A DNA stretch of 64,000 bases, from positions 148,626 to 212,625 of the forward strand of contig CAYLPJ010000003.1 of NCBI GenBank assembly GCA_964385465.1. The letters run 5' to 3'. Numbering within the stretch: the stretch's first letter is position 1; each line of letters opens with the position of its first letter. The DNA comes from an uncultured Planctomycetaceae bacterium (GTDB lineage Bacteria; Planctomycetota; Phycisphaerae; SM23-33). Shown piece after piece: positions 1 through 64,000 of the stretch. Made by a program: the position numbers and the translations under genes. The notes under the pieces are model-generated. The model searched no databases and was not told the origin of the DNA. It was given only the letters and a program-made list of their open reading frames with translations.

Positions 1-1
1 C

Positions 2-541
2 GCCGTCGCCGACGGGGAGAACCTCGACGCCCGGGAGGCCCTGGGGCTGGGCACCGACCTCGGCGGCTACGCGATCATGATCGGCGGGACCAACGGGGCG
101 CACCTCAACAGCTTCTCGCTGGTGGACCTGCTGCCGCACGGGCGAGCCTGTGCGGTGATGAACCCCTACTACGCCGTGCTGTTCGCCCCGGCCATTCCCG
201 AGCGGCTTCGGGCTGTGGGGGAGGTCTACCGCCGGGCCGGCTACGTCACCGCCGAGCTCGATGCCCTCAGACCCCGCGAACTGGGGATCGCCGTCGCCGA
301 GGGCATGGTCGCCATGTCCCGGGCCATCGGCTTCCCCGCCACGCTGGCGGAGATTGACGGCTTCTCCGACGAGCACGTCGACCGCTGCCTCCGCGCCGCC
401 AAGGACCCCAAGCTCGCCAGCAAGCTCGCCAACATGCCCGTCGCGCTGACGCCCGACAACGTCGACGAGATCATGGGCTCGGTGCTCGATGCGGCCGGGA
501 CCGGGGACTTCCGGAAGATCGCCGAGGTGGACGTACCGTGA
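2..541 (+). CDS. Iron-containing (group III) alcohol dehydrogenase, C-terminal fragment; the 5' end lies upstream of the window
   Basis: The reading frame is open from position 2 (AVADGENLDAREALGLGTDLGGYAIMIGGTNGAHL...). The motif '...LLPHGRACAVMNPYY...' resembles the Fe-ADH metal-site region. Stop is TGA at 539-541. Confidence 0.55.
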   Translation, partial: AVADGENLDAREALGLGTDLGGYAIMIGGTNGAHLNSFSLVDLLPHGRACAVMNPYYAVLFAPAIPERLRAVGEVYRRAGYVTAELDALRPRELGIAVAEGMVAMSRAIGFPATLAEIDGFSDEHVDRCLRAAKDPKLASKLANMPVALTPDNVDEIMGSVLDAAGTGDFRKIAEVDVP

Positions 542-1833
542 GCGCTTCCCGAACGGCTGCCCTCGCCGTCGTCCTCGCCGCCGCGCCCGCGTCGGCCGGG
601 TCCGGCCGCGACGCCGCCGAGCGCCTCGCCGGGCGGACGTTCCCATCGGTCTTCCAGGCGTGGAACCGCGCCGACAACCTGCCCGACGAGGAGCGCCTGG
701 CAACCGCGGCCAGGCACGACCTGATCTTCCACGGCGTGGGGTTCTTCGGCCTGCGATGGGCCGACAGGGAGCATCGCGGCCGGGCGACGGCGTTCCGCCC
801 GGACAGCATCGCCGCCGCCCGCAAGCGGCGGGCGGAACTGCTCGAGCGGAACCCGAATCTCGTTCTGCTGGCCGAGATCCGCTACCGCGACGCCCACCGA
901 AGCTGGCTGCCCGCCGGGCACGCCTGGTGGCTGCGCGACGCCGACGGGAAGATCGTTGCCGGGTGGAAGGAGGGCGGGTACTGGCGACTGGACTTCGGCA
1001 ACGCGGCGTACCGCCGGCACGTCGCCGCCCGGGCGAAGGCGGCCGTGGGGTCCGGGGTGCTCGACGGCGTGATGCTGGACTGGTGGCGGGACGACGCGGA
1101 CCGGCTGGCCCTGCTGGGGGCCGTTCGCGAGGCCGTCGGTCCCGACGCGCTGATCCTCGTCAACAGCAACGACCGCCGCGTGCCGCGCTCGGCAAAGGCG
1201 GTCAACGGCCTGTTCATGGAGTGCACACGGACGCGGGAGGCCCGGGACTGGCAGCGCCTTGCCGGAACGCTCGCCTGGGCCGAAAAGGCCCTGCGGACCC
1301 CGCGGATCAACTGCCTCGAGACCTGGTATCACCGGTCCCGCGAGGACCTTCACCTCATGCGGGCCACCACCACCCTCGCCCTGACGCGGTCCGACGGCTT
1401 CTGCCTGTTCTCCGACCCCAATCCCCTACCCAAGCCCGACCATCTGCACAACTGGTATCCGTTCTGGGATGCCCCCCTCGGCCGTCCCAAAGCCCCCGGC
1501 CGCGAGCATCACGACGGGACGTGGCGGCGCGAGTTCACCGGCGGCCTGGCCGTCTACAACCCCATCGGCAACACGCCCGCCACACTCGCCTTCGACCGCC
1601 CCCGCACCAGCCGCGCCACCGGCCGGACGGCCCGAAAGCACACCGTCCAGCCTTGCGACGGCGACGTGTTCCTCTCGGCCCGGGAAGGTCGGCGGTTCGA
1701 CAATACCCCGATGCCCGCGACCGACAGGCGCAGCCCGCTCGCGGCCGCCGTCGGTTTCAGAAGTGGCAGACACTTCCGCTTCCCGGACAGGAGACCATCA
1801 TGCCGACCACCTTCTCTCGACGGGCATTTCTGA
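538..1833 (+). CDS. Secreted hypothetical glycoside-hydrolase-like (GHL-type TIM-barrel) protein
   Basis: GTG start overlaps the ADH stop. There is an N-terminal signal peptide (AALAVVLAAAPASAGSG). The composition is Trp/aromatic-rich and barrel-like (FPSVFQAWN...WWLRDADGK...LDWWRDD), reminiscent of the 'hypothetical glycosyl hydrolase' families. The family assignment is unverified. Confidence 0.5.
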   Translation: MSASRTAALAVVLAAAPASAGSGRDAAERLAGRTFPSVFQAWNRADNLPDEERLATAARHDLIFHGVGFFGLRWADREHRGRATAFRPDSIAAARKRRAELLERNPNLVLLAEIRYRDAHRSWLPAGHAWWLRDADGKIVAGWKEGGYWRLDFGNAAYRRHVAARAKAAVGSGVLDGVMLDWWRDDADRLALLGAVREAVGPDALILVNSNDRRVPRSAKAVNGLFMECTRTREARDWQRLAGTLAWAEKALRTPRINCLETWYHRSREDLHLMRATTTLALTRSDGFCLFSDPNPLPKPDHLHNWYPFWDAPLGRPKAPGREHHDGTWRREFTGGLAVYNPIGNTPATLAFDRPRTSRATGRTARKHTVQPCDGDVFLSAREGRRFDNTPMPATDRRSPLAAAVGFRSGRHFRFPDRRPSCRPPSLDGHF

Positions 1834-3236
1834 AACGCGCAGGGCTCGGCGCGGCCGCGCTGGCCGCGACGCCGCGCCTGGCCTCGGCGGCCGCGGAGGC
1901 CGGGGGGAAGCCCAACTTCATCGTCATCTTCGCCGACGACCAGGGCTACGGGGACATGGGCTGCTACGGCTCGAGGAAGCTCAAGACGCCCGCCTGGGAT
2001 CGCATGGCCGCCGAGGGGATGAAGTTCACGGACTTCTACGTCACCGCGCCGGTGTGCACGCCGTCGCGGTCGAGCCTGGTCACCGCCTGCTACCCGCGGC
2101 GGGTCGGCATGCATCAGCACGTCCTGTTTCCCCACTCGAAGAAGGGCCTGAACCCCGACGAGATCACCATCGCCGAGGTGCTCAAGGGGGCCGGCTACGC
2201 CACGGCGTGCGTGGGCAAGTGGCACCTCGGGCACCAGCGGAAGTTCCTGCCCACCCGCCAGGGCTTCGACACGTACTACGGCGTCCCGTTCAGCAACGAC
2301 ATGTGGCTGCCGGCCGGGATGGCCTACGCCGACGACGCGAAACTGCCCGACGACTTCCCCGCCGACCTCCGCAAGGCCGGCGAGAAGAAGCGCAACGCCG
2401 TCCCGCTGATGCGTGACGAGGAAGTCATCGAGTACCCCGCGAACCAGGGCACGCTGACCGAGCGGTACACCGAGGAGGTCGTCCGCTTCATCACGGCCAA
2501 CAAGGACCGCCCGTTCTTCGTCTACCTTCCCCACACGATGTGCCACTACCCGCTGCACGTCTCCGAGCGGTTCAAGGGCAAGACGGGCGCGGGGCGGTTC
2601 GCCGACGTCATCGCCACGCTGGACTGGTCCACCGGCGAGATCCTCAAGGCCCTCAAGCGGCTCGGGCTGGACGAGAAGACGCTGGTGATCTACACGTCCG
2701 ACAACGGCCCGGCCCCCGGCTCGTCGGGGCCGCTGCGGGGCAAGAAGGGCTCGACGTGGGAGGGCGGCATGCGCGAGCCGTGCCTGATGCGCTGGCCCGG
2801 GAAGATCCCCCCCGGCAGCGTCTGCTCCGAGGTCGCCACCGTCATGGACTTCCTGCCCACGCTCGCCGGCCTCGCCGGGGCCGACGTGCCGACCGACCGC
2901 GTCATCGACGGCAAGGACATCGCCGACCTGATCACCGCCAAGCCCGGCGCCAAGAGCCCGCACGAGGCGTTCTTCTATCACACCGCCCGCGGCCAGCTCG
3001 CGGCCGTGCGGTGCGGCAAGTGGAAGCTGCACGTCAAGCCGCCGCGGCGCCGCCGGAAGAAGGGCAAGGACCAGCCGAAGCCCCCGGCGGTTGCCCTGTA
3101 CGACCTGGAGGCCGACCTCGGCGAGACGACGAACGTCGCCGACCGTCACCCGGACGTCGTGGCCCGGCTGGAGCGGCTGCTGGCGGAGTTCGACGCCGAG
3201 ATCAAGGCCAACAGCCGCCCGCCCGCGAAGGCGTGA
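1800..3236 (+). CDS. TAT-secreted formylglycine-type sulfatase (arylsulfatase family)
   Basis: ATG at 1800. Twin-arginine motif SRRAFLKRAG. Sulfatase signature C-T-P-S-R (CTPSRSSLVTACYPRR). Sulfatase-family motifs run throughout (GKWHLG, TSDNGP). Confidence 0.85.
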   Translation: MPTTFSRRAFLKRAGLGAAALAATPRLASAAAEAGGKPNFIVIFADDQGYGDMGCYGSRKLKTPAWDRMAAEGMKFTDFYVTAPVCTPSRSSLVTACYPRRVGMHQHVLFPHSKKGLNPDEITIAEVLKGAGYATACVGKWHLGHQRKFLPTRQGFDTYYGVPFSNDMWLPAGMAYADDAKLPDDFPADLRKAGEKKRNAVPLMRDEEVIEYPANQGTLTERYTEEVVRFITANKDRPFFVYLPHTMCHYPLHVSERFKGKTGAGRFADVIATLDWSTGEILKALKRLGLDEKTLVIYTSDNGPAPGSSGPLRGKKGSTWEGGMREPCLMRWPGKIPPGSVCSEVATVMDFLPTLAGLAGADVPTDRVIDGKDIADLITAKPGAKSPHEAFFYHTARGQLAAVRCGKWKLHVKPPRRRRKKGKDQPKPPAVALYDLEADLGETTNVADRHPDVVARLERLLAEFDAEIKANSRPPAKA

Positions 3237-3262
3237 AGGCGCACATGACACCGCCGCGGGCG

Positions 3263-4618
3263 TCAGGCTGAAGGCAGGCAGGCCAGGTACTGCCTGCCCT
3301 TGGCGTCGTTCTCGCGTTCGACGTATTGGGCCAAGCGGCCGCGGTGGGCGGCCAGCACGTCGCGCCCGGCCGGGTCCCCGGCGAGGTTGACGGTCTCGTC
3401 GGGGTCCGTCCGCATGTCGAAGAGTTGCTCCTCGGCGTTCTCGCCCTGGCAGTACAGCATGTACTTCCAGTCGGCCGAGCGGACCATCCGCCCGCCAACG
3501 GTTTCGGAGAAGACCGCGTCCCGCCAAGGGACTTCCGCCTCCCCGGCGACCAGCGGGCGGAGGCTGCGCCCGGCGAGGTCCGCCGGGGCGGCGATGCCCG
3601 CGTAGTCGCAGAGCGTCGGGATCAGGTCCGGGCCGCCGCAGACGAGGTGGTCGTCGTCCACGCGGGCGGGGGCCCCGGCGGCGGGGTCGCGGACGATCAG
3701 CGGCACGTGGACGGACTCCTCGTAGAACGAGCGCTTCATCGTCAGGCCGTGGGCGGCGTCGTGGTCGCCGTGGTCGCTGGTGAACAGCACGACGGTGCTG
3801 CCGGCCAGGCCGGCGTCGTCCAGCGCTTCCAGGACCGTGCCTATCTGCCGGTCCGCGACCTGCATATGGTGGCGGTATACGGCCCGGTAGCGGCCCCAGA
3901 CGTCCGCGTCCCATTCCCGGGCCGCCAGGGCGTAGCGGCGGTTGAGGCCGAGTTGGAAGTCCTCCTCCCGGCCCAGCATGCCCTCCCGGAAGCCGCGCAT
4001 CCAACGCGTCTCGCCCTCGGTGGGGGCAAAGTTGCGAGGCAGAGGAAGGGGCTCGATATCCGGGCCTCGTCCCTGGCCGGCCCGGCCAAGGAAGCGGCAG
4101 ATGTCGTGCGGGTTGTCGAACGACGCCCAGAGAAAGAACGGTCTGCCGTGGCGGCCGCGGAGATACTCCGCCGCCGCCACGGCGAGCCCGTCGCGATTGT
4201 CCCCCGTCAGGCATCGGAACCCGTAGGTCTTCTCGTCGGCGGGCGAGATGTTGTACGGCCCCTCGACGTGCAGCTTCCCGCCGTAGACCGTCTCGTACCC
4301 GGCCTCGCGGAGCAGCCGGCCCATCGGGGGAGTCGCCACGCAGGACGCCATCGCCGGCAGATCATGCTCGCGGCCCTTGCGGTTGGTCTCCAAGCCGTCG
4401 AAGCGGTGGGGCATGTGCCCGGTCATCATCGCGTAGCGAGCCGGGATGCACACGGGGTTCGGGCTGTACGCCCGGGCGAACCGCACGCCGCCGGCGGCGA
4501 GGCCGTCCAGCGCGGGCGTCCGCACGTGAGGATCGCCGGCACAGCTCATCAGGCGGTGGTGCTGCTGGTCGGTGGTGATGAGCAGGATGTTCGGCCGGTC
4601 GGCGGGAAGGTCAGGCAC
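3263..4618 (-). CDS. Sulfatase family protein with no signal peptide, probably cytoplasmic
   Basis: GTG start at 4618. CxPxR signature 'CIPARYAMMTG'. Motifs 'LLITTDQQ' and 'FTSDHGD' are present. No hydrophobic N-terminus. It is convergent with the upstream sulfatase, 26 nt apart. Confidence 0.85.
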   Translation of the reverse strand: MPDLPADRPNILLITTDQQHHRLMSCAGDPHVRTPALDGLAAGGVRFARAYSPNPVCIPARYAMMTGHMPHRFDGLETNRKGREHDLPAMASCVATPPMGRLLREAGYETVYGGKLHVEGPYNISPADEKTYGFRCLTGDNRDGLAVAAAEYLRGRHGRPFFLWASFDNPHDICRFLGRAGQGRGPDIEPLPLPRNFAPTEGETRWMRGFREGMLGREEDFQLGLNRRYALAAREWDADVWGRYRAVYRHHMQVADRQIGTVLEALDDAGLAGSTVVLFTSDHGDHDAAHGLTMKRSFYEESVHVPLIVRDPAAGAPARVDDDHLVCGGPDLIPTLCDYAGIAAPADLAGRSLRPLVAGEAEVPWRDAVFSETVGGRMVRSADWKYMLYCQGENAEEQLFDMRTDPDETVNLAGDPAGRDVLAAHRGRLAQYVERENDAKGRQYLACLPSA

Positions 4619-5153
4619 TGCCGCTTCCGTCCAGGCCGCGAGCCTTCATCTCCTCGTCCGGCTCCCAGGTGGGGCCGGCCAGGACGACGGATGCCTCGGT
4701 CTGCCGAGCGGGGATGGTCCAGTACTTCTCGAGCACGAAGACGGTCTGGTCGCGGTCCAGCACCCGGTAGCCGTGCTTGCGGTAGAAGTCGATCGCCCAG
4801 GTCGCCGCGGCCCAGGTGCCGATGAGGATCGGCTTGCCGGTGAGCCTCTCCAGGTGCTTCAGCAGCAGGGAGCCGACGCCCTGGCGGCGGTAGTCGGTCC
4901 GCACGTAGGCGTGGCGGATGAGCGTCACGGCCCCGCAGTCCTGGATGCCCATGACCCCCAGGAGCATGCCGTCCTGCTCGACCGCCCAGAACTGCACGCC
5001 GCTGGCGACCTCGGACCGGACGTGCGCCGCACGCATGTAGGGCTCGCGCCAGCGGTCCTTGGGGATCCGCCCGCGGTAGGCCTCCGCGGCGTCGTTGATG
5101 ACCTCGAAGATCTCCGGTACGTCGGCTTCGGTGCACTGTCGGATCATGGGCAT
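4611..5153 (-). CDS. GNAT family N-acetyltransferase
   Basis: Acetyl-CoA-binding motif RRQGVGSLLLKHLE. Length ~180 aa. Its stop overlaps the start of the downstream sulfatase by 8 nt. Confidence 0.7.
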   Translation of the reverse strand: MPMIRQCTEADVPEIFEVINDAAEAYRGRIPKDRWREPYMRAAHVRSEVASGVQFWAVEQDGMLLGVMGIQDCGAVTLIRHAYVRTDYRRQGVGSLLLKHLERLTGKPILIGTWAAATWAIDFYRKHGYRVLDRDQTVFVLEKYWTIPARQTEASVVLAGPTWEPDEEMKARGLDGSGSA

Positions 5154-5208
5154 CTCCAGGTTGTGTCCCGTTCTGTCTGCCGGGCGGCCGGGGGCCGTCC
5201 TGCTGTCT

Positions 5209-5466
5209 TCATCCCCCCGCCAAGGCGGCTTCGATGTGATCGGCGGCGCGGGCGTCGAGGTCGCGGGCCTGGCCGATCAGCTCGATGGACCGGCGGCGGC
5301 CCTTCGGGTCCGCGAACCGGCGGGCGGCCACCTCGCCCCGGCCCGTGCCGCCTTCGTTCTTCCAGACGGCCCACATCAGTTCGTGCTCCTTGGCGTAGCA
5401 CGACGCGGCCGCGTGGAGGTTCGAGGCCTGGCAGGGCATGCACTCGGGCGTTTCGCGGACGAGCAA
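5209..5466 (-). CDS. Small hypothetical protein (85 aa, TTG start)
   Basis: This is the only frame in the 5154-5620 gap with protein-like composition (W, K, N, H, C: 'CMPCQASNLHAAASCYAKEHELMWAVWKNEGG'). The other overlapping frames are Arg/Pro-rich junk. The weak start codon lowers confidence. Confidence 0.3.
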   Translation of the reverse strand: MLVRETPECMPCQASNLHAAASCYAKEHELMWAVWKNEGGTGRGEVAARRFADPKGRRRSIELIGQARDLDARAADHIEAALAGG

Positions 5467-5620
5467 GCGGCTGGCGTACCAGCGGCCCTCGGAGAGGGTG
5501 TCGGTCGCGTCGCGATGGACGTGGAAGGGCGGATACCCGCGGCACGCCCTCCCAGCACGCGGCGGCGAGGCGGTGCGGACGCGTCGGCCATGGTGTCCCC
5601 TTTCCGGGTGCCGCCGGCGG

Positions 5621-6238
5621 CTACGGCGCCTCGCGGACGGACTCGATCATCGCGTGATCGCCCTTGAGGTCGCCGCCCAGTCGGCCGAACTCGATCAACG
5701 CCTTGCCTTGTTCCCACTCGCTGACGTGCAGGCGATAGGCCAGGCCCAGCGCCCCGGCCCGGTGCGTGCCGCCGATGCAGTGCAGATAGAACGGCCCGTC
5801 GCCGCCGCGGACGGCATCGAGGAAGGTCGCGAGCGTCTCGGCCGGCACGCCGCCGGCCTTGTCGAACGCCAGGTCCACCAGCTTCAGGTCATGGTCTTGG
5901 GCGTACTTCCGGAGGATGTCGTCCGGCGAGACCGACAGGATCGTCGTGACGCCCCACTTCTTCAGCGCCTTCATCCCCTTGCCGCTGAGCGGCTGGCCGC
6001 CGCGGATGAGCCTGGCGTCGTAGCGGACCACGAAGTTGTTGAGCCCCTCCACCGTGCCGATCACCTCGTACTCGCCCACGTCCGGGGGCAGGACGGGGTT
6101 CTCGATCACCTTGTACGTCGCCTGCGTCACGGCATCGGGCTTGGGCGGCGCGGCCGAGTCGTCCCGGCATCCGGGGACCAGCCCGGCCACCAACGGCACC
6201 ACAACAAGGACAAGCGATCTCCGCAACACGACATCCAT
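5621..6238 (-). CDS. Lipoprotein, dual-specificity/tyrosine-phosphatase-like (CX5R) protein
   Basis: Signal peptide plus lipobox-like LVPGC. Catalytic P-loop HCIGGTHRAG (C-X5-R). Confidence 0.7.
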   Translation of the reverse strand: MDVVLRRSLVLVVVPLVAGLVPGCRDDSAAPPKPDAVTQATYKVIENPVLPPDVGEYEVIGTVEGLNNFVVRYDARLIRGGQPLSGKGMKALKKWGVTTILSVSPDDILRKYAQDHDLKLVDLAFDKAGGVPAETLATFLDAVRGGDGPFYLHCIGGTHRAGALGLAYRLHVSEWEQGKALIEFGRLGGDLKGDHAMIESVREAP

Positions 6239-6461
6239 ATCCGACTCTCCTGAACGGGGCTGCGCTCAAACCGGCAGTATATCGCATTTCCGTGGCTGGA
6301 TACACAGCACGCGGTCGGCGACTCGGCAAGCGTTCAGGGCTTCTCGGTCGCCCGATTGGCACAAGGTGCGGCACGAACAAGAAGCGGGCGGGGCGGCTGC
6401 TCCGAGGGCGTACCTACAGGGAAATGCCCGGTGGTCGGCGGATGCGTCAGGCACAGCAGGC

Positions 6462-6809
6462 CTATTCGTCCAGCCGTTGACCCCGGGGAAGGTCTGGCGC
6501 GTGATTGCCGTCTTCTCCACCCAGGCTCCGCTCGACGGGCAGGACGGCGGCGGTGAGGGTCTGGTGTGTCTTGCGCGCGTCCCGGAAGGTCTGGAGGGCG
6601 TCGAGGAGGTCGTCGACAGCCTCGTCGGGGATGTGGGCCTGGATGACCGTAAGGTTGCCCGGGTAGACCTGCGTGCCCTGGTGCTTGCCGGCGGCGTCGC
6701 GGCCGGCGGCCATGGACATGCGGACATAGTCCTGCACGTTGCGGTTGTCGAGGAGCCGCTCGACCTGCTCGGTGAACTCGAAGGGGAACGTGACGTGCAG
6801 GAGCTTCAT
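6462..6809 (-). CDS. Small P-II-like (DUF3240-type) protein, third gene of the RND operon
   Basis: ATG at 6809 (MKLLHVTFPFEFTEQVERLL...). An ATGA overlap with the stop of the RND pump gene implies translational coupling. The family call is from memory of CzcA-associated P-II-like proteins. Confidence 0.55.
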   Translation of the reverse strand: MKLLHVTFPFEFTEQVERLLDNRNVQDYVRMSMAAGRDAAGKHQGTQVYPGNLTVIQAHIPDEAVDDLLDALQTFRDARKTHQTLTAAVLPVERSLGGEDGNHAPDLPRGQRLDE

Positions 6810-9800
6810 GCCGACCCGCCCTCCTGTTCCTGGCGCTTGCCTCGGCGGGCGAGGCGCTGCCGCAGGCCGTCGGTCCCGGCGGTTACCAGGTGGTAGACGA
6901 CGGGCAGGAACACGAGCGTCAGCAGCGTGGTGGCCAGCAGGCCGAACGCCACGGCGACGCCCATCGGCGCGCGAGCCTCTCCGCCGGAGCCGAAGCCCAG
7001 GGCGATCGGCGTGATGCCCAGCACGGTCGAGACGGTGGTCATCACGACGGGGCGGAAGCGGACGGATGCGGCTTCGGCGGCGGCCTCCCGGCGGGTGCGA
7101 CCGCGGGCGACCAGCACGTTGGTGTAGTCGATCATGAGGATCGCGTTCTTCGTGGCCATGCCCGAGAGCATGATCAGCCCGATGAACGAGACGATCCCCA
7201 GGGGCATGCCGAACGCCCACAGCGCCGCGAACGCCCCGGCCCAGGCCAGCGGCAGGGCCACGAGAATGATCAGCGGCTGGAGGAACGACTCGAACTGTCC
7301 GGCCAGCACGAGGTAGATGAACAGCACGGCCAGGCCGACGGTCAGCAGGAGGTTACGGAAGGACTCCTGGAAGTCCTGCGTTCGGCCGGTGAAGGCGTAG
7401 TCGAACCGCTGGGGCAGTTGCTCGGCGAGGCGGTCCTCCAGGGCCCCAACGGCCCGGCCGAGGGAGGCGCCCGGCGGCGTGGAGGCGGAGATCGTGGCCG
7501 AGCGAATGCGGTTGAAGTGATGGATGGCGCTGGGCCCGACGCCCTCGCTGTGGGCGAGAAGGTCGCCGACGGAGACGAGCTTGCCGGTCTTGCTGCGGAC
7601 GTAGAGGGAGCGGATCATCTCGGGGACCATGCGTCCCTTGAGGACGATCTCGGGGATGACCTCATAGCGTTCGGCTCGGCGCTCGATCTCGGAGACGTCC
7701 GGTTCGCCGAGCAGCAGCCCGAAGGCATCGTTGAGGGCCCGCACGGACACGCCCATCTGGTTGGCGAGGTCGCGGCGGGGGCGCAGGTCCACTTGGGGCT
7801 TGTTCATCTTCAGGTCGGAGTTGACGCCGGTGAAGTCATCCTGCCGCCGCATCCAGGCCATCAGCTCGTCCTGGCGGCGAGCCAGTTCGGCGAGGTCGGG
7901 GTGCTGGAGGGCGACCTGGATCTCCGCTCCCCTGGCCACGCCCGCGCCGCCGGGCTCCAGGACGAACACGCGGCCAAGGGGGATCTTCGCGAACGCCTCC
8001 CGCATCTTCTGAACGACGCGGCTCTGGTGGAGCTCGCGCCGGCCGCGAGGCACGAGACGGACGAAGAAGATCCCCTCGTTGACCTTCCCCGGCCCGGCTC
8101 CGCGGGAGAGTCCGACGGCGTTGAAATAGTGCTTCACCTCGTCGGTGCGGCGCAGCACGCGGCGGATGGCCTCGGCCTGGCGCTCGGTCGCGCGGAGGGT
8201 CGAGCCCTCGGGCATCTCGTGGGAGATGATGAACTGGGAGCGGTCCACGGTGGGCAGGAATTCGGTGGACAGCCGACCGGCCAGCAGCACGGTGCCGCCG
8301 AGGATGCCGGCCGCGGCCAGCAGCGTGACGACCGGGTGGGCGAATGCCCGTTCCAGCAGCAAGCCGTAGCCCCTGCCCAGGGAGTCCACGGCGGCCTCGG
8401 CCCGGCGGGCGATCCGGCCTCGCGAGCCGCCGGGCTTGAGCAGGCGGGCGCACAGCATGGGCGTCAGCGTCAGGGCGGTCAACGTCGAGGCGAATACCGT
8501 CACGGCCACGGTGAGGCTGAACTCGTAGAAGAACCGTCCGATCAGCCCGGCGGTGAAGGCCACGGGGATGAATACGGCGGCAAGGGCGAGGGTGTTGGCG
8601 ATGGCGGGGAAGGCGACCTCGGTGGTGCCCACGCGTGCGGCGGGGCGTGGCTCTCCTCCTTCGTCCAGGGTCCGCTTGGCGGACTCCAGCACGACAACGG
8701 CGTCGTCGACGACGATGCCGATGGCCAGGATCAGCGCCAGCATGGTCAGCGTGTTGAGGCTGAAGCCAAGCAGGCTCATGATCGCCAGTCCGGCCAGGAG
8801 GCTGATCGGGATCGACAGCGTGGTGATCAGCGTCCCCCAGCCGCTTCGGAGGAAGCCGAGCACGACGGCGACAACGAGCCCGGTGGCCAGGAAGATGGTG
8901 AAGATCAGGTCGCGGATGCTGGCCTGGATGTACTCGGAGTCGTCGGTGGCGACGGTGTAGGTCAGGCCCTCGGGGAAGCGTTCGGCGAGCCGCTTCATGC
9001 GCTGCCGCACCGCGCGTGCGAGGGCGACGGTATTGGCCCCGCTGCGCTTGACGATGCCCAGCCCGATGGCCGTCTCGCCGTTGAACGCGGCGGTCTGGCG
9101 GTCGTTCTCCACGCCGGCGTAGGCCTTGCCGACGTCGCCAACGCGGACGACTGCGCCGTCCCGCTCGGCCACGACGATCCGGTTGATCGGCTCGGGGCCG
9201 TCGAGCTGCCCGTGTAGCTTGACGAGGAACTCGCGCTGGTCGCTCTCGACGCGTCCGGCGGGCAGGTCGACGTTGTTCGCCCGGATGGCCTCGACCACGT
9301 CCCCGACGGTGAGGTCCCGTGCGGCGAGGCGTTCGGGATCGAGGCGGACGCGAACGGCATAGCGCCTTTCGCCGCCGAGGATGACGCGTCCGACGCCGCG
9401 GAGGTTCTGGAGGCGTTCCTTGAGCGTCTCGTCGGCGTAGGCGCTCAGGGAGACGGCATCCCAACGGCGGTCGCCGGTCACGGCGATCCACATCACCGCC
9501 CGCGCGTCGGGATCGAGCTGGCGGACGATCGGCGACTCGATGCCGTCGGGCAGCTCCCGCAGGGCGCGGTCCACGCGGTCGCGGACGTCCTGGGTGGCGA
9601 TGTCCACGTCCACCCACAGCTCGAACTCCGCCGTGATTGTCCCCACCTGTTCTCGCGCGGTCGAGGTGAGCTTCTTGAGCCCCTCGACCGTGTTGATCTC
9701 CTCCTCCAGCGGGTCGATGACCTCCGTCTCGATGACCTCCGGCTCGGCCCCGGGCAGCACCACGTTCACGCTGACCACGGGGAACTCCACGTCCGGATTC

Positions 9801-9904
9801 TCGCGCAGCGGCATGCTGTCGTACGCCCACAGGCCGAAGACACCCACGGCGAGGTACACCACGGCCGTCAGGACCGGGCGGCGGATGGTCAAGTTCCAGA
9901 TCAT
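6806..9904 (-). CDS. RND family efflux transporter, inner-membrane pump (AcrB/CzcA superfamily)
   Basis: 1032 aa with the typical N-terminal TM1 and large periplasmic loops. Conserved segments include 'ITTLSIPISLLAGLAIM', 'LALILAIGIVVDDAVVVLE' and 'GLIMLSGMATKNAILM'. Confidence 0.9.
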   Translation of the reverse strand: MIWNLTIRRPVLTAVVYLAVGVFGLWAYDSMPLRENPDVEFPVVSVNVVLPGAEPEVIETEVIDPLEEEINTVEGLKKLTSTAREQVGTITAEFELWVDVDIATQDVRDRVDRALRELPDGIESPIVRQLDPDARAVMWIAVTGDRRWDAVSLSAYADETLKERLQNLRGVGRVILGGERRYAVRVRLDPERLAARDLTVGDVVEAIRANNVDLPAGRVESDQREFLVKLHGQLDGPEPINRIVVAERDGAVVRVGDVGKAYAGVENDRQTAAFNGETAIGLGIVKRSGANTVALARAVRQRMKRLAERFPEGLTYTVATDDSEYIQASIRDLIFTIFLATGLVVAVVLGFLRSGWGTLITTLSIPISLLAGLAIMSLLGFSLNTLTMLALILAIGIVVDDAVVVLESAKRTLDEGGEPRPAARVGTTEVAFPAIANTLALAAVFIPVAFTAGLIGRFFYEFSLTVAVTVFASTLTALTLTPMLCARLLKPGGSRGRIARRAEAAVDSLGRGYGLLLERAFAHPVVTLLAAAGILGGTVLLAGRLSTEFLPTVDRSQFIISHEMPEGSTLRATERQAEAIRRVLRRTDEVKHYFNAVGLSRGAGPGKVNEGIFFVRLVPRGRRELHQSRVVQKMREAFAKIPLGRVFVLEPGGAGVARGAEIQVALQHPDLAELARRQDELMAWMRRQDDFTGVNSDLKMNKPQVDLRPRRDLANQMGVSVRALNDAFGLLLGEPDVSEIERRAERYEVIPEIVLKGRMVPEMIRSLYVRSKTGKLVSVGDLLAHSEGVGPSAIHHFNRIRSATISASTPPGASLGRAVGALEDRLAEQLPQRFDYAFTGRTQDFQESFRNLLLTVGLAVLFIYLVLAGQFESFLQPLIILVALPLAWAGAFAALWAFGMPLGIVSFIGLIMLSGMATKNAILMIDYTNVLVARGRTRREAAAEAASVRFRPVVMTTVSTVLGITPIALGFGSGGEARAPMGVAVAFGLLATTLLTLVFLPVVYHLVTAGTDGLRQRLARRGKRQEQEGGSA

Positions 9905-11085
9905 CGCCCGCGGGCCTCGCCGGTGTCGCCGTCCCCGGCCGAGCGTGTGGCCGGCATCGTGGCCGATGCCCTGGTCCGGGCCGCCGCGGGCGCTGTGGCG
10001 GTGGCGGGTCCGCGGGTCACTCGGACGGCCTGGCCGTCCTTGAGGCGCATGTGTCCCGTGCGGACCACCCGCTCGCCGACATCGAGGCCGCGGCGGACCT
10101 CGACCAGGCCGGGCCTGCGGAGCCCCACCTCGACCTCCCGGCGCCGCGCCCGCCCGTTCTTGACGACGAACACCTGGTAGCCTTCTCTCGTGGCGATCAG
10201 CGCCTCCTCGGGGACCGAGGGCACGTCGCGGCGGACGTGGCTGATCAGCTCGACCGAGACGAACACGCCGGGGCGGAGCAGCCCGTCAGGGTCGTCCAGC
10301 ACGGCCACGACCGGAAGCTGTCGCGTGGAAGCGTCCACCGACGGCGCCACGTAGGCCACCGTGCCGAGGAAGGTCCCCCCGGCGATGGTATCGGCGGTCA
10401 GCCGTACGGACTGTCCGGTGCGGGCGTCCACGATGGCCTGCTGGCCCAGCGTGAACCGCACCTCCAGGGCCGAGTCGCTGAAGAGCGTGGCCAGCAGGTC
10501 CCCGCGGGAGACGAAGTCGCCGACGTCCACGCGATGGTCGGACATGGTTCCGCCCAGCGGGGCGCGGACGCGGGTGTCGCGGAGCTGCTCGCCGATCAGG
10601 TCGATGAGCGACTTCAGCCGCTGCTCCTCGGCCTCGAGGCCCTCGACGTCGCTTCGCACGCGGTCGCGTTCCTCAATCGTCGCGGCCCCCTGGCCATACG
10701 CACGCTCGACGCGCTCCCGCGTGCGCCGTGCCTTGCCCAGTCGGACCGAGAGGTTCTCCAACTCCGCCCGCCGGGCCGCCAGGCGGTCCTCCAACTCGGC
10801 ATGGTCGATTACGAACAGGACATCGCCCTTGCCCACCTTCGTGCCGCGTGTGAACCGGATCTCCCTCACGTGACCGGCCGCGTCGGGACGGATCTCCACC
10901 CTCTCTGCCGCCCGTACCGTTCCCACGCCCCGGTGGATCCGCTCGAAAACCCGCGGCCGCACCGTTTCCACCTGCACCGGGGCTGGAGAAGCATCCTGCC
11001 GGGAGGGTTCCCCGCCGCAGCCGGTACAGAGCAGCACCGCCGCCCAAAGGCCGGCCAAGTCACGTATGAGCATCACAATCCGCAT
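9901..11085 (-). CDS. RND efflux membrane fusion protein (periplasmic adaptor subunit), lipoprotein
   Basis: Start chosen at MRIVMLIRDLAGLWAAVLLCTGC (lipobox LLCTGC). It has biotinyl/lipoyl-like and beta-barrel adaptor regions. ATGA overlap with the pump gene start. Confidence 0.8.
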   Translation of the reverse strand: MRIVMLIRDLAGLWAAVLLCTGCGGEPSRQDASPAPVQVETVRPRVFERIHRGVGTVRAAERVEIRPDAAGHVREIRFTRGTKVGKGDVLFVIDHAELEDRLAARRAELENLSVRLGKARRTRERVERAYGQGAATIEERDRVRSDVEGLEAEEQRLKSLIDLIGEQLRDTRVRAPLGGTMSDHRVDVGDFVSRGDLLATLFSDSALEVRFTLGQQAIVDARTGQSVRLTADTIAGGTFLGTVAYVAPSVDASTRQLPVVAVLDDPDGLLRPGVFVSVELISHVRRDVPSVPEEALIATREGYQVFVVKNGRARRREVEVGLRRPGLVEVRRGLDVGERVVRTGHMRLKDGQAVRVTRGPATATAPAAARTRASATMPATRSAGDGDTGEARGR

Positions 11086-11408
11086 CTCCCGGGCTCGGCA
11101 CGATGGCGCGGCCCTGTGCCGCGCCGCCAGGTCCATCGTATGCCCGCACGCAGGCCGCAAGCGGGACGAACGGTGCGTGGGGCGCTATGATGCTCACGGA
11201 GAAATGCCTGCTCTTGACCATCTCGCCGGGCACACGGGCTGGAGTCCAGCCCCACGGATGGGAATCCACGTTGCTGTGCCTCGGGGGGCCCCGCACACCC
11301 ATACGGGGAAGCCACCACACCGGCCGCGATGCGGCCCTCGCTTGCGGAAAGGAAAACCATGTGGCACAACGCTGGAATCGGATGGGTTGGCCGCGGGAGG
11401 GAATTGCC

Positions 11409-11750
11409 ATGAAGACGATCAGCAGAGACAGGCTTGAGGAAATGCGTCAGGCCCGGGACGACGTGACGGTCGTGGATGTGCTGGGCCCGGATGCGTACAA
11501 AGAATACCACATCCCCGGGGCGATCAACGTGCCCGTGGGCGATGGCTTCGCCAACCGCATCCAGGAGGCCGTGCCTGACAAGCAGAAGCCCGTCGTGGTC
11601 TACTGCATGGACGAAGCCTGTCAGGCCTCCCCCAAGGCCGCACTCGAGATGGGCCGGCTCGGCTACCAGGAAGTCTACGACTACGAGGCGGGCAAGAAGG
11701 ACTGGCAGGAGGCCGGATTGCCCGTCGTGGCCGGGACCAGGCCGGGCTGA
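11409..11750 (+). CDS. Single-domain rhodanese-like (sulfurtransferase) protein
   Basis: ATG at 11409, preceded by a GGGAGGG RBS. Rhodanese fold motifs are present (VVDVLGPDAYKEYHIPGAINVP...VVVYCMDEAC) with an active-site Cys. Confidence 0.7.
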   Translation: MKTISRDRLEEMRQARDDVTVVDVLGPDAYKEYHIPGAINVPVGDGFANRIQEAVPDKQKPVVVYCMDEACQASPKAALEMGRLGYQEVYDYEAGKKDWQEAGLPVVAGTRPG

Positions 11751-11779
11751 GCCGACGCGTCGATCGCAGAGGAGCCACC

Positions 11780-12670
11780 ATGTCGGATTCCTTCCTCGTC
11801 AACCCCGCCAGTCGCCTCCGTCCGGATGGCAAGCAGCGCCGCGTCGCGGTGACGGGGGCTGCCGGGCGGATCGGTACGTACTTCGCCGAGAACAGCCCCG
11901 AGCGCTTCGACCTGCTGCTGCTGGATCACCCGGACGCGGACCGCTCCCACCTCGAGCCGCACGGCGAGGTCGCTGCCTGCGACCTGCGGGAGCTTCAACG
12001 GCTGAAGGAACTGCTGGACGGCGTGGACACGGTGCTGCACCTGGCCGCCGAGGCCGGACCGGCAACGACCTGGGGCCCGCTGCTGGAGAGCAACTTCGTG
12101 GGGACCTATAACGCGTTTGTAGCCGCCGAGGCCGCCCGGTGCCGCCGGGTTGTGTTCGCCTCCTCGATCCACGCCGTCTCGGGCTACCCGGCCGAGCGGC
12201 AGGTTCAGGCGGCCGACCCGGTCAGCCCGGGGGACCTGTACGGCGTCAGCAAATGCTTCGGTGAGGCGATGGCGCGGTTCCTGAGCACGCAGCACGGACT
12301 GTCGGCGATCTGCGTGCGGATCGGCGCGTTCCAGCCGGTGGACAAGGCCCGCGAGGCCGACGCGCTGCCGTTGATGAACGCGTTCGTTTCCCGCCGCGAC
12401 CTGCAGCAGTTGCTGGTACGGTGCATCGACGACGAGCGGCTTCAGTTCGCGATCGTCCACGGCTTGTCGAACAACCGCTTCAACCGCATGGACGTCAGCG
12501 AGGCGCGGGAGCTTCTCGGATACGAGCCCCAGGACGACTTCACCGAGCTCAACCGCCGACTGGGGGACCTCGATCTGTCCGGCAGGGTCCATCCGCACAG
12601 CGAGCGCGGCGGCCAGGCCAGCGGAATCCGCGAGGAGCTCGGCGGCCCGGGCAACGAGGGTGGGGTGTAG
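11780..12670 (+). CDS. NAD-dependent epimerase/dehydratase (extended SDR) family protein
   Basis: Rossmann motif VTGAAGRIGT. Catalytic YxxxK (YGVSK). 296 aa. Confidence 0.8.
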   Translation: MSDSFLVNPASRLRPDGKQRRVAVTGAAGRIGTYFAENSPERFDLLLLDHPDADRSHLEPHGEVAACDLRELQRLKELLDGVDTVLHLAAEAGPATTWGPLLESNFVGTYNAFVAAEAARCRRVVFASSIHAVSGYPAERQVQAADPVSPGDLYGVSKCFGEAMARFLSTQHGLSAICVRIGAFQPVDKAREADALPLMNAFVSRRDLQQLLVRCIDDERLQFAIVHGLSNNRFNRMDVSEARELLGYEPQDDFTELNRRLGDLDLSGRVHPHSERGGQASGIREELGGPGNEGGV

Positions 12671-12705
12671 GCGCCGGGTGGCCCGGGCGGGGCCCGGGCA
12701 GTATC

Positions 12706-13473
12706 ATGACCACGATGAACCAGACCTCAGCCCGGATCACGGCGGCCGCTCTGCGGTGCATCGACCTCGGCCGCGCTGCGTACGCGCCCACGCTTGCCCT
12801 TCAGCAGCGGCTGGTCGATGCCGTCGCCCGCGGGGCCCTCGGACCGCATCTGCTGCTGGTCGAGCACCTCCCGGCGGTCATCACGCTGGGCCGGCGGGCG
12901 CGGGCCGAACATGTGCTGCTTCCGCCGGAGCAGTTGGCCCGACGCGGCGTGGAGGTCCATCATATCTCCCGCGGTGGCGACGTGACCTACCACGGCCCCG
13001 GCCAGCTCGTGGTCTATCCGATCCTCGCCCTGCGCGCCGTCGGGTGCAGCTTGCGGGAGTACCAGCGGCGGCTCGAGGAGGCGCTCATCCGTGCCCTGGC
13101 CGACCACGACGTCCAGGCCGGGCGCGTCGAGGGGGCGACGGGCGTGTGGGTGGGGCAGCGGAAGATCGCTGCCATCGGTATCGCCGCGCGGCGGTGGGTG
13201 ACCTATCACGGCCTGGCGCTGAACGTCACGACCGACCTGCAGGACTTCGGCCTGATCGTGCCCTGCGGCATCACCGATTGCGGCGTGACCAGCCTGGCCG
13301 AGCTGGGCCGACCGGCGTCCGTCGAGCGCGTCAAGCCGGTGCTGGTCCGGCGGTTCGCGGAGGTCTTCGGGTTCGCGCCGCCGGACGAGCCGGCCGTGGT
13401 GTCCGTCGAGGAAGCCGTCGAAGGCGTACCCGCCCCCGCGGAAGGCCGCGGCGGCACGCCCCCGGTGGGCTGA
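12706..13473 (+). CDS. lipB: Lipoyl(octanoyl) transferase
   Basis: ATG at 12706 (MTTMNQ). Hallmark motif RGGDVTYHGPGQLVVYPI. 'KIAAIGI' lysine region. Confidence 0.85.
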   Translation: MTTMNQTSARITAAALRCIDLGRAAYAPTLALQQRLVDAVARGALGPHLLLVEHLPAVITLGRRARAEHVLLPPEQLARRGVEVHHISRGGDVTYHGPGQLVVYPILALRAVGCSLREYQRRLEEALIRALADHDVQAGRVEGATGVWVGQRKIAAIGIAARRWVTYHGLALNVTTDLQDFGLIVPCGITDCGVTSLAELGRPASVERVKPVLVRRFAEVFGFAPPDEPAVVSVEEAVEGVPAPAEGRGGTPPVG

Positions 13474-13485
13474 GCGGGCGCGCCT

Positions 13486-13649
13486 CTAAGCGGTCTTGCG
13501 TAAGTTCGTTGGTGTGTGTGCGCCGGATTCGCGTTGGCTGCCAAGGCGGCCGATGCAGGCGATGCCGTGGCATCGCAGGAGCAGGCCAACGCGGGCAGGC
13601 AGCGCGAAGACAAGCACACACGCACCATGACTTACGCAGGACCGCTTAG
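13486..13649. repeat. Long imperfect nested inverted repeat (stem-loop) in the convergent lipB/aceF intergenic region; putative bidirectional terminator or structured element
   Basis: 13486-13505 (ctaagcggtcttgcgtaagt) pairs with 13630-13649 over 20 bp, with one G.U. A second ~10-bp stem pairs 13511-13520 with 13617-13626. Inner hairpins are gcgttggctgcc/ggcagccaacgc-like and gcgatgccgtggcatcgc. Confidence 0.4.
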
Positions 13650-15034
13650 CTCATCAGCAGCCGTCCCGGGTCCTCCAGCAACGAGATCACGTCATTGAGG
13701 AACCGCCCTGCCTCGGCGCCGTCGATGATGCGATGGTCGTAGGACAGGCTCAGCGGGAGCATGGTTCGGATGACCACGCGGTCCTCCCGCACGACGGGTG
13801 TGGGCTTGGCCCGGCCGGTGAGCAGCAGGGCGGACTCGGGGTAGTTGATCACGGGTGTGGCATATTTGCCGCCCACGCTGCCGAGGTTGCTGACGGTGAA
13901 GGTTCCGCCGCGCAGGTCGGCGACCTCGAACTCCCCGGAGCGTACCTTCCCGGCGAGGCGATCGATCTGGCGGGCGGTCTCGGCGAGGCTGAGGCTGCCG
14001 GCCTCGCGGAGTACGGGCACGACGAGTCCGCGGTCGGAGTCGACGGCCAGGCCGATGCTGACGTACTGCTTGTAGATGATTTGCCCGGCGTCGGCATCGA
14101 GGGACGCGTTGACGACGGGGTGGAGCTTGAGGGCATCCACGACGGCGCGGACGATGAAGGGCAGCAGGGAGAGCTTGATCTCCTCGTCGGCGAAGTCCTG
14201 CTTGTGGCGGGCGCGGAAGTCCTCGAGGTCGGTGACGTCCGCATCGGCGAAGTGCGTGACGCGGACGGTGTTGGCGTGGGACTCGGCCATCTTGTCGGCG
14301 ATGGTGCGGCGGATCTTGGGCATCTTCTCCCGGCGGACGGGCCCCCAGTCGTCGCGGTCGCCTTCCTCGCCTTCGGCCTTGGGGGCGGGCCTGCGGGGGC
14401 TCCCTCCGCGAACGGCCGCCTTCACGTCCGCCTCGGTGATCCAGCCGCCTTCCCCGCTGCCGGAGAGCTTCGAGAGGTCCACCCCCAGCTCCCGGGCGAG
14501 CCGGCGGACGTACGGTGCGGCGGGGATGGCGCCGTCCCCGGCGGTGGCCTGACGCTGGCGGCGGGCGGCGTGGGGGACCTCCTGGGCCCGGTCGGCCCCG
14601 CCGGGCTTCCCGGCGGAAGCTCCCTCGGCCTCGGTCTCCTTCTGGGCCTGGTCGGCTTCCCCTGCCTTCTTCTCGTCCTTCTCCGCCGTTTCGGCTTCTT
14701 CTTTCTCGCGTTCCTTCTCGCCCGCGGCATCCTTCTGCGGTTGCTCGGCCTCTTGGGTCTCGTCGGGCTGGTCGGCTCCCCCGCCGTCCTCGCCTTCGCC
14801 GACCTCCAGGGTCAGCAGCGGCGTGCCCGGTTCGACCTCCTGGCCGGGTTCGACGTGGATCTCCTTGACGGTGCCCGCCTTGGGGGAGGGGACCTCGGCG
14901 ACGGCTTTGTCCGTCTCCAGCTCGATGATCCCCTGGTCCACCTCGATGTCGTCTCCGGGCTGGACCAGGATGCTGGTCACCGTGGCCGACTCGACGCCTT
15001 CGCCCATATCCGGCAGCTTGACTTGCTCTTGCAC
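13646..15034 (-). CDS. aceF: Dihydrolipoamide acetyltransferase, E2 of pyruvate dehydrogenase
   Basis: GTG start at 15034 after the RBS 'aaaggaag'. N-terminal lipoyl domain (LPDMGEGVESATVTSILVQPGD...ELETDKA). Long E/K/A-rich linker. C-terminal catalytic domain with 'SYDHRIIDGAEAGRF'. Confidence 0.85.
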   Translation of the reverse strand: MQEQVKLPDMGEGVESATVTSILVQPGDDIEVDQGIIELETDKAVAEVPSPKAGTVKEIHVEPGQEVEPGTPLLTLEVGEGEDGGGADQPDETQEAEQPQKDAAGEKEREKEEAETAEKDEKKAGEADQAQKETEAEGASAGKPGGADRAQEVPHAARRQRQATAGDGAIPAAPYVRRLARELGVDLSKLSGSGEGGWITEADVKAAVRGGSPRRPAPKAEGEEGDRDDWGPVRREKMPKIRRTIADKMAESHANTVRVTHFADADVTDLEDFRARHKQDFADEEIKLSLLPFIVRAVVDALKLHPVVNASLDADAGQIIYKQYVSIGLAVDSDRGLVVPVLREAGSLSLAETARQIDRLAGKVRSGEFEVADLRGGTFTVSNLGSVGGKYATPVINYPESALLLTGRAKPTPVVREDRVVIRTMLPLSLSYDHRIIDGAEAGRFLNDVISLLEDPGRLLMS

Positions 15035-15053
15035 GTGTCTTCCTTTCCGCGTC

Positions 15054-17732
15054 TCACACTGTCCAGGGCGCCGGCGCATCGGCGTCGATGCCCAGCTTCT
15101 CGATTGCCTCGGCGAGCACGTCGCGCTCGACCTCGCCGGCGACCGCCAGGCGATGCAGGGCCGCCAGGGCGATCTGCTCGGCGCTGACCTCGAAAAACCG
15201 CCGCAGTTGCTCGCGCGAGTCGCTCCGGCCGAAGCCGTCCGTGCCCAGCACCGTCATCGGGGCGGGCACCCAGGGGCGGATCTGCTCGGGCACGGCCCGG
15301 ACGTAATCCGAGGCCGCCACCACCGGGCCCGGCGCCTCGGCCAGGCAGTCGGTCACGTAGGCCGATCGCGGCTCCTCGTCCGGGTGCAGCCGGGACCATC
15401 GCTCGGCGGCCATGCCGTCGCGTGCCAGCAGGCACCAGCTCGTCGCGCTCCAGACGTCGGCGGCCACGCCGAACTGCTCGCCCAGGAGCTTCTGCGCCCG
15501 CGTGGCCTCGTACAGGATCGCTCCGCTGGCCAGCAACTGCACGCGTGGGGCGTTGTCGTCCGTCTCGGCCGGGGCCACGCGATACAGTCCGCGGCGGATG
15601 CCGTCGGCAGCGCCTTCGGGCATCGCGGGCATGGCGTGGTTCTCGTTGTGAATCGTCAGGTACATCATCTCCGTCTCGCCGTCGGCGACCATCCGGCGGA
15701 TCCCGTCGAGGGTCAGCACGACGACCTCGTAGGCGTAGGCCGGGTCGTACGGGCGGACGGTCGGGAACGCCGAGGCCATCAGGTGGCTGTGCCCGTCCTG
15801 GTGCTGGAGGCCCTCGCCGCTGAGGGTCGTCCGCCCGGAGGTGGCCCCGACGAGGAAGCCCCTGCACCGGCTGTCTCCGGCGGCCCAGAGAAGGTCGCCG
15901 ACGCGTTGGAAGCCGAACATCGAGTAGTACATGAAGACGGGGATGGTGGGCACACCGCGGGTGGCGTAGGAGGAGCCGGCCGCGATGAACGAACTGGCAC
16001 AGCCCGCCTCGGTGATGCCCTCCTCGAGGATCTGCCCGTCGGTGACCTCGCGGTAGTAGAGCATCTTGTCGCGGTCGACGGGCTCGTAGTTCTGCCCGAC
16101 GTGCGAGTAGATGCCGCACTGGCGGAACAGCGACTCCATGCCGAAGGTTCGCGCCTCGTCGGGGACGATGGGCACGAGGTACTTGCCCACCCGATCGTCA
16201 CGGAGCAGCCGGCCCAGCAGGCGGACGAACGCCATGGTCGTCGAGATCGCCTTGTCGTTGCTGCCCCCCAGCAGCTCGGCGTAGTCGTCCAGCGGCGGGG
16301 CGTCAAGCGGCTCGGCCCGCTCGCGGCGCTGCGGCAGGTAGCCGCCCAGCGCCTCGCGGCGCTTCTGGAGGTAGCGGATCTCGGCGCTGTCTTCCTCCGG
16401 GCGGTAGAAAGGCGCCTCGGCGACGGCCTCGTCAGAGATGGGGACCTCCAGCCGCGTGCGGAAGGCCTTCAGCTCCGCCTCGTTCATCTCCTTCTGCTTG
16501 TGGCTGATGTTGCGCCCTTCGCCGGCCTCGCCCTGCCCGTAGCCCTTGACGGTCTGCGCGAGGATGACGACGGGCCGGCCCTTCTCCTGCATCGCGGCCC
16601 TGTAGGCGGCATGGACCTTCTTGGGGTCGTGCCCGCCTCGGCGGAGGCTTGCGAGTTTCTCGTCGGAGAGGTCCTTGACCAGCTCGGCCAGGTCGGGGTC
16701 CTTGCCGAAGAAGTGTTCGCGCATGTAGGCCCCGCCGGCGACGGTGTACTTCTGGTACTCGCCGTCGCACACTTCGCCCATGCGGCGGAGCAGCTTCTCG
16801 CCGGCTTCCGAGGCCAGCAGCGGGTCCCAGTCCTCGCTCCACAGCACCTTGACGACCCCCCAGCCGGCGCCCCGGAAGAACTGCTCCAGCTCGCGGATGA
16901 TGCTGCCGTTGCCCCGCACCGGACCGTCCAGGCGCTGGAGGTTGCAGTTGACCACGAAGACCAGGTTGCCCAGGCGCTGGTTGCCGGCGAAGTGGATCGC
17001 GCCGGTTGACTCCGGCTCGTCCATCTCGCCGTCGCCGAGCAGGGCCCAGACCTTCTCGCCCCGGTCCTCGGCCAGGCCGCGATCGACGAGGTACTTCTGG
17101 AACCGCGCCTGGTAGATGGCCATCAGAGGTGACAGGCCCATCGAGACGGTCGGCATCTCCCAGAACTCGGGCATCAGCCAGGGGTGAGGGTAGGATGCCA
17201 ATCCCCCCTCGGGGTCCAGCTCGCGGCGGAAGCTGGCGAGGTCCCGCTCCGACAGCCGGCCTTCCAGGAACGCCCGGGCGTACACGCCGGGCGAGGCATG
17301 GCCCTGGAAGAAGACCAGGTCCCCGGCGAAGTCCTCGCCCGGGGCGCGCCAGAAATGGTTGAAGCCCACCTCCCAGAGCGTCGCGGCCGAGCCGTAGGTC
17401 GAGATATGCCCGCCGATGCCGCTCTGTCGGCGGTTGGCCTGGACGACCATGGCCATGGCATTCCATCGGATGAGGTTGGTCAGACGGCGTTCGGTTTCGA
17501 GGTCGCCGGGGTACGGCGGTTCCTGGTCGGCGGGAATGGTATTGACGTGCGGCGTGTTGCCCAGCATGCAGACTTCCACGCCGCGGAGGAACGCCCGCTC
17601 GTTGAGCAGGCTCATCAGCAGCTCGGCCCGGCGGGGCCCGTCGTGCTCGATGACGTATTCCAGCGACTGGAGCCACTCGACGACCTCGGTATCGGGAATG
17701 CTTTCCAGGTTCACGGGGGGCTTGTGTTGCAT
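15054..17732 (-). CDS. aceE: Pyruvate dehydrogenase E1 component, homodimeric type
   Basis: ATG at 17732 (MQHKPPVNLESIPDTEVVEWLQSLEYV), ~892 aa. The N-terminus and the 'ETERRLTNLIRWNAMAMV' region parallel E. coli AceE. Confidence 0.9.
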   Translation of the reverse strand: MQHKPPVNLESIPDTEVVEWLQSLEYVIEHDGPRRAELLMSLLNERAFLRGVEVCMLGNTPHVNTIPADQEPPYPGDLETERRLTNLIRWNAMAMVVQANRRQSGIGGHISTYGSAATLWEVGFNHFWRAPGEDFAGDLVFFQGHASPGVYARAFLEGRLSERDLASFRRELDPEGGLASYPHPWLMPEFWEMPTVSMGLSPLMAIYQARFQKYLVDRGLAEDRGEKVWALLGDGEMDEPESTGAIHFAGNQRLGNLVFVVNCNLQRLDGPVRGNGSIIRELEQFFRGAGWGVVKVLWSEDWDPLLASEAGEKLLRRMGEVCDGEYQKYTVAGGAYMREHFFGKDPDLAELVKDLSDEKLASLRRGGHDPKKVHAAYRAAMQEKGRPVVILAQTVKGYGQGEAGEGRNISHKQKEMNEAELKAFRTRLEVPISDEAVAEAPFYRPEEDSAEIRYLQKRREALGGYLPQRRERAEPLDAPPLDDYAELLGGSNDKAISTTMAFVRLLGRLLRDDRVGKYLVPIVPDEARTFGMESLFRQCGIYSHVGQNYEPVDRDKMLYYREVTDGQILEEGITEAGCASSFIAAGSSYATRGVPTIPVFMYYSMFGFQRVGDLLWAAGDSRCRGFLVGATSGRTTLSGEGLQHQDGHSHLMASAFPTVRPYDPAYAYEVVVLTLDGIRRMVADGETEMMYLTIHNENHAMPAMPEGAADGIRRGLYRVAPAETDDNAPRVQLLASGAILYEATRAQKLLGEQFGVAADVWSATSWCLLARDGMAAERWSRLHPDEEPRSAYVTDCLAEAPGPVVAASDYVRAVPEQIRPWVPAPMTVLGTDGFGRSDSREQLRRFFEVSAEQIALAALHRLAVAGEVERDVLAEAIEKLGIDADAPAPWTV

Positions 17733-17772
17733 GCGCGGTCCTTTGTGGCGTCGGGGTCTGTGGCGGCTGCGG

Positions 17773-19179
17773 TCAGCGGCGCTTCGGACCGACTTCGGTG
17801 GAGATTCCCAGGTGCACCTCGGCGGCACCGAAGATCGTCTCGCCCAGCGTCGGGTGCGGATGAACCGTGCCGGAAAGGTCGGCTGCGCGGCAACCCATCT
17901 CGATGGCCAGGGCGCACTCGCCGATGAGCTCCCCGGCCTCGGGGCCGACCAGACCGGCGCCCACCAGGCGATCGGTGTCGGCGTCGAACAGCAGCTTGGT
18001 CAGGCCTTCGGGCCGCCCCAGCGAATGCGCCCGGCCGTTGGCGGCCCAGGGGAACTTGCCGACCTTCACCCCGACGCCCCTCTCGCCCGCTTGCTGCTCG
18101 CTCAGGCCGGCGACGGCGATCTCGGGGTCGGTGAAGACCACGGCGGGCACGACGCGCTTATCGAACGCGGCCGGCTCGCCGGCAAGGGCCTCGGCGGCGA
18201 CGTGACCTTCGTGGAACGCCTTGTGGGCCAGCAGCGGCTCGCCGGTGACGTCCCCGGCGGCGAAGATGCGGTCGGCGGAGGTCCGCTGGCGGTCGTCCAC
18301 GGCCACGTAGCCCTTGTCGTCCAGCTCGACGCCGGCGTCCTCCAGGCCGAGGTCCCCGCTGTTGGGCTCGCGACCGACGGCCACGAGGACGCGATCGAAC
18401 GTCGCCGAGAACGTCTCGTCGCCGCGCCCCATGGTGGCCTCGATCTGCTCGCCGCTTTCGGTGAGTTCCTCGACCGTCGTGCCGAGATGGATCGCCTCGA
18501 CAAGGCCCTCGAGCCGCTTGTGCAGCGGCTTGACCAGGTCGTTGTCGACGCCGGGCATGAGGTTGTCGAGCATCTCGACGATGCTGACCCTGCTGCCGAG
18601 GCGGGCGTAGGTCGTGCCCATCTCCAGGCCGACGTACGCCCCACCGATGACCAGCAGCGTCTCGGGAATGTCCGGCAGGTACAGCGCGCCCTGGCTGGTC
18701 ATCAGCCGGTCGCTGTCCAGCCGCAGCGGCCCAGGCACCACCGGGCGGGAGCCCGAGCACAGGACCGCGTGCTCGAATTCCACGCGGTCCTCGTCGAGAT
18801 CCTCCCCGTCGAGGTGCAGGCTCCGGCCGTCGGTGAACCGGGCCCGGGCGCGGATCACCTTGACCTTCCGCCGTTTGGCCATGCCCCCCAGACCCTTGAC
18901 CAGCGCGGCGATGCACTTGTCCTTTCGCGCTCGGACGGCGTCGACGTCGATTGCACGGTCGCCGAAGGTCACGCCCCATTCGGCCGCCTCTTCCACCCGG
19001 GCGAGGCTCCGCCCCACGTTCAGCAGGGCCTTGGAGGGAATGCAGCCTTCCAGCAGGCAGACGCCGCCCAGGCGTGGACGGGCCTCGATCAGCGTCGTCT
19101 CGATCCCCAGGTCCGCCGCCCTGAAGGCCGCCGAGTATCCCGCCGGCCCGCCACCGACTACCGCCAGTTCCGTGCGCAT
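17773..19179 (-). CDS. lpd: Dihydrolipoyl dehydrogenase (E3)
   Basis: ATG at 19179 (MRTELAVVGGGPAGY). Redox-active disulfide motif GGVCLLEGCIPSK. ~468 aa. Confidence 0.9.
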   Translation of the reverse strand: MRTELAVVGGGPAGYSAAFRAADLGIETTLIEARPRLGGVCLLEGCIPSKALLNVGRSLARVEEAAEWGVTFGDRAIDVDAVRARKDKCIAALVKGLGGMAKRRKVKVIRARARFTDGRSLHLDGEDLDEDRVEFEHAVLCSGSRPVVPGPLRLDSDRLMTSQGALYLPDIPETLLVIGGAYVGLEMGTTYARLGSRVSIVEMLDNLMPGVDNDLVKPLHKRLEGLVEAIHLGTTVEELTESGEQIEATMGRGDETFSATFDRVLVAVGREPNSGDLGLEDAGVELDDKGYVAVDDRQRTSADRIFAAGDVTGEPLLAHKAFHEGHVAAEALAGEPAAFDKRVVPAVVFTDPEIAVAGLSEQQAGERGVGVKVGKFPWAANGRAHSLGRPEGLTKLLFDADTDRLVGAGLVGPEAGELIGECALAIEMGCRAADLSGTVHPHPTLGETIFGAAEVHLGISTEVGPKRR

Positions 19180-19595
19180 GGCTCTCCCGTGTGCGAATAC
19201 AGTATTTCCGCCGTGTCGGCCGGCGTGGGCCCACCGGCCGTGTCGCGGTATTGTAGCGCGGCAAGACGCCGGCGGACCGGTGGGAATTCTGCGCGCCCCG
19301 GTCAAGGGCGTGTCGGGCAATCCCCCGTACTCTCAAGGGGAACACCCCGTAGCCGATTGGGCAGGCCGGCGGACAGACGGTCCCCGCGTCTTCTCGTTAC
19401 AATCGCGGACAGTTCGGCTTGGAGCGCAAAGCGTGCTGGTTGGAGGCTCGCCCGAAAAGCCCTTCTATCGAGAAGAGATGTTCCCTCGTCGGAGGAAGTC
19501 TCCGCAGGGCGGCGTTCGTCAAGCATCTCGGCGGAGACGAGTCGTTCCGGACGGCCCGCCCTTCCAGGTTGCCGTCCGGTCGGCCGGGGCCGACA

Positions 19596-19700
19596 TGGAA
19601 CGACTTGCCGAACGCTTTTTTATCGCCGTAAGACCAAACACTACGACGTATTAGGCAACACGAACGCAAACCGTGCCCTTTCTTCAGGCACGGGTGACGC
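19596..19700 (+). promoter_or_regulatory. Locally AT-richer island with a T-run and a hairpin in the ~760-nt leader upstream of the giant gene; putative promoter / 5'-UTR element
   Basis: Sequence 'ttgccgaacgcttttttatcgccgtaagacc' followed by the hairpin ccgtgcc-ctttcttca-ggcacgg. It is unusually AT-rich for this genome. No confident -35/-10 assignment. Confidence 0.3.
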
Positions 19701-19930
19701 GGCTGGCGCATACGATCCTTTGTACGCGAATCTCACTTCTGCCCAGGTCAGTTGGACGACAACCGAGATACGAGGGCCACCTCGATCCCCGCTGCGCCGG
19801 CTCCTCCTTGGAGGAACCCTTCCAGCCAGCGCCGATCCAGCACGTCCGGCCGATCTCCATGGCGGTACCGCCCCGTTGCGGCGCGCAGGGTTTCGGTCTC
19901 GATGTACCCGGAGGTCTTCACGGACATAGA

Positions 19931-19936
19931 AGGAGG
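19931..19936 (+). promoter_or_regulatory. Shine-Dalgarno AGGAGG for the giant gene
   Basis: AGGAGG lies 7 nt upstream of the ATG at 19944. Confidence 0.5.
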
Positions 19937-19943
19937 CAGCATC

Positions 19944-22900
19944 ATGGATACGTCGAGCAGCCCGTCTTCGCCCGCTTCGCCCGACGGCTCTCCCGATTCC
20001 GTAGTCCAGGTGGTCACGGTCCCGACCGGAGGCAACCTGCCGTCGATCGAGCCCCTCGAGCCGAGACTCCTGCTGTCGGTCGGGGACGTCACGCTGATGC
20101 AGCAGATGGTCGAGACGCTCGACGCGGCCGGAGAGCACGCCGACCGGCTGCGCTCGGACTTCCTCCGCGGCGCCGATCCGGTGGTCACGTCCGAGACGCT
20201 GCCCGGCACAAACGCCACGCTCGACGAGCTGACGGGGCTGTCGGACTACATGAACGTGGGGACGTACGTGCGGCACTACGTGCACCCGGTGGCTCATCCC
20301 GACGAGGACCTGCCCGGCGGCGACACGCTGCCCGTCGGCCCCGAGGAAGACCCGAGCATCGAGGGCCTGGCCGACTTTCTCGAGGCCAACTGGTTCGGCT
20401 CGCTGTTCGGCGGCGCCCTGGCCGGGACCGAGCTGGACGTCTCCTCCACCACATCCGACCCCGTCACCGACGCGACCATCAGCTTCGCCACCGACCCCGG
20501 CGGGGAGACTTTCACCGCCAGCGTGCCGATCGGCATCAGCGAGGACGTCGCGGGGATCAGCCCGGCCTTCACCGACGTACTGGCTACGTTCACCGTCGAG
20601 TTCGCCTTCTCGTTGACCGTGGACTGGGCCGACGCCGAGCCGGAGTTCTCCTACTCCGTCGACACGCTCGCCGTCGACTTCTTCGCCGTCGATGCCACGC
20701 CGGTAGTCCCCTTCCGGGTCGGGGACCTCGCCGGTTCGGCCGGGCACCCCCAGGAGATCCCGGGCCTGATTACAGCCGGCGTCTACGTGGACGCGCCGCT
20801 GGACACGGTGGCCGGGGAATTCGTTGCCGACTTCGACCCCACCGGCGACCCGGTCAGCTCGATCAGCATGGACTTGCCTGTCCACGCCGTCCTGGCCGGG
20901 CAGGACGTCACGCAAGGCGCCGACGCGCGGGTCATGCTCCAGGGGGACTACTTCGTCGACCAGGGGCGAGGCACCACGCCGGCGACGTTCACCACCCAGA
21001 ACATGGAGAATGTCTCGGACTTCTCCGACGTCACGCTCGACGGGCTCCGCCAGACGCTGGAGTCCCTCCGCGACGACTGGCTTGCCGGCGTGACCTCGAC
21101 GGACGCCTTCAACGTCGAGATCCCCTTCCTGGACTCGACGCTCGCGCAGACCGTCGACTTCGGCACGGCGTTCGACGCCGCCGTGCTGGGGGAGCTCGAC
21201 TTCGACTCGCTCGAAACGCTCCAGGACTTCGAGGCCGAGGCCAGCCGCCTCGGCCTTTTTGCTGACGGGGAATCGCTGAGCTACGATCCCGCCACGCAGA
21301 CGGTCACGCTGCCGCTGGACTTCGCCGTGGACCTCCACGAGCTGGACCTTCGCGGGCTGGACGAACTGGGGCTGACCGACGCCGAGACGCTCGTCGCCGA
21401 GGGGCTCATCCAGATCGACGACCTCGTCGACCCCGACGACCTCCTCGACGAGGGCACGCTGACGCTCAGCGAGCTGATCGACGTCGGCGTGCTGTCGTCG
21501 GCGGACGTGGCCGACTGGGAGGGCATGGACCTCGACGCCGTCGCCGCGGCGGGGCTGATCGGCCCGCGCGGTCTCGACCAGGCCGGGCTCACCGGTCCGG
21601 ACGTGGACCTCGACGAGCTGATGGTCGCCGAGCTGGTCACGCTGGCCGACCTCGTCGAGGCCGACTACGTTACGATCGGCTCGATCGCCTCGCAGCTCGG
21701 GTTCATCAAGGAGGCGAACCTGCTGGCCTCCAACCTGGCCGACTTCGGCTTCGACCTGCTGAGCTTGAGCACCACCACCGACATCGTCGAGGTCGAGGAC
21801 GTCCTCGGCAGCGGCCTGACCGACCTGGAGGAGCTCTTCGACGAGGCCCTGCTCGGTCTCGGCGACCTGGCCGTGGAATCGCTGCCCGTCGATGAGGTCA
21901 TCGCCGCCGGCGTCGCGTCCCTGCACGACCTCGTCGACCAGGGGCTGCTCGTCGCCGACGACCTGCTCGACTCCGTCGTCTTGGCCGTCACCGACATCGT
22001 CGATCAGACCACCGTCACGCTGGTGGACCTCTTCGATCACTCGCTGGTGGGCATCGAGGATTTCGCCTCCGACACCGCCGTGGACCTCGTCGATGTTCTC
22101 GACGAGGGCCTGACCACGCTCCGCAGGCTCGTGGATACCGGGCTGGTCGTCGTGGACAGCTTCCCCGACTTGGACCTCGATCCGGCCGACCTGCTGAACG
22201 AAGGGCTTGTCACGCAGTTCCAGCTCGATTTCAACGAGCTGGTCGAGTCCGGAACGGTCTCGCTCCACCGGCTGGTCAACGAAGAGATCGTCCCGCTGCT
22301 GGACCTCGTGGACGCCGGGCTCGTCGTGGCCGGAGACATCGCGGCGGCGACCGCCTCGCTGTCGGACATCCTGGCCGAGAACCTGTTCGCTGCCCGCGAC
22401 CTGCTGGTCGCCGAGCTGGTGGACGCCGCCGCCCTGGTCCGCGACACGCTGGACGTCCACGATCTCCTGGACAGCGGGGCCGCCCAGTTGGCCGAGCTCG
22501 TCAACGCCGGATTGATCGACGCGTCGGAGTTCCTCGCCGACCAGCTCGACATCCGCGAGCTGATCGGCACGCCGCTGGCGGACCTAGGCGACCTTGCGCG
22601 GGAGAACCTGCTCGAACCGGCGGACGTCGTGCTGGACGCGTGGAAGGAGTCGGAGATCGCCTCCAAGGCCTCCGACCTGCTCTCGGACATCCAGACCAAC
22701 GGGCTGGTCGGGCCCGGGGCGATCATCGACCTAGACCAGCTCGTCACCAACAGCCCCATCCAGCTTGAGCACCTGGTCTACTTCCAGTTGATCTCCCACG
22801 CCGATCTACCGGACCTCGGCACGGTGCCCCGCGGGGACCTGCTGGACGCCGGCATCATCGACGGCAGCATGCTCGAGCGCAACGGGCCCGCCGAGGTCGT

Positions 22901-25900
22901 GGACGCCGGCCTGCTGACGCTCGGCGACCTGGTGGACCTTTCCGAACTCGAACGGGGCGACCTCGCCGACCTGGCGCCGGTGGACCTGGACCTGTTCGGC
23001 TTCGACGCCGCCACCATCGAGGACCTGGACACCGGCGGATTCATCGATCACAGCGACGCCGTATCGATCACCGACCTGGCCGCCCACACGTCGCTGACGA
23101 TCCAGCGGCTGCGCCGCCTGGGGCTGCTTACCGACGGCGACCTCTCCGACGACCTCGGCAACGTGCTGCTGGACGACGTGCTCGTCCAGGGCTTCGTCGA
23201 CCGCGACGACCTGCTGGCCTCCGGCGTCGTCGAGAATGCCAAGCTCGACCCCTACATCACGCAGGATGCGCAGGGCAGGGACGTCGTGCCCGTCGTGACC
23301 CTCACCAGCGTCGGCCTGGCGACCCTGGCCGAGCTCGCCGAGGCCGGGCTTCTGGACCTGACCGACCTGGACGCCACGCTGCTGGGCCTGACGACGGTCG
23401 GCGAGCACGACGTGCTGGCCTCGGGGCTGGTCTCCCCGCGGGCGCTGGACGACAACGGTCTGCTCCAGACCGCTGGCGGGCCCAACGACCGCTCCGTCAA
23501 CGTCGAGGACCTCCTGAAGCTCGAACTGGTCTCCCTGGCAGAGGCCTTCGAGGCCGGGTGGGTCCACATCGCCCACGTGCCCGGGGTCGACATTGCCCTG
23601 GACGGGCTGCTGGCCTCGGACGTCGTCGGCGAGAACGCCCTGGCCGACGAGGGGCTGACCGACGCCGACGTGCCGATCGAGGCCCTCGTCTCGGCCGGGC
23701 TCGCCGACGCCGAGAGCCTCGTGGTCGCCGGGCTGATCCGCCAGAGCGAGCTGTGGGACGCCAGCGCCGTTTCCCTCCGGCGGCTGATCGACGCCGGCCT
23801 GGTGGATACCTCGGACCTCGCCTCCGGCGGCGTGGTGGACCTGGAGGACCTGCTCGAAGCCAACGTCTTGGACCAGAAGTACGTCGACGAGAACGACCTG
23901 GCCGAGACCGTCGCCGGCGAGGAAGACCACATCCTGCTGGAGACCCTCCTGGCCGACGGGAACCTGACCTTCGAGAACCTGGTCACCAGCGGGGCCATCA
24001 CGAGGGACGACTTCGTCAACAAGGCCTTCAACCAGTTCGCACTCGAGGCAACGCTCCTGGAAGGCGAGCTGCTGTTCGACGCCGGCGAGTTCGATGACGT
24101 GGTTCACTTCGGCACGGTCCCGCTGGACACCCTGCTGGACTCGATCCTCTTCGTCACCACGCTGACCGACTACATCGGCCTGGAGTTTGTCGACCATTTC
24201 GACTTCAACAACGTCTCGCTGACCACCGCGAACATCGAGGCGGAGTTCGGCGTGGACGTCGACGCCGCCTTCGAGCCGACCGTCGCCCTGTACGACCTCA
24301 TCGACGAGGACATCCCCGGCGTCTCGCTGACCACACTGGTCATGGCCGACTTCGTCGCCCGCTCCGACCTGATCGACGAGTCCATGCCGCTGGACATCGT
24401 CGAGCTCGAGGCCTCGCCGCTGTTCGAGGAGGGCGACCTGAACAACTTCATCAGCAGGTTCGACGTCTACCTCTACGACGTGATGGAGGACCACTTCGTC
24501 GGCGACCTCGTCCGCGCAGGCCTGGTGGATGCCAACGACCTGATCATCCGCAACTTCGCGGACCTGGCCGACTTCGTCGAAGAAAGGCTGCTCGGCAAGC
24601 AGGACTTCCAGGACGTGGACATCCCCGCCGCGGACCTGACCTCCGCCGGTGTGGCGACCTCGGTGGCCCTGACCGACCGCGGGCTGATCGATGCCGGCAA
24701 CGTCTCGCTGCTGAGCCTGGTCAACACCGACCTGACCGAACTGCCCATCCTCATCGAGCAGGGACTGGTGGACTCCGATGACCTCGCCGCGCACGTCCTC
24801 GCCCGCGAGACCGAGACCGTCCTCAACAGCAACGTCATCGACCAGGCCCTGCTCGACGCCGCCGGCGTGATCACCGGCGCCGAGAACGATCAGGTCACTC
24901 TCAACGGGCCGACCAGCCTGCTCAGCGAGGACCTCGCGGGCATCTACCACCTGGCCCGGACCGGCGTGATCGCCCCGTCCTACCTCGACCCGGCCGCGAC
25001 GGTCGACGCCGACGATCTGCTCTCCACCACGCTGGTCTCCGATGGCGAGCTCTTCGACGCCGGTACGGTGGAACTGCTCACGCCGGGCGAGCTGTTCGCC
25101 GCCGGGCTGGTCTCCCCGGGGGACCTGGGCGTCACCGAGATCAGCCTCAACGCCCTCGACCGGGTCAATGCGATGGACCTGGACGACCTCAGCGACCCCG
25201 ATCTGCTGATTGCCCTGGGCCTGGCGACGGCCGATCGGATCGACGGCGTCGGCAGCGTGGACGTCGCCGAGATCACCGCCGCCGGGCTGACCACCGAGGC
25301 GGACCTGCTGGCTGCCGGGCTGCTCGGTACGCACGTGGACCTGGCCGCCCTGCTCGATTCCGGCCTCGTCACGGCCGAGCAGTTGCTCGACGAGGGGCTC
25401 GACGACCGTAGCGGGCGTGTGCCCCTGGAAGACCTGGTCGACTCCCCCCTGACGACGCTGACCGACCTCCAGACCGCCGGCCTCGTGCCCGCGAGCATTC
25501 CCATCGCCGACCTGGTCGACTCCGGCGAGGTCGCCCTGGCGGACCTGCTGGAAGACGGCGTGGACAAGGCCGCCCTGGTCGCCTCGGCGCTGGGCATCAG
25601 CGAGCAGGACCTCGTCGACGCCGGGCTGTTCGACCGCGGCGTGAACATCGCCGACCTGGTGGCGACGGACCTGGCTACCGCGGAGGACTTGTCGCTCTTC
25701 GGGCTGCTTCCCACGGTGGTCGATCCGGAGGATATGATCCTGTTGAACCTGGTCACCGGCGAGCAGCTCGTCGACGCCGGCCTGATCTCTCAGGCGATCC
25801 TGGACACCGAGGCCTTCGTCCCGGTGCTGCTGACCGACGTGCTCGAGGCGCTGCGGGACGGCGGCGACCCGAACTCCCACCTTGTCACCGTCGCCGACCT

Positions 25901-28900
25901 GGCGATGAACGGCTTCTTCACCGACGACATCGCGCGCGGCGACCTGACCGGCTCGGGCGTGGTCACCGGGGGTGAGCTGGACGACGCCGGCCTGACGGGC
26001 GACCCGATCAATCCCCGCGACCTGCTGATCGCCGGGCTGGTTGCCGGCACCGAGCTCGCCGCCGCCGGGCTGCTGACGCTGACGGTCTCCAAGGACGACA
26101 TCACGAGCCCGGGCTTCGCCGCCGTCGCCGGGGAGGCGGTCACCGAGGCCGACCTCGTGGACGCCGACCTCCTTCGCGGGCGGGTCGATCCGGACGGTAT
26201 CGTCGCCGCCGGCCTGGCCACGCAGGGCCAGCTCGACAGCGAGGGCCTGGCCGCCGAGCCGATCATCCCCCGCGCGGACCTCGATGACCTGCCGCGCGTG
26301 GACGTCGACGCCCTGGACCTCGCCCCCGTGCCGCTGGCCAAGCTGCTGGCCGAGGGCATCGTCGACGAGAACGACCACGTGGACCTCGATGCCGTGCTCG
26401 ACACCGTGCCGACCGGCGAGAACGCCCCGCTGCTCAGCGCCGCCGACCTGGCCCGGCTGGGGCTGATCACGCCCCGCGACCTCAACGGCCACGATCCAAA
26501 CGTCCTGCTGCTCCACGATCAGCCGATCGACCTGAGCGGCGACTACGGCCTGGACCTCGTCGGCCTGGTGACCGACGCAACCGCCGACCTGCGGGCGACG
26601 GCGAGCGGGTCGTTCGACCTGGTCGCCGACGCCGACGGGCCCGCCGGCGGCGGGACGCTCACGTGGACCGTGGACGACGCCGAGCTGACCGCCGAGGTCG
26701 GTTTCGACGTCCGCGACATCGACGCGACCGGGCGGCTGGGCTTCATCGGGGTGACGCTGGCCGACGTCGCCGGCCTCGAGAGCCTGATCCACCTGGACCT
26801 GACGCAGACGGGCGTACTGGACGCCGACGGCAGCCTCGGGACGGACACGGACCGCTCGTTCGCCGCCGGCGAGGTCGCCGCCGGCGATCACGACGACAAA
26901 TGGGTCACCGACACCACCGGCACGGCGGAGGCGACGCTGCGCGGGGTCAAGGTCAACACCGGCCTCGGCGGCGTCCCGGTCGCCCACGGCGCGGAGATCG
27001 TGCTGAGCGTCGAGGACCTGACGCGCGACAAGGACCATGCCGACTACCTCTCCCTGGAGCTGCGCAACCTGCCGGGCATCTTCTCCATCCACGAGCTGTT
27101 GCGGCTGGAGGACCTGCTGACGACGCTGCTCCGCGCCCGCGACTACGTCCGCACGGCCATGGACCAGGTTCCGTTCTTCGTCACCGACCCGGAGTCGCCG
27201 GTCTACGAGTTGCTGGACAGCGTGAAGCTGCCGATTCTCGATCGCTCGCCGGTCGAGCTGCTGACGGTGATCGGGGACATCGACGAGGCGATCACCGACG
27301 TCGAGCGGTTCCTCCGCGATCCCGAGAACGACATCCAGCGGCTCGTCGGCGTGTTGATGAACGCCCTGGGCCTGGACATCGAGGCCGACAGCGACGTCTT
27401 CAGCGTGGCCATGGAGGGCAACGTGCTGAAGGCGAGCCTGAGCATCGACCAGGACGTCAGCGAGACCGTGCCCTTCGATTTCGACTTCTCGGCCCTCGCC
27501 GACGCGTTCGGCGGCAGCCTGCCGAGCGAACTGGACGGGCTGGGTGAGCTGGTCAGCCTCGACGCCGAGGGCGAACTGACGTTCACCGGCTTCGCCGAGC
27601 TGGACGTCCAGGCCGGCGTGGACCTCGGCCCTCGCGCCGAGGACCAGCCGGTGGACAAGTTCCTCTACGACTGGGACGACGGCCTCCAGGCAGGCACGCG
27701 CGTGGCCGCGGGGTTCAAGGTGCTCGGGCAGAACCTCGACCTGGGCTTCGAGGTTTTCGACTCCATCGGCCTGTCCACCTTCAACGGCGCCCAATTCGAC
27801 CTCGACGAGAGCGGGTCGCTCGACGCGACCACCTACAACGCCGACGTGACCATCGACGCCGACGCCGACGTGACCACCAACCCCGAGCTCGGCGACCCGA
27901 ACGACCGCTCGGACTACGTGGCCGTCACGTTCGAGCTGGACCAGCAGCCGGGCACCGGCGTGGACGACGACGGGCTGTATCGCTTCGACGAGACGCTGCT
28001 GGGCGATAACGTGGTCTTCGGCGGCGTCGACGGCGGGTTCGAGGTGCTCCTGCCGCTTGAGATGGACATCTTCGGCGCGACGACGCAGTTCGAGGGCCTG
28101 GGCACCTGGCCGCTGTGGATCCGCACGAACCCGGTCTACGAAAGCGGAACGAATGCGGGGCTGGAGCAGGTCTTCCGCCACGTCTTCAACACCAGCCCGG
28201 GCCCCGACGAGCCCGTGCTCATCGACGCGCCGGACATCACCGGCCAGCTCGGCAACCTGGCCGACAGCGTCATCCGCACGCTGCTGGAGGAGCTCGCCGA
28301 CCTGGTCGGGGACCTCAAGCAGGAGCTGCTCGACGCCGGCCTGCTGGACCTCGAGATCCCTGGCACGAGCACGACGGTGGACGACCTCTTCGGGGCCGGC
28401 AACGACAACGGCCTGCCCGGCGTGCCCACCGCGACGGGAGCCGAGGCGCTGCTGGATATCGACACGTACGTCTTCGAGTACCTCGATACGGTGCAGTGGA
28501 CGGGCTCCAATTCGGTGCAGGACGGCTCGGTCACGCCGGGGGACATCTGGAACGGCCTGGCGACGTTCCTGACCAACCACTGGGTCCCGACCCTGCCGGG
28601 GATCGGCGTGGGCGTCGGCGGGAACTTCATCACGGCCAACGTCTCGGGCGACCAGTTGAGCCTCGACGTCGACGGCAGCTACAGCTTCAACGAGACGGTG
28701 GACGCCGACTTCGGCGAGCACCTCGGCGGGCTGAGCCTGACGATGAATACGCTTGGGATGGACCTCGCCCTGTCGACGCTTCTGAAGTTCGGGTTCGACG
28801 TGGACCTGGGGACCAACGACGTGGAGTTCGACTTCGAGGAGTTCGGTTTCGACGCGTCGTTCGACACCACCACGCTGGACCTCGGGCTGACCTACGAGGG

Positions 28901-31900
28901 CACGGGGCTGACGACGGACGGCGAGGGCGAGGTGGACCTGGACGTCGGCGGGTCGATCCTGCACGACGGGGCGAGTTTCAGCTTCGACCCGGAGAAGAAC
29001 AGCGACGGCGTGTCCGTCCACACCAACCAGGTGGACATCGACCTGCCGCTCGAGCTGACAGGCGGCGGCGGGGTGGACGTCGCGACAGTGACCTTCGCCG
29101 ATTCGGACTTCTACGACGGCCAGTTGGACCCCGGCTTCAGCGCGGACCTGCGAGACGTGAACGTCGTGCTGACCGAGCTGGCCTACCAGGCCCTGGACCT
29201 GCTGGGCGAGGAGATCGAGACGCTCCGGGGCACGCTGATCACGCAGTACGACTCCGAAGGCAACGCGGTCACCTCCGGCAGCTTCCTCGACGAGCAACTG
29301 CCCGGGGTGGACGTCTCGCTGGACCGCATGCTGGGGATCGACTCGATCCTGTCGGTCGGCAGCTACATCCGCCACTACCTCCGGCCCCACCTGGACGAGA
29401 CGGGCTTCGAGCGCGACGAGGCGATCCCCTTCGGCCAGAACGGCGAGGACTACTACGGCGGCGGCGTGCCCACCATGGGCGGGCTGTTCGACTACCTCGA
29501 GAGCACCTGGCTGGAGGGCCTTGGCGGCCAGGCCGGCGGACTGACGTGGGAACTGGACGGCACCGATGCCATCGAGATCACCTACACCGCCAGCGCCCCG
29601 TTCAGCCGGTCCATCGGCATCGATCTCGGCGCCGGGGCCGAGGACATCGGCCTGAGCATCGACGGCGACGCGACCTTCGACATCGACTTCACCCAGGACA
29701 TCGAGGCCGTCATGCGCTTCGACTGGGGAAGCAGCACGGCGGACTTCGAGCTGGATCACTACGACTTCACGGCCGCGGCGTCGGTGGATGACCTCGTCGT
29801 CGGCGCCTCGCTGGGCCCGCTGGATGTGGGCATCGGCAAGTCGGGCGAGGAAGAGGGCGCGATGTCCGTCCGGCTGGGCGGACGGCTGTCCTTCGACAAT
29901 CCCAGCGAGCTGGCCCGGGGCGACCTGCTGTTCACCGCCGGCGACCTGGCGTTCCGGCTGTTCCACGAGGTTGGCGGCCTGCCCAACAACGCCGTCGCCG
30001 CCGACTTGCCCATCTACGCCGAGTTGGGCGGGCAGGCGCTGGGCGGCACGGCGACGTCGAGGCCGCGAGTCGGGCTGGAGGGTGCCCTGTTCCCCACGGC
30101 CGGGGCGCCGGAGCTGGCGTTCACGACCGAGAACCTCGACGAGTTGCTGAACTTCAGCGACTTCAACGTCGGCAGCCTGATCGCGATGCTCCAGGGCACG
30201 CTGAACTGGCTGGACGGGCTGACCGGCTCGGACTTCCTGAGCGCCGAGATCCCCTTCGTGGGGAAGACGCTCGGGGACGTGCTGGACTTCGCCACCACGT
30301 TCAACGACCGCGTGCTGTCGAAGATCGACCCGGCACAGATCGGCACGATACAGGACTTCATCCGCGAGTTCAGCGAGGCCGGCATCCTGCCCGAGGGCCT
30401 GGACGTAACGTTCGACCCCGCCAGCGGCGTGCTCCGCCTGCCCAGCCTGTTCGACTTCAACCTCCACGAGTTCGGCCTGCGGAACCTCCAGAACCTCGGC
30501 GAGGCGAGCTTCCAGAAGCTCGTGGACATCGGCGCGATCGATCCGACCGTCGAGATGTCCAAGCTCACGCTGGTCAACAACCTGCTGGACATGCCGCTGG
30601 TGGGCCTACGCGGGCTGGTGGAATGGGGCCTGGTGGACGGCGACTCCTTCGGCTCGACCACGCTCGCCGTGGCGGACCTCGAGGGCCTCGGCCTGGCCGA
30701 TCCCGGCGACCTCGCCGGCCCGAACATCTCGCTGACGGCGCTGCTGGCAAGTCCGGCTGTGGACCTCCGCCTCGTGGACCTGGTCGACTACGACCTGCTG
30801 TCCCTGTCGGACCTGGCGGCCGGGCAGTGGATCGACTACGACGACCTCATCGACTCCCGCCTGATCACCGCCAGCCAGCTCATCGAGCTGGGCGTGACGC
30901 TGCGCGACCGCAACGACGAGATCACCGAGGACCCGGCCCTGGCGATCGAGGTCAGCCTGGACTCGCTGACATCGCTGAATGCCTTCGATCTCGCCGGGCT
31001 GCTGGACATGGGTTTCGTGGCCGTCGACGAGTTCGATCCGACGACGGCAATTTCCGAGGCCGCCCTGGAGTCCGCCGAGCTCATCGCCGAGGACGCCCTG
31101 GACGGCACGGGGTTGGTCAGCAGCGGGGACATCACGCTGGAGGACCTGCTCAGCGTGGACTCCGGCGTCAGCGTGGCCGTGGCGGACCTGATCGCCGAGG
31201 GCCTGCTGGGTGTCGGCGACCTGGACCTGGGCAACGTGGAGATCGGCAACCTGGGCGTCGAGGGCTTCGACCTCTACGAGCTGGTGGACCTGGGCCTGCT
31301 GACCCAGACCGAGATCACCACGTTCGTCCACGACGAGTTCGGGCTGATGGACGTCCCGCTGGACCTCGGGCTGGACCTCGGCGACGTGCTGGAGCTGGGC
31401 ACCACCGCCACGGTGGACCTCAAGGCGACTGTCGAGGCCGGCTTCGACTGGCTGCTGGACCTCGACGGCCCGACCGGCGAGGAGGGCCTGACGCTGCTGA
31501 TCGACAACGCCCACGTCTCCGGCGAGGCGTGGCTGGACGTCGAGGACCTGGAGTTCTTCGCCGAGCTCGGATTCGTCGGGCTCACCGCGGGCGGGCCGGG
31601 CACGGGCAGCGGCGTGAACCTCTACGCCAAGGCCGAGGCCGCCCTCGACGAGGACGGCGACCTCGCCACAACCGACGACCGCCAGTTCTCGTTCACCGAT
31701 CTGCTGGGCGGGGCGCTGTTCGACGAGCTGGCCTTCGACTTCTCCGGCTACGGGCAGGCGGCGCTGAAGTCCATCGAACTGGCCCAGCCCATCCCCGGCA
31801 TCAGCGACTCGGCCCTGGCGGGCAAGGAGCTGTCGATCACCATCCCGGACATCACCGACTGGGAACAGGTCGACGTGCTCAATCAGGGCGAGTTGACACC

Positions 31901-34900
31901 CTCGGAGCTGGACAGCGAGAGGGACCGCCTCACCGGCCTCGGGCACGTGGTCGTCGTCGTGCCGGACTTCGGCGACGTCTTCAACGTCAGCGACCTCGAC
32001 TTCGCCAGCATCATCCAGGCCATCCGCTCGGCCCTGGACTACCTCGACGACGCTCTCGAGGGCACGAGCTTCTACAACACCACCATCCCCGTCATCAACC
32101 GCTCCATCGACGACGTGATGGACTTCGTCGACGATCTCGCGGCGAAGGTCGAAGAGGCGGCGACGAACCCCGCGGCCGTCATCCAGGACGTCGAGCTGCT
32201 GATCGAGGACGCCCTGGGCATCGACGACGACAACTTCACCGACGGGATGGGCGGCTTCAGCACGACGTACGACGAGACGCTCTACCCGGACCCGGTGGAC
32301 GCGCGGGAGCAGACCTTCGCGTTGTGGCTGGACGGCGAGACGCTGAACATGCACCTGGAGTGGGAGGCCGCGTTCTCCGACGAGTTCGCCTTCTCGCTGG
32401 ACCTGGCGCAGATGAAGGCCCTGGCCGACGGTGCCGGCAACGACTACAGCGTGCTGGAAGGGCTCAACCAGTTCGTCGACGCCGGCGGGCAGGTCTCCTT
32501 CGAGGCCTACGCCACGGCGGTCATCGAGTTGGGCATCGACTTCAGCGAGATCGACACCCAGGGCCTCGGCGGCATCGACTTCTTCCTGCTCGATCACGAC
32601 GAGCAGGGGCCCGGCTCGGCCGACGACATCGGCACGCGGGTCGAGCTCGGCGCCACGGTCATCGCCGAGGACCTCGAGCTGTCCATCCAGCCGTTCGACA
32701 TCGGCATCACCGGCGGCCTGATCCTGCTGGACGCCGACCAGAACGCCGCCACGGACGACGCGGCCACGCTGACGTTCTCGCTGGACCAGCAGAGCGGCGC
32801 CGTCGCCGACGACGGGCGGTTCCGCATCGGCGAGGAGGACATCCTCGACAACCTGGACTTCTCGCTGGCGGGCAACTTCATCGTCGACCTGCCTGTGGAG
32901 ATCCTCGGCATCGGGCTGAACCCGAACCTGACGATCCAGACCAATTCCGCCGACTACGGCAGCGATGCGCTGATGCAACTGTTCCATCACATCGCCGGCT
33001 CGTCGGAAGCCGGGCCGCACGACCCGATCACCTTCACCTTCCCGGACATCACCGGCGCGCTGGGCGGGGACTTCGGCCTGCTGGGCATCCTCAACGATCC
33101 CAGCTACATTCTCGACGGCGTGGACCTCGCACTCGGCGGCGTCCAGGACATCCTCGGCTCCAGCTTCGCCTCCGATATCCCGCTGATCGGCGACAAACTC
33201 GACGACGCGGCCACGTTCATCCGCGACATGCGCCTGGGCTTCCTGGCCGACCTCCGCGAGCGGCTGGACGGCCCCGGCAAGGCGATCGAGTTCCTCCGCG
33301 ACGGCATGTGGGACGTGTTCGGACCGGCAGGGCTGGACATCATCCTGGACCGCGACGGTGACGGGGCGATCGAGGTGGAGGACATCCACGTCGGCTGGTA
33401 TGACGTCGACGGCAACCTGGTCAAGGAGTGGGTCGTCGGCGAGCAGGTGCCCGAGGCGGGCTTCGTCTACGACGAGGACGGCGACTACGTCAGCGACTCG
33501 GGCAGCCCGCCGGCCGGCGGGTTCACCGCCTCGGCCGACGCCGACGCGATCCAGTTCGACCTGACCCTCGGCGGGGTGGCCTTCGGCACGGGCGTGGACA
33601 TCCCGCTGGACATCGATCTGCCCGGCTTCGGCCTGGAGATCGACGGCGGCTTCGCCGTGCAGCTCGACTGGAGCTTCGACTTCGGCATGGGCCTGAGCCT
33701 GGAAGACGGGTTCTACCTGTCCACCAACGACAAGTCCGCCCCGGCCGACCCGGAACTGGAAGTCGAGATCGGCGCGTTCCTGGACGGCAAGCCGCTGGAC
33801 AACGCGCAGATCACCCCGTTCGTCGCCGGCGGCAAGCTGTTGTTCTTCCAGGTGACCGCCACGGATACCGACCGCGAGCCGGGCACGACGGGTTTCCAGC
33901 CCAGCGGCGTCTTCGGCTTCCTCGAGATCGACGCCATGGGCGACGCCTCCACCGGGCGCATGACGCTCAACCACATGCTGTCCACGCCGCTGGACGATCT
34001 CTTCGCCGTGGACCTGGGCGTCGACGCCGGAATGAATCTCGAGTTGAGGCTCGAACTGGCCGGGGTCGAGGGCCTGCCCAGCCTCGCCGCCGACTTCGTG
34101 GTCGACTGGGGTTGGAGCCTCGCCGGCGGGGCCGAGGACCCCGAAATCGCCCTGGAGAACCTCCGCATCGACGTCGGGCCGCTCGTCTCCGACGTGCTCA
34201 AGCCGATCAGCGAGGCCATCGCCGACGTCCTCGAACCCATCGAGCCGGTCATCGACGTGCTGCTGACCCCCATCCCCGGCCTGGACGTTTTGCTCGACGA
34301 TCCCAACCTGCTGGGGCTGATCAACTTCGTCGCCGGGCTGATGGGCTACGGCGAGGTCCCGCCGCAGTTCTTCTATGCCGCCCAGGACATGCTGGAGCTC
34401 GTCCAGCAGGTCGATGCCATGCTCGGCACGGACGGCGAGATCCTCCTCGGCGACGTGCTGGGGCTCGGAACGGACAGCCCGTCGGCCAACCAGGCCGAGG
34501 GGTCCGTCCCCGGCGTGCTCCAGGACTTCCTGGACTCCGTCGCCAGCGACTCGATGGGCGGCGAGCTGATCGCCTCCGGCGCCTCCGGCGGGGCCGTCAA
34601 CGAGCAGCGCAGCGGCTTCGAGATCCTCTCCTACATCACCGACATCGGCAACTGGATGAACCTGCTGACCGGTGGGGACGCCACGCTGTTCACCTACGAG
34701 ATGCCCCTGCTGGGCTACGAGATGAGCTTCAACCAGACGATCGCCACCATCACCGCCGGGCCCGCGGTGATCAAGGTCTCGGCGGTGGGGGGCTTCAGCA
34801 TCACGGCGGACCTCGGCTTCGGGTACGACACGTACGGCATCCGCCGGGCGATCGAGACGGGCAACCCGTGGCTTGCGTTCGACGGGTTCTTCATCGCCGA

Positions 34901-37900
34901 CTACTCCCTGGGCGATGAGTTCGTGGAGAAGGACGAACTGACCTTCGGCGCCGAGATCGGGCTGGAGGCGGCGTTGTGGTTGGCGCTGATCGAGGCGGGC
35001 CTCGGCGGCGTGCTGGGCTTCACCACCGGCATCGACCTCCAGGACGTCAACGACGACGGCAAGATCCACTTCTCCGAACTCGACACGATGTGGAACTACA
35101 CCGGCAACGACGCGCCGGGCGGCCTGCTGAACCTCTTCAACCTCCACGGTGAGGCCTACGCCGAGGCGTATGTGTTCGTGGACGTCGGCATCTCCATCCC
35201 GTTCGTCGGCAAGATCATGAAGCGGGTCGTCGACTGGACCATCGTCGACATCACCCTCGCCGAGTGGGAGTACAACGCGCCCAAGGTCCAGCCCGTGCTG
35301 GCCAGTACCGACGGCGACACCCTCGTCCTGCACACCGGCAAGCGAGCCGGCGACCGCGAGTACCTCGACACCGAGGACGGCGGGGAGCACTTCACCCTCA
35401 CCGGCGACAGCTCGGCCATCGAGGTCGCCTACGGCGAGTGGTCCTTCACCTACGACGACACCACCTACACCAAGGTCATCGCGGACGGCGGCGCCGGCGA
35501 GGATGTCTTCGACGCCTCCGGGCTGACCGGGGTGGACGTCGAGTTCGACGGCGGCGAGGGAGACGACACGCTCACCGCCGGGACGGGCGCGGCCGTGCTG
35601 ATCGGCGGGCCCGGCGACGACCGCCTCCAGGCCGGTTCGGCGACGGGGACGATCACGCTGGACGGCGGCGAGGGCGACGATTTCCTGATCGGCGGCCCGG
35701 GCGTCAACGACCTGACCGGCGGGCCGGGCAACGACCGGCTCACCGGCGGCTCGGACGCCGACACGCTCGCCGGTGGGACCGGCAAGGACACCCTCAGCGG
35801 CGCCGCGGGGGCCGAAACGTACATCTTCGAGGCCGACTTCGGGCCCGACCGCTGGTCCGACTCCGCCGACGCCAGCGTCCTCGACCTCAGCGCCACCACC
35901 GAGAACCTTACCGTCGACATCAGCGCCACCGGAATCAAGATCGCCAGCGACGACGCCGAACTCCGCTTCGGCCGAAGCGAGATCAGCCAGATCATCCTCG
36001 GCACCGGAGACGACGTGCTCCGCATCCGCGACTGGCCGGCCGGAACGCTCCAGATCGAGGACACCGGCGGCTCGGCCACCTACAACTTCGAGTTGGGGCT
36101 CCAGAGCTCCAACAAGGCCGACGGCATCATCGACATCGTCGACAACGATGACGACCACGACGAGATCATCCTCGACAACCTTGTGGGCATGGACCCCGAC
36201 GACAACGTCTTCGACGCGCTGACGATCAACGACCACGAGCTCGTCAACGGCCGGGAGATTATCCGCTACACCGACGGCGTCGAGCAGATCAGCCTGCCGG
36301 TGGTCGAATCGGAGATCGACGACACGGGCGAGACGACGTTCCACATGCGGGACCTGGAGATCGTCTCGACGAACCCCGGCGGGGCGGTGCTGGGCGAGAC
36401 GGACCTGATCGTCGACGCCCGCAACCTGACGGTCTCGACGGACCTCGACGGCGACGGCTTCGTGTTCACCGTCGAGGAGGACGTGGTGCTGGACGGCTCG
36501 GTGCACGCCACCGGGGACATGGACATCGCCTCCGACACGATCGGCAGCAGCGCGGGCGTCGGGCGGGTGGATCACGCAATTGACGCCCACGACCTCGACT
36601 GGCACATCCGCGTCAGCGACGTTATTGCCAACGCCCGCATCAACGCGATCTTCGACGGCAAGCTGGATATTTACGCCGCCAACACGACCCCGGCGGACAT
36701 CATCCTCAACGTGGACATCACGTCCTCCTCGGGCGACACCACCGACGGCCAGGGCGGCGGGACCATGCGCCTGGTCGCCGAGGGCGTGCTGGATATGCAC
36801 AACGACATGCAGTTCCTCGGCGCCGGCGCGCACCTGATCCTCGCGGCCGACAACATCAACAACCACTTCTACGGCGGCTCGAACAAGATCCGCACGACGG
36901 TGGCGGGCCTGACGGTGCTCACGCGGGACGAGGGCGTGGTCTCCGGCAGCGAGATCGTCGTCGAGGAGACCGACAGCCTGGTCGTCCACGGGCTGGACCT
37001 CTCGGACGTCCCCTCGCAGAACCCCGTGGGGCTCAGCAGCGCCCACGGCATCATTCACGTGACGCTGGCGGGCACCGACGCGCGGCTGACCCTCGACACC
37101 GGCAGCATCATCACGCGCGACCCGGGCATGGACATCACGCTGTTCGCCGACGACTTCGACTTCATCCCCTCGCCGCTGGTTCGCGACACCACCACCGACC
37201 GGCCCCGCGGCGGCGTGATCGGCACGGGGCAGCTCACGCTGCGGGCGCCGAACGCCTCGACGTTCATCATGGGCACCGCGGCCGAGCACGAGCTGGGCAA
37301 GGACTGGACGGACCTCGCCGCGGACACGCCGGGCTACACGGCGTTCCCCGAGCACGTGGGCGGCAACTTCAGCGGCCCCGAGGGCGACAAGAGCTACGAC
37401 GAGGACGGGTCGATTTTCCAGGACACGGTGCACCTGTCCACGCGGGACCTGTCGGCGCTGGCGGACGGCTTCACGCTGATCACGATCGGCGACGACGTCG
37501 GCGACGCCAACCCGACGGCGGAGATGCGGTTCGGCGACGCGATGGACGCCGCGATCGTCAAGCACGACGGCTCGCCGCGCGACCGGGACAGCTCCTTCCG
37601 GGACGACGTGATCCTCAACGCCGCGAAGGTGTTCGTCGAGGGCGAGGTCGAGGCGCTCGCGCCGGGCGGCGACCCGCCGATCACGCTGGAGATGAACACC
37701 GACCGCCTCCAGATCAAGGACAAGAACATCCACAACCCGCTGGGCGGGACCGATTCGGGCATCACCGGCGACCTGCTGGAGCTCGACGGCATCCGCGACC
37801 GCATGATCGTCGACGGCTGGGTGCGGACCTGGGGCGACATCCGCGTGAACATCCAGGGCGACGGCGAGTCGTACGTCTCGCCGATGATGACCGACGTCAC

Positions 37901-40900
37901 CGACGACGACAAGCGGCTGAACAACTTCATCCAGGGCGTTCCCGGCACCATGGAGACGTTCGCCGACGGCGGGGTCATCGAGATCATCACCAAGAACTCC
38001 GTCGTGCTGGAGGGGCGTACCTTCGTCCAAGGCGAGGGCGCGCGGGTCACGATCAAGCCGGGCACCTTCTTCGAGCTCGTGCAGATCGCCGGGCAGATCA
38101 GCTCCGCCGATGCCGACAGCCTCATCGAGATCGAGGCCCCCGAGGCCGTCTACGTCAACGGCGAGGTCCTCGCCGGCGTCGAGTGGCAGGGCGGGGTGAA
38201 GGTCGTCACCGGCGAGGGCGCCGACGTGACCGTCAATACCCCGCACGAACTGCGGATCTTCGGGGCCATCACGTCCACGGACGTCATGGAACTGACCGGC
38301 GGCGCCGACCAGGACTGGAACGAGCGCGATCCGCAGGACGCCAGCATTCACCTGACCGGGCAGCTCACCTCGCTCGACGACAACCGCCTGCTGAAGCTCC
38401 AGGGCCCCGACGACGTCCTCGTCGAGGGCAGCATCTTCGTCCGCGGGCGAAACAGCGGCCTGCTCATCGACTCCGGTCAGCGCGTCAAGTTCGCCACCAG
38501 CTTCGTCGAGGTCGAGGACGGCATCGACATCTACGGGCGGGGTGAGTCCACCGACGTCGACACCGGAATCACGTCCAGTGTCTTCGTGGACGCCACGGCC
38601 GTCATCACCAGCTTCCAGAACGGCAGCAACATTCACATCGAGGGCGCCGGGGACGTGGACATCCTCGGCACGGTCCTGGCCGGCGGGGCGATCGGCCCGA
38701 CGGGCGTGACGTGGTCCGGCACGGACAGCGAGGCGGTCGTCACCGCCGGCGAGCAGGTGTACGTGGACAGCGGCATCCTCGCCAGCGACACGGTGACGGT
38801 CGTCGGCGGCCCGGCCGGCGAGGACGACGCCAGCCTCGACCCCGCCAACGACGGGCTGGCCCCGGCTGACCAGCGCCGCGTCAGCGTCGTGGTCACCACC
38901 GCCGGCGGCATGACCGCCGCGGGGCGCACCTCCGACGGCTCGGCCGGGCTCATCCGCATCTTCGGCGCCAGCGGCGTGGAGATGATGGGCCACCTCTACA
39001 GCGGCGCCACCAAGGGCCTGCTGTTCGACGGCGAGGGCAACCTCATCAAGGAGATCATCGACTGGGAAAGTTCCGTCGGCGGCGACGTGTCCATCGAGTC
39101 GCCCGGGCAGGTCTTCATCGGCGGTTGGGCCGAAAACCAGGCCACCGAGGTCGTCCTCGACAGCGACGTCACGCTGCATATCATCCTGGACCCCGACGGG
39201 TCCCCCACGCCCGGGAGCATCACTCTCGACGCCGACGACACGACGAACTTCACCCGCCTGCACGAGTTGCGGCAACTCGTCTCCGATGCCCTGACGGCCG
39301 AGTTCGGCGGGGACATCGACGTGCAGATCGAAAACGACCGCCTCGTGTTCGTGGCGGACCAGCCGTTCACCATGGAGTCCACCAGCACCAACGCCGACCT
39401 GCTCGGCCTCGGCGGCGGGGACCTGGAGGGCAACGAGGTCGTCCCCGACGCGGAGATCGCCGCCGACGTCGCCCCGCCGAGCATGGCCCTGAGCTCCGAC
39501 GCGACCCTCGTGCTCAACGACGGCGAAGGCGACGCGCTGGGCTCGATCACCGTGACCGCCGCCGAGACGGCCGGGTTCACGCAGCTCAGCGAGCTGATCG
39601 CCTTGTTGAATGACAAGCTCAACGACGCGGGGCTGACCGAGATGCTCGCCCGCGACGGCGGCGGGTTGCTGGCGCTGACCGGCGAGTTCGACTTCGAGAT
39701 CGACGAGACCTCCTCGAACGCCGACCTGCTGGGCTTCGACGCCGTCGCCGCCCCGGCCACCGTCGCCAGCGCGCGCGACGCCTCCACCTGGGAGGTTACC
39801 GCGGTGCACTCGCTGTTCGGCAGCGTGGTGGAGACCGGCGGCTACATCGCGGCCAGCGACACCATCTCGCTGTTCAACTGGGACACCGCCGAGCACCCGT
39901 ACATCGGCGGGGAGGTGGGCGTCCGCATCCAGGGCTCCAGCGAGTTGACCACCCACGAGGACGAGAGCCTCATCGAGGTGGACTCGAAGCTCGACGCCGA
40001 GATCGAGGGACACCTCATCGCCGGCGGCGAGGTCGAGACCATCCGCGACGCCGAGACCGGCGGGTTCATCGGCTCGAGGCTGATCGACTTCGGCACGGAT
40101 ACCGACGACACCGAGATCGACATCCAGGCCGAGCACCAGGTGCGGATCGGCACGACGCTGAAGGCCGGCGGGAGGATTCACGTCGTCGGCGGGGACGACC
40201 CCGTCGAGGGCGACCCGGGCGACCCGTTCAACTTCACCGGCTCCAGCGTCCTGATCTTCGGCTCGGCGAAGCTGGAGACCTGGGGCGAGAACAGCGCCAT
40301 CGACATCGAGGGCACCGGCGACATCAAGGTGCTCTCGCCCACGCACTTCCACGAGGTCGAGCCCGAGGAGTGGGCCAAGGGCCCGCGGGCGTTCCTCGTC
40401 GGCGAGGGCCAGTTTGCCCTCGGGGGCGTCCTGCCCGCCGACGTCACGCTCGACATGCGCCGCCGCGACGGGTTGGGCGGGTACCTCACCGAGTCGATCA
40501 CCCTCTCGGCCGGAGACTACGCCAACGATGCCCTGATCGTCACCTCCCTGGAAGCCGAGTTCGCCGCCAGTACGGACTTCACCGACGTGCAGGTGAGCAA
40601 CCCGGGCCGCTACCTGGTGCTGGATGCGCCGTACGACTTCGACATCGAAAGCACGTCGGTCAACCTCGACCTGCTGGGCCTTGCCAGCGTGCAGACGGCC
40701 CGGGTGGTCTATCCCGAGGCCCGGGTTGTCGGCGACGTGAACATCCCGACGACCGGTCGGCTGGTCGAGGATGTGGTGCTGGACCTGAGCATGGACGACG
40801 GCGTCGGCGGGACCATCGACGATACCGTCACCATCGCCGCGGCGGACACGACCGGCCATACCACGCAGGCCGAGCTGCTCACGACGATCAACACGGCCCT

Positions 40901-43900
40901 GGACGCCTCGGCGTTCGCGGACATCGACGCGGTGCTGCGCGACGGCAAGATCGTGCTGACGACCCTCGGGCTGGACTTCACCGTCAAGGGGACCTCCCAG
41001 AACGTCAACCTCCTGGGCCTCCGCGGCGAGTGGGAGACCGAGGAACTCCGCGATCCGGCCGTGCTTACGCCAGCCAGCGACGCTCCGACCACCGGGCAGC
41101 TCATCCGCGACCTCGTGCTCATCATCCGCATCGAGGCGACGGACCTGGAAGACGAACTGCTGGGCGCGGTGATCGTCTCCGCCGCCGACACGACGGACAA
41201 CACGACGCTGGTCGACCTGGTCACCGACATCAACAACGAGTTGACCGGCACGGACGTGCCCCGGTACGTCGGCACGCGGACGTTTGGAGACTACCTCACC
41301 GCGTCGATCCGCGACGGGAAGCTGCTGCTGACCGGCACGCACGAGTTCAAGCTCAGGGAAGCCTCGCAGGCGTTGGAACTGGTCGGCATGGACTCCGGCG
41401 AGGAACTGCCCGCCACCGAGATCTTCTTCGACGCGATCCTGGCCGCCGACGTCGACCTCCCCGCGGCCGTGCTGACCGACCCGGTCACCCTCGACCTGAT
41501 GGTCAACCGCAACGGCTCGGTGACCGAGGACACCGTGACGGTGCCCGTGGACGGCAGCAACTCGACGCTGGCCGACCTGGTCGCCGACGTGGACGCCGCC
41601 CTGACGCTGGCGGGCTTCGGCGATGTCGAGGCCGAGCTCGAAGGCGACCGCCTGGAGCTGGTCAGCCACTGGGAATTCACCGTCAAGGGCACGAGCACCA
41701 ACGCCGACCTGCTGGGCCTTACGACCGTAGACGGCGGCGCGGACGTGGCCGCGTCCCGCCAGGCGTCGATCTTCGAGCTGCTCGGCCCGCGCGACGTTCC
41801 CACCACCGGCGTCCTCGCCGAGGACGTGGCGCTCGAGGTCGAGGCCGTCGACAGCGACGACGTGGTCACCGCGGCGACCGTCACCGTCGCCCGCGAGGAC
41901 ACGCTGGGCAACGCGAGCATCGCCGAGCTGGCCGCGACCGTCGGGGCCGCCTTCGCCGAGGCCGGACTGGACATCCAGGCCGCCGAGGACAGCGGCACGA
42001 TCGTGCTGAGCAGCCTGACGGTGGACTTCGAGGTCTTCACCACCAGCGAGGCCGCCGACCTGCTGGGCCTGACGGACGTCCATGGCGGGTCGGACGTCTC
42101 CTCCGACCGCCCGGACGCCACCTTTGAGCTGGTCCCCGACGACGAGCTCTGGTCCACCGGCGTGCTGCCCGACAACGTCGAACTGGCGATCACACGGGCG
42201 CTGGAGGACCCCAACGACGACCCGGCCCACATCAGCCCGGACCTGCCCGAGGAGATCGACCGGGACGAGGATAACGTGGTCACCGGCACGGTGACGATCA
42301 GCCGTTCCGACACGCTGGACAACACCGCCGGCAGCGAGGCCGACCGCCTGGAGGCTCTCGCCGAGGACATTACCGCGGCGTTCATTCGCGACGGCTTCCG
42401 CCAGATCACCGCGTCGGTTGACAGCGGTAAGATCGTGCTGTCCAGCCCGTATGCGTGGTCGATCGGTGAGGAATCCGCCGAGACCGAGCTGCTGGGCATC
42501 ACCACCGTGCCGACGCCCGAGCTCGAGGCCGAGCGCCCGCCGGAGACCTACCAGGTCACCGGCGTCGACAGCATGATCAACGGCGTGCTCGACGACGACA
42601 TCACGCTGGACCTGTCGATCGACGACGGCGGCGGCGGGACATTCGACGGCGAGGTCAGCCTGCCGGCCTCGGCGACCGACGGGACCGACAGCGGCACCAG
42701 TGCCAATGCGGGCATCGCCGATCTCGTCGCCGACCTCAACGCCGCCCTGGCCGATACCGAAATCCCCGGCCACCCGGGGCAGTTCTTCGGCGACGTCATC
42801 GAGGCGGCCGCCGTCGGCGGCTTCGACGCCAGCGCCGGCGGGGCAGGTGTCGGCTCGGCTGCCGACGCGACCGGGCGGATCGTCTTCGTCGCCGACGAGG
42901 CCTTCACGCTGACCGTCGACGCCGCGGACAGCCTCGATCAGCTCGGCTTGGCCAACGGCACGCAGAGCTCGGCCGCGACGGACCCGGACTGGGAGGTCGC
43001 CGCCTCGGCGGACCTGCCCTCCGACGGCGTGATCACCGGCGACGTGACGCTGCGGGTCACGCTCGACGACGGCGGCTCGGACCTCGACTTCACGGTCACG
43101 CTGCCGGCGGTCGACACCACCGCCAATACCTCGGCAACCGAGCTGCTGCTGGACCTCCAGACCGCCTTGGCGGCCACGGAAGTCCAGGACGTCAGCGAGG
43201 CCGAGTCCACCGGCTCCTACGCCAGCCAGTTCGTCGTCACGCAGATCCGGGACGGCAAGCTGGTGCTGGTCAGCGAGCTGGAGTTCGAGATCGACGGCGA
43301 CGCGTCATCCAATGCCGCCCTGCTCGGCCTGGCCAGCGTCTCCCCGGGCAGCGACGTGGCCTCGGCCAAGCCGCCGGTCCGGCAGGAGCTCCCGGCCGAC
43401 AACGTCCTTCCGCCGCGGCGCTCGTTCACGCAAGACGTGGTCTTCGACCTGCGGATGCTGCCCGAGAATCTCATCGCGAGCATCCCGGTCAACGAGTACG
43501 AGGTCACCGTCGCCGCCGCCGACACCGAGAGCAACGCGGACATCGACGACCTGGTCGCCGACATCGACGACGCGCTGCTGGCCGCGATCGGCAGCCAGGA
43601 TGTCTGGGCGCAGTACCAGGGCGGCAAGCTCTCGCTGGTCAGCTACACGCCGTTCCAGCTCGAGTACTCCTCGGAGAACGAGGGGCTGATGGGCGTGACG
43701 GACATGCCCAACGAGCTCATCGCCGCCAACCGCGCCAGCCAGGACGGCGAGCTGCCCGAGGACGTCACCCTCGTGGTCTGGGTGAATCTGGGCACGAAGA
43801 AGATCGTCGGCGAGGTAACCATCTCCGCTGCCGACACGGCCGACAACCCCGCGGGCAATGGCATCACGGACCTGCTGAACGATATCCAGGACGCGCTGAA

Positions 43901-46900
43901 CGGCGCCGTGCCAGGCGCCATCAGCGGCGGCAGCTATTACGACCTGGACGGCAACCCCTACGACCCGGCGGACTTCGCCGACGACCCGGTCACCACCGGC
44001 GGGATCGCCGACCCGCTGATCCGGATGAAGCTCAAGCACGGCAAGCTGCTGTTCACCAGCCAGTACGAGTTCCGCATCTTCGACGAATTCACCAACCCGG
44101 CCAACCCGACCCCGGCGCTCCAGCACCTCGAAAGCGCCAACGTCCAGCACCTCGGGCTCGACTCGGTCGCCGACGGCGACACGGCCGTGTCCAGCAGGCC
44201 CTTCAACATCCTCGCGCCCGCCGCCGGGTCGGAGGTGAGCTTCACCTCGACCGACGCCGGCGCGGAACTGTACATCGCCGGGGCGGTCAAGAGCGACCGC
44301 ATGATCCAGATGTCCGGCGGGCCGGAAGGGCTGGACCTCGACTGGTCCGGGCTGCTGGAGACCGTCGACGGGCCGATCGATCTGGACCTCGGCACCAGCG
44401 GGCACCTCAAGGGCGACCTGACCGCCGGCGGCGACGAGGGCGACGTGATCCTCGCCGCCGACGACACGCTGCTGATCAACGGCATCATCCGCGCCGACCG
44501 TGACATCGACCTCTCGGCCGGGCACGCGCTGGGCGGGTCGGCTTCCACCGACAGCATCACCATCGACAAGACCGCCTGGCTGGTGACGACCGGCCCCCCG
44601 GACCTGGATCAGCAGGTCACGGTGGACGGCTACAAGCGGGTGGTGGTCGACGGGCCGATCGGCTCGCAGCAGCTCGACGAGCCGCGGATGCTCGGCGACA
44701 TTCACGTCGTCAGCCAGACGCACGACGTGGTGATGACTGCCGAGTCCGGCTGGCTGGAGACGGACGGGCGGATCGTCGTCGAGGGCGACACGGTGGATGT
44801 CGCCGGCGTGATCAAGAACGGCGACACCTCGGCCCCCGCGCCCGCAGACCCGAGCAACCCGCTTGCCGAGAACTTCGAAGTCGTCCTCGACGCGGACACC
44901 GTCGTGCTGCTGACCGGCGACGTGGACGCCCTCGGCTCGGTACTGATCGACTCCCCGAACGCGATCCAGATCGCCGGGTCCGTCGAGGCCGGCGGGATCG
45001 AGACGTTCGAGTTCATCACCGAAGACCGCGACTTCCTCACCGCCGCCGACGAGCAGGTCCGCGTGCTCGCGCCGGGCATCACCGTCGGCGGGGTGACCGC
45101 AACGGTCGAGGCCGGCCAGGACTGGCCCGATACCGACGACGACAGCAACCCCGACCTGACCGTCGGCGACAGCTACCCGCTGGGCGGCACCGTCGTCGGC
45201 TCGGGGCAGGTGCTCCTGCTGGCCGGCGCCGGCGGGATCGAGGTCGCCGCCGCCAGCGAGGTCCGCACGCGAAGCGACGACAGCGAGATTACCCTCCAGG
45301 GCGACTTCATCGATATCCTCGGCTCGCTCTACGCCGGGGCCGAGCGCGGCCGACAGGCCGTCGGCGAGGACCCCGAGGACCTCACCTGGCTGGGCGAGAG
45401 CGCGGGCATCACGCTGGACGCGGCCGAGATGGTCACCTTCGGCGGCGAGGACACGGCCACGGACCTGGACGTCTTCAACGGCTTGGCCGACACCGAAGGC
45501 GAGACGATCACGCGCGGCGGCTCGGCGCGAGCGACCGGGGACGTGGTGATCACTGCCGACGAATCCGGGGACCAGCTCGTGCATATCAACGGGCTCAGCG
45601 CCATCGTGACCGACGCCGAGGCGGTCGCCTCGCCGAGCCCGGGCGCGGCCAGCTCGGTGGACATCACCGCCGGCGACGGCGTGCAGGTCCACGGCGTCAT
45701 CCAGGGCCTCGACCCCGACAGCGACGTGACCATCGTCTCCGGAACGGGCCTGCTGCTTGTGGACGGTTTTGTCGAGGGCGGGCGGGACGTCACACTCACC
45801 GGCGCGACGGCCGGCGACCTCAGCGTGCTGGTCACCAAGCTGCTCTACGAGACCAAGACCGAGACGGTGCCCACCAGCGACGGCGGCAGCGGCGAGTTCA
45901 ACCTGGACATGAACGGCGACCACGTCGACGACTACGGCTTCCTGCTGGAGGTCAACGGCTCCGACGAGATCGTCGTCGACGGCAGCGGCCAGCCCGTCCG
46001 CGTGACCGAAGGCGGCGTCGAGCAGCTCGGCGAGGGCATCGTCTATCTCGTCGAGGACGAAATGGGCGATCCCGTCACCGTGGACAAGGAGGGCCACGAG
46101 CTTACCGAGCACGCCGGCCGGTACTTCCTCGTAGACGAGGCCGGGCAGTTCCTCGACGACCAGGGGCGCGTGATCAACGAGGACGGCCAGCTCCTCGATG
46201 CGATGGGCCGCCCGGTCAACGAGGCCGGCTACCTGATCGACGCCAACGGCAACCTCATCGACGAGTTCGGCGACGCCATCACCATCTACGGCGACCGCGT
46301 CAACGCCGACGGGCTGCTGCTGGACGTCAGCGACAACCTGATCAGCCCCGATGGCTGGCGGATCAACGCATCCGGTGAGTTGGTCAACGCCGGCGGCATG
46401 CCGCTGAACGGCGTGGGCGAGATCCGCACCGTCGTCGAGATCGACGGGACGGACTACCTCGCCGACGAATACGGCAACCTCGTGGACGACGAGGGCAACC
46501 TCATCGACGAGGACGGCTACCTCATCAACGAGCGCGGCGAACGGATCACCGCCGACGGCCGACCGCTGACGCACCTCGACGATCCCGTCGAAGGCAGCGA
46601 CCGCGTCGAGAACCCGCCGACGCCGGAGGCTCCCGTCGCCGGCGACGACCGCAAGACCGGCGGGAGCATCCAGGAGGGCGACGCCCTCAAGTCCACCACC
46701 GGCTTCGTCATGGTCGACCTGCCCCAGCGCCGCGGCGGGGGCGTGGTCAACGGCACGGGGCCGGCCTCGACGGTTACCATCACCGGCGACCACGACGTGG
46801 AGATCCACGGCATGGTCGGGCAGGTGTACCTCGACGAGGGCACCGCCGCCCCGGCCGTGGACACGGTCGAGGTGACCATCACGTCGTCCGAGGACGTCAC

Positions 46901-49900
46901 CATCCTCACCGACGCGCTCGTCAACGCCCGGGACGGCGTCGAGGTCAGCGGGGAGAACGTCTGGGCGCTGGACGAGAGCGTCACGATCACCCGGGCGGAC
47001 CACTCCCGCACGGCGTTGACGGCGACCGGCACGCTGCCGGACGGTGGGACGATCCACGTCGCCCGCAGCCAGATCTACTTCTTCCGCGCGTTGGTGGCCT
47101 CGGCGGGCGAGGTGGAGCTGACGGGCAAGGAAATCAGCGTGTACGGCACGGTGGAGGTCGAGGGCAGCGAGCGCAACGGCGACGGCGACCCGGCGCGGGC
47201 ACGTCTCCAGGCCGACCGCAACGTGGTCGTCCGCGGCGAGGTGCTCAGCGGGGCCGACATCGACATCGACGCCGGGCTGGTCGATCCGACCGGCTGCGTG
47301 GTGGTCTCCGCCGAGGGCAGGCTTGCGGCGGGCTATGGCACGGAGGCGGTCGGCGACATCATGCTTGACGCCGCCGGCGAGGTGACGCTGCTGAGCTACG
47401 ACGACGACGCCAACGACGACCTCCAGTTCGCCGCGCCGTACGTCACCTACGAGCCGGTGTTCGTGGACGTGGTGACCGGCTTCCGGCGCGTCGAGGACGG
47501 CTTCATCCAGCGCCCGGTCGTGCACTACATCCCGACGATCACGACCGAGCAGACCGGCTTCATCGACGTGAAGGTCGGCAGCGAGTTCGGCAGCGCCGAG
47601 GTCCGGCTGTTCCAGGACGGCTACTGGTCGGACACGGCCCCGGCGGACGAGCGGTTCCGCGAGTACTTCATTCCGGGCGTGGACTACGAGATCGACGACC
47701 TCGACTGGCCCGGCAAGGCCCCGGACGAGAACCCGGGCCTGTATCGCAAGGTGGCCCCCGGCGAGTACGAGCTGATGGACACCTCGACGTTTGACCTGAT
47801 CGGCGAGGTCACGAACTACGGCGGCCCGCCGATCGACCCGGGCACGACGTTCGCCCAGGGCGTGACGATCGACGGGGCGGTCAACGCCGTCCGCCAGGAC
47901 CGCACGCCCACCCTCGGCGGGCTCTTCTCGCCGGGCAGCACCACGGTCGGCGGCGGGGAGCTGCCTCTGCTGACCGGCCAGTTTGCCGGCGAGGAGTCGG
48001 TGAGCTACGCCGACGTGCTGACCACCATGGAGAGCGAGGTCTACCTGGTGATCGACGATGTCTTCGTCCAGCAGACCTACAAGCCGTGGGACGAGCTGAC
48101 CGCCACCGAGAAGGCCAACGCCATCCTGGATCACCTCGGCTACCGCAAGCTGTTCGACGTGCGGTTCCTCGAAGAATTCGAGAAGACCGTCTATATCACC
48201 AGCCCGAACGACCGGTTCGAACTGGAGCGCGACTCGGCCATCACGGACCGTTTCGACGGCAAGACGGTCAACGAGATGGTCGAGGAAGAGAACGCCACGC
48301 GGGTCAAGGGCGTCAACTTGAGCTTCGCCGACGGCGAGTCCGTGGTCGCCCTCGACGAGCTGGCGGCGCTGAATGCCGGCAACGGTGAGTTCGCATTCAC
48401 CGAGGCCTCGCCGGCCTTGGAAGGCGTGACCTTCCAGGACAGCGGTGGCGAGAAGAAGTTCGTCCCCGGCGTGGTCGTCGACGGCGTCTTCCGCGTCACG
48501 CCCTCCGACAACCTGGCTATCCGGCCGGACTGGTCCGTCACCACCGACAGCTACACGATCACCAAGAAGTACTTCGACTTCTGGTTCCCCGAGTTCATCC
48601 CCTTCGACCCGGCCGTGCATTACGACCCCGGCGAGCACGCCAGCGTCGAGGAAGCGGCCTACCGCCATTGGACGCCACCGTCGGAGATGGTGGACGAGGT
48701 GCTGGACGGCGTGCCCCCGGAGGACCACGAAGAGGCGCTGGAGGAGTTCAGCGAGCAGTTCTTCATCGCCGGGCGGGACTACGACGAGGAATACGCCAAC
48801 CCGGCCAAGGAGGACAGCGGCGACTACATTGCCAGCTTCTTCGAGCGGGAGGACACGATCCTCGCCGACGGCGACTGGGAGAAGGTGTACGGGACCGAGA
48901 CGTCGCTGGGGCGGATCAACCGCAACTTCGAGGGCATCCCGACGGTGCACCTGTGGGAGACGGACCTGACCGATCAGGACCGCGAGGTCTTCGAATACAC
49001 GCTGGACGACGGCACGGAAATCTTCCTGCGGGCGCCCGAGCAGTGGTGGAGCGAGTACGAGGTCACCGCCCTGGGCAACGACCGCGTGGACCCCGACGAC
49101 AAGAAGCTCCAGTATGTCGGCAACGTCGAGACGTACGACGAGGAGGTCGGGCAGATCCGCGAGGTCGCCCAACTGGAGTACATCCAGGAGTGGTCCTCGG
49201 CCGTGCCGCATAAGCCGAGCAACCCCGAGGAAGGCGACCTGTGGGTCGTGGATGACTACGACGACAGCCCGGGACGCTGGGTGGTCTACCTCCGCGACGA
49301 CCCGCACGAGGTCTGGCCCGACGGCGATCCGACGGCCTACGAGCAGTACAGCATCAACGACGGGCGGTCGGTCAGCGAGTTCGACCCGCCGTATGCCGAC
49401 ACCGTGTTCACCGGCTTCTACGGCCTGCTGGCCGACGCGGCGTTCGCGCCGCTGGCCGCCGGCGGGCTCGAGCTGACCGAGGCCTTCCTGCCGGAAGGCA
49501 CGGTCGCCAGCCTGGTCACCTACGACAACTCGGTGAAGCTCGATTACGACTTCGAGGACTGGGACACCGGCGAGCCGGGCACGGTGGACGACCAGGGCAG
49601 CGTCTCGGGCTTCACGGGCGACAACTGGGCCGAGGGCACGGACGCCAACGGGCGGCTCGTCTACGGGCAGATCAACGCCGGTGACGAGGAGGACGGCCTG
49701 GCCGTCGCGCAGACCAACATCAACCTCGAGCAGTTGAACGACGATCCGCGCACCGAGCACGACGTCGCCGAGATGCGCCGCTACGAGGGGCGCGACTACT
49801 ACCTGACCATCGGCCACTACGACTGGTACGAGGCCGGCAACGTGCGAAGCTGGCCGTGGCATCTGGCGGTCGTCAACGACGCCGCCGAGAACGCCCTTAT

Positions 49901-52900
49901 CCGGGACATGATCTCCGCCGCCGACACGTCCGCCTGGCTGGGCGGGTACGACCTCAACGGCGTCAGCCACAACTCATGGTCCATGGAGTGGGTCCACGGC
50001 TCGGGGATCAGCAACGGCTCGGGCTACAGCAACTTCCACCCCTCCGAGCCGAACAACGAGGGCCCGTACAACGACGAAGACCACCTCCAGATGTGGACCA
50101 GCGGCTACTGGAACGACCTCAACGCGGTCGAGGAGCTGCGGGCCGTGCTGGAACGCGAGCCGGACTGGGGCGACCCGTTCGACGGCGACGAGACCCAGCA
50201 CGACTTCATCTACAAGATGACCACCGACTGGCGGGCTATCGAGGACGTCCGCTCGGACATCACCTACCGCGCGTTCACCGAGGCCCACGACATCATCGAC
50301 AAGCGCCCGCGGTACGAGACCATCGAGTCCGAGGTCCCCGTCATCAAGATGGAGCAGGTGACCAACTGGACCTACGAACCGGTCGTCGAGCAGGTCCTCG
50401 ATTTCGCCAGCAGCGCCGTGCCCGCCGACGGGCCGGGAAGCCTGGCGATCTTCGACCGCCAGGCCCTCTCGGCCACGGGCGACATCACCATCAACGCCGG
50501 CTCCGACGTGCTGGTCCGCTCCAGCGTGGCCGCCGGCGAGACCGACGGGGCCATCTCCGTCAACTCCAGCGGCGGGGCGGTCACGGTCGGCACGGACATG
50601 CCCGCCGAGCCGAAGCTGTACGACATGATCCACCTGACCGCCGGAGAGGCGATCGACATCGACGCCGCGGGCGGCGCGGTCGAGATCGGCGCCACGGCCG
50701 AACTGCGGACCGAAACCGACGCCCCGGCGCCGCCGAACGGCAACAGCGGCGGCGAGCCGGTGCAGGATATCTCCGTGGACGCCTCCGATGCCGTCCGCAT
50801 CGACGGACAGGTCGCCGCTCGCGACAACGTCGCCGTCACCGCCGCGGCCGACGTGACCCTCACCAGCAGCCTCCAGGCCGTCAACCTCATCGCCGCCGAG
50901 GCCGGCAACGGCGGCGGGGCCGGCACGGTCTTCGTCCACGACCCCGACGCGCCGCTCGACGGCGAGTTCGACGAGGACGACCAGAGGCCGGCGATCGGCG
51001 GCTTCCTCACCGTCACCGGCACCGACGGCGAGATCCGCCTGACGGCCGGCGCCGCAGGTGGGGACATCTCCCTCATCGACGCCGAGTTGGAGGCCGACCT
51101 GATCACGCTGTCGGCCCCGGCAGGCGAAATCCTCCAGCCCGCGGCCGTCACGCCTCCGGGCGATGGGGACACGCCGACCACCGGCGGGCAGCTCCGGGCC
51201 GTGACACTCGACGCCGACGCCGGCGCGGGCATCACGCTGGAGAACCTCCACGTCGGCGAGGTCACCGCGGTCGTCACCGGACCCGGCGACGTCGTGCTGC
51301 ACGACACGGATCTGGCCGGCGTGGCCGGGGGCGCCGATCCCGCGACGGCCGGGCTGGACCTGGTCAACGTCCGCACGGCCGACGGGTCGATCGACGTGAC
51401 GGCCCTGGGCAGCGGCCTGGTGGCCACGGACGTCCGCAGCCTCGGCGGCGGGGACGAGGACGACGTGACGCTCAACGCCGAGATCGGCGCCGGGGGCTCG
51501 ACATCGCTGACGGTGCACCACGTCGAGGCTGCCGGGGATGCAGACGTCTTCCTGAACGTGCAGGGCCAGCTGATCCAGCCGGACGGCTCGGTGAGCGCCG
51601 ACGAGGTGACGGTCCAGGCCAACGGCGCGACGGAGATCCACACGCAGGCGTCGTCGATCGACATCGACCTGGCCGCGCCGGGCAGCCTGGTGATCGTCGG
51701 CGATTCGCCGACGCTGACGCTGGCGAACGTCCGCGTGCTCAACGGCGACTTGACGGTCATCAACGCCGGCGACATCGACGCGCAGAACGTCGAGCTGGTC
51801 ACCGATTGGAACACCTCGAAGGTCCCGCCGGAGGCGAACGTCATCCGCCTGGAGACCACCGAGGGCAGCGGCGGGACGATCACCGTCGGCAGCATCGTCG
51901 GGGGCACCTACGCCGCCAGCGAGGCCGAGGCCGACGCCATCCGCCTGGACATGCTCAACTCGATCCTGCGGAAGATCGATCCCGCCGGCATCCCCGCCGA
52001 GTTCCTCACCGACGGGACGGACGGGGAGGGCGACCCGATCCAGTTCGTCGAGCTGACGCAGCCCGAGGCGGACGACCTGGCGGCCATCGTCACCGACGAC
52101 TTCGCCGCCGATGGCGAGCTCATGGCCGCCGCCACGGCCTTTACGATGTACAGCCGTGTGCTCGACGTCCTGGGCGTGGCCTACGAGGGCACGTACGAGG
52201 AGACCGACGAGCAGGCCGTCGAGGACGAGGCGCGGTCGCTGTTTACGCTCAGCCGCGGGCTCAGCTCGGCCGGGCGCGTGGAACTGTACTCCGACGGCGC
52301 CATTACCAGCCCCGTGCCGCTGGCCCCGCTGGGTGCCGGGCCGATGCCGCCGTCCAACGGCGTGGGCATCGTGGCCGACACGCTCGTCGCAGTGGCCGGG
52401 TCCGACATCACCGGCCTGACCACGGCGGTCAATCGGATGGAGGAGGTCTGCTCGATCGGCGGGTCGGCCTCGGACGTCCGCGACGTCGACGGCATCGGCG
52501 AGCTCTCGCCCGGGGTGAAGGTCGACCTGGCCGAGGCCCTGGCCGGATCGCTGGCGATCACGGCACAGAACGCGCTGATCGTCACCTCGGTACGGACGCC
52601 GGCGTCCGACGCGCAGTTGTCGCTGACCAGCGAGCTCGGCGGGCTGTTCGTCGAGCGCAACGGCGGGGGCAACGCTTTGGAGTCCGGCGGCGGGATCAAG
52701 CTGGAGACCCTTGCGGCCGACCGGGACCTGACGGTCACCGGCCACGTCCAGGCCGGCGGCAAGCTGGAGTTGGCCACGCGGGGCACCGTCAGCTCGCTGG
52801 GCCAGGGCGTGGACCTCGACGTCGGCGACCTGTCGGTGGACTCCGACAGCTCGGTCGTGCTGTCCGGCGAGTTCAATACCCTGGGCGAGGTGGACGTCGT

Positions 52901-55900
52901 CAGCGACGGGAACATCGCCCTCAGCCAACTGGATGAGGCCTTCGAGGGCTTCCGCGTTTCCAACCAGCGGTTCTCGCTCCAGCAGCGAATGCTCCAGACG
53001 CTGGGCGACAACCTCGATGCACAGATTGACGCGCTCTCGACATACCAGGCCCTGATGGCCGCCGCGGCCAGCAGGGAGGCCGGCCAGGGCGACGTGCTGA
53101 GCACGCTCGAGGCCCAGCAGCTCCAGCACCTCGTGCGGATGCCGCTGGAGCTCCAGCATCAGCAGCTTCAGACGCAGCTCGCGGACCTCGGCAGCCTGCT
53201 GGAGGTCCAGGACCAGTTGCCGGATACGCTGGGCGAGATGGAGGGCTACGATCAGATCGTTCAGCAGCGCGACCAGGTGACCGACCAGCTTCAGAGCGCT
53301 CAGAGCACCCTTGGGCAGGTCCGGACGGACCTGCTGGAGATCATCGGCGATACCGACGACCTCGTCGCCGACCTGGAGGACGTGCAGACAACGATCGCCG
53401 ACCGTCAGGCCTATCGCGACGGGCTCGGCGGCGTGCTGAGCGACATCCAGGCGGAGATCAACAGCCGCCCGGACTACACCCCGCCGGCCCTGAACGGCGG
53501 CGAGGAAGGCGCGCCCGACCTCAGCCTCGACGCGCTGAACAGCGTGGACCTCGACGAGCTCAGCGACGAGCAACTCGGGCGGCTCCACCACGACGTCCAG
53601 GGCGTCGCCGACGAGGTGGACGGCGAGCTCCAGGACCTCGGCCAGCAGGTCGAGACGCTCCAGGACCAGATCCACGCCAACCAGGGCGACCTGGCGTTCG
53701 TCCGCGAGGACCTCTCGGCCGTGCGGGACACGGTGCAGGGCCTCGGCGGTCAGCTCGACGCCCTGGACGCTCAGATCGCCGCACACCAGGCCGCCCTGGC
53801 CGAGATCGAGACGATCATCGGCCTCAGCGATCCGGCGGCCATGGACCCGGCTGTTCGCGACCTGGACGACAACGCGGACGTGCTCAGCGACACGATCAAC
53901 AGCGGCGTCGACGCGCTGCGCGACCAGCGCCTGCTCGAGACCGTCAACGCCAGCCTGGCGGACGTCAACAGCCAGATTGCCCGCGTCAATGATGCGATCG
54001 ACGCCGTGGCCCCGCTGACGGACACGACCGACTTCGGCGTGCTGGACTCGGGTATCCGCGGGCTGACGGCCTACCAGGACGTGCTCAGCGGCGCCATCCT
54101 GGACGGCATCGCCGGCCTGCCGGACCGGACGTACTCCGAGCTTCAGGCGCAGGTCGCGGACGTCATGGCGGATATCCAGCAGGTCGACCAGGCCCTCGCG
54201 GCCCTGGAAGCCATCCAGGGCGCGTCGGGCTTCGCCGTTGTCGACCGCAACGTCCGCAGCCTCGCGAGCGTCCAGGACCTGCTGACGCCGACGTACCAGC
54301 AGATCGTCTCCGACGTGACCGCGCTGCCGACGTACTCCAACCTGCTCGAAGAGATCGGCACGATGCAGCAGCAGTTGGAGCAGGAGCGGCCACTTGACGA
54401 GGTCCAGGCCGATCTCCAGCAGGTGGGCAAGCAGCTCGACACCCTCGCTGCGGAGATCGCCCCGATCGAGCTCCAGTTGATCAAGCTCGCCTATCGCTAC
54501 CTCAGCCACCAGAAGCGCGACATCCTGCCGAGGGTGATGGCGTGGCACGACGAGATCGGCAACCGCCTGGGCGGGCGCGTCGGCAGCCCCGAAGACGTGG
54601 AGCCCGATCCCGAGGCGTTCCCCATCGACTGGGACTTCTACGATCTCGGCCGGATCCACGGCTTCGATGCCCATCTCGACCAGATGGACGACGAGCAGTT
54701 CGGCAAGTTCCTCGACGGGCTGGAGCCCGCGGAGCTGGCGGCTGTCCAGGACGTGCTGGCCACCCAGGCGAGCAAGTCCGAGGGCCTGGACAAGGAGCTT
54801 CAGGACCTCGACGCCGCCGGCGGCGCCGACCCGTTGGACCCCGAGCTGCCCCAGAACCGGTTCGACCTGCTGCCGCAGTGGGAGCAGTTGGACAAGCAGC
54901 GCGACGATCTCCTGCTCCAGCAGGCCGACCTCCAGGCAGAACACGACCGTATCGTCGCATTGCAGGACCAGTTGGATGCCCTGCAAGGCCGGCGTGACGA
55001 CCTCGAGGGCGCCCTCATCAGCGCCCAGGAGTTCGCCTTCAGCGAGGCCGACAACCTCCAGGGCATCCGCGGAGGTCTCCAGGAGCAGCTCAACGGTCTG
55101 AACACCGACCGGCGGAATCACGAGGGCCAGCTCAGCGACCTCCAGGGCGACCTGTCCCCCGAGTTGAGCCGTCTCTACGCCGAACGCGAGGACCTCACCG
55201 GCCAGCGGAACACGCTGGAAGCCGAGCAGGGAACCGTCACCGGCTACATCTTCGGGGTCGTGGAGTTCCTGCCCGGCGAGCAGAGCCGCCTGAACGAGGC
55301 CCTCGGCGGCATCCAGCAGCAGCGCGAGGCGGTCAACACGCAGTACCAGGACGCCTTGGCCGAAGAGAGCACGTTGGAGCAGCAGGAGACGCAACTGGTC
55401 GCCGAGCGGGACACGCTCCAGACGCAGGTCACGCAGATCGAGGAGGATATCTCCGGCTACCAAACCACGCTGGAGGACCTGGACGACCAGGAGGCCGCGC
55501 TTCAGACCGAGCTGGACGGCATCCTCCAGACGAAGCAGACCGAGCGCGTCGGCCTGCGGGACGACCTGGTCGGGGTCCAGCAGCTCCAGGCCGACTACGC
55601 TCTCGTCGCCCAGGATTTCCAGTCGCTCCAGCACGGGCTGAACCTCGGCGCGATGGCCGGGGAGTTCCGCGGCAACGTCCTCGATGACATGCAGCGGATG
55701 AGCCGGCTCCGCGCGGATCTCGAGCAGATGCGCCAGACGCAGGAGAGGCTGGAGTACGGGCTGCGGCGGACGCAGATGGGCGGCGACGGGCTGACCAGCA
55801 TCAGCATTCGCGCCCAGGGCTTCAGCGAGCAACTGCTCTCGGCCGGCGTGGAGCTGTCCCTGGCTCAGCCCGGGGACGACTCGGAGGACCCCGGCGACAA

Positions 55901-58900
55901 GGTTGCCCAGGACGACTTCTCCGGCTGGTACCTCTACACGCATTCGGACACCGAGCAGACGCACTACCGCGACGCTCGGGGGACCGAGAACGACATCGAG
56001 GACGACGTCTTCCGCGTCCGCGAGTTCAGCCCGTTCTACGTCGACGAGCAGGCCTACTACCGGCGGCTGGACGACGTCGACGCCACGCCGGGCGAGCTCG
56101 GCGACGACGAGGAGACGTTCTACGCCTGGGACAGCGCCGTGCTGGAGACGTTCTACGTCTTCGACGGCACGTACTCGGTGCAGAAGTTCGCCGGTACGAC
56201 CAGCGAGGAGCGCACCGAGGTCCGCCCCGACACCGGCGAGGAATTCACCTTCACCATCGACAGCCCGCTCTACGACGTGCACGACTACCGTGCCCACTTC
56301 CTCGCGGACTCGCCCGATACCGAGTTTGCCGACGCCGAGCTGTTCGTCACCAGCGACGACGAGACCGGCGAGCACGTGCGGGCCTTCCAGGACATCCTCG
56401 ACGACCTGTCGGCCGAGCTGGGCGAGGAAGGCCGGCTCATCGTCCTCTACCCGGGCCAGACGCTCGATGACCTGGATGTCGGCGAGGTCACCGAGGATGA
56501 CATCCTGGTGACCTTCCTGGACTTCACGCCCATCTACCGGCAGGTCTCCAACAGCGAGATCGCCTTCGACGACCCGCAGTCCCACGGCGAGCAGGTGTTC
56601 GAAACGCTGCCTTCGCTGCTGACGGAAGTCTACCGCGGCGGCGTCGAGCTGCTGCCTGTCGAGGCCCCCGAGGCCGGCAACGTCTTCACCGGCGGGCTGC
56701 GGGCGTCCGCATCGGAGCTGATCGAGCTGCTGGCGACCGACCGGCTGACCGGGCTGGAGACCAACGCGCTGCTGTCGGCGCCGACGGTGCGGCTGGCCAG
56801 CGGCGACGTCCTGGAACTCGGCGGGCTCATCCTCGCCAGCGAGTCCGTCCAGGTCGATGCCGGCGGCGGGCTCGTGTTGTCCGAGGACGCCCGCGTCAAG
56901 GCCGGCGCCGTGAACGTCAACAGCGCCTTCGGCGACGTCGTCGGGCGCCAGGGCAGCGTCATCGAGGCCGACACGGTCGATGTCTTCGGCGCCGGGATGG
57001 TGGACATCGTCACCGACGCCCGCGCCGTGGCCGCGTCGGCCGGCCTGTCCGGCGACGTGGTCGTCACCAACATCGGCGACGATCCGGTGACCGTGGAAAC
57101 CCAGACCGACGGCGGGACGGTGGATGTGCGGTCCGATGGCACGATCCAGGCGGGCAACGTCGCCGGCGGCGACGTCTCCCTGATGGCCGGCGGCCGCGGC
57201 GACGTGCTCATCGGGCAGGTCGACGCCACCGGCAACGTCACGCTCGACGCCGCACGCGGTATCGGGTCGTACACGCCGCCGCCTCCCAACGGGCCGCTCG
57301 TGCCCCTCATGGCCGAGCCGCGGCTCAACGTCGGCGGCGACCTGAACGTCATCGCCGGGCTCGGCGCGGACCTGCCGGGCGGCACGGTCGGCGGCGAGAG
57401 CTCCGTTACCGACAACGTCAGCCTGGTGATCGACTCGCTCGACGACCTCCCGGCCACGGGGCCGGCCCACATCGCCGTTGACGGCGACGTGGTGATCGAG
57501 ATCGCGCTGACGCTCCACTACGACCTCACCATCGAGGCCGACAACATCATCTTCTCCGGCGCCGGGGCGATCCTGAATCCCGGCGGCGAGACCAGCCTCA
57601 AGGCCGACGGCGCGGTCATGCTCAACGGCATGCCCTCGCAGGACAACGACGGCGGGAAGGAGGGCACGGTCGTCCTGTCCGGCGAGAGAGTCTCCATCGA
57701 GGCGGCCGAAGTCCTCGGCGGCGGCGAGCGGCTCATCCGCGCCGACCTGCTCCGCGTCGTCACCGAGACGGACCTGGCCCTGATGACCGACGTGGACACC
57801 CTCGAGGCGATCATCACCGGCCGCGGGGACCTTCGCGTCGAGGCGGGCGGCTCGATCGAGCTGCGGGACGTGCAGGTGCACGACGGCAGCGTGATCGTTG
57901 AGGCCCCCGGGGACATCGTGGCCACCGGCGTGGTGTTCGGGACGGACCGTTACGCCAACCGCCTGAGCCTCCAGGCCGGCGGGGAGCTGACGCTGGGCAA
58001 CGTGGTCGTCGGGCGACTGATGGGCACCGAGCTCGAGACCGGGGCGGGGCTGACCAACGCCGGCGGCGTGCTGGACGTGGAGGTCACGCAGGACGACGAC
58101 AGCGTCGTCGAGGACCGGCCCGGCAGCTTCACGGCCCGGGTGACTGACCCGACGCACACCTACGAGCCGGGCGAAACGGTCGAGATGGGGATCGAGTTCG
58201 GCGACGGCTCCCAGCAGATGCTGGACGTGGACGTCGCCGGTCCCCGGGTCGAGGTCATCGGCCCGCCGAGCGAACGGTTCGGCGGCGTGCAGGACTACAG
58301 CGGCATGGGTGAGGCCGTCGTGCTGGCCGACGTCAACGCCGACGGCCTCGCCGACCTGATCCTCGGCGAGGGCCGCCACGACCTGCCCGACGCCGAGGAC
58401 ATCGGCCGAGTGCAGGTCCGCCTCGGCTCGCCCGACGGCCTCGTCGACGACCCGCTGACGCTCTGGGGCAGCGAAAGCGACGACGAGTTCGGCCAAAGCA
58501 TCGCCGGCGGCGACGTCAACGGCGACGGCGTCGACGACATCATCGTCAACGCTCCCGGCTACACGAGCCTGCGGACCACCACCACCGTCCAGCCGGACGG
58601 CACGGTGACGGTCGAGGAGTTCGAGGTCGACGGCGGGTTGTTCGTCTACTACGGCTCGGACGCCGGCCTGAGCGTGGAGCCGTCCTTCGTGCAGCTCCCG
58701 GCCATCCAGAGCATCGCCCCGGCCGGGGACGTCAATGGCGACGGCATCGACGACATCCTGGCCATGGACCCCTCGGCGGAGGTCGACCGGGTCATCGACG
58801 GAGAGCTGGAGACGCTCCCGTTCGCCGGGCGCGTGACGCTGCACCTCGGCTCGGCCGAGGGCCCGGCCGCCGAGCCGGTCTGGAGCTACGAAGGCAGCGA

Positions 58901-60869: not shown

Positions 60870-60963
60870 GCCGGCACGGATGCCCGGCCACTCCCCGCGA
60901 AGATACGGGCCTGCCGGGCTGCTACAATGAATGGTCCCCTTAGAGGAAGAGGAGGATGCAGAC

Positions 60964-61563
60964 ATGAAATCCGGTTATTGGATCCTGCCCGCGTGTGTGC
61001 TGCTCGCCGCGGCTACCGGCGCGAGGGCGGACTACTTGTTCCACGCCGACAACGTGGTCGGTGCGTTTGCCGGCACGGATTTCGACGTGACGGTGATGCT
61101 CACCTCCGATGACTCCAACGCCGCCGACAGTGTGGTCTTCACCGTGCGGTTCGACCAGCCCGGACTGCTGCTCCGCGGGTACCAGTGGCAGGACGTGTTC
61201 AGCGCGGGCTTCGATCTCAGCGAGCCCGGCGCGGCTGCGCTGAGCGGGGGGCCGGTGTCGATCCTGGCCGACACGCATGAGTCCACCACCTATGTCGGCG
61301 ACATGGATATCTACCTCGACGCCTTCTCTCCGGTAGGCTCGTTCGACAGCGGTCAGCTCGTGACACTCCAACTCAGCGTGCCGTGGGACATGGCGTACGA
61401 CGAGATCACCGCGGACATCCTGCCCGACCAGGTCTACAACGACGGGCAACCCGTCGCCGCGCTGCCCTCATCCTTCACCATCACCCCCGAGCCGGCCGCG
61501 CTCGCCGTGCTGGCCGCCGGAGCCGTCGGGCTGCTCCGTCGGCGGAGGCACCGAGCGGCGTAG
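60964..61563 (+). CDS. PEP-CTERM sorting-domain protein (putative exosortase substrate), secreted
   Basis: ATG at 60964 with a GGAGG 8 nt upstream. N-terminal signal peptide (WILPACVLLAAATGARA). C-terminus 'TITPEPAALAVLAAGAVGLLRRRRHRAA*' is PEP, then a hydrophobic span, then an Arg cluster. Confidence 0.7.
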   Translation: MKSGYWILPACVLLAAATGARADYLFHADNVVGAFAGTDFDVTVMLTSDDSNAADSVVFTVRFDQPGLLLRGYQWQDVFSAGFDLSEPGAAALSGGPVSILADTHESTTYVGDMDIYLDAFSPVGSFDSGQLVTLQLSVPWDMAYDEITADILPDQVYNDGQPVAALPSSFTITPEPAALAVLAAGAVGLLRRRRHRAA

Positions 61564-61569
61564 CGCGTG

Positions 61570-62292
61570 TCAGGTCGCCGAAGACCGGCGCAGCATGTCG
61601 GCTGCTTCGTCCTCGCTCACGTCCCGCCAGTTGCGGTAGGCGTCGGCGACGGCAAACCGCGCGCCGGCTCGGAGATTGGCGCACCACAGTTCGTCGACGT
61701 GCGGGATCAGGTCTTCGGCCGTCGAAGCGGGAGCGGTAGGCACGGCCACAGACACCCTGTCGGGGCCAAGCTTCCGCACCGCCTCGACCGCCAGGCGCAT
61801 GGTGAAGCCGGAGGCCAGCCCGTCGTCAACGAGGATGGCGTCCCGGCCGGTGGGGTCCAGTTCCCCGCGGCCCGGGCGGAGGGCCTGCTGCCGCCGCTGC
61901 ACCTTCTCGCGGGTGGCCTCGATCCGCTCGGCGACGGCCTTGCTGCTGAACCCCAGCCGTCGGAGGAGTGGTTCGTTCATTTCGAGGGTCCCGTCGAACG
62001 CAACCGCGCCGCAGCCTACCTCGGTATTGCCCGGAACCGTGACCTTGCTCACGCAGGCCACGTCCAGCGCCAGGGCCAGGCGCTCGGCCAGGGCCACGGC
62101 GACGGGTACGCCTCCGGCGGGCACGGCCAGGATGAGTGTTCGGCCGGCGTCGCGCCCGCCGAGCAGGTCCGCAAGCACCTCGCCGGCCTGCCGGCGGTCG
62201 CGGAACACGTGCACCTCCTGTCGGTAGTCCGGACAGTCGCGCAGCGTCCCCGGGTACCGGTCCACCAGCGATGCCACGATGCCTTCGGTCAT
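61570..62292 (-). CDS. Phosphoribosyltransferase-domain protein
   Basis: ATG at 62292 (MTEGIVASLVDRYPG). PRPP-binding motif ILVDDGLASGFTM. Confidence 0.75.
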   Translation of the reverse strand: MTEGIVASLVDRYPGTLRDCPDYRQEVHVFRDRRQAGEVLADLLGGRDAGRTLILAVPAGGVPVAVALAERLALALDVACVSKVTVPGNTEVGCGAVAFDGTLEMNEPLLRRLGFSSKAVAERIEATREKVQRRQQALRPGRGELDPTGRDAILVDDGLASGFTMRLAVEAVRKLGPDRVSVAVPTAPASTAEDLIPHVDELWCANLRAGARFAVADAYRNWRDVSEDEAADMLRRSSAT

Positions 62293-62302
62293 TGGGACAC
62301 TC

Positions 62303-63094
62303 TCAGGGCCTGGACTGGCAGTCGGGGCAGAACCACGCCGTCCGGCCATTGACGGTGGCGCTGTCCATCTCCGCGCCGCATCGGGGGCAGGGGGCCTCGG
62401 GGCCGCGGCGGCCCAGCAGCCAGCCCCGCGGGGCCTTGTGCCCGTTGCCGCCCTTGCCGGCGGCCACCCGCAACACCCGCCGCATCGTCTTGTAGAGGTT
62501 GCGGAGGTCACTCTCGTCCATGTTGCCGAGCCGGGCATTCGGGTGGAGGCCGGCCTGGAAGAGGATCTCGTCGGAGTAGACGTTGCCGATTCCCGCGAGG
62601 ATCGACTGGTTCATCAGGGCGCTCTTGGCCGATCCCCGCCGGCCCCGCATCATCTCCACGAACCGCTCGGCGTCGAGGTCGTCGTCGAGGGCATCGGGAC
62701 CCAACTCGTGCTCGGCGGCAAAGGCGCGCGGGTCGTCCGTGTAAGACGCCCGGCCGATCATCCGCTGGGAGATCACCGCCAGCCGATAGCCGTTGTCGAA
62801 GAACAGCGCCAGTCTCGTGTGCCCGGGCAGGACATCGTCGGCCGCGTAGTCCAGCATCCCGGTCATGCCGAAATGGAGGACGAGGTGGCCCCTGCGGCTG
62901 AGGTCCACGAAAAGCCACTTGCCCCGCCGGCATGACCCTTCCAGGCTCTCGCCCTTGAGCCTCCGCTGGAGGGCGCCCCGGGACACGCCCTTGACGAACC
63001 GGTCATCCAGGCACTTGGTGGCCCTGATCGTCTGGTGCAGCGAGGTCGCGTCGAGATAGCGTTTGAAGCCTGCGACGTCGGGCAGTTCAGGCAT
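62303..63094 (-). CDS. mutM: Fpg/Nei family DNA glycosylase (formamidopyrimidine-DNA glycosylase-like)
   Basis: ATG at 63094, N-terminus MPELPDV (catalytic Pro2). H2TH motif NQSILAGIGNVYSDEILFQAGLHP. C-terminal zinc finger CPRCG...CPDCQ. The Fpg versus Nei subtype is not resolved. Confidence 0.8.
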   Translation of the reverse strand: MPELPDVAGFKRYLDATSLHQTIRATKCLDDRFVKGVSRGALQRRLKGESLEGSCRRGKWLFVDLSRRGHLVLHFGMTGMLDYAADDVLPGHTRLALFFDNGYRLAVISQRMIGRASYTDDPRAFAAEHELGPDALDDDLDAERFVEMMRGRRGSAKSALMNQSILAGIGNVYSDEILFQAGLHPNARLGNMDESDLRNLYKTMRRVLRVAAGKGGNGHKAPRGWLLGRRGPEAPCPRCGAEMDSATVNGRTAWFCPDCQSRP

Positions 63095-63323
63095 GGGAGA
63101 GTCCTTCGGGGGTCGGCAGAGCATCGTGTTCATTCCATCGTATACCGAATGTGTGGCCAGTCCCCCCTGCCGCGTTCACCGCCGGACGCGTGGGCCGAGG
63201 GCCGCAACTGCGCGCGGCGGATAGGATGTTTGCGATGCAGGACAGAAACGTGCCCGCGTCGCGGTCCCGGGGATGGGCCGGAGCGGCGCACGGTCAGGCC
63301 CCGTGACCACAAAGGAGCATCTC

Positions 63324-63494
63324 ATGGCCATGACGATTCTCGCCAACGGAGAGATCCTTCCCGAGACATTCGAGTTTCTTCGCGTGGGATGGTGGATCGT
63401 GCACCTGGTCGGGATCCCGGTGGTCGGGTTCGTGGGCTACATGATCGGCAAGGGCAAGGGCGGGAAGTCCGCCCCGCCTGCGCAGGGATCGTGA
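63324..63494 (+). CDS. Small membrane protein (56 aa, one predicted TM helix)
   Basis: AAGGAG RBS 6 nt upstream of the ATG. Hydrophobic stretch LRVGWWIVHLVGIPVVGFVGYMIG followed by a K/G-rich tail. Confidence 0.4.
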   Translation: MAMTILANGEILPETFEFLRVGWWIVHLVGIPVVGFVGYMIGKGKGGKSAPPAQGS

Positions 63495-63662
63495 CGCGAC
63501 GCGAGCGGGGCGGCGGTCCAACCGGCCCGCCGGGGCCCGAGACGCCCACGACCGACAATGCGACGGTCGCCATGGGGAGGGTGTCGCGGAGCAGGTGGCT
63601 GGCCGCGAAGCCGGTGCCGCTCTCTGCCCGCCCAATCGGGCCGTAGGCCGCAGGAGATCGCT

Positions 63663-64000
63663 GTGACCCAACAGAAACCACTATCGCAAGAGGAACTGGA
63701 GTCGTTCCGTCAGAAGCTGCTGGCCCGGCGGGCCGAGATCGTCGGCGACCTGTCCGGCGTCGAGGCCGAGCGGGCCCAGGAAGGCGGCGCGGCTCCTCCG
63801 GGCGCGGCCGCCTCCGACGTGCCCACGCACCAGGCCGACGCCGCCAGCGACGAGCAGATCGCCCATGACGACCTCCAGATCTCCGGGCACGAGCGGGACA
63901 TGATCGCCGAGATCGACGCCGCCATCGAACGCATGAACCGCGGCGAGTACGGACGGTGCCCGGCGGGGGGTTGCGCGATCTCGCGCCGGCGTCTGGAGGC
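63663..64000 (+). CDS. DksA/TraR-family zinc-finger protein, 5' part; the 3' end lies beyond the window
   Basis: GTG at 63663 with an AGGAG 6 nt upstream. An N-terminal coiled-coil-like region (QEELESFRQKLLARRAEIVGDL) is followed by 'EYGRCPAGGCAISRRRLE', resembling the DksA/TraR C4 finger start. The ORF is truncated by the window edge, so it is absent from the supplied track. Confidence 0.5.
   Translation, partial: MTQQKPLSQEELESFRQKLLARRAEIVGDLSGVEAERAQEGGAAPPGAAASDVPTHQADAASDEQIAHDDLQISGHERDMIAEIDAAIERMNRGEYGRCPAGGCAISRRRLE

What the first reader, a model, noticed from the sequence alone, without database searches (positions are those of the whole stretch)
19944..60869. Single ~41-kb gene encoding a ~13,600-aa multidomain surface protein
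A stop-free reading frame of 40,926 nt with a consensus RBS/ATG is among the largest bacterial genes. Its architecture suggests a cell-surface fibre or adhesin that binds carbohydrate at its head and is tethered through a dockerin-like tail. In order it has: an N-terminal Planctomycete motif, an acidic solenoid-like repeat region, beta-helix stalks, RTX beta-roll, ~12 LLGL modules, a globular lectin head, a ~950-aa coiled coil, an FG-GAP propeller, an Ig-like domain and a dockerin-like domain. The neighbours are housekeeping genes (PDH) and a PEP-CTERM gene, so it appears to be a stand-alone giant-gene locus rather than part of a classical operon. The combination of a canonical C-type lectin domain, an integrin-type propeller, a ~1-kb coiled coil and dockerin in one polypeptide is not an architecture I recognise as described.
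Basis: partly seen in the sequence, partly recalled or inferred. Interest (0 to 1): 0.85.

Follow-up and report, generated by a model that had tools for sequence, protein, structure and literature searches.

The report
Conserved 13,641-residue bacterial surface-fibre gene
This is a real, intact 41-kb gene for a 1.4-MDa acidic protein, probably an exported calcium-binding fibre carrying a sugar-binding lectin domain; it belongs to a conserved but uncharacterised family of giant bacterial proteins, so it is a new example of a known phenomenon, not a new kind of thing.

Summary
The frame is open from 19752 to 60869. The ATG at 19944 follows GAAGGAGG, giving 13,641 aa. Third-position GC is 0.90-0.96 in every 3-kb tile, and there are no near-identical repeats that could hide an assembly collapse.

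Most domain calls were confirmed:
- Clear: LEPR-XLL N-terminal motif (a catalogued NCBIfam domain, not Planctomycete-specific), RTX, 12 "LLGL" modules, a C-type lectin domain with EPN/WND but no cysteines, a seven-blade FG-GAP propeller, and an SMC-like helical region.
- Marginal: dockerin and Big_5.

About 90% of the protein matches no Pfam family.

The new result is that this is one member of a conserved, collinear family. Eleven GTDB genomes (mostly Planctomycetota, chiefly Phycisphaerae), several metagenome fragments and a 38%-GC metagenome contig carry orthologues. Together they cover residues 1-4490 and 5566-12854 at 33-54% identity, with a core at 60-76%.

Function (calcium-stiffened surface fibre/adhesin) and export route are inferred, not shown. 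Giant genes in Planctomycetota, LEPR-XLL giants and dockerin/RTX-bearing huge proteins are already described, so "among the largest bacterial genes" is overstated.

The parts
19929..19936 (+). Shine-Dalgarno-like GAAGGAGG, 7 nt before the ATG
   Evidence: Read directly from the sequence.
19944..60869 (+). Giant CDS: 13,641 aa, 1.44 MDa, pI ~4.05, net charge about -1,930, 3 Cys
20043..20078 (+). LEPR-XLL N-terminal motif (IEPLEPRLLLS, aa 34-45). No hydrophobic signal peptide.
   Evidence: NCBIfam NF012209 scores 17.0 bits at a cut-off of 17 on the first 100 aa and 15.8 on 150 aa. The orthologue L014 scores 20.8 bits. No TM or signal-like stretch was found.
20235..21383 (+). Module B (aa ~98-480), unknown family. 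First copy of an internal duplication.
   Evidence: Aligns with aa 3130-3520 at 33% identity. No Pfam, PDB or protein-database hit.
21381..26513 (+). Acidic Leu/Asp/Gly short repeats (…DLVDxGLh…, minimal spacing ~11 aa), aa ~480-2190. Fold untested.
   Evidence: Conserved at 42% identity in the 38%-GC orthologue L014.
26445..29243 (+). Module D (aa ~2168-3100), unknown family. First copy.
   Evidence: aa 2168-2370 match aa 3779-3980 at 33% identity, E 1e-21. No Pfam hit.
29331..34043 (+). Second copy of the super-module: B' (aa 3130-3520), a short acidic repeat stretch (3520-3790) and D' (3779-4700)
35421..35843 (+). RTX beta-roll, about 7-8 GGxGxD nonapeptides (aa ~5160-5300)
   Evidence: Pfam HemolysinCabind 32.4 bits. 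NCBIfam RTX_toxin 56.5 bits. PDB AlgE R-modules, serralysins and CyaA. Motif positions.
36621..39143 (+). Most conserved region of the family (aa ~5560-6400). Beta-rich, no known family.
   Evidence: 60-76% identity to the orthologues. No Pfam or PDB profile hit.
39126..39737 (+). LLGL modules 1-2 (aa 6395-6598)
39741..40343 (+). Second highly conserved beta-rich segment (aa 6600-6800)
   Evidence: Mean identity 0.64-0.67.
40341..44153 (+). LLGL modules 3-12 (aa 6800-8070), ~110-150 aa each, each ending in …N(A)DLLGL
   Evidence: No Pfam hit. The only PDB hint is Urm1 at E 0.009.
44181..45893 (+). Beta-rich segment (aa 8080-8650). Beta-helix is inferred, not verified.
   Evidence: Composition. 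46-53% identity to the orthologues. hhalign against the modelled helix gives only P 0.002, probability 15%.
45891..46643 (+). DxxGxLID heptad-like repeats (aa 8650-8900)
   Evidence: Pfam DUF3659 34.9 bits. 21-nt tandem period.
46731..47393 (+). Right-handed beta-helix (aa 8930-9150)
47391..49763 (+). Stalk-head junction (aa 9150-9270; …VDVVTGFRRVEDGF…PTITTEQTGF…VKVGSEFG…QDGYW) and the head core (to aa 9940)
   Evidence: The junction is 57-79% identical in 11 genomes. The same unit occurs once in each of 55 further large protein fragments. AF2 confidence is low here. No PDB profile hit.
49770..50183 (+). C-type lectin domain without disulfides (aa 9943-10080; WLGG, EPNN, DEDH, WND)
50391..52943 (+). 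Beta-rich segment (aa 10150-11000). Beta-helix inferred.
52941..55823 (+). Gln/Leu-rich helical, coiled-coil-like region (aa 11000-11960), interrupted by Pro/Gly stretches
   Evidence: NCBIfam ASRP E 2.6e-14, SMC E 1.7e-9, Rad50 E 1.4e-8. 3.5-residue hydrophobic periodicity. Least conserved region, 23-31% identity.
55821..56693 (+). Aromatic/acidic globular region (aa 11960-12250), unknown family
   Evidence: 27-41% identity in 7 orthologues.
56691..58103 (+). Beta-rich segment (aa 12250-12720). Beta-helix inferred.
58251..59588 (+). Seven-bladed FG-GAP propeller. Every blade has a DxNGDGxxD calcium loop (aa 12770-13215).
   Evidence: Pfam FG-GAP 137 bits, 7 stretches. Integrin alpha-5 E 5e-19. 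Motif positions.
59601..60098 (+). PKD-like / Big_5-like Ig region (aa 13220-13385). Marginal.
   Evidence: Big_5 22.4 bits against a cut-off of 23.6. PKD_4 17.7 bits.
60114..60260 (+). Dockerin-like domain (aa 13391-13439). Borderline.
   Evidence: Dockerin_1 23.2 bits against a cut-off of 22.9. The second loop is degenerate by inspection.
60261..60866 (+). Ala/Arg/Pro-rich C-terminal tail (aa 13440-13641), much less acidic than the rest
   Evidence: No family hit. Conservation unknown.
60931..61563 (+). Downstream gene for a 210-aa protein: signal peptide, unknown ~150-aa domain, PEP-CTERM anchor. Possibly co-transcribed.
   Evidence: TIGR02595 19.7 bits against a cut-off of 16. No terminator-like site in the 62-nt gap. 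No cohesin or other hit.

Best explanation
Shown:
- This is an intact protein-coding gene for a 13,641-aa, 1.44-MDa protein that is extremely acidic and nearly cysteine-free.
- It is a member of a conserved, collinear family of giant proteins. These start with the LEPR-XLL motif and occur mostly in Planctomycetota, chiefly Phycisphaerae.
- It contains three calcium-binding or calcium-dependent module types: an RTX beta-roll, seven FG-GAP blades each with a calcium loop, and a C-type lectin domain with an EPN/WND site.
- It also contains at least one FHA/EtpA-like right-handed beta-helix, twelve tandem ~110-aa LLGL modules, and an SMC-like helical region.

Inferred:
- The protein is exported, although it has no Sec signal, so the route is not yet identified.
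- It folds with calcium outside the cell into a fibre a few hundred nanometres long.
- On that fibre, rigid beta-helical and tandem-module segments hold out a globular head. The head's mannose-type lectin site, together with the integrin-like propeller near the C-terminus, would bind glycans on particles, algae or other cells.
- The strongly conserved core (aa ~5560-6800) and the stalk-head junction are probably structural or partner-binding elements.
- Which end is attached to the producing cell is not known.
For: Gene reality.

Family and collinearity:
- 11 GTDB loci have the frame open over the whole fetched 8-20 kb and are collinear with aa 5786-12560.
- Fragment P0006 is collinear with aa 9596-12854, into the propeller.
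- The frameshifted long-read contig L001 is collinear with aa 7029-12742. Its last gene fragment carries FG-GAP and cadherin hits.
- The 38%-GC contig L014 carries an ORF that starts with …LEQLEPRILLS and is collinear with aa 356-4490 at 38-42% identity.

Extracellular, calcium-dependent character:
- D+E is 14-27% against K+R 2-8% along the whole chain, with 3 Cys.
- The same bias is seen in all orthologues.
- RTX. FG-GAP calcium loops.

Lectin.
Beta-helix.
Helical region.

Context: sulfatase genes lie in the window. The literature describes giant surface proteins of Planctomycetota and notes that Dockerin_1 and HemolysinCabind in huge proteins come mostly from this phylum.
Against: - Nothing here shows export, surface location, calcium binding or sugar binding.
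- There is no signal peptide, TM helix, TPS domain, autotransporter barrel or adjacent secretion genes.
- About 90% of the chain has no recognised family, so unseen enzymatic or effector modules are possible.
- The very high conservation of aa 5560-6800 is unusual for a passive adhesin stalk.
- The head could not be modelled with confidence.
- The dockerin call is borderline, and no partner was found.
Confidence: 0.6

Rival explanations
1. It is a type I secretion (RTX) adhesin of the LapA/MpIBP type. It would be threaded C-terminus first through an ABC/MFP/TolC channel, fold outside with calcium, and be retained by its N-terminus plugging the outer-membrane pore.
For: The protein is acidic and almost Cys-free, has RTX repeats, and is a long modular extender with ligand-binding domains. 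Vibrio LEPR-XLL giants carry C-terminal RTX and serralysin-like domains. The description of LapA/MpIBP-type adhesins is from my own knowledge.
Against: The RTX block lies at aa ~5160-5300 of 13,641, not near the C-terminus. The C-terminus is a dockerin-like domain plus an Ala/Arg/Pro tail. There is no ABC exporter or TolC in the window. The HlyD-family gene sits beside an AcrB-type RND pump.
Confidence: 0.15
2. It is a cell-to-cell delivered or contact-dependent giant effector. It would resemble the LEPR-XLL giants Cag_663/Cag_665 of the Chlorochromatium epibiont, or a CdiA-type filament with a mid-chain receptor-binding domain, and so would not be a static adhesin.
For: It shares the LEPR-XLL N-terminus. 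Its beta-helix is closest to TpsA exoproteins. A binding head is embedded between stalk segments. The internal core is strongly conserved.
Against: No toxin, Rhs, pretoxin or TPS domain was detected. The chain ends in propeller, Ig-like and dockerin-like modules. No sequence similarity to those proteins beyond the motif was tested or seen.
Confidence: 0.1
3. It is a structural matrix element: a holdfast, sheath, aggregate scaffold or surface-fibre component. On this view the lectin and propeller cross-link the cell's own exopolysaccharide and do not bind foreign surfaces.
For: Same evidence as for the fibre model. In addition, a PEP-CTERM protein gene lies directly downstream with no terminator. 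PEP-CTERM/exosortase systems accompany exopolysaccharide production (my own knowledge). An epimerase gene lies in the window.
Against: There is no conserved synteny. The upstream genes of L014 are unrelated to those here. No EPS locus is adjacent.
Confidence: 0.13
4. It is an artefact: a chimeric or collapsed assembly, or a long open frame in GC-rich non-coding or pseudogenised DNA.
For: A GC content of 70% produces long spurious ORFs, as seen on the antisense strand. Residues 4490-5566 lack orthologue coverage.
Against: GC3 is 0.90-0.96 throughout in one frame. The chance probability is about 1e-119. There are no near-identical repeats. Collinear orthologues with open frames exist in independent assemblies.
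Confidence: 0.02

Closest known systems
LEPR-XLL giant proteins (NCBIfam NF012209), e.g. Cag_663/Cag_665 of Chlorobium chlorochromatii and ~8,000-aa Vibrio proteins
   Same: They share the N-terminal LEPRxLL motif with no classical signal peptide, giant size, long parallel beta-helices, calcium-binding modules and an unknown export route.
   Different: No similarity beyond the motif was established. Those proteins carry other modules: MtxA-like C-termini, HK97-like folds, and C-terminal RTX/serralysin. Here there are LLGL modules, a CTLD head, a coiled coil, a propeller and a dockerin-like end.
Giant genes / huge extracellular proteins of Planctomycetota (Reva & Tümmler 2008; Kohn et al. 2016; 'neglected giants' 2024)
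   Same: Same phylum-level phenomenon: genes over 20-30 kb and predicted surface proteins. Dockerin_1 and HemolysinCabind domains in huge proteins come mainly from this phylum.
   Different: Those papers count and classify such genes. I found no description of this particular collinear family or its head and junction modules. At 40.9 kb it exceeds the 36,239-bp maximum of the 2016 survey. It is far below the later Omnitrophota records.
Two-partner-secretion exoproteins (FHA, HMW1, EtpA, HxuA) and autotransporter passengers
   Different: There is no Sec signal, no TPS domain, no TpsB gene nearby and no C-terminal barrel. Sequence identity is 11-17%.
RTX adhesins of type I secretion systems (LapA, MpIBP, SiiE)
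   Same: They are acidic, Cys-poor, calcium-dependent modular fibres with ligand-binding domains held on long extenders (own knowledge).
   Different: The RTX block is internal here. There is no recognisable C-terminal T1SS region and no T1SS genes in the window.
Animal collectins and other C-type lectins (collectin-11, tetranectin, SP-D)
   Same: They share the CTLD fold and the EPN…E…WND calcium/sugar site.
   Different: All canonical disulfide cysteines are absent. There is an extra ~10-residue insertion (…GTSHNxW…). The domain is embedded in a 13,641-aa bacterial chain.
Omnitrophota 'dockerin-type' giant proteins (West-Roberts et al. 2023 preprint)
   Same: They are giant, calcium-binding, predicted attachment proteins with dockerin/EF-hand-like elements and large unannotated beta-helical regions.
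   Different: Those have many dockerin and thrombospondin repeats, C-terminal TM anchors and a conserved T2SS-like locus upstream. None of that is seen here.

Membership tests
LEPR-XLL domain-containing giant proteins (NCBIfam NF012209) | N-terminal ~24-aa LEPRxLL motif reaching the model's cut-off (17 bits) | tested here: met
   Borderline. It scores 17.0 bits on the first 100 aa but 15.8 bits on the first 150 aa. The orthologue L014 scores 20.8 bits.
LEPR-XLL domain-containing giant proteins (NCBIfam NF012209) | Very large protein, thousands of residues | tested here: met
   13,641 aa.
C-type lectin domain (Pfam PF00059) | Profile match above the gathering score | tested here: met
   24.2 bits against 22.6 on a 200-aa segment. 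Only 18 bits within the 4,641-aa tile. Proteins with Lectin_C scores of 53-175 bits hit aa 9943-10075 at E 1e-5 to 1e-16.
C-type lectin domain (Pfam PF00059) | Calcium site 2 / sugar-binding residues (EPN or QPD, E, WND) | tested here: met
   EPN(N/D), (D/E)ED and WND are present in the giant and in all 9 aligned orthologues.
C-type lectin domain (Pfam PF00059) | Conserved disulfide-forming cysteines | tested here: not met
   There are no Cys in aa 9935-10090. The orthologues also lack them, while the reference CTLDs have them.
C-type lectin domain (Pfam PF00059) | CTLD fold | tested here: inconclusive
Integrin-type FG-GAP beta-propeller | Seven FG-GAP repeats with DxDxDG-type calcium loops | tested here: met
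   7 stretches, 137 bits. Seven DxNGDGxxD motifs are spaced 58-72 aa apart. Integrin alpha E 5e-19.
RTX / type I secretion adhesins | GGxGxD nonapeptide beta-roll | tested here: met
RTX / type I secretion adhesins | RTX block next to a C-terminal secretion signal | tested here: not met
   The RTX block is at aa 5160-5300. The last 250 aa are a dockerin-like domain plus an Ala/Arg/Pro tail.
RTX / type I secretion adhesins | Cognate ABC transporter, MFP and TolC genes nearby | tested here: not met
   The 64-kb window holds only an RND pump with its MFP. The rest of the genome was not available.
Two-partner secretion exoproteins (TpsA) | Right-handed beta-helix | tested here: met
Two-partner secretion exoproteins (TpsA) | N-terminal Sec signal plus TPS domain | tested here: not met
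   No Pfam or NCBIfam hit in the first 5,000 aa. No hydrophobic N-terminal stretch.
Autotransporters | C-terminal beta-barrel translocator | tested here: not met
   No such hit in the C-terminal tile.
Dockerin type I (Pfam PF00404) | Profile match above the gathering score | tested here: met
   Borderline. 23.2 bits against 22.9 on a 441-aa segment, and 18.0 bits in the long tile.
Dockerin type I (Pfam PF00404) | A cohesin partner | tested here: not met
   The adjacent PEP-CTERM protein gives no cohesin hit in Pfam at E up to 10, or in PDB sequences. Only this neighbour could be tested.
Coiled coil (SMC/Rad50-like arms) | Long heptad-patterned helices | tested here: inconclusive
   SMC, ASRP and Rad50 arm profiles hit at E 1e-14 to 1e-7. 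A 3.5-residue periodicity appears in aa 11046-11290 and 11585-11930. P+G is 6-18% and there are breaks. No structure was modelled.
NRPS/PKS megasynthases | Condensation, adenylation, KS, AT or carrier domains | tested here: not met
   None found in Pfam or NCBIfam.

The most novel reading that the evidence does not exclude
The gene represents an old, widely spread and so far undescribed family of LEPR-XLL fibres of more than 13,000 aa. Three features would make it new:
1. A disulfide-free, EPN-type bacterial C-type lectin mounted on a beta-helical stalk.
2. An unannotated stalk-head junction/head-core module that recurs in dozens of other giant proteins.
3. A 60-76% conserved internal core that docks to a dedicated, still unknown export or anchoring machinery recognising LEPR-XLL proteins.
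Probability: 0.3. Interest if true: 0.7.

Novelty: new member of a known kind. Interest (0 to 1): 0.45.

Why it matters
Giant genes of Planctomycetota are often counted but rarely dissected. This one gives a clean, intact reference for a family that stays collinear from 38%-GC to 70%-GC organisms.

It offers concrete handles for experiments:
- a small lectin domain with an intact EPN/WND site that can be expressed and tested on glycan arrays;
- a sharply conserved core and junction that point to partner-binding sites;
- the LEPR-XLL motif, whose export route is unknown even for the largest bacterial proteins.

If the fibre mediates attachment to polysaccharide particles or algae, it bears on how these bacteria colonise surfaces. 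On present evidence it extends a known phenomenon and does not overturn anything.

Tried and rejected
- Exact-sequence look-ups of two neighbouring proteins found nothing, so the source genome could not be identified.
- The word-based search with the N-terminal 500 aa gave no hit. Searches with aa 9150-10150 and 5800-6400 gave only 4 and 3 fragments. The largest hit returned in any protein search was 4,077 aa, so full-length orthologues could not be retrieved there.
The C-termini and downstream genes of the orthologues therefore stay unknown.
- AF2 of the whole head (aa 9096-10150, 17 sequences) gave pLDDT 44 and is not usable apart from the CTLD hint.
- PDB profile searches gave nothing for the conserved core and the junction, and only a weak Urm1 hit (E 0.009) for the LLGL modules.
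- Pfam found nothing on the low-GC N-terminal orthologue.
- hhalign of the modelled helix against the other presumed stalk segments gave only weak scores: P 0.001-0.014, probability at most 17%.
- The idea that the PEP-CTERM neighbour is a cohesin partner found no support.
- tblastn against plasmid records found nothing.
- NRPS/PKS, autotransporter and TpsA membership are rejected on missing defining domains.
Full report

Yes. The window holds one frame open from 19752 to 60869 on the plus strand. The first ATG with a ribosome-binding site is at 19944, with GAAGGAGG at 19929-19936.

GC at the third codon position is 0.90-0.96 in each 3-kb tile, with position 2 near 0.42. The signal stays in this frame to the end. 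With the window's base composition a stop is expected every ~50 codons. A stop-free run of 13,705 codons has a chance probability of about 1e-119.

The very long ORFs on the opposite strand (up to 4,055 aa) are mirror images of this frame. Their first codon position has GC 0.95.

There are no long near-identical DNA repeats or large tandem arrays. The internal protein repeats are only 31-35% identical. Repeat collapse is therefore not a concern.

The product is 1.44 MDa with pI ~4.05 and a net charge of about -1,930. It has only 3 cysteines and no transmembrane-like or signal-peptide-like stretch.

**2. Anatomy, module by module (protein coordinates)**

- **aa 34-45:** IEPLEPRLLLS is the LEPR-XLL motif of NCBIfam NF012209. 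It scores 17.0 bits at a cut-off of 17 on the first 100 aa, and 15.8 bits on the first 150 aa.
- **aa ~98-4700:** two copies of a super-module. The first is module B (~98-480), acidic short repeats (~480-2190) and module D (~2168-3100). The second is B' (3130-3520), a shorter repeat stretch, and D' (3779-4700). None of this matches Pfam, NCBIfam or PDB sequences.
- **aa ~5160-5300:** an RTX beta-roll of 7-8 nonapeptides.
- **aa ~5560-6400 and 6600-6800:** beta-rich, with no known family.
- **aa 6395-6598 and 6800-8070:** twelve ~110-150-aa modules, each ending in …DLLGL. Pfam finds nothing. The only PDB hint is a weak Urm1 match, E 0.009.
- **aa 8650-8900:** DxxGxLID repeats that match DUF3659 at 34.9 bits.
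- **aa 9150-9940:** a junction and head core (see section 4).
- **aa 9943-10080:** a C-type lectin domain, supported by several lines.
  - Pfam gives 24.2 bits against a cut-off of 22.6 on a short segment.
  - Proteins that are themselves clear CTLDs (53-175 bits) hit it at E 1e-5 to 1e-16.
  - SP-D is hit in the PDB at E 1e-3.
  - WLGG, EPN, the acidic loop and WND are kept in all orthologues, while every canonical cysteine is missing.
- **aa 11000-11960:** Gln/Leu-rich. It shows a 3.5-residue hydrophobic period in two long stretches and hits SMC, ASRP and Rad50 arm profiles at E 1e-14 to 1e-7. It is broken by Pro/Gly-rich spots.
- **aa 12770-13215:** a seven-bladed FG-GAP propeller with a calcium loop in every blade.
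- **C-terminal end:** Big_5 (22.4 bits, below the cut-off) and Dockerin_1 (23.2 against 22.9) are borderline. The last ~200 aa are an Ala/Arg/Pro-rich tail without matches.

The other "stalk" segments (aa 8080-8650, 10150-11000, 12250-12720) are beta-rich. Their similarity to the modelled helix is weak: hhalign P 0.002-0.014, probability at most 15%. They remain inferred. By my estimate roughly 8% of the chain is covered by Pfam families.

**3. It is one member of a conserved giant-gene family**

A degenerate-pattern scan of one genome per GTDB species, using the conserved junction, returned 11 loci. In every one the matching frame is open across the whole fetched stretch, up to 20.4 kb or 6,800 codons. 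Each is collinear with aa ~5800-12560 of this protein at 33-54% identity.

The records are mostly Planctomycetota. They include Mucisphaera sp. (Phycisphaerae), Anaerohalosphaeraceae, Phycisphaerae SM23_30 and MAG49, 'Planctomycetaceae' and Pirellulales. A few are labelled Desulfobacterales, Eisenbacteria, Burkholderiales or Acidimicrobiales. I cannot tell whether those labels reflect real spread or mis-binning.

Further evidence of collinearity:
- A long-read metagenome contig (L001) is collinear over aa 7029-12742 but frameshifted. Its last gene fragment carries FG-GAP and cadherin-type hits.
- Fragment P0006 runs collinearly from aa 9596 into the propeller at 12854.
- A metagenome scan was seeded with the alignment of the two internal copies of module B. 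It found a 38%-GC contig (L014). Its ORF starts MSLSRSLLRFRRRNRMTPPRQNRVHLEQLEPRILLS after an AGGAGG site and scores 20.8 bits on LEPR-8K. It stays open for 3,835 codons to the end of the locus and is collinear with aa 356-4490 at 38-42% identity.

So both the unannotated N-terminal third and the annotated C-terminal two thirds are under selection in distant genomes. Upstream genes differ between L014 and this window, so there is no conserved synteny on that side.

Acidity and the near absence of cysteine are family traits. Identity is not uniform:
- aa 5800-6400 and 6600-6800: 0.61-0.76
- the junction: ~0.64
- aa 9600-9800 and 10100-10200: ~0.6
- the helical region: only 0.23-0.31

**4. A wider module**

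An exhaustive HMMER search of 1.84 billion cluster representatives with aa 8901-10100 gave 224 hits. None is longer than 4,077 aa, so only fragments of giants are visible there.

Besides orthologous head fragments and true C-type lectins, 55 large protein fragments share one copy each of the same ~330-aa unit (aa 8927-9257). The unit is a beta-helix followed by …VVTGxRQV…PTxVTEQVG…VKVGSxFxTMDVTLTQDGYYN. The similarity then continues through FREYFVEGVDY…, LGYKxLYDF…, DKYIRMPxGAQxDVLRVVSQG… and …RWxVxY…DGR.

The giant's head is this core with large insertions plus the lectin domain. One relative carries a Laminin_G_3 domain after the unit instead. None of these proteins has a Pfam annotation for the unit, and a profile finds nothing in the PDB. 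AlphaFold predicts long beta-hairpins for the junction but with low confidence.

**5. How it most likely works**

*Shown:* the module inventory, the calcium-type motifs, the lectin site, one beta-helix, and the family conservation.

*Inferred:*
- The protein is exported and folds with calcium into an extended fibre.
- Using ~0.48 nm per ~21-residue helical turn for ~3,400 beta-rich residues, 0.15 nm per residue for the helices, and ~3.5 nm per LLGL module, the C-terminal 8,000 aa alone would span on the order of 200-250 nm. This is a rough estimate from general structural knowledge.
- The fibre would present a mannose-type C-type lectin and an integrin-like propeller for binding glycans on particles, algae or cells.
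- Sulfatase genes in the window fit a polysaccharide-oriented lifestyle. They are not linked evidence.

*Export route:* unknown. There is no Sec signal, TPS domain, barrel or TM helix. The window holds no T1SS or T2SS genes; the HlyD-family gene belongs to an RND pump. [quoted passage not shown]

*Anchoring:* also unknown. The dockerin call is borderline. The PEP-CTERM protein encoded 62 nt downstream, with no terminator-like site between, shows no cohesin signal.

**6. Comparison with what is known**

- *The class is known.* Giant genes were described in Planctomycetes, with 36,239 bp the largest in a 2016 survey of 29 genomes. Proteins of 10,000 aa or more are called frequent in Planctomycetota, and 7,478 proteins of at least 10,624 aa were retrieved from BV-BRC. 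Dockerin_1 and HemolysinCabind domains in huge proteins come mostly from Planctomycetota.
- *The N-terminal motif is catalogued* as NF012209. It is reported for ~8,000-aa Vibrio proteins and for the 20,647- and 36,806-aa Chlorobium proteins.
- *The beta-helix works like* those of FHA-type adhesins, but the TpsA, autotransporter and T1SS-adhesin membership tests fail on defining features (see the membership table).
- *Not found described:* in four full-text searches I found no description of this collinear family, its disulfide-free EPN lectin, its LLGL modules or the junction/head-core unit. That is absence in a limited library, not proof.

**7. Verdict**

The thing is a new member of a known kind: giant LEPR-XLL extracellular proteins of the PVC group.

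It has some features worth follow-up. These are the family-wide collinearity across very different GC contents, a strikingly conserved internal core, a recurrent unannotated junction/head module, and a testable lectin site.

Interest is 0.45. A specialist would not be very surprised by a 41-kb surface-protein gene in this phylum. The family does offer a tractable entry to the open question of how LEPR-XLL giants are exported and what they bind.

**8. Limits**

- No reads, expression or localisation data were available.
- Residues 4490-5566 and everything beyond 12854 have no orthologue coverage.
- The source organism was not identified. Its closest relative in the scan, a 69%-GC 'Planctomycetaceae' MAG contig, is 54% identical over 2,676 aa.
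- Both structure-prediction jobs are used. Most of the chain is still structurally untested.

Noticed in passing
window 60931-61563 (+): A 210-aa protein with a signal peptide, an unknown ~150-aa domain and a PEP-CTERM anchor is encoded 62 nt after the giant gene's stop. No terminator-like site lies between them. It could be co-transcribed, but it shows no cohesin or other family signal.
   Followed up: partly
window 22806-58844 (-): Four antisense ORFs of 2,221-4,055 aa lie inside the giant gene. They have GC 0.95 at codon position 1 and are shadows of the sense frame, not genes.
   Followed up: yes
window 36621-40343 (aa ~5560-6800): This beta-rich region with no known family is 60-76% identical across orthologues whose overall identity is 33-54%. 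That is far more conserved than the lectin, the modules or the coiled coil. The reason is unknown.
   Followed up: partly
window 46722-47714 (aa 8927-9257) and proteins P0022-P0147: A ~330-aa unit (beta-helix plus the junction motif …VVTGxRQV…PTxVTEQVG…VKVGSxF…QDGYYN, followed by FREYFVEGVDY… and LGYKxLYDF…) occurs once in each of 55 other large protein fragments that have no Pfam annotation for it. One relative has a Laminin_G_3 domain after it.
   Followed up: partly
L014 4355-15859 (metagenome contig Ga0123519_10000277): An orthologue of the N-terminal 4,500 aa sits in a 38%-GC organism, against 70% GC here. It has a clearer LEPR-XLL N-terminus, and upstream of it lie a LuxR-type regulator gene on the opposite strand and an unrelated gene set.
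   Followed up: partly
L004, L009, L011, L012, P0001: Orthologous fragments sit in MAGs labelled Burkholderiales, Acidimicrobiales, Desulfobacterales (a 497-kb contig), Eisenbacteria and 'Halobacteria archaeon'. This means either horizontal spread of the family or mis-binned contigs.
   Followed up: no
window 13646-19320 (-): The pyruvate dehydrogenase genes lie in the order E3 (lpd), E1, E2 on the minus strand. The longest ORFs overlap by 26-56 nt. A lipoate-protein ligase gene (12421-13473, +) is adjacent.
   Followed up: no
window 489-4618: Two sulfatase genes lie here. The ORF 489-3236 (+) has the sulfatase domain only from residue 475, after an N-terminal stretch with no family hit and a weaker coding signal (GC3 0.78). 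The true start may be further downstream.
   Followed up: no
L001 and L002 (ENA long-read contigs); P0003, P0004: Homologous giant genes in long-read metagenome assemblies are broken into several called genes by frameshifts. The deposited 'proteins' contain Arg-rich out-of-frame stretches. No protein search returned a hit longer than 4,077 aa, so families like this are under-represented there.
   Followed up: partly

Follow-up and report, generated by a model that had tools for sequence, protein, structure and literature searches.

The giant protein encoded in the window (the whole 64,000-nucleotide stretch of DNA that we analyzed) contains a tract of about 1,700 residues that we interpret as a tandem-repeat domain, folded but non-globular, of a family not described before. 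Our main reading, to which we assign a probability of roughly 55%, is that this tract represents a new solenoid repeat family and would serve as a rigid stalk or spacer of fixed length. The first-pass annotation had placed an acidic repeat tract of this size near the N-terminus of the encoded protein, and both its location and its approximate length were confirmed, with bounds that moved inward by about 90 nt at the start and by 4 nt at the end (Table 1). A second, shorter array of the same units, absent from that annotation, was found further downstream in the same protein; at this location, lag-11 autocorrelation climbed again (aa ~3450–3900), the coil HMM had four matches, and the cassette profile matched at aa 3569–3883. 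The non-repeat modules directly flanking tract 1 also recurred around tract 2 in a jackhmmer self-search, with the "pre" module partly present a third time at aa 4076–4151. The "pre" module was detected in all orthologues, and the "post" module was also found in orthologues.

Table 1. Coordinates of the giant gene and of the features within it, in positions of the window.
Feature	Residues (aa)	Position	Strand	Remark
Giant ORF, harbours the tract	13,705 in total	19752..60869	+	Longest ORF
N-terminal motif LEPRLLLS	102–109	20055..20078	+	Read directly in the sequence
"Pre" module	421–542	21012..21377	+	Conserved, non-repeat, directly upstream of tract 1
Tract 1	543–2255 (1,713)	21378..26516	+	Array of degenerate 11-residue units; bounds set by conserved flanking modules
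Modelled cassette	700–950	21849..22601	+	Part of tract 1 collinear with the ~230-aa FG-GAP cassette
"Post" module	2256–2480	26517..27191	+	Conserved, non-repeat, directly downstream of tract 1
"Pre" module, second copy	3466–3585	30147..30506	+	
Tract 2	3586–3866 (281)	30507..31349	+	11-residue units as in tract 1, in a shorter array
"Post" module, second copy	3867–4044	31350..31883	+	

The giant ORF had a GC3 of 94% in its frame and protein-level homologues in MAGs of 49–65% GC. Translation probably starts not at the first TTG but further downstream, and an ATG lies at 19902. The N-terminal LEPRLLLS motif had counterparts in homologues (LEPRILLS, LEDRRLLS, and LEPRLMLS), always preceded by a basic stretch. 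Outside the tract, the protein had an RTX-like segment, four FG-GAP matches, and weak Big_5 and dockerin-like matches under Pfam cut-offs, while HemolysinCabind matched only at aa ~5300. From this context, and from the prevailing view that the giant genes of planctomycetes code for surface proteins (PMC5177795, PMC12673574), we infer that the protein is secreted or exposed at the cell surface.

The repeat unit comprised 11 residues with the consensus G-L-V-[T/D]-x-x-D-L-[L/V]-D-A and a hydrophobic spacing of 5+6. Periodicity was strongly supported against 200 composition-matched shuffles, with an autocorrelation peak at lag 11 for both LIVF residues (z = 10.4) and residue identity (z = 9.6), and a weaker super-period of 32–33 residues was visible as a secondary identity peak at lag 32 (z = 4.3). 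The motif core previously read by eye, [AS]GL[IVL] followed by DL, was real, but the period of 13–15 residues proposed with it was wrong. An 11-mer PSSM recovered 78 units in comparison to 8.5 ± 2.7 in shuffles, at a modal spacing of exactly 11. In total, tract 1 had about 80 clear units, interspersed with many degenerate units of 10, 11, 21, or 22 aa, and in a dynamic-programming parse clear units covered only about half of the tract. Units were gathered into coils of about 26–33 aa; a coil HMM detected 26 coils in the tract and 0–1 in shuffles, at an irregular spacing of 22–34 aa, and non-periodic inserts of 40–60 aa were also present. Given that no DNA-level tandem repeats were found in the tract, we infer from the sequence that the array is old and currently neither expanding nor contracting.

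The bias toward acidic residues and the scarcity of K, W, and C described in the first-pass annotation were confirmed as values for the tract (aa 513–2257: D 14.0, L 18.4, A 11.4, V 9.9, G 8.0, E 6.3, R 2.6, K 0.6, W 0.2, and C 0%), but both are properties of the whole protein. The remainder of the protein had 11.4% D, 7.0% E, 1.1% K, and 0.9% W, only three Cys were present in its entire length, and net charge per residue was −0.171 in the tract (−292 in total) versus −0.137 elsewhere. Leu, at 10.4% outside the tract, was the only tract-specific compositional excess.

Relatives of the tract were rare: a set of 1.84 billion representatives yielded 96 clusters, most of them from MAGs of Planctomycetota. 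In eight orthologues sharing 35–57% identity, the length of tract 1 between its flanking modules was 1,657–1,813 aa, and tract 2 measured 281–291 aa in four orthologues. Tract alignments over 1,712 residues were nearly gap-free at 43–57% identity between genomes of 49–70% GC; the alignment to orthologue L001 had only seven gaps in 1,712 positions. Individual units, and not merely the repeat pattern, were conserved. Across orthologues, the hydrophobic class was kept at unit positions 2, 3, 8, and 9 in 77–91% of cells, while Asp positions had 38–46% identity and the solvent-facing positions 4, 6, 10, and 11 were the most variable (37–40%). Repeat regions seldom keep a near-constant length between distant lineages, as this 1,700-residue array does, which suggests that physical length is the selected property.

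A second family of giant proteins, all metagenomic (P0021, P0023, P0024, P0025, P0028, P0029, P0032, and P0034), had a cassette of ~230 aa inserted in one FG-GAP blade, between VVGNxGFDL and FGGxTxxYxxxGxGxF. These cassettes are truly homologous to aa 700–950 of the window protein, aligning over ~240 residues nearly without gaps at 29–35% identity, and their invariant or nearly invariant columns comprised eight Leu/Phe and a single Asp (D6). While the FG-GAP family carries a single block, cassette-like sequence in the window protein is spread along 1,713 aa and bordered by different modules. The presence of a collinear cassette inside an FG-GAP blade indicates that the repeat behaves as a self-contained module.

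AlphaFold2 predicted an ordered, regular repeat solenoid for aa 700–950 (pLDDT 89.0, pTM 0.74; 87.6–89.0 across five models), a prediction obtained from a shallow alignment of 18 sequences with a method that can be over-confident on repeats. The predicted cassette had about seven coils, each with a strand, two 6-residue helices, and a 3-residue helix, and its coil of 32–33 residues agreed with the lag-32 autocorrelation peak. Helix positions also agreed with those of an independent low-confidence model of aa 520–1000 built from four sequences, the first model obtained (mean pLDDT 45.8). In both models the chain was broken into 6-residue helices every 11 residues, and model helix content was roughly 45%. 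The regular repeat is thus accompanied by a predicted periodic secondary structure, while the three-dimensional stacking of coils into a solenoid rests on the AlphaFold2 model. These results favor the solenoid or extended stalk that had been suggested from sequence. Of the three outcomes named in the first-pass annotation as refuting it, none was observed, as periodicity was strong, order was predicted, and the tract matched no described repeat family.

The unit could be understood as follows. Thr, Asp, or Ser at position 4 would cap an amphipathic helix of six residues (positions 5–10), whose L5, L8, and [LV]9 would point inward and D7 and D10 toward solvent, and which would be terminated by the position-1 Gly of the next unit, with L2-V3 as a connecting hydrophobic stretch, short and extended. 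One alpha/beta-solenoid coil would consist of three of these units (32–33 residues) and comprise, besides a 3-residue strand that opens every coil, two helices of six residues and one of three. About 50 coils could then build a long rod, its core made of Leu and Val and its strongly negative surface (net −292) covered with Asp. Such a rod would act as a rigid spacer or stalk of fixed length, setting the distance between the flanking modules or holding them a set distance off the cell. The main effect of the abundant Asp would be to stabilize helices of such short length, by N-capping and by way of the helix dipole; it would also keep the rod soluble and self-repelling, and would form no specific Ca2+ sites. 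However, the half-parsed units, the 26 irregularly spaced coils, and the inserts of 40–60 aa indicate that the entire 1,713 aa may not be one continuous rod. Moreover, if the tract were looped out like the cassettes of the FG-GAP family, its ends would lie close together, which fits a straight rod poorly. A bolder version, which we consider tentative and somewhat unlikely, would make the tract the first member of a new class of alpha/beta-solenoid folds, with three 11-residue helix-turn sub-repeats per coil. It would serve as a length-determining ruler or rigid stalk of ~50 coils, kept at its size by strong selection in the giant surface proteins of planctomycetes, and the same module could also be placed as a protruding finger in beta-propeller loops.

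The regularly spaced Asp could instead coordinate Ca2+ and thereby stiffen the rod, in the manner of RTX beta-rolls, dockerins, and the extender repeats of RTX adhesins. This possibility, raised in the first-pass annotation, is consistent with a tract of 14% Asp, 6% Glu, and a net charge of −292, with the Ca2+-binding modules elsewhere in the protein (RTX-like, FG-GAP, and weakly dockerin-like), and with an Asp-lined surface (positions 4, 7, and 10) that would draw divalent cations non-specifically. We nonetheless consider it unlikely. GGxGxD, sought for the RTX beta-roll nonapeptide GGxGxDxUx, occurred 0 times in the tract and seven times elsewhere in the protein, with the HemolysinCabind match also outside the tract. 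Similarly, Dx[DN]x[DN]G, sought for the 12-residue DxDxDG-type loops with invariant Asp/Asn of EF-hands, dockerins, and FG-GAP, occurred 0 times in the tract and 10 times elsewhere, and the tract matched no Ca2+-binding Pfam family even at E ≤ 10. Asp positions were among the least conserved of the unit, well below Leu/Val positions, only one of the near-invariant cassette columns was an Asp, Lys replaces Asp in related 11-mer arrays (e.g., GIKTSDDLIKL in P0083), and acidity is protein-wide. Alternatively, the solenoid could itself be the functional surface and not a passive spacer, with a face that adheres to or binds ligands such as cationic minerals, metals, or host polymers. Conservation of each unit between orthologues and the protrusion of the cassette from an FG-GAP propeller, a typical ligand-binding scaffold, would fit such a role, but the solvent-facing positions are the most variable ones and the tract has no known binding motif or partner, making this reading quite improbable.

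Three further explanations concern the fold itself. A continuous alpha-helical hendecad coiled coil or fibrous rod (11 residues in three turns) would share the exact period of 11, and similar 11-residue arrays occur in phage tape-measure proteins; profile searches weakly retrieved NIxRNQ-type 11-mer arrays (P0046 and P0065) and matched 4uos, a designed untwisted helical bundle (E = 0.31). However, Gly occupied position 1 in 67% of PSSM units, Pro was frequent at positions 4–5, hydrophobic residues fell at positions 2, 3, 8, and 9 instead of the a/d/e/h core of a continuous helix, and both AlphaFold2 models interrupted the helix in every unit, so that we regard this fold as very unlikely. Still less credible is an intrinsically disordered acidic low-complexity linker with merely compositional periodicity: while the biased composition, the lack of domain matches, and the low pLDDT of the first AlphaFold2 run point in this direction, disordered acidic regions are poor in hydrophobic residues, weakly conserved by position, and low in order, and the tract had 36% LIVFM (47.5% LIVFMAW), a periodicity of z ≈ 10 against composition-preserving shuffles, nearly gap-free orthologue alignments over its full length, and a pLDDT of up to 89 with a deeper alignment. 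Finally, a chain of helix-hairpin-helix (HhH)-like motifs binding a nucleic acid or polysaccharide could be proposed from the core L-x-x-A-G-[LIV]-x-[TSD]-x-x-D-L, which resembles non-canonical HhH hairpins in its local pattern h-x-x-A-G-h-x-[T/S/D]-x-x-D-L (helix, Gly turn, capped helix). P0083, a Lys-rich array matching the tract profile, matched the HhH Pfam families DNA_pol_lambd_f, TfoX_C, Cdd1, and DUF4332, and 3 of the 18 cassette members had sub-threshold DNA_pol_lambd_f matches. In contrast, the window tract had no HhH family match at E ≤ 10 and lacked the h-G-h-G hairpin of that class (G[LIV]G was observed twice versus 3.6 ± 1.8 expected), its 6-residue helices are chained every 11 residues, and its strong acidity (−0.17 per residue) is incompatible with polyanion binding, which leaves this reading scarcely tenable.

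Giant genes make up a large share of planctomycete genomes, yet almost none of what they encode is annotated (PMC5177795, PMC12673574). One recurring building block of such proteins is now defined by its unit, coil, boundaries, homologues, and a profile-ready alignment. Searches of Pfam, NCBIfam, and PDB sequences returned no family match for the tract, in line with the first-pass impression that no named repeat has this consensus. Given that the confident structure prediction had no PDB neighbour, a new solenoid architecture may join the catalogue of repeat proteins, and its very short capped helices could be of interest for repeat-protein design.

Among known repeats, pentapeptide beta-helices (A[D/N]LXX) differ in that the tract alternates between spacings of 5 and 6, is predicted to be helix-rich, and has no corresponding Pfam match; the slightly raised count of A[DN]L..x[DN][LF] (4 versus 0.2) follows from the unit consensus. 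Similar to leucine-rich repeats (LRR), the tract is Leu-rich, has a conserved 11-residue segment, and has predicted coils of a short strand and helical segments, but here the 11-mer is the whole unit, with three units per coil; the signature LxxLxLxx[N/C]xL occurred 0 times and no LRR Pfam family matched at E ≤ 10. The 33-residue alpha-repeats (ankyrin, TALE, and mTERF-like three-helix repeats) have, like the tract, two or three short helices in a coil of ~33 residues, and to the eye VSLHDLVNSG in the tract superficially resembles ankyrin TPLHLAAxxG; in contrast to these families, for which no Pfam match was found, the coil has an internal three-fold symmetry of 11 residues. In its plausible role, the tract compares with the extenders of giant bacterial adhesins, such as the BIg-repeat extender of the Marinomonas ice-binding RTX adhesin and the helical-bundle rod of Staphylococcus Ebh: very long tandem repeats in a giant, acidic, and probably secreted protein with RTX/FG-GAP-type modules, which could project other modules over a distance. 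However, its fold and sequence are unrelated, with no Ig or helical-bundle family match, its units are old and diverged and show no repetition at the DNA level, and its length, rather than varying between strains, is conserved between distant orthologues.

The acidic, Asp/Leu-rich tract that the first-pass annotation had placed at nt 21290–26520 is real, and the limits set by its conserved flanking modules agree closely with that placement (see the table of features). The composition of aa 513–2257 of the giant protein is as had been claimed, rich in D (14.0%), L (18.4%), A (11.4%), V (9.9%), G (8.0%) and E (6.3%), with K (0.6%), W (0.2%) and C (0%) nearly absent. However, acidity and the scarcity of K, W and C are common to the whole protein (D 11.4%, E 7.0% and K 1.1% outside the tract; net charge per residue −0.171 in the tract vs −0.137 outside; only three Cys in 13,705 aa), and the tract itself stands apart only in its excess of Leu. 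The unit of 13–15 residues that had been proposed gave way to one of 11 in the periodicity analysis that the same annotation had suggested: autocorrelations of LIVF and of residue identity both peaked at lag 11 (z = 10.4 and 9.6), well above 200 shuffles, with side peaks at lags 5, 6, 16, 22, 27 and 32–33 that correspond to a 5+6 hydrophobic split. Sliding analysis limited the lag-11 signal to aa ~450–2250 and a shorter second region at aa ~3450–3900.

An iterated 11-mer PSSM converged on the consensus G-L-V-[T/D]-[L/A]-x-D-L-[L/V]-D-A and found 78 units in the tract vs 8.5 ± 2.7 in shuffled sequences, 30 of the 77 spacings being exactly 11. Given that a 22-mer repeat HMM (hmmsearch) under-counted, with 34 units, the PSSM was combined with a dynamic-programming parse, which resolved 80 units clearly and left numerous spacers of 10, 11, 21 or 22 residues, themselves visibly degenerate units, as well as a few non-periodic inserts of 40–60 residues each; about half of the tract was too degenerate for parsing. 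At the DNA level, TRF detected no tandem repeats in the tract, and a repeat search returned only in-frame families of 60–80% identity, indicating that the array is old.

Searching the protein against itself revealed that the tract lies between a conserved pre module (aa 421–542) and a conserved post module (aa 2256–2480), and that this arrangement recurs at aa 3466–4044 around a shorter tract with the same repeat. After a third, partial pre module, a connection of only ~25 residues stands where the first two modules hold a tract. The short connection hints at loop expansion as the origin of the tracts. That the array is an enlarged excursion inside a module used repeatedly is suggested, though not proven.

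Coordinates of features in the window and in the giant protein
Feature	Nucleotides	Amino acids	Strand	Description
Giant ORF	19752..60869	13,705 aa	+	Single ORF, encloses the tract
LEPRLLLS motif	20055–20078	102–109		N-terminal
Tract 1	21378–26516	543–2255 (1,713 aa)	+	Limits set by pre and post modules
Tract 2	30507–31349	3586–3866 (281 aa)	+	Same 11-residue repeat, between second pre and post copies
Third pre module	31977–32204	4076–4151		Partial
RTX-like segment	~35439–35987	~5230–5412	+	Gly/Asp-rich nonapeptide-type repeats
27-nt tandem repeat	35663–35762			In the RTX-like segment
DUF3659 match	46206–46343	8819–8864	+	Pfam
21-nt tandem repeat	46440–46532			4.4 copies
C-terminal region	~59049–60260		+	Four FG-GAP repeats, then weak Big_5 and dockerin-type matches
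Small ORF	60931–61563	210 aa	+	Immediately 3′ of the giant gene

The gene that carries these tracts is ~41 kb long, exceeding the largest gene reported in Fuerstia marisgermanicae (36,239 bp; PMC5177795). That the ORF is spurious and lies on the wrong strand could be ruled out by a GC3 of 94% in the + frame, as expected of a real gene in a genome of 70% GC, together with conserved protein homologues; since these homologues occur in genomes with 49–65% GC, the long ORFs on the antisense strand are explained by base composition. Among its neighbors are genes for two sulfatases, for an AcrB/HlyD efflux pair and for pyruvate dehydrogenase E1/E2, and the named proteins nearest to E1 belong to Planctomycetota and Pirellulales MAGs (61–73% identity), which makes a planctomycete origin of the window very probable. 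The C-terminal end of the protein encoded by the small downstream ORF matches PEP-CTERM weakly (E 0.0012), short of the curated threshold.

Most of the giant protein had no Pfam or NCBIfam match. The RTX-like segment matched Pfam HemolysinCabind and, weakly, NCBIfam RTX/serralysin models; the 21-nt repeat adjoining the DUF3659 match encodes a 7-residue ‘IDEDGNL’ unit; aa 10037–10129 gave a weak C-type lectin match; and the final ~200 residues are Ala/Arg/Pro-rich, unlike the remainder. The N-terminal LEPRLLLS follows a basic stretch and reappears as LEPRILLS, LEDRRLLS, LEPRLMLS or LEDRRLLA in homologues (P0001, P0003, L001, L005, L006 and L007), possibly representing a lineage-specific secretion or processing signal; our literature search returned no paper on an LExRxLLS motif and none containing ‘LEDRRLL’.

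Structure prediction pointed to a regular fold. AlphaFold2 on aa 520–1000 with four sequences had low confidence (pLDDT 45.8), yet placed 6-residue helices every 11 residues; a Foldseek search with this model was uninformative. With a shallow alignment of 18 sequences, the prediction for aa 700–950 reached a pLDDT of 89.0 and a pTM of 0.74 (87.6–89.0 across five models), and its helix positions agreed with those of the four-sequence prediction. In this model, secondary structure recurs every 32–33 residues as a 3-residue strand, 6-residue helix, 5-residue link, 6-residue helix, 5-residue link and 3-residue helix, so that each coil comprises three 11-mers, which accounts for the autocorrelation signal at lags 32–33. 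A coil HMM found coils only in the two tracts of the protein, 26 in tract 1 and four in tract 2 (0–1 in shuffled tracts), irregularly spaced at 22–34 residues. Mapping the consensus onto the model, Gly1 would be a helix C-cap, L2-V3 an extended hydrophobic link and the T, D or S at position 4 a helix N-cap, with D7 in the first helical turn; L5, L8 and the hydrophobic residue at position 9 would form the buried face, and D7 and D10 the exposed one.

Known families offered no identity for this repeat. Pfam searches of the whole protein and of tract pieces (E ≤ 10) gave nothing meaningful for the tract, NCBIfam models run on the first 5,000 aa did not match it, and Pfam on all 18 aligned cassette members returned only short sub-threshold motif matches (ribosomal L15, AF1548-like_C, DNA_pol_lambd_f). 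The tract as a single sequence had no match among PDB sequences; for the 18-sequence profile the best was a designed helical bundle (E 0.31), with nothing below 0.3, and Foldseek of the aa 700–950 model against 350,542 chains gave a best E of 3.1 at TM 0.13. Given that LRR, RTX and EF-hand/dockerin signature motifs were all absent from the tract, these identities were rejected, as were HhH, ankyrin/TALE/mTERF, pentapeptide repeats, a hendecad coiled coil and a disordered linker. A literature search found no paper on the 11-residue repeat. The results support a folded, solenoid-type repeat domain; by these comparisons the repeat family is new, and the predicted solenoid architecture is probably new as well. 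Of the two ideas in the first-pass annotation, a solenoid or stalk therefore stands, while specific Ca2+ binding is not supported in view of the missing RTX and EF-hand/dockerin motifs. Non-specific binding of cations by the tract surface, with a net charge of −292, is conceivable.

A word-indexed homology search returned only four homologues (36–43% identity), probably as words from the repeat filled up its list of candidates, and an exhaustive HMMER search was used instead. Among 1.84 billion cluster representatives, it found 96 proteins at E ≤ 1e-3 (23 at E ≤ 1e-30), indicating that the family is rare; screening 185,579 species genomes gave seven loci, all in MAGs (four labeled as Planctomycetota lineages and one each labeled Gammaproteobacteria, Desulfobacterales and ‘uncultured bacterium’). 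The labels of L002 (Gammaproteobacteria), L006 (Desulfobacterales) and the protein P0002 (Actinomycetia) reflect either binning errors or horizontal spread, all other assignable relatives being Planctomycetota. Orthologues matched the whole tract nearly gap-free, the closest (L001) with 57% identity and seven gaps over 1,712 positions, and the others with 35–46% identity and 31–167 gaps, the highest number belonging to a truncated sequence (P0001). The pre-to-post distance of tract 1 was 1,657–1,813 aa in eight orthologues, and tract 2 measured 281–291 aa in four; in the paralogue-like P0004 the distance was 450 aa. Hydrophobic class was kept at unit positions 2, 3, 8 and 9 in 77–91% of comparisons between orthologues, while the Asp-rich positions 4, 7 and 10 were 38–46% identical.

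A second family of giant proteins (P0021, P0023, P0024, P0025, P0028, P0029, P0032 and P0034) carries a collinear cassette of ~230 aa with 29–35% identity to aa 700–950, inserted into a single FG-GAP blade with ‘VVGNxGFDL’ before it and ‘FGGxTxxYxxxGxGxF’ after it, which indicates that the repeat is a portable module. One carrier, P0024 (4,602 aa), is encoded on contig L009 amid genes for other giant proteins (1,655, 1,706 and >4,112 aa). Weaker profile hits were other 11-residue arrays. Near-perfect tandem arrays of this period, with a G-h-x-[T/D]-x-x-D-h-like pattern and in some cases Lys-rich, occurred in many unrelated proteins (P0083, P0055, P0056, P0050, P0052, P0058, P0060 and P0074), including the Lys-rich ‘GIKTSDDLIKL’ array of P0083, which scores against HhH Pfam families, and that of P0050, which is accompanied by lysozyme-like and M23 peptidase domains. 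The ‘NIxRNQ’-type arrays of P0046 and P0065 resemble phage tape-measure proteins. There may be a wider class of such helix-turn arrays with 11-residue units.

Given the conserved length of the tract among orthologues, a hydrophobic core that is conserved while the exposed positions vary, the repeated use of the cassette as a module inserted on a propeller, and the presence in the same protein of the RTX-like segment and FG-GAP repeats, along with weak Big_5 and dockerin-like matches that fall below the cut-offs, we infer that the tract serves as a rigid stalk or spacer of fixed length in a giant surface protein. As such, it would fall within a known class, the repeat rods of giant bacterial surface proteins.

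Follow-up and report, generated by a model that had tools for sequence, protein, structure and literature searches.

How does a protein of 1.44 MDa that lacks a classical signal peptide leave the cell? The window that we analysed (the whole stretch of 64,000 nucleotides, from an uncultured planctomycete) encodes one that starts with a LEPR-XLL box. To our knowledge, the same box opens many of the largest bacterial proteins, among them the two biggest known prokaryotic ORFs, and these proteins lack a recognised export signal. As far as we know, how megadalton proteins exit from the cell has been an open question since the motif was described in 2004. A first-pass annotation of the window had also called the export route an open question, and we found no identified route in the literature that we searched. 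We propose, with a probability of roughly 50%, that the box is a modular linear leader signal that marks the giant for a dedicated export route, via a machine with a truncated SecA, an M50 metalloprotease, and membrane-fusion proteins (MFPs).

The giant protein and its N-terminal box

The giant gene and its parts are:

19944..60869, + strand: whole giant gene (13,641 aa, 1.44 MDa, pI 4.05, net charge -1929, 3 Cys, GC3 0.94)
19930..19936, + strand: Shine-Dalgarno-like AAGGAGG, 7 nt 5' of ATG 19944
19944..20048, + strand: leader, residues 1-35; Ser/Pro-rich, acidic (net charge -3), non-hydrophobic, predicted to be disordered (pLDDT ~40)
20049..20078, + strand: LEPR-XLL box EPLEPRLLLS, residues 36-45; NF012209 match, model positions 2-13 of 24
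20079..21323, + strand: first folded domain, about residues 46-460; helix at 46-76 and long beta-strands after it (AlphaFold2 prediction)
29160..30272, + strand: paralogue of the N-terminal domain inside the protein, about aa 3073-3443, lacking the box (by homology to the N-terminus)
35487..35798, + strand: RTX calcium-binding nonapeptides, six GGxGxDxhx units, aa 5182-5285 (Pfam HemolysinCabind, 33.5 bits; regular-expression count)
59103..59339, + strand: FG-GAP repeats near the C-terminus, best at aa 13054-13132 (Pfam FG-GAP, E = 1.5e-33)
59850..60260, + strand: Big_5-like and dockerin-like segments (20.9 and 18.3 bits, both under the Pfam cut-offs)

Translated from the ATG at 19944, the N-terminus reads MDTSSSPSSPASPDGSPDSVVQVVTVPTGGNLPSI-EPLEPRLLLS-VGDV... 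The LEPRLLL core corresponds to residues 38-44 of the giant protein, and the ExLExRxLL skeleton to E36-x-L38-E39-x-R41-x-L43-L44. The first-pass annotation was right to place an 'EPLEPRLLLS' motif about 35 aa in (it spans residues 36-45 of the 13,641-aa ORF), and residues 1-35 form a Ser/Pro-rich, non-hydrophobic N-terminus as it described. Its coordinates for the motif, 20042-20065, should read 20049-20078: they started 7 nt early, ended 13 nt early, and were out of frame.

Between the upstream stop codon (19695) and the box there are four in-frame starts: TTG 19752, ATG 19902, ATG 19944, and GTG 20010. AAGGAGG occurs nine times over both strands of the window, and AGGAG lies upstream of just 2 of the 13 other window genes. 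Such a site is thus rare in the window, and its presence ahead of ATG 19944 supports this start. GTG 20010 is a possible alternative, which would leave 13 residues ahead of the box instead of 35.

Very acidic and almost free of Cys, the giant is probably a calcium-binding surface protein, with the box directly before its first folded domain. The first-pass annotation had listed 'RTX, lectin, dockerin' for this protein. The RTX part stands (six nonapeptides and a HemolysinCabind match), the dockerin-like segment falls short of its cut-off (18.3 vs. 22.9 bits), and no lectin domain was detected. Pfam identified six FG-GAP stretches altogether, and an Ala/Arg/Pro-rich tail lies downstream of the Big_5-like and dockerin-like segments. 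An Rfam scan of the whole window gave no match.

The giant resembles the LapA/SiiE-type giant RTX adhesins, which are likewise acidic and Cys-poor with repeats and RTX units, and it is probably a surface adhesin. Those proteins have a folded N-terminal retention domain and C-terminal RTX, whereas in the giant residues 1-47 are predicted to be disordered and the RTX is internal. We found no LapB/C/E-type genes near the giant in the window.

Given the protein's own composition, chance would produce 6e-7 E.LEPR.LL matches in its first 60 residues and 1.3e-4 over its full 13,641 residues; for the window translated in six frames, the figure is 4e-4. Even the looser pattern LE.R.LL occurs just once in all six frames of the window, and once in the protein. 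The box is therefore not a chance match.

The motif appears to be already known, as the NCBIfam NF012209 (LEPR-XLL) form of the planctomycete ExLExRxLL N-terminal motif. The first-pass annotation had noted a resemblance to a planctomycete extracellular motif, and this was borne out: NF012209 scores both fragments of the giant and a planctomycete consensus peptide. The giant's copy is a weak member of the family, with a score that depends on sequence context. Against a cut-off of 17 bits, N-terminal fragments of 30, 60, and 75 aa scored 20.0, 18.8, and 18.5 bits, a 200-aa fragment scored 15.3 bits, and for a 4,800-aa fragment nothing was reported at E <= 0.01. The Pfam family for planctomycete extracellular proteins, which the first-pass annotation had proposed as a check, is PF07595 (Planc_extracel; gathering threshold 25.5 bits). 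It gave no match to 21-, 60-, or 200-aa N-terminal fragments at E <= 10, and the positive controls (consensus peptides) scored 35.1 and 39.6 bits. So the check came out negative for PF07595, and NF012209 scored above its cut-off on the 30- to 75-aa fragments only (18.5-20 bits).

As in the NF012209 family ('LEPR-8K' or LEPR-XLL), the LEPRxLL core of the giant sits among the first 50 residues, and the protein is of extracellular type and very large; the name refers to about 8,000 aa, and the giant has 13,641. The family continues S-A-D-L after an Arg-rich leader, whereas the giant continues S-V-G-D after an acidic Ser/Pro-rich one. With PF07595 the giant shares the ExLExRxLL skeleton and the N-terminal position, but the PF07595 consensus has RRL before the box and Asp/Ser/Ala at x, where the giant lacks RRL and has Pro at x. 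The consensus of the planctomycete motif is given as RRLxxExLExRxLLA (Studholme 2004, as cited in PMC8567305). This motif has been tied to the largest surface proteins of planctomycetes, and box proteins of Tuwongella immobilis were in the SDS-soluble fraction, where outer-membrane proteins were recovered (PMC8567305). NF012209 and PF07595 describe one motif class, because NF012209 scores the planctomycete consensus and because one homologue of the giant (P0002) has a PF07595-type variant, LEDRRLLA, at the position equivalent to LEPRLLLS.

The leader and box as a module without a signal peptide

None of the four candidate starts yields a basic n-region plus a hydrophobic core, which in a Sec-type signal peptide spans at least about 8-10 residues. 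This agrees with the first-pass annotation, which saw neither a classical signal peptide nor an upstream in-frame start with one (TTG 19752 and ATG 19902 give none). The best 10-residue Kyte-Doolittle window of the N-terminal region is the box itself, at 1.82, vs. 1.9-3.1 in nine classical signal peptides. No twin-arginine motif (S/T-R-R-x-F-L-K before an uncharged h-region) was found ahead of the box: RR pairs occur only upstream of ATG 19902, where charged, non-hydrophobic sequence comes after them, and the starts from ATG 19902 onward have no RR between themselves and the box. In the closest homologue (L201), a stop codon immediately precedes the first Met, which leaves no room for a signal peptide. 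Judged by hydropathy and charge only, the box appears to be neither a Sec nor a Tat signal peptide.

The box is also separate from the fold that follows it. In an AlphaFold2 model built with 47 sequences, residues 1-47 had a pLDDT of about 40, the value rose above 90 from residue 50 onward, and the predicted fold of the giant's N-terminus begins at residue 46. (Foldseek found no significant match of the first domain in the PDB; the best hit had E = 0.095 and TM < 0.1.) The internal paralogue aligns to the N-terminus from D48, three residues past the box, and lacks the box. Given the disordered residues 1-47 and the internal copy of the domain without a box, the leader and box form a separate module.

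Homologues show the same modularity. An exhaustive HMMER search found the first domain in 61 homologues, while a word-indexed search with the first 400 residues found 1. Homologues P0001, P0009, P0012, P0013, P0028, P0030, P0044, and P0047 have an N-terminal box, and NF012209 scores for homologues ranged from 21 to 34 bits. LEPRLLLS is identical in P0001 and P0009 with differing flanks, and P0001 has about 330 additional residues between the box and the shared domain.

These results make it highly improbable that the box lacks a signalling role and instead caps the first domain structurally or is a low-complexity sequence that matches by chance, with the true start perhaps elsewhere. The marginal, context-dependent NF012209 score would fit such an explanation, as would the atypical leader and its GC3 (0.80 for residues 1-35 vs. 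0.93 downstream). But the chance expectation is 6e-7, and LEPRLLLS is conserved between homologues whose flanks are not. Also, residues 1-47 are unstructured in the AlphaFold2 model, the domain has an internal copy that folds with no box ahead of it, and all four candidate starts are upstream of the box.

Box-bearing giants and the genes beside them

A survey of metagenomes gave 124 box matches in 120 loci. The match is N-terminal on a long ORF in 64 of the 124 (some of these ORFs exceed 4,110 codons), and in 48 of the 69 whose frame has a coding GC3 signature. The domains behind these boxes are of extracellular type but mutually unrelated: cadherin-like, FG-GAP, RTX, PKD, beta-helix, and proteases. 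Thus, in these loci the box is strongly enriched at the N-terminal ends of extracellular-type giants other than ours. PF07595 matched only 2 of 49 metagenomic LEPR proteins. When we compared a profile of 63 leader boxes to 5.8 billion proteins, we found only fragments of at most 98 aa, two of which led to loci L202 and L203.

Positions that were not constrained by the search are conserved as well: L/F/V at -1 (70%), S at +9 (61%), A at +10 (64%), and D at +11 (44%), and positions -4 to -11 are rich in Arg. Over the 20 residues that precede the box, the mean charge is +4.4 in the 64 metagenomic leaders (zero or below in only 6 of them), and the net charge is -1 in the giant, where LLLS is followed by V-G at +10/+11. 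The giant's leader, which is acidic and Ser/Pro-rich instead of Arg-rich, is atypical for LEPR-XLL proteins.

The typical leaders might suggest an unusual Sec signal peptide, with a basic n-region, hLL as a minimal h-region, and a signal-peptidase I site at (S/A)(A/G), that is handled by the housekeeping SecA/SecYEG translocon. They are Arg-rich, and the small residues at +9/+10 (S/A, then A/G), followed by D, loosely fit the -3/-1 rule. But the would-be h-region includes two Glu and an Arg, with only 3-4 hydrophobic residues in a row. The best 10-residue hydropathy of the 64 leaders has a median of 1.51, compared with 1.9-3.1 for the nine classical signal peptides, and every one of the 64 stays below 2.4. 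The giant's own leader lacks a basic n-region (net charge -3), and V-G stands at +10/+11. Furthermore, a megadalton cargo that folds outside would require a second system to cross the outer membrane. We consider this explanation improbable.

A Pfam census of 121 ORFs that neighbour metagenomic LEPR genes showed no family with more than 4 members, and a separate signature search found no ABC-ATPases among them (0/121). The census did include two matches to SecA, whereas a random set of 121 neighbouring ORFs should contain about 0.05 SecA paralogues. In related loci, the genes beside the giants encode a DUF3467 protein, a GAF-MFP, a PqqD/M50/HlyD fusion, a truncated SecA of about 660 aa, and an MFP, sometimes accompanied by SapC or TolC. 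The cluster adjoins LEPR genes in its complete form in L202 and L143 and also lies beside the LEPR gene of L140; single components are near the LEPR genes of L114, L146, L159, L161, L173, and, weakly, L107. Reciprocally, starting from the M50 fusion, we examined 12 loci, of which 10 have a giant or large gene adjacent, and all 8 giants with a visible N-terminus have the box. The cluster-linked giants are 7,555-12,918 aa, and NCBI names one of them 'LEPR-XLL domain-containing protein'. So, the cluster is linked to LEPR giants in other genomes.

The SecA-like protein aligns to residues 56-550 of SecA (E = 1e-104). It comprises NBD1-PPXD-NBD2, so it retains the preprotein cross-linking domain, and it lacks the C-terminal region through which SecA engages SecY. 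In the M50 fusion we found HELGH, eight TM-like segments, and matches to PqqD. Public annotations of the cluster proteins are generic only ('SecA', 'prepilin peptidase', 'PqqD family protein'). Named strains with the linkage are Rhodoblastus acidophilus, Mesorhizobium ciceri R30, Methylosinus sp. C49, and Pseudosulfitobacter sp. DSM 107133; in Methylosinus, TolC is downstream of the cluster. All cluster loci with a named organism are proteobacterial, a point against the proposed machine in this planctomycete, and the rest are unassigned metagenome contigs. The plasmid and NCBI-named loci are from Alphaproteobacteria, and the name of one homologue refers to Thiohalocapsa, a genus of Gammaproteobacteria.

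Counting against this candidate machine, 56 of the 64 metagenomic LEPR genes have no cluster component nearby, and the same is true of 12 of the 16 genes whose upstream flank is 6 kb or longer. The cluster is also absent from the window, where tblastn with 26 cluster proteins found only weak similarity to a generic RND MFP at 9901-11160. Similarly, the only secretion genes in the 20 kb upstream and 3 kb downstream of the giant were a generic RND pump and its MFP. The Lpd encoded nearby has its best match, among 185,579 species genomes, in a Phycisphaerae MAG (58% identity); the gene order in that MAG differs, and it has no giant gene.

The gene linkage is also compatible with a role for the box in retention or processing instead of targeting. 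In particular, the giant could be exported by classical type I secretion, with an unrecognised C-terminal signal and ABC/MFP/TolC components encoded elsewhere in the genome, and the box, as the last part to emerge, would serve in retention, anchoring, or processing. LapA-type RTX adhesins do carry an N-terminal retention module. The giant's RTX repeats, pI of 4.05, and mere 3 Cys in 13,641 residues are typical of calcium-folded type I cargo, and the linked cluster includes MFP and TolC genes. A LEPR-XLL giant from Vibrio bears RTX and serralysin domains at its C-terminus (PMC10868602). The LEPRxLL giants of Chlorobium chlorochromatii, which 'lack known signals', adjoin sapC and tolC, and a preprint proposes that they are exported C-terminus first through sapC/tolC (bioRxiv 10.64898/2026.03.19.712371). 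But in our giant, the RTX block is about 8,350 residues from the C-terminus, not adjacent to it, and the last 200 residues are the Ala/Arg/Pro-rich tail. We found no C-terminal motif or sorting signal common to the complete LEPR ORFs, several of which look frameshifted. ABC-ATPase signatures are missing from the 121 neighbours, the window has no type I secretion genes, ABC exporter, or TolC, and the linked ATPase is SecA-like with its preprotein cross-linking domain kept. We view type I export as rather unlikely.

A candidate export machine

Our preferred reading is that the box lies outside any fold and most likely tags the unfolded giant for dedicated export. Judging from the genes that adjoin box-bearing giants in other bacteria, the leading candidate for the machine would be type-I-like and span the envelope. 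Its parts would be a truncated SecA motor; a polytopic M50 (site-2) metalloprotease with a PqqD-like N-terminus and an HlyD-like adaptor C-terminus; two further membrane-fusion proteins; a small DUF3467 protein; and, in some loci, SapC and TolC. PqqD domains bind leader peptides, and the box may be bound by the PqqD-like domain or by the SecA clamp. Translocation would then proceed from the N-terminus, powered by ATP hydrolysis by SecA. The leader might be removed by the M50 site near LL(S/A)(A/G), and calcium would fold the giant outside the cell. We infer every one of these steps, as well as the machine's existence in the source organism.

By analogy, the box system resembles double-glycine/PCAT/type I leaders and RiPP leaders, in that a short, linear N-terminal leader would be recognised. 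As in PCAT and type I systems, a dedicated ATPase, a protease, and an MFP (and TolC) are encoded beside the cargo, and as in RiPP leader recognition there is a PqqD-like domain, which here lies in the membrane protease. PCAT and type I systems use an ABC ATPase and a C39 protease for peptide cargo, whereas here we see a truncated SecA, an M50 protease, and cargo of 7,500-13,000 aa. The register of the box is like that of double-glycine leaders (E at -8, hydrophobic residues at -4 and -12), but this is an analogy only: -7 is Pro, and there is no C39/ABC partner.

More tentatively, the LEPR-XLL/Planc_extracel box might be the leader peptide of an undescribed megadalton secretion system, in which SecA and PqqD-M50-HlyD replace ABC/C39 and act with MFPs, DUF3467, SapC, and TolC, and the same route might be used in planctomycetes, Chlorobium epibionts, and Proteobacteria. 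If so, the giant's acidic leader would mean that recognition depends on the box alone and needs no Arg-rich n-region. The motif in the window is itself one more, rather atypical, example, and the linkage to the cluster is more useful. Because this linkage occurs in named, sequenced strains, the question of how these giants are exported is directly testable there by genetics.

The box at the N-terminus of the giant

A single plus-strand reading frame of the window (69% G+C) is open from 19695, where an in-frame stop lies, to its own stop codon, which ends at 60869. We took 19944 as the start because AAGGAGG, which is rare in the window (only 9 occurrences in the 128 kb of both strands), lies 7 nt ahead of this ATG; even AGGAG lies upstream of only 2 of 13 other window genes. 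The encoded protein ("the giant") has 13,641 amino acids, a mass of 1.44 MDa, a pI of 4.05, a net charge of -1929, and three cysteines.

Features near the start of the giant gene (window coordinates)
13646-19320, - strand: pyruvate dehydrogenase genes lpd-aceE-aceF
17773-19320, - strand: lpd
19321-19943: divergent intergenic region (~620 nt), the true spacer upstream of the giant gene
19752, + strand: in-frame TTG
19902, + strand: in-frame ATG
19944, + strand: in-frame ATG
20010, + strand: in-frame GTG
20049-20078, + strand: EPLEPRLLLS (the box), residues 36-45 of the giant

The operon upstream, lpd-aceE-aceF, is divergent. An 837-aa ORF with an ATG start (17416-19929, + strand) that ends just ahead of the giant gene is an antisense artefact, a shadow of lpd, because it matches nothing in Pfam and does not show the GC3 signature of coding frames. 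The closest Lpd relative, from a Phycisphaerae MAG (L072, 58% identity), has the order aceE-aceF-lpd instead; the remaining relatives found are ~50% identical and mostly from Gammaproteobacteria. Besides the pyruvate dehydrogenase operon, the window encodes two sulfatases, a GNAT acetyltransferase, a phosphatase, an RND pump with its MFP, a rhodanese, an epimerase, Fpg, and a phosphoribosyltransferase. None of the window's genes points to a secretion system, and Rfam had no match in the window.

The first-pass annotation had reported an LEPRLLLS-like motif about 35 residues into the protein. Translation agrees, and only the coordinates proposed for it (20042-20065) need correction: they overlap the box but are shifted and out of frame. 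From the giant's own composition, the expectation for E.LEPR.LL in the first 60 residues is 6e-7, and LE.R.LL is found a single time in the window's six frames and a single time along the whole giant. The box is beyond chance, and that it has no function is hardly credible.

The motif had also been likened to one in large planctomycete extracellular proteins. The Pfam family in question (PF07595, Planc_extracel) does not match the giant's N-terminus even at E <= 10; as a positive control, it gives 35-40 bits to peptides modelled on the consensus in the literature, RRLxxExLExRxLLA (PMC8567305). NCBIfam's NF012209 ("LEPR-XLL domain-containing protein") does match, at residues 34-45, with 18.5-20 bits for N-terminal fragments of 30-75 aa (the cut-off is 17). 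It gives 15.3 bits for a 200-aa fragment and reports no match for a 4,800-aa fragment, and its alignment covers just the front half of the model's 24 positions. Because the planctomycete consensus peptide also gets 19.7 bits from NF012209, the two models describe one motif class, which supports the suggested resemblance. This is a bona fide LEPR-XLL box, though marginal and atypical. As a new, atypical member of an already known motif family, it is of modest interest alone.

As first noted, there is no classical signal peptide: by hydropathy, none of the four candidate starts, upstream ones included, puts a hydrophobic core behind a basic n-region. The top 10-residue hydropathy window of the N-terminal region (1.82) is the box itself, while nine textbook signal peptides reach 1.9-3.1. 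Nor do the leaders of metagenomic proteins with the box contain a classical hydrophobic core: among the matches listed, their best windows have a median of 1.51 and all stay below 2.4. The giant has no Sec or Tat signal, and a minimal Sec signal made of leader and box, with the box as its most hydrophobic part, is quite improbable.

A separate N-terminal module

A word-indexed search for relatives of the N-terminal region found only P0001, on a 9-kb Logan contig (L201). Its N-terminus is MGIYNWLGVGMKCERMERGGSPLWSLEALEPRLLLSAD, with a stop codon immediately ahead of the first Met; past a frameshift, its sequence matches residues 389-1767 of the giant at 43% identity. P0001 has ~330 additional residues between the box and the shared domain. 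HMMER, run exhaustively against 1.84 billion representative proteins, gave 61 homologs of residues 1-600. Ten with intact N-termini have the box (P0001, P0009, P0012, P0013, P0023, P0028, P0030, P0044, P0047, and P0002). In P0009 it reads LEPRLLLSVG, as in the giant, and P0002 has a PF07595-type variant at the equivalent position (...RRRRCGLLHEQRKLTIEPLEDRRLLAIE). The other homologs with intact-looking N-termini, such as P0003 and P0015, lack the box.

In an AlphaFold2 model of the N-terminus (47 sequences, mean pLDDT 83.9), residues 1-47 have pLDDT ~40 and no secondary structure. A helix at residue 46 opens the confident fold (pLDDT >90), which extends to residue ~460 (window 20079-21323). 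This first domain recurs once within the giant (aa ~3073-3443, window 29160-30272), and the internal copy, which aligns from D48, three residues past the box, has no box. Given the predicted disorder, the box-less internal copy, and the insertion in P0001, the leader (residues 1-35) and box are an N-terminal add-on outside any fold. The box is a disordered N-terminal module on an acidic, calcium-binding protein.

Within the predicted domain, the helix is followed by beta-strands of 17-20 residues. Foldseek found no significant match to it in the PDB (best E 0.095); the insignificant top matches were pore-forming toxins. Further along, aa ~48-2770 appear to be duplicated at aa ~2940-4374, and tandem repeats (window ~39066-44078, aa ~6375-8045; ~100-200 aa spacing, 26-35% mutual identity) were assigned no Pfam family. 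A Gln-rich segment (11.7% Q; window ~52944-55943, aa ~11001-12000) is probably a long coiled coil, since it has weak SMC/Rad50/ASRP-type matches, far under cut-offs, in addition to its Gln content.

The RTX block of the giant is in mid-protein, and its C-terminal 200 residues (window 60261-60866), an Ala/Arg/Pro-rich tail after a dockerin-like segment, have no recognisable sorting signal. C-terminal T1SS export of this RTX protein, with the box used for retention, seems unlikely to us. The tail has three DVLA/DVLG motifs and terminates in ...GAACPLWARRK; a metagenomic protein with the box, L126, likewise terminates in ...ASDVLA. A C-terminal signal shared between the giant and the metagenomic proteins was not established.

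The box and its gene neighbors in metagenomes

A search of metagenome contigs for E.LEPR.LL in GC-rich codings gave at least 124 matches at at least 120 loci. Among the matches listed, 64 of 124 are at most 150 codons after a stop and 5-139 codons downstream of the earliest potential start, and they open ORFs that are long (some >4,110 codons) or contig-limited; of 69 listed matches whose frame shows the GC3 signature of coding sequence, 48 are N-terminal. The seven box columns were fixed by the search pattern. Unconstrained positions are conserved among these matches: L/F/V at -1 (70%), S at +9 (61%), A at +10 (64%), and D at +11 (44%). Ahead of the box there is an Arg-rich stretch (-4 to -11), and the 20 preceding residues have a mean net charge of +4.4. 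In contrast, the giant's leader is Ser/Pro-rich, as the first-pass annotation stated, and acidic (-1 over its last 20 residues, -3 overall), and V-G-D instead of A-D-L follows LLLS.

The proteins headed by the box are mutually unrelated, with no invariant column beyond those seven (among the matches listed). They carry domains of extracellular type: SdrD_B, DUF4347, Big_9, cadherin-like, FG-GAP, BNR, beta-helix, PKD, RTX, Calx-beta, and proteases. PF07595 matches only 2 of 49. The box heads unrelated giants of extracellular type.

A sub-family of leaders (L092, L118, L125, L140, L171, and L197) has a longer conserved stretch ahead of the Arg-rich part, (I)PSLFEIFFGKLANWxRKLAQWRKQGLLKKALQ..RRR..(L/M)E.LEPR. 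Several contigs (L135, L116, and L126) have two genes with the box; those of L135 (13137 + and 10877 -) are divergent, with a common ...LLSAS(L/I)LKDI(D/N) continuation.

A Pfam census of 121 ORFs adjoining metagenomic genes whose products open with the box (LEPR genes) found no dominant partner family. P0083, a short gene fragment with the box, led us to locus L202, where five genes precede the LEPR gene.

Genes upstream of the LEPR gene at L202 (cluster at 2371-9681)
DUF3467 protein
GAF/HlyD-like MFP, 627 aa
723-aa protein: 8 TM-like segments, HELGH, and a barrel-sandwich domain at the C-terminus
659-aa SecA-like protein, matching SecA residues 56-550 (E = 1e-104)
272-aa MFP with a classical signal peptide

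The family of the 723-aa protein carries Pfam's Peptidase_M50 and PqqD (the "M50 fusion"). Given the extent of its match and the domain boundaries of SecA, the SecA-like protein is seemingly C-terminally shortened: NBD1, PPXD, and NBD2 seem to be present, and the C-terminal part seems to be missing.

At L143 (3311-9617), four of these proteins are encoded in the same order directly upstream of the LEPR gene, and at L140, which is of the long-leader type, the SecA-like gene abuts it. Single components adjoin the LEPR genes at L114, L146, L159, L161, L173, and, weakly, L107. Among the matches listed, components are near 8 of 64 LEPR genes, or 4 of the 16 whose upstream flank is 6 kb or longer. 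By chance, ~0.05 SecA paralogs would be expected among the 121 neighbors.

A candidate exporter for LEPR-XLL giants

For a reciprocal test, we started from the M50 fusion (at least 4,883 family members) and examined 12 loci from the protein collection and PLSDB plasmids.

Giants at cluster loci
Cohaesibacter sp.: 8,512 aa, directly downstream
Rhodoblastus acidophilus: 7,555 aa, directly downstream
Terrihabitans rhizophilus: 10,071 aa, directly downstream
L207 (3.97-Mb ENA contig): >5,100 aa, directly downstream
L209 and L210: giants upstream, N-termini beyond the locus
L208: no giant within 10 kb
L211: too short to show whether a giant adjoins
Methylosinus sp. C49 plasmid: 8,847 aa, TolC after the cluster
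Alisedimentitalea scapharcae plasmid: 8,148 aa, SapC divergent
Pseudosulfitobacter sp. DSM 107133 plasmid: 12,918 aa, "LEPR-XLL domain-containing protein" in NCBI's annotation
Mesorhizobium ciceri R30 plasmid: 10,518 aa
Further cluster loci: L204-L211
Clusters on plasmids: NZ_AP022333.1 171890-180566; NZ_CP085155.1 316680-324477; NZ_CP088148.1 48597-55951; NZ_CP123586.1 152652-158600
NZ_CP123586.1 183224-183350, - strand (L215 426-550): leader and box region of Alisedimentitalea scapharcae

All eight readable N-termini of giants have a basic leader and then (E/D)xLEPRxLL(S/N/A)AD. In Alisedimentitalea scapharcae, the basic leader and the box (LEPRLLLAAD) are in frame just ahead of the annotated Met, so the annotated start of this "calcium-binding protein" is too far downstream. 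The labels that NCBI gives to the proteins of the cluster are unspecific or mistaken ("preprotein translocase subunit SecA", "PqqD family protein", "efflux RND transporter periplasmic adaptor subunit"), and several records label the SecA-like protein as "prepilin peptidase" or "DEAD/DEAH box helicase". In Proteobacteria, the box is genetically linked to a cluster of truncated SecA, M50-PqqD-HlyD, and MFP genes, sometimes with SapC or TolC.

Our literature search found no published description of this linkage. According to a 2026 preprint, the LEPRxLL giants of Chlorobium chlorochromatii lack known transport signals and have sapC and tolC beside them, and a horizontally acquired secA is elsewhere in that genome; the preprint does not connect secA with the giants, sapC, or tolC (bioRxiv 10.64898/2026.03.19.712371).

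We propose that the box would be the recognition element for the machine encoded by the cluster, since PqqD domains bind leader peptides and the PPXD of SecA clamps preproteins. Translocation would start at the N-terminus, the M50 site may remove the leader, and calcium would fold the cargo outside the cell. The cluster is a candidate exporter of LEPR-XLL giants, and it may also serve the window's own giant. The value of the finding is this lead to a specific candidate exporter, which occurs in named, sequenced strains and is thus open to testing there.

What the first reader, a model, noticed from the sequence alone, without database searches (positions are those of the whole stretch)
49780..50140. 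Cysteine-less canonical C-type lectin domain with intact EPN/WND Ca2+-sugar site embedded in the giant protein
The segment reproduces the long-form animal CTLD signature, including WIGL-like 'AWLGGYDL' and 'W.W..GS'. The 'NFHPSEPNNEGPYNDEDHLQMWTSGYWNDLNA' block parallels mannose-binding-protein '[30 protein letters not shown]'. All five Ca2+-site-2 ligands are conserved (E-P-N, Glu, N-D of WND), and EPN predicts Man/GlcNAc/Fuc-type specificity. The conserved disulfide cysteines are replaced (EDH for EDC, LNA for VPC), in keeping with the almost Cys-free composition of the protein (I spotted only about three Cys in ~13.6 k residues). A Ca2+-dependent lectin head on a Planctomycete giant fibre, next to sulfatase genes, suggests polysaccharide or host-glycan attachment.
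Basis: partly seen in the sequence, partly recalled or inferred. Interest (0 to 1): 0.75.

Follow-up and report, generated by a model that had tools for sequence, protein, structure and literature searches.

The report
Disulfide-free C-type lectin domain in giant protein
A real C-type lectin domain of the animal kind, without any cysteines but with its calcium/sugar-binding residues intact, sits at a fixed internal position in a 13,705-residue surface protein of a Planctomycete; it is a well-supported but not unique example, because cysteine-free C-type lectin domains turn out to be common in bacterial genomes.

Summary

All five Ca2+-site-2 ligands are present (EPN, Glu, Asn-Asp of WND). All four canonical cysteines are replaced. 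The whole protein has 3 Cys.

The domain is conserved at the same position in colinear giant orthologues from at least four phyla. The binding loop is its best-conserved part. Two orthologues carry QPN or QPD instead of EPN.

The most likely function is a Ca2+-dependent glycan-binding adhesion module. This is inferred, not shown.

The domain is internal, not a "head". It lies inside a ~650-aa conserved core of unknown modules. The sulfatase genes are 15-19 kb upstream of the giant gene, behind unrelated operons.

Cys-free EPN/WND lectin domains are widespread in bacteria (84 of 352 related copies), so this is a new member of a known kind. Interest is moderate.

The parts
19752..60869 (+). Giant ORF of 13,705 aa. 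TTG is the first possible start; Met codons are at aa 51 and 65. Acidic, Gly/Leu/Ala/Val/Thr-rich, 3 Cys.
   Evidence: ORF list. Composition and Cys count. GC3 is 0.945 in this frame. It is colinear with giant ORFs in 8 genomes over thousands of residues.
20055..20078 (+). N-terminal 'LEPRLLLS' motif (aa 102-109). It resembles the N-terminal motif of Planctomycete extracellular proteins; this is from memory only.
   Evidence: Sequence read. There is no Pfam hit for the N-terminus, so the motif assignment is untested.
35655..35741 (+). RTX Ca2+-binding nonapeptide repeats.
   Evidence: Pfam HemolysinCabind, 32.5 bits against a cut-off of 23.
48729..49421 (+). Highly conserved unannotated module upstream of the CTLD (aa ~9660-9890).
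   Evidence: 68% mean column identity across 9 orthologues. No Pfam hit and no PDB sequence hit.
49770..50156 (+). Cys-free long-form C-type lectin-like domain (aa ~10007-10135).
49935..49946 (+). 'WLGG', the equivalent of the CTLD WIGL motif.
   Evidence: Aligned to WIGL/WIGG columns of other CTLDs. Coordinates.
49968..49970 (+). Conserved His10073 at the position of the Ca2+-site-1 Glu of other CTLDs.
   Evidence: Alignment A2. His is kept in 15 of 16 orthologues.
50046..50054 (+). EPN tripeptide (Ca2+ site 2 ligands Glu and Asn; the Man/GlcNAc/Fuc-type motif).
   Evidence: Aligned to EPN of SP-D and CD23. EPN in 14 of 16 orthologues, QPN in L002, QPD in P0004.
50076..50084 (+). E-D-H. The Glu is a site-2 ligand. 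The His replaces the Cys of 'EDC' (canonical Cys 2).
   Evidence: The Glu is invariant in orthologues. The Cys-2 column holds Y/C/F/H in 352 related domains.
50109..50126 (+). W-N-D-L-N-A. The WND Asn and Asp are site-2 ligands. The Ala replaces canonical Cys 3.
   Evidence: WND is invariant in orthologues. Column statistics.
50142..50153 (+). 'AVLE' beta-5 strand. The Leu replaces canonical Cys 4 of 'xCE'.
   Evidence: Alignment A2. The Cys-4 column holds C/V/I/M/L.
50199..50381 (+). Most conserved stretch of the region, directly after the CTLD (aa 10150-10210; '..DITYRAFTEAHDIIDKRPRYETIESEVPVIKMEQVTNW').
   Evidence: 0.69-0.81 identity to 8 orthologues. No Pfam hit.
53214..55751 (+). Coiled-coil-like region.
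   Evidence: Weak NCBIfam hits to SMC/Rad50 coiled-coil segments, far below their cut-offs.
58899..59561 (+). FG-GAP (integrin-alpha-like) repeats, 4 copies.
   Evidence: Pfam FG-GAP, 113 bits. Sequence.
59850..60260 (+). Ig-like (Big_5) domain followed by a dockerin-type-I-like segment. Both are just below their Pfam cut-offs.
   Evidence: Big_5 21.3 bits (cut-off 23.6) and Dockerin_1 21.0 bits (cut-off 22.9).

Best explanation
Window ~49770-50156 encodes a genuine homologue of the animal C-type carbohydrate-recognition domain (Pfam Lectin_C, long-form CTLD fold). It has lost both canonical disulfides and kept the complete Ca2+ site 2: Glu10099 and Asn10101 of EPN, Glu10109, and Asn10121 and Asp10122 of WND.

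It is one fixed module of a ~650-aa conserved core (aa ~9670-10240). That core belongs to a 13,705-aa, almost Cys-free, Ca2+-binding extracellular fibre protein of a Planctomycete. Colinear orthologues of the protein occur in several phyla.

The most likely mechanism has three steps. A Ca2+ ion is held by the five site-2 side chains. That ion ligates two vicinal equatorial hydroxyls of a Man/GlcNAc/Glc/Fuc-type sugar. The fibre, and hence the cell, thereby attaches to a polysaccharide or glycosylated surface, as lectin modules do in other giant bacterial adhesins.

What is shown: homology, predicted fold, presence and conservation of the ligands, absence of cysteines, and fixed position in an orthologous family. 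What is inferred: Ca2+ binding, sugar binding and its specificity, extracellular location, and adhesion.
For: Homology:
- Pfam Lectin_C is above its gathering score for the isolated domain.
- 46 PDB sequences are hit at E<=10 with the single sequence, all but the weakest (a nanobody, E 1.5) animal C-type lectins, and 107 at E<=0.001 with the orthologue profile; the best is CD23 at 2e-14.

Fold:
- The AF2 model built on a 38-sequence alignment has pLDDT 90 and pTM 0.86.
- Foldseek gives TM 0.75-0.84 to the MGL, ASGPR and SP-D CRDs.

Site 2:
- EPN, Glu and WND align with those of SP-D and CD23.
- Across 16 distinct orthologues, the Glu and WND are invariant and the tripeptide is EPN in 14. The other two carry QPN and QPD, the classical Gal-type motif.
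- The 30-aa block holding the site is the best-conserved part of the domain: 0.63 identity against 0.33-0.38 for the N-terminal half.

Not a recent insertion:
- GC3 is 0.955 in the domain and 0.945 in the gene.
- The position is the same in colinear orthologues.

Extracellular, Ca2+-rich context:
- RTX repeats, FG-GAP repeats, and Ig-like and dockerin-like segments.
- 0.02% Cys against 0.92% in neighbouring proteins.

Functional precedent: the Ca2+-dependent PA14 lectin module of the 1.5-MDa Marinomonas adhesin binds sugar diols through Ca2+ (PMC8092209).
Against: - No binding experiment exists for this domain. I found no paper characterising any bacterial Lectin_C domain in the library I could search.
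- Both canonical disulfides are absent, so stability rests on the predicted hydrophobic replacements. These come from a model only.
- Helix alpha-1 is reduced to about one turn in the model.
- The auxiliary Ca2+ site 1 is probably altered: Glu is replaced by a conserved His.
- The domain is internal and flanked by more strongly conserved modules of unknown function. It may act as part of a larger unit whose role is not adhesion.
- No secretion or anchoring system for the protein was identified in the window. The adjacent HlyD-type protein pairs with an RND pump, not an ABC exporter.
- The AF2 model was built from an alignment of CTLDs, so the fold match is not independent of the sequence homology.
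Confidence: 0.6

Rival explanations
1. The domain is a true CTLD that binds Ca2+ but serves a non-sugar role. It could be a structural or Ca2+-stiffening module of the fibre. It could be a protein-, mineral- or ice-binding surface. It could be a docking partner for the strongly conserved flanking modules. Many animal CTLDs bind non-carbohydrate ligands.
For: - The flanks (aa 9670-9880 and 10150-10210) are more conserved than the CTLD itself. The CTLD is never found apart from them in the orthologues.
- The protein has other Ca2+-binding elements (RTX).
Against: - From established knowledge, non-sugar CTLDs generally lose the EPN/QPD and WND ligands. Here all five are kept across phyla and form the conservation peak of the domain.
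- The only tripeptide substitutions seen are QPN and QPD, which are sugar-type variants.
- The best structural matches are Ca2+-dependent CRDs.
Confidence: 0.25
2. The lectin binds the organism's own glycans (its envelope, holdfast or exopolysaccharide, or glycosylated copies of the same fibre). It would then anchor or cross-link the fibre into a matrix, rather than attach the cell to foreign or host polysaccharides.
For: - The position is internal rather than at a terminus.
- The C-terminus carries FG-GAP, Ig-like and dockerin-like anchoring or interaction modules.
- A small PEP-CTERM protein, of a class linked to exopolysaccharide-producing bacteria (from established knowledge), is encoded 62 nt downstream.
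- The orthologues come from free-living environmental MAGs of several phyla, so a 'host glycan' is not an obvious common target.
Against: Nothing in the sequence distinguishes self from foreign glycan targets. No glycosyltransferase or EPS cluster lies next to the gene.
Confidence: 0.12
3. It is the variable C-type-lectin-fold ligand-binding domain of a diversity-generating retroelement (DGR) target protein.
For: DGR targets commonly end in a CLec fold, and giant surface proteins can be DGR targets (PMC11661182 abstract).
Against: - No template-repeat copy of the CTLD DNA exists in the 64-kb window. The longest other matches are <=43 nt at chance level.
- No reverse transcriptase is among the neighbouring genes.
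- The domain is internal. It is of the canonical long-loop Lectin_C type with a Ca2+ site, and its binding loop is conserved rather than hypervariable among orthologues.
Confidence: 0.01
4. The resemblance is a chance or compositional artefact, or the reading frame is wrong in a 69% GC sequence that is full of long spurious ORFs.
For: The single-sequence Pfam score is only ~2 bits above threshold and falls below it in longer queries. Long antisense ORFs overlap the region.
Against: - GC3 is 0.955 in this frame.
- The orthologue profile reaches E 2e-14 against solved CTLDs.
- 56 relatives score at E<=1e-10 in the exhaustive search.
- The domain is conserved in 16 orthologues.
Confidence: 0.01

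Closest known systems
Animal Ca2+-dependent C-type carbohydrate-recognition domains of the EPN type (collectin-11, SP-D, MBP-A, DC-SIGN, langerin; Pfam PF00059 Lectin_C)
   Same: - Homologous sequence.
- Same WIGL-like, EPN, Glu and WND motifs in the same columns.
   Different: - No cysteines at all, so neither the alpha1-beta5 nor the beta3-loop disulfide can form.
- Helix alpha-1 is shortened in the model.
- The Ca2+-site-1 Glu is replaced by a conserved His.
- There are 3-4 extra residues in the loop before the WxW strand.
- The domain is embedded in the middle of a 13.7-k-residue bacterial protein, not next to a collagen, neck or transmembrane segment.
Other bacterial Lectin_C-domain proteins (PEP-CTERM lectins; multi-CTLD proteins of cyanobacteria, Alphaproteobacteria, Phycisphaerales and Myxococcota)
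   Same: - Same family. Many are likewise Cys-free with EPN/WND: 84 of 352 copies in the 150 best cluster representatives.
- Examples occur in Fulvimarina, Leptothoe, Leptolyngbyaceae, Micrococcales and Phycisphaerales genomes.
- PF00059 is already precomputed on such proteins.
   Different: - Those are short secreted or PEP-CTERM proteins, or tandem CTLD arrays. They share only 25-36% identity with this domain.
- This one is a single copy, locked between two unique conserved modules of a giant fibre.
- The Myxococcota examples keep 5-8 Cys per domain.
Lectin modules of giant RTX/fibrillar adhesins, e.g. the PA14 domain of the 1.5-MDa Marinomonas primoryensis ice-binding adhesin
   Same: - What it works like: a single Ca2+-dependent sugar-diol-binding module carried by a megadalton, Ca2+-binding, repeat-rich, Cys-poor surface fibre (PMC8092209).
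- RTX repeats are present here too.
   Different: - A different fold (PA14 beta-sandwich against CTLD), so there is no homology.
- RTX adhesins are exported by a T1SS encoded nearby. No ABC exporter is in this window.
- Here the lectin is about 3,570 residues from the C-terminus.
Compact bacterial CTLDs (intimin/invasin C-terminal domain) and DGR CLec variable domains
   Same: They belong to the same broad CTLD fold superfamily and are used for ligand binding on bacterial surfaces (PMC8286594; PMC11661182).
   Different: From established knowledge, those lack the long loop region and the Ca2+/sugar site, and they are C-terminal. This domain has the long loop, the full site 2 and an internal position, and it shows no DGR signature.

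Membership tests
Pfam Lectin_C (PF00059) / long-form CTLD | Significant sequence match to the family profile | tested here: met
   24.8 bits against a 22.6 gathering score for the isolated domain, but 22.4 and 18.1 bits within longer queries. The orthologue profile hits 107 solved CTLDs, best E 2e-14.
Pfam Lectin_C (PF00059) / long-form CTLD | Double-loop alpha/beta fold with a long loop region | tested here: met
Pfam Lectin_C (PF00059) / long-form CTLD | WIGL-type hydrophobic core motif and WxW/G strand | tested here: met
   'WLGG' at aa 10062-10065 and 'W-SME-W-VH-GS'. Trp and Gly are invariant in orthologues.
Classical animal C-type CRD | Four conserved cysteines forming two disulfides (alpha1-beta5, beta3-loop) | tested here: not met
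   There is no Cys in the domain. The four positions hold V/R, H, A and L. It is therefore a homologue of the family but not a classical disulfide-bonded CRD.
Classical animal C-type CRD | Ca2+ site 2 ligands: E/Q-P-N/D, Glu, and Asn-Asp of WND | tested here: met
   E10099, N10101, E10109, N10121 and D10122 are aligned to those of SP-D and CD23 and conserved in 16 orthologues.
Classical animal C-type CRD | Auxiliary Ca2+ site 1 (Asp, Glu, Asn/Asp, Asp) | tested here: inconclusive
   Asp10067, Asn10102 and Asp10110 are present, but the Glu position is a conserved His10073. From established knowledge, some functional CRDs such as the selectins lack site 1.
Classical animal C-type CRD | Ca2+-dependent binding of mono- or oligosaccharides | not testable with these tools
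   This needs recombinant protein with ITC or glycan arrays, with and without EDTA.
RTX / T1SS giant adhesins | RTX nonapeptide repeats | tested here: met
   Pfam HemolysinCabind, 32.5 bits, at window ~35655-35741. The repeats are mid-protein, not C-terminal.
RTX / T1SS giant adhesins | Adjacent type I secretion genes (ABC exporter, MFP, TolC) and a C-terminal secretion signal | tested here: not met
   The only MFP (9901-11160) is next to an AcrB-type RND transporter. No ABC exporter is in the 64-kb window. The C-terminus carries FG-GAP, Ig-like and dockerin-like segments instead.
Fibrillar adhesin (stalk plus adhesive domain) | Long repetitive stalk with at least one known adhesive domain | tested here: met
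   There are about 13 k residues of mostly unannotated beta-rich or repeat sequence, plus Lectin_C and FG-GAP domains. The definition is as in PMC8286594.
DGR target protein (CLec variable domain) | VR/TR repeat pair and a nearby reverse transcriptase | tested here: not met
   There is no second copy of the CTLD DNA in the window and no RT among the neighbours.

The most novel reading that the evidence does not exclude
The module is a functional, disulfide-free Ca2+-dependent carbohydrate-recognition domain. It forms the glycan-binding part of a previously undescribed ~650-aa ligand-binding core that defines a cross-phylum family of >13,000-residue 'hypothetical' fibre proteins (Planctomycetota, Spirochaetota, Desulfobacterota, Eisenbacteria). 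Natural EPN/QPD switching would tune Man-type versus Gal-type specificity.

If true, three things follow. It would be the first experimentally tractable bacterial C-type CRD. It would show that the animal C-type sugar-binding mechanism works without disulfides. It would assign a function to one of the largest conserved bacterial proteins.
Probability: 0.4. Interest if true: 0.55.

Novelty: new member of a known kind. Interest (0 to 1): 0.4.

Why it matters
C-type lectin domains are textbook animal immune and adhesion receptors, and their two disulfides are considered hallmarks. This case, and the many relatives found alongside it, show that bacteria carry the same Ca2+/sugar-binding architecture with no cysteines at all.

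It gives the first functional handle on a giant protein family that NCBI annotates only as 'hypothetical protein'. It suggests how Planctomycetes and other environmental bacteria may tether themselves to polysaccharide-rich particles or matrices.

A disulfide-free CRD could be produced in the bacterial cytoplasm, which would be useful as a lectin scaffold.

The domain family is known, and Cys-free bacterial members are numerous in databases. The advance is therefore incremental unless binding is demonstrated.

Tried and rejected
1. Single-sequence AlphaFold of the 164-aa piece gave an unusable model (pLDDT 37). It was replaced by the alignment-based model.
2. The word-indexed homologue search with the single domain found nothing. 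The exhaustive HMMER search was needed.
3. The afdb50 fold library was unavailable, so I could not list annotated bacterial AlphaFold neighbours.
4. DGR hypothesis: no TR-like repeat and no RT. Rejected.
5. Second CTLD copies in the giant protein: none.
6. Functional link to sulfatases: rejected on gene order.
7. T1SS/RTX-adhesin membership: RTX repeats are present, but no ABC exporter is in the window and the MFP belongs to an RND pump. Not filed as an RTX adhesin.
8. Identity of the conserved flanking modules: no Pfam, NCBIfam or PDB sequence hit.
9. Source record: the exact-sequence look-up shows an NCBI contig of 281,740 bp, but its name was not retrievable. Taxonomy was inferred from PDH E1 homologues.
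10. N-terminal 'LEPRLLLS' as the Pfam Planctomycete-extracellular motif: no Pfam hit. It is left as a recollection only.
11. Literature searches for a characterised bacterial Lectin_C domain or a CTLD in giant bacterial proteins found nothing relevant. The Zelensky & Gready review is not held.

Full report
**1. What is in the sequence.** Window 19752-60869 (+) is a single open reading frame of 13,705 codons. The window is 69% GC. GC3 in this frame is 0.945, which marks it as the coding frame despite long antisense ORFs. The product is acidic and rich in D, L, G, A, V and T. It has exactly three cysteines (aa 9182, 10900, 13698; 0.02%), whereas ten neighbouring proteins average 0.92% Cys. 'SAWLGGYDL', 'NSWSMEWVHGSG' and 'NFHPSEPNNEGPYNDEDHLQMWTSGYWNDLNA' are all there. 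EPN is at 50046-50054, EDH at 50076-50084, WND at 50109-50117 and LNA at 50118-50126. The literal pattern 'W.W..GS' is not matched, because three residues separate the two Trp. The aligned columns are nevertheless the usual CTLD ones.

**2. Is it more than chance?**
- The isolated 164-aa piece scores 24.8 bits (E 3.7e-5) against Pfam Lectin_C, above the 22.6 gathering score. Inside longer queries the score falls to 22.4 and 18.1 bits.
- phmmer against all PDB sequences returns 46 hits at E<=10. All but the weakest, a nanobody at E 1.5, are animal C-type lectins; SP-D is best at 1e-5. EPN, ED and WND are aligned residue for residue.
- An exhaustive HMMER scan of 1.84 billion cluster representatives gives 458 relatives at E<=1e-3 and 56 at E<=1e-10.
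- A profile of the eight closest sequences hits 107 solved CTLDs, the best being CD23 at 2e-14.

The homology is secure.

**4. The binding site and the cysteines.** I aligned 352 CTLD copies from the 150 best relatives to one HMM. The window residues fall in these columns:
- E-P-N: E 263/352, P 349/352, N 290/352.
- The site-2 Glu: E 270/352.
- W-N-D: W 352/352, N 284/352, D 340/352.

All five Ca2+-site-2 ligands are therefore present. The four canonical Cys columns hold V/R, H, A and L in the window. The auxiliary site 1 is less clear. The Asp, Asn and Asp positions are there, but the Glu position is a His (aa 10073). That His is conserved in 15 of 16 orthologues.

**5. Orthologues and conservation.** The closest relatives are fragments of the same kind of giant protein. 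Scanning species-representative genomes found the module, with its flanks, in eight MAGs:
- an unclassified bacterium (67% identity);
- two Planctomycetaceae;
- a Thermoguttaceae;
- an Anaerohalosphaeraceae;
- a Spirochaetota (217-kb contig);
- a Desulfobacterales (497-kb contig);
- an Eisenbacteria.

Three metagenome contigs add to these. In every case the ORF fills the fetched 8-21 kb and has 0-11 Cys. BLASTP shows colinearity with the window protein over 2,000-5,000 residues. NCBI calls these proteins 'hypothetical protein'.

In 16 distinct orthologues the CTLD is Cys-free; one has a single Cys. The site-2 Glu and WND are invariant. The tripeptide is EPN in 14, QPN in one and QPD in one. 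From established knowledge of MBP-A mutagenesis, EPN to QPD is the classical Man-to-Gal specificity switch.

Along the protein, the CTLD lies inside a ~650-aa conserved core (aa ~9670-10240). Within the domain, the block carrying EPN...ED...W is the most conserved (0.63 identity). The N-terminal half scores 0.33-0.38. This is the pattern expected if the Ca2+/ligand site is under selection.

The flanks are even more conserved. Upstream, mean column identity is 68%. Downstream, identity is 0.69-0.81. Neither flank matches anything in Pfam, NCBIfam or the PDB sequences.

**6. Context.** The rest of the protein contains:
- RTX nonapeptides;
- a coiled-coil-like stretch (weak SMC/Rad50 hits);
- four FG-GAP repeats;
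- an Ig-like segment and a dockerin-like segment near the C-terminus.

There is one CTLD only. It sits at 73% of the chain, so it is not a terminal head. The domain's GC3 (0.955) equals that of the gene, so it is not a recent import.

The organism is a Planctomycete: the nearest named PDH E1 homologues are from Planctomycetota and Pirellulales MAGs at 62-73% identity. The contig is an NCBI record of 281,740 bp.

The two sulfatase genes (489-3236 +, 3263-4618 -) lie 15-19 kb upstream of the giant gene. A GNAT, a phosphatase, an RND pump with its MFP, an epimerase, a lipoate ligase and the PDH E2/E1/E3 genes separate them from it. No functional link can be drawn, especially in a phylum known for many sulfatases (PMC12673574). 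No ABC exporter is present, so a T1SS/RTX-adhesin assignment is not supported.

**7. How unusual is it?** Not very, at the level of the domain.
- Of the 352 related CTLD copies, 105 have no Cys. Of those, 84 also keep a full site 2; they come from 56 proteins.
- Bacterial genomes with Cys-free EPN/WND CTLDs include Fulvimarina isolates, the cyanobacterium Leptothoe spongobia, and Leptolyngbyaceae, Micrococcales, Phycisphaerales and Sedimentitalea MAGs. Myxococcota copies retain 5-8 Cys.
- Several relatives have PEP-CTERM tails and already carry precomputed PF00059 annotation.

What I did not find is any paper characterising such a bacterial domain, or noting a CTLD in giant Planctomycete proteins. 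Reviews mention giant genes only in general terms (PMC12673574; bioRxiv 10.1101/2023.11.21.568195).

**8. Mechanism.** The best-supported reading is a Ca2+-dependent glycan-binding module. Site-2 Ca2+ would bridge the protein and two vicinal equatorial hydroxyls of a Man/GlcNAc/Glc/Fuc-type sugar. This would attach the fibre to a polysaccharide or glycosylated surface, as the unrelated PA14 lectin does in the 1.5-MDa Marinomonas adhesin (PMC8092209).

- Shown: homology, predicted fold, ligand conservation, Cys-free state, and fixed place in an orthologous family.
- Inferred: Ca2+ and sugar binding, specificity, surface exposure, and the adhesion role.

The rivals are:
- a non-sugar Ca2+/structural or protein-docking role within the conserved core (0.25);
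- binding of the cell's own glycans for matrix anchoring (0.12), which is a variant of the main model;
- a DGR target, rejected because there is no TR copy and no RT;
- chance or a wrong frame, also rejected.

The absence of cysteines fits the whole protein and its orthologues. It probably reflects export or folding constraints on giant extracellular proteins; that is an inference.

**9. Verdict.** The 'head' and 'sulfatase neighbour' claims are not. By homology the domain belongs to the Lectin_C family. It fails the classical disulfide criterion, as many bacterial members do. It is a new member of a known kind and of moderate interest (0.4). The interest would rise if Ca2+-dependent sugar binding and the role of the surrounding conserved core were demonstrated.

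Noticed in passing
window 48729-49421 and 50199-50381: Two unannotated modules flank the CTLD and are more conserved than it across phyla. Upstream, mean column identity is 68%. Downstream, in '..DITYRxFTEAHDIVDKRPRYETI..VPVIKMEQVTNW', identity is 0.69-0.81. Neither has a Pfam, NCBIfam or PDB sequence match. Together with the CTLD they form a ~650-aa conserved core of the giant protein.
   Followed up: partly
L006 (Spirochaetota MAG, 217-kb contig), L007 (Desulfobacterales MAG, 497-kb contig), L008 (Eisenbacteria MAG), P0006 (Methanomethylicaceae archaeon bin, 5.6-kb contig): Colinear orthologues of this >40-kb gene sit in bins assigned to different phyla, and one in an archaeal bin. This means either cross-phylum transfer of a giant gene or mis-binning. 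NCBI annotates all of them as 'hypothetical protein'.
   Followed up: no
window 60931-61563 (+): A 210-aa ORF lies 62 nt after the giant gene's stop. It ends in a PEP-CTERM-like tail ('ITPEPAALAVLAAGAVGLLRRRRHRAA'). It has no Pfam hit, and no homologue appears in the fetched orthologous loci, which mostly run off inside the giant ORF.
   Followed up: partly
window 49968-49970 (His10073): A His conserved in 15 of 16 orthologues occupies the column of the Ca2+-site-1 Glu of other CTLDs. This suggests an altered or absent auxiliary Ca2+ site.
   Followed up: partly
L027:3001-4056 and P0008: The loop between EPN and the site-2 Glu tolerates large insertions in orthologues: ~45 aa in L027 and 'FWSWWPW' in P0008. 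EPN, Glu and WND stay intact, so this is a possible specificity-determining loop.
   Followed up: no
window 53214-55751 (+): A long coiled-coil-like, Q/L/E-rich segment lies downstream of the CTLD (weak SMC/Rad50 NCBIfam hits). It is also visible in orthologue P0001.
   Followed up: no
window 20055-20078 (+): A 'LEPRLLLS' motif lies near the N-terminus. It is reminiscent of the N-terminal motif of Planctomycete extracellular proteins (from memory), and Pfam did not detect it. The true start codon of the giant gene (TTG 19752, or Met at aa 51 or 65) is unresolved.
   Followed up: partly
window 489-3236 (+) and 3263-4618 (-): Two divergently arranged sulfatase genes. The first ORF (915 aa) has its sulfatase domain only in residues 475-907, so its real start is probably further downstream, or it carries an unannotated N-terminal region.
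   Followed up: no

Follow-up and report, generated by a model that had tools for sequence, protein, structure and literature searches.

The window analyzed here, a stretch of 64,000 nucleotides from an uncultured Planctomycetaceae bacterium, contains an intact open reading frame (ORF) for a protein of 13,705 aa, in which an internal region of about 1,000 residues (~68-74% along the chain, in frame according to the ORF list) stands out by its composition. The question raised by this locus is what this region, called the head in the following, represents and which role it might have. The protein is acidic, almost free of cysteine (0.02%) and without any transmembrane-like hydrophobic segment, and none of the antisense ORFs overlapping the giant ORF has its GC3 signature. 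Its other domains are RTX repeats (internal, aa ~5300), FG-GAP (seven times), Big_5, dockerin and PKD, with the dockerin and the FG-GAP propeller located at the C-terminus, where neither an RTX nor a T1SS signal was found. A first-pass annotation had set the limits of the region at 47450-50350, in close agreement with those derived from conservation (aa 9222-10222, nt 47415-50417), and both peptides it had cited are found (aa 9605-9643 and aa 9763-9791).

Composition and architecture of the head

The composition of aa 9233-10200 was compared with that of the remaining giant protein. Tryptophan accounts for 2.69% of this segment vs 0.66% of the rest (OR 4.2, p = 3e-8), tyrosine for 4.86 vs 1.46% (p = 4e-11), phenylalanine for 4.96 vs 3.34% and all three together for 12.5 vs 5.5% (p = 2e-15), which is the highest value among all 968-aa windows of the protein. 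Lysine (2.27 vs 0.94%, p = 4e-4) and glutamate (10.3 vs 6.6%) are enriched as well, and leucine (6.0 vs 11.7%), alanine and glycine are lower; expressed as fold enrichment, W is raised 4x, Y 3.4x, K 2.5x and E 1.6x. The distinct composition previously described, with W, Y, F and E enriched, was thus reproduced, whereas the attribute lysine-rich applies relative to the nearly lysine-free protein and not in absolute terms (2.3% K), the head being still strongly acidic (D+E ~21%). Similarly, the head is indeed non-repetitive by self-BLAST, but this is not a trait of the head alone, since the tiles of aa ~8950-12750 are all without internal matches.

Module a, module f and the lectin domain each occur exactly once in the giant protein (Table 1). 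[quoted passage not shown] Both modules are more conserved than the lectin domain, with module a (64-78% identity) ranking first within the head and module f showing 65-81% identity. Including the adjoining stalk residues, 117 matching sequences were found for module a among the representatives and loci and 96 for module f; module a had no match in Pfam or NCBIfam. The upstream stalk flank is 40-60% identical across the family, the stalk residues in the module-f profile give weak matches at many sites along the giant protein, and family members have weak FapA-solenoid and Fil_haemagg matches; the stalk is presumably a beta-solenoid.

Table 1. Features of the giant ORF and its head, with positions in the window.
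Feature	Position (nt)	Strand	Basis or remark
Giant ORF (13,705 aa)	19752..60869	+	ORF list; GC3 0.94; collinear homology
Upstream stalk flank (aa 9000-9221)	46749..47414	+	sequence; repeats like VTITGDHDVEIHG, VEVTITSSEDVTILTD
Junction module a (aa 9222-9325)	47415..47726	+	conservation
Variable linker (aa 9326-9439)	47727..48068	+	14-38% identity, mapped insertions
LGY motif (aa 9440-9474)	48069..48173	+	sequence YKPWDELTATEKANAILDHLGYRKLFDVRF; 66% identity in family
Family-specific aromatic-rich insertion (aa 9475-9720, ~245 aa)	48174..48911	+	
Shared head core (aa 9721-9875)	48912..49376	+	51-75% identity
Variable connector and beta-hairpin lead-in to lectin domain (aa 9876-10004)	49377..49763	+	
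C-type lectin-like domain, cysteine-free (aa 10005-10139)	49764..50168	+	Pfam, profile, AF2, Foldseek
EPN motif (aa 10099-10101)	50046..50054	+	first part of principal Ca2+/sugar site
ED (aa 10109-10110)	50076..50081	+	counterpart of Glu ligand in animal C-type lectin 'EDC'
WND motif (aa 10120-10122)	50109..50117	+	second part of Ca2+/sugar site
Junction module f (aa 10140-10222)	50169..50417	+	conservation; sequence DWRAIEDVRSDITYRAFTEAHDIIDKRPRYETIESEVPVIKMEQVTNWTYEPV
Downstream stalk flank (aa 10223-10330)	50418..50741	+	sequence; repeats like GDITINAGSDVLVRSSV, GEAIDIDAAGGAVEIG

Among the 13 genomic-locus relatives, seven have an extra helical insertion of ~124 aa after aa 9295, as do four aligned fragments. 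The aromatic-rich insertion comprises an alpha/beta subdomain (aa ~9480-9605), KKYFDFWFPEFIPFDP, a helical stretch, FFIAGRDY and YIASFFEREDTIL. It is followed by the core, which was modelled by AF2 with low confidence and includes GRINRNFEGIPT..W, LDDGTEIFLRAPEQWW, LGNDR..KKLQYVGNV, VGQIREVAQLEYIQEWS and DYDDSPGRWVV..YSINDGR. The connector (19-54% identity) contains two AF2 strands of moderate pLDDT (aa 9959-9973 and 9990-10008), and relatives carry a ~34-aa insertion after aa 9951.

The C-type lectin domain already noted within this stretch was confirmed by a profile search against the PDB, by AF2 and by Foldseek. With Pfam Lectin_C, the single sequence scores 20.4 bits, slightly below the gathering threshold of 22.6, and nine of 14 family members match (best E 1.6e-5). 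The family profile retrieved CD23 at E 1.3e-14 and 139 PDB sequences at E<=1e-3, and all 60 among the matches listed are C-type lectin domains. The same applies to all 50 matches listed for Foldseek against the PDB, among them CD23, DC-SIGNR, ASGR and MGL, with a TM(target) of 0.7-0.8 for single-domain entries; the pLDDT of the domain is mostly >90. The residues of the Ca2+ site are intact: EPN aligns with the EPN of CD23 and SP-D, its P and N being invariant and its E replaced in just one of 14 aligned sequences (QPN in L002), ED is nearly invariant and aligned to 'GEDC' of CD23, and WND is invariant.

Relatives of the giant protein and the payload of distant heads

Collinearity with aa ~5500-13400, at 33-57% identity, was found for giant ORFs at 14 genomic loci. 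These loci come from Planctomycetota, Verrucomicrobiota, KSB1, Desulfobacterales, Spirochaetota, Eisenbacteria and Burkholderiales, and the relatives are largely from Planctomycetota. Conservation appears to cover the whole giant protein, beyond the head alone. Since the head is 37-60% identical among giant proteins of several phyla, it must be a functional, folded unit.

Modules a and f were additionally found in 34 distant large proteins, 270-625 aa apart and with module f always downstream of module a. The LGY motif and the core seem to be common to this group of at least 34 distant giant proteins: the motif matches the distant-head alignment (hhalign, Prob 94.5%, E 8e-8) and was hit directly in P0040, P0084 and P0117 by phmmer, the core matches the distant heads in a profile-profile comparison (hhalign, Prob 99%, E 2e-18), and a profile of aa 9781-9875 was detected in 10 of the 34. 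No counterpart of the aromatic-rich insertion and the variable linkers was detectable in the distant relatives; part of the aromatic-rich sequence of the head belongs to a lineage-specific insertion. The domain just upstream of module f is C-type lectin-like in ~9-10 of 28 distant heads, beta/gamma-crystallin in 3-4 and DUF5648 in one, the remaining ones having other, unrecognised domains. An exchangeable binding module would be expected to give this kind of variation at one slot, and the head is a cassette bracketed by junction modules that recur in many other giant proteins.

Proposed role of the head and alternative explanations

We consider it fairly probable that this region serves as the only ligand-binding head of a fibre protein that is giant, acidic, Cys-free and probably extracellular; its most likely function would be adhesion of a surface fibre through sugar binding. 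According to this proposal, the chain would leave the beta-solenoid-like stalk via junction module a, form a globular assembly of ~1,000 residues and re-enter the stalk via junction module f, with a and f packing together and the head projecting from the stalk. Its outermost functional element would be the canonical EPN-type, Ca2+-dependent C-type lectin domain, the predicted ligands of which are sugars whose 3- and 4-OH groups are equatorial (mannose, GlcNAc, glucose or fucose type), displayed by another cell, a polymer or a particle. The ~770 residues upstream of it, i.e., the shared core, the ~245-aa insertion and the variable linkers, would most likely act as a pedestal projecting and orienting the lectin, possibly with an extra binding surface. 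The RTX, FG-GAP, Big_5, dockerin and PKD domains of the protein are in line with a surface fibre, and RTX adhesins and Bdellovibrio fibres (see below) offer published analogies. Several points speak against this model. AF2 pLDDT is <50 for both junction modules, neither a signal peptide nor an anchor or a secretion system could be identified for the giant protein, and the domain, being without cysteine, lacks both canonical disulfides of animal C-type lectins, so that its stability and its Ca2+ and sugar binding are predictions. Moreover, ~770 strongly conserved residues seem many for a mere pedestal, and with up to 78% identity across phyla the non-lectin residues might have an activity of their own.

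A further point against an adhesive head is its position two-thirds along the chain and not at the tip. Together with the conservation of modules a and f, the highest in the head, and with the C-terminal dockerin and FG-GAP propeller, which suggest other interaction sites, this would fit a head that acts chiefly as a node in the structure or assembly of the fibre and not as an outward-facing adhesin tip; it could serve oligomerisation, as a hinge, or in anchoring to envelope glycans of the producer or to partner proteins. This explanation is regarded as unlikely, as relatives carry different lectin-type domains as payload, which target recognition would explain better than a fixed structural joint, and as the Ca2+/sugar ligands have been retained in different phyla.

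Somewhat less likely still is that aa 9222-10000, especially the insertion and the core, constitute an enzyme of a new family, e.g., a glycan hydrolase or lyase, with the lectin domain serving as the carbohydrate-binding module that directs it to its substrate. The first-pass annotation had proposed further carbohydrate-binding or enzymatic modules, and the very high degree of conservation, including numerous invariant acidic (Asp, Glu), basic (Arg, Lys) and aromatic residues (among them D9609, D9676, R9699, K9711, R9724, D9752-9753, R9760, D9782, K9784 and E9797), is in line with this, as is the aromatic-rich composition, which is typical of sugar-binding clefts; for giant proteins of other PVC-group bacteria, a role in the processing of cell-surface polymers has been suggested (bioRxiv 10.1101/2023.11.21.568195). 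However, nothing indicative of an enzyme or of a further carbohydrate-binding module was found: searches of Pfam, NCBIfam and the PDB with the single sequence and the 14-sequence profile matched the lectin domain only, fold searches of the rest of the head gave no match, and the head contains neither invariant His or Cys nor a recognisable catalytic motif. The ~770 conserved non-lectin residues match no known family or fold. Most tiles are without a confident fold, AF2 being confident only for the lectin domain and the ~125-aa alpha/beta subdomain, although their composition is clearly distinct. Furthermore, the insertion is absent from distant a...f heads of the same overall architecture and is therefore not essential to the general function of the head.

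As noted before, the DNA of the head has a slightly lower GC content (0.664 vs 0.692), falling to 0.62-0.65 in 300-nt windows at 48100-49000; GC3 is unchanged (0.950 vs 0.944 in the rest), and the dip is therefore due to amino-acid content, which acts on the first two codon positions, and does not indicate foreign DNA. A recent foreign insertion or an assembly or frameshift artefact, to which the local drop to 0.62-0.66 might point, is refuted and has next to no probability, given the equal GC3, the unbroken reading frame and the presence of the head in the corresponding place of 13 collinear homologous giant ORFs of other genomes.

Comparison with known lectins, fibers and giant genes

Animal C-type lectin carbohydrate-recognition domains (PF00059; CD23, DC-SIGN/DC-SIGNR, MBP-A, SP-D) share the EPN...E(D)...WND ligands with the domain of the head, where WLGG corresponds to their WIGL motif. 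The domain differs from them in being bacterial, in lacking cysteines and in its location at residue ~10,000 of the chain. In terms of length, the protein resembles the 'giant genes' of Planctomycetota and the PVC group (PMC12673574; bioRxiv 10.1101/2023.11.21.568195), which, as far as covered here, also encode >10,000 aa and contain Ca2+-binding and cell-surface domains; the giant family, the a...f head and the lectin payload were not found in the passages covered of these two sources. The domain sets of the Omnitrophota 'Archaeovorin' and 'Dockerin-type' giants, as given in the parts covered, differ from that of the giant protein.

Giant RTX/T1SS adhesins (AhLap, MpIBP, MhLap; PMC12077191, PMC6650083, PMC8092209) are likewise very long, fibrillar, Ca2+-associated and acidic, and ligand-binding domains bud from 'split' domains of their stalk (PMC12077191). 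Here as well, a non-repetitive ligand-binding region interrupts a repetitive stalk, a Ca2+-dependent lectin module is the (predicted) binding unit, and modules a and f would correspond to the conserved entry and exit segments. In contrast to the tandem Ig-like extenders of these adhesins, the stalk is solenoid-like, without Big repeats by Pfam; the RTX repeats are internal instead of C-terminal, T1SS genes do not adjoin the ORF, the lectin is of the C-type instead of PA14 or CBM, and the ~150-300-aa budding domains contrast with a ~1,000-aa head with a large pedestal that belongs to no known family.

The fibers of Bdellovibrio have exchangeable tip domains, one of them with a C-type lectin fold (PMC10769870). 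These MAT fibers are trimers of ~1,000 aa with C-terminal tips, whereas the giant protein gives no sign of trimerisation and carries its payload internally, bracketed by a and f; the Ca2+ motif lost in the lectin-fold tip is kept here as EPN/WND. In line with the MAT fibers and with phage tail fibers and tailspikes, however, a conserved scaffold presents alternative binding domains at one position, these being a C-type lectin domain, beta/gamma-crystallin, DUF5648 or an unrecognised domain.

Reading frame and composition of the giant ORF

The head (aa 9222-10222, nt 47415-50417) is encoded by a single ORF on the forward strand (19752-60869; 13,705 aa, GC3 0.94). Positions are converted by nt = 19752 + 3(aa-1), by which the stretch singled out in the first-pass annotation corresponds to aa 9233-10200; both peptides quoted there were found in the translation of this ORF. 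Several long ORFs also run antisense to the giant gene. They were rejected as genes because none of them carries the GC3 signature of the giant ORF, and are regarded as artefacts of a GC content of 70%. The giant ORF begins with TTG at 19752, the first in-frame Met codons follow at aa ~51 and 65, and no obvious signal peptide was seen at these candidate starts. No TM-like hydrophobic segment was found in the 13,705-aa protein, and Cys accounts for only ~0.02% of its residues.

The region had been described as rich in W, Y, F, K and E. All five residues are indeed enriched in aa 9233-10200 compared with the remaining protein (W 2.69 vs 0.66%, Y 4.86 vs 1.46%, F 4.96 vs 3.34%, K 2.27 vs 0.94%, E 10.3 vs 6.6%), L, A and G are depleted, and the stretch ranks first for W+Y+F among windows of the same size across the giant protein. 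The term Lys-rich holds in a relative sense only, because the head stays strongly acidic. A halophilic cause of this acidic, low-Lys composition was dropped, the neighboring genes being Gram-negative and the relatives mostly planctomycetotal. The less biased local GC content is also borne out (0.664 vs 0.692 in the remaining protein); GC3 is alike in both (0.950 vs 0.944), so that the dip reflects amino-acid content and not foreign DNA. Self-BLAST detected no internal repeats in the head, in line with its description as non-repetitive, but the same applies to all of aa ~8950-12750 and not to the head in particular.

Scanned against Pfam as 12 tiles, the giant protein remains sparsely annotated over its whole length, with only a sub-threshold Lectin_C in the head. 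The RTX repeats lie mid-protein, not at the C-terminus as in T1SS substrates. Leu and Glu/Arg are locally raised at aa ~11100-11900, the second aromatic-rich block may be another globular module, and the extreme C-terminus is a Pro/Ala/Arg-rich tail. Internal duplications of 30-40% identity connect aa 76-650 with aa 3137-3650 (~19980-21700 vs ~29160-30700) and aa 2176-2830 with aa 3843-4438 (~26280-28240 vs ~31280-33060), and a repeat array occupies aa ~6450-8050 (~39100-43900). Adjoining the upstream stalk flank of the head, short 'G-x-L-I/V-D/N' repeats (e.g. YLIDANGNLIDEFGDAI) are found at ~46090-46570 (aa ~8780-8940), a run that also contains a DUF3659 match near threshold. Genes neighboring the giant ORF encode a sulfatase, a GNAT acetyltransferase, an AcrB/MFP RND efflux pair, PDH E1/E2/E3 and Fpg, a set that indicates a Gram-negative bacterium. 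The PEP-CTERM-like ORF downstream was rejected as a conserved partner gene, as it has no counterpart beside the homologous giant genes at the family loci.

Features of the head, of the giant gene and of the adjacent DNA
Feature	Nucleotides	Amino acids	Strand	Remarks
Module a		9222-9325		64-78% identity
Variable linker		9326-9439		7/13 genomic-locus relatives add ~124 residues after aa 9295
LGY motif		9440-9474		common to distant heads
Aromatic-rich block		9475-9720		YFDFWF, FFIAGxDY, YIASFFxRED
Core		9721-9875		GRINRNxEGIPT, LDDGTxIFLRxPxxWW, LGNxR...LQYVGNV, VGxxRxVAQLEYxQxWS, DxDxSPxRWVV...YSIxDGR
Variable connector		9876-10004
C-type lectin domain		10005-10139
Module f		10140-10222		65-81% identity
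RTX calcium-binding nonapeptide repeats	~35655-35741	~5302-5330		Pfam E 6e-11
Coiled-coil-like stretch	~53050-55450	~11100-11900		weak Pfam matches: Filament, DUF1664, FlxA, phage scaffold family
Second aromatic-rich block	55752-56651	12001-12300		W+Y+F 12%; no Pfam match
C-terminal region	~58750-60300			seven FG-GAP repeats (E 2e-36); sub-threshold Big_5, dockerin type I, PKD
Antisense ORFs over giant gene	30606-42773, 43305-49970, 49974-58844		-	2,221-4,055 aa
Downstream ORF	60931-61563		+	210 aa; signal-peptide-like N-terminus; PEP-CTERM-like end (..TPEPAALAVLAAGAVGLLRRRR); no Pfam match

Anatomy of the head and its C-type lectin domain

The anatomy and conservation of the head were read from a 14-sequence alignment. 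Both of its flanks pass into short V/I/T/G/D-rich repeats, typical of beta-solenoids. Modules a and f, the junction segments that bracket it, are conserved, ordered and each continuous with these stalk repeats at the level of sequence; in the AF2 model both have a pLDDT <50. Exactly one module a, one module f and one lectin domain are present in the giant protein. The idea that modules a and f are duplicates of each other was rejected, as they have only 20 columns of stalk repeat in common. At both head edges the pentapeptide TYEPV is found (47442-47456, aa 9231-9235, and 50373-50387, aa 10208-10212), the second copy reading xYVPV in relatives; the two copies could form paired strands that close the head.

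As a single sequence, the lectin domain of the window's protein reached 20.4 bits against Pfam Lectin_C, under the cut-off of 22.6, and matched SP-D with a phmmer E-value of 2e-4. Nine of the 14 family members matched Lectin_C in Pfam (best E 1.6e-5), and a 13-sequence family profile searched against the PDB yielded 139 sequences at E<=1e-3, with an E-value of 1.3e-14 to CD23; all 60 profile matches listed were C-type lectin domains. The AF2 model, with a pLDDT mostly >90 over aa ~9994-10164, points to the C-type lectin alpha/beta fold with its long-loop region: all 50 Foldseek PDB matches listed were C-type lectin domains (prob 1.00), with a TM(target) of 0.7-0.8 for single-domain entries.

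EPN (aa 10099-10101), ED (aa 10109-10110) and WND (aa 10120-10122) occupy, in the alignments, the positions that provide the Ca2+ site-2 and sugar ligands in animal lectins. The Glu of EPN is nearly invariant in the family, one member having QPN, and P, N, W, N and D show no variation. In C-type lectins, EPN goes along with a preference for sugars whose 3- and 4-OH groups are equatorial (Man, GlcNAc, Glc, Fuc), and the motif predicts a preference of this type for the window's lectin domain. The canonical disulfides C1-C4 and C2-C3 are absent, no cysteine being present anywhere in the head, which counts against strict canonical membership and not against the fold or superfamily. Bacterial C-type lectin-like domains without disulfides are known, and the lectin domain itself is ordinary.

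Further carbohydrate-binding or enzymatic modules had been expected in the region. Single-sequence searches of the head against Pfam, NCBIfam and the PDB found nothing beyond the lectin domain, with no match at all in NCBIfam; a PDB search with the 14-sequence head profile returned C-type lectin domains only, and Pfam on all 14 family heads (E<=1) gave Lectin_C only, plus isolated solenoid-type noise. The residues invariant in the 14-sequence alignment are mostly aromatic, Gly or Pro, along with paired charges, and no invariant His or Cys was found in the head. These results thus offer nothing that speaks for an enzyme or a second lectin, but either may still be present, as the AF2 models of this part are poor. 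For aa 9215-10225 (30-row alignment) the mean pLDDT was 53.7, only the lectin domain and a portion of aa 9474-9604 being predicted with confidence, and for aa 9470-9900 it was 58.8; outside the lectin domain, confident structure is restricted to an alpha/beta subdomain (aa ~9480-9605) and some helices.

Close family and distant heads

A word-indexed search of 5.8 billion proteins retrieved only a few contig-truncated fragments with 36-40% identity. Two head motifs, scanned against the representative genomes of GTDB, yielded 14 loci, on the planctomycete side in Planctomycetaceae, Pirellulales (two), Mucisphaera, Phycisphaerae (two) and Anaerohalosphaeraceae, the others in KSB1, Roseibacillus, Desulfobacterales, Spirochaetota, Eisenbacteria, Burkholderiales and one unclassified bacterium. 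At every locus the match lies inside an ORF extending past at least one end of the DNA examined. Over aa ~5500-13400 these ORFs align collinearly with the window's protein (33-57% identity), which makes the head one part of a conserved giant-protein family. It is not uniquely conserved within this family, yet its junctions are the most conserved segments. Family fragments and copies (protein-collection sequences P0001 and P0003; genomic loci L010, L011, L012 and L014) bear the labels Halobacteria archaeon, Gammaproteobacteria, Desulfobacterales, Spirochaetota, Eisenbacteria and Burkholderiales; this scatter suggests either that the giant gene has spread horizontally or that sequences were mis-binned in MAGs.

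When 1.84 billion cluster representatives were searched exhaustively with HMMER, 272 matches at E<=1e-3 were obtained, which fall into three classes. Local domain re-mapping assigned the first to close-family fragments, which together cover all head parts, and the second to stand-alone C-type lectin domains. The third comprises many large proteins of up to 7,376 aa that match modules a and f only; in 34 of them a is followed by f at a distance of 270-625 aa, compared with 780-1,100 aa in the close family. An alignment of 28 such distant inserts matched the window-family head profile over aa ~9700-10142 (hhalign Prob 99%, E 2e-18), and their LGY motif matched aa 9440-9474 (Prob 94.5%). An equation of the distant LGY with the window's 'WEKVY' region, suggested by a long hhalign alignment, was rejected (48% vs 94.5%). 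The distant heads lack anything that corresponds to the block aa 9475-9720 or the linker aa 9326-9439; both are family-specific expansions. The payload, i.e., the domain just upstream of module f, also differs among the 28 inserts: it is C-type lectin-like in ~9-10 (family HMM and/or G[EQ]P[NDS]...W[NYD]D motif), of the beta/gamma-crystallin or Inhibitor_I36 type in 3-4, DUF5648 in one and unrecognised sequence in the remaining ones.

Interpretation and relation to known systems

The reading with the best support takes the region as the head with which a giant surface fibre binds its ligand. In this reading, the chain would exit the solenoid stalk via module a, the conserved core would then carry an exchangeable lectin-type payload, here the EPN C-type lectin domain, and the chain would rejoin the stalk via module f. 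More tentatively, the a...f bracket might represent an undescribed, widespread, multi-phylum 'cassette holder' of solenoid-type giant proteins, the core presenting interchangeable lectin-type payloads (C-type lectin, beta/gamma-crystallin, DUF5648 and others) at one site, and the core in the window's family might have been extended by an aromatic-rich domain of ~245 aa whose fold is new and which binds a ligand or acts as a catalyst in its own right; this proposal as a whole appears possible rather than probable. That the region serves as an internal assembly or anchoring node is considered unlikely. It is quite unlikely to be a novel enzyme targeted by the lectin domain, as neither a resemblance in sequence or fold to glycoside hydrolases or other known enzyme families nor a catalytic motif was found in aa 9222-10000. 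A foreign insertion or artefact has a practically negligible chance, being at odds with the unchanged GC3 and refuted by the presence of the same segment in collinear homologous giant ORFs.

Within the giant protein, the analysis singles out one non-repetitive, phylum-spanning module and, for the ligand-binding head, proposes a concrete predicted function, namely Ca2+-dependent binding of mannose/GlcNAc-type sugars by the EPN lectin domain. Such a bracketed head is seen again, with differing payloads of lectin type, in at least 34 further large proteins, and the ~770 conserved residues without known family or fold are candidates for a new domain. While the head is unlikely to astonish a specialist, it offers a tractable handle on the binding partners of megadalton proteins, with small expressible targets (the lectin domain of ~135 aa or the head of ~1,000 aa) for learning what such fibres attach to. 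Giant genes of >10,000 codons are common in Planctomycetota and the wider PVC group, the roles of their products being almost wholly obscure (PMC12673574), and PVC/Planctomycetota giant genes are known but uncharacterised (PMC12673574; bioRxiv 10.1101/2023.11.21.568195). In the literature searched, no description of the giant-protein family, the a...f bracket or the payload variation was found.

RTX/T1SS adhesins of the LapA, MpIBP and AhLap type possess a stalk of tandem Ig-like (BIg) extender domains and a C-terminal RTX beta-roll with a T1SS signal, and have T1SS genes nearby. In contrast, whole-protein Pfam detected no Ig-like extender array in the window's protein, only one sub-threshold Big_5 near the C-terminus, its RTX repeats are confined to aa ~5302-5330, its C-terminus lacks an RTX/T1SS signal, and no T1SS genes are found among the genes flanking the giant ORF. 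It therefore does not belong to the RTX-adhesin class. Beta-helical exoproteins of the FHA/TpsA type have an N-terminal TPS domain and haemagglutinin repeats, neither of which was detected by Pfam in the window's protein; one of 14 relatives gave a Fil_haemagg match (E 0.28). Lectin modules have been described from RTX adhesins (PMC6650083, PMC8092209), in which ligand-binding domains bud from 'split' stalk domains (PMC12077191), and Bdellovibrio fibres carry exchangeable tips, one of them with a C-type lectin fold (PMC10769870). As read here, the window's head would parallel both the budding from split stalk domains and the exchangeable tips. A lectin-bearing giant fibre is of a known kind, and what is new is the bracketed ~1,000-aa head with its ~770 unassigned, strongly conserved residues.
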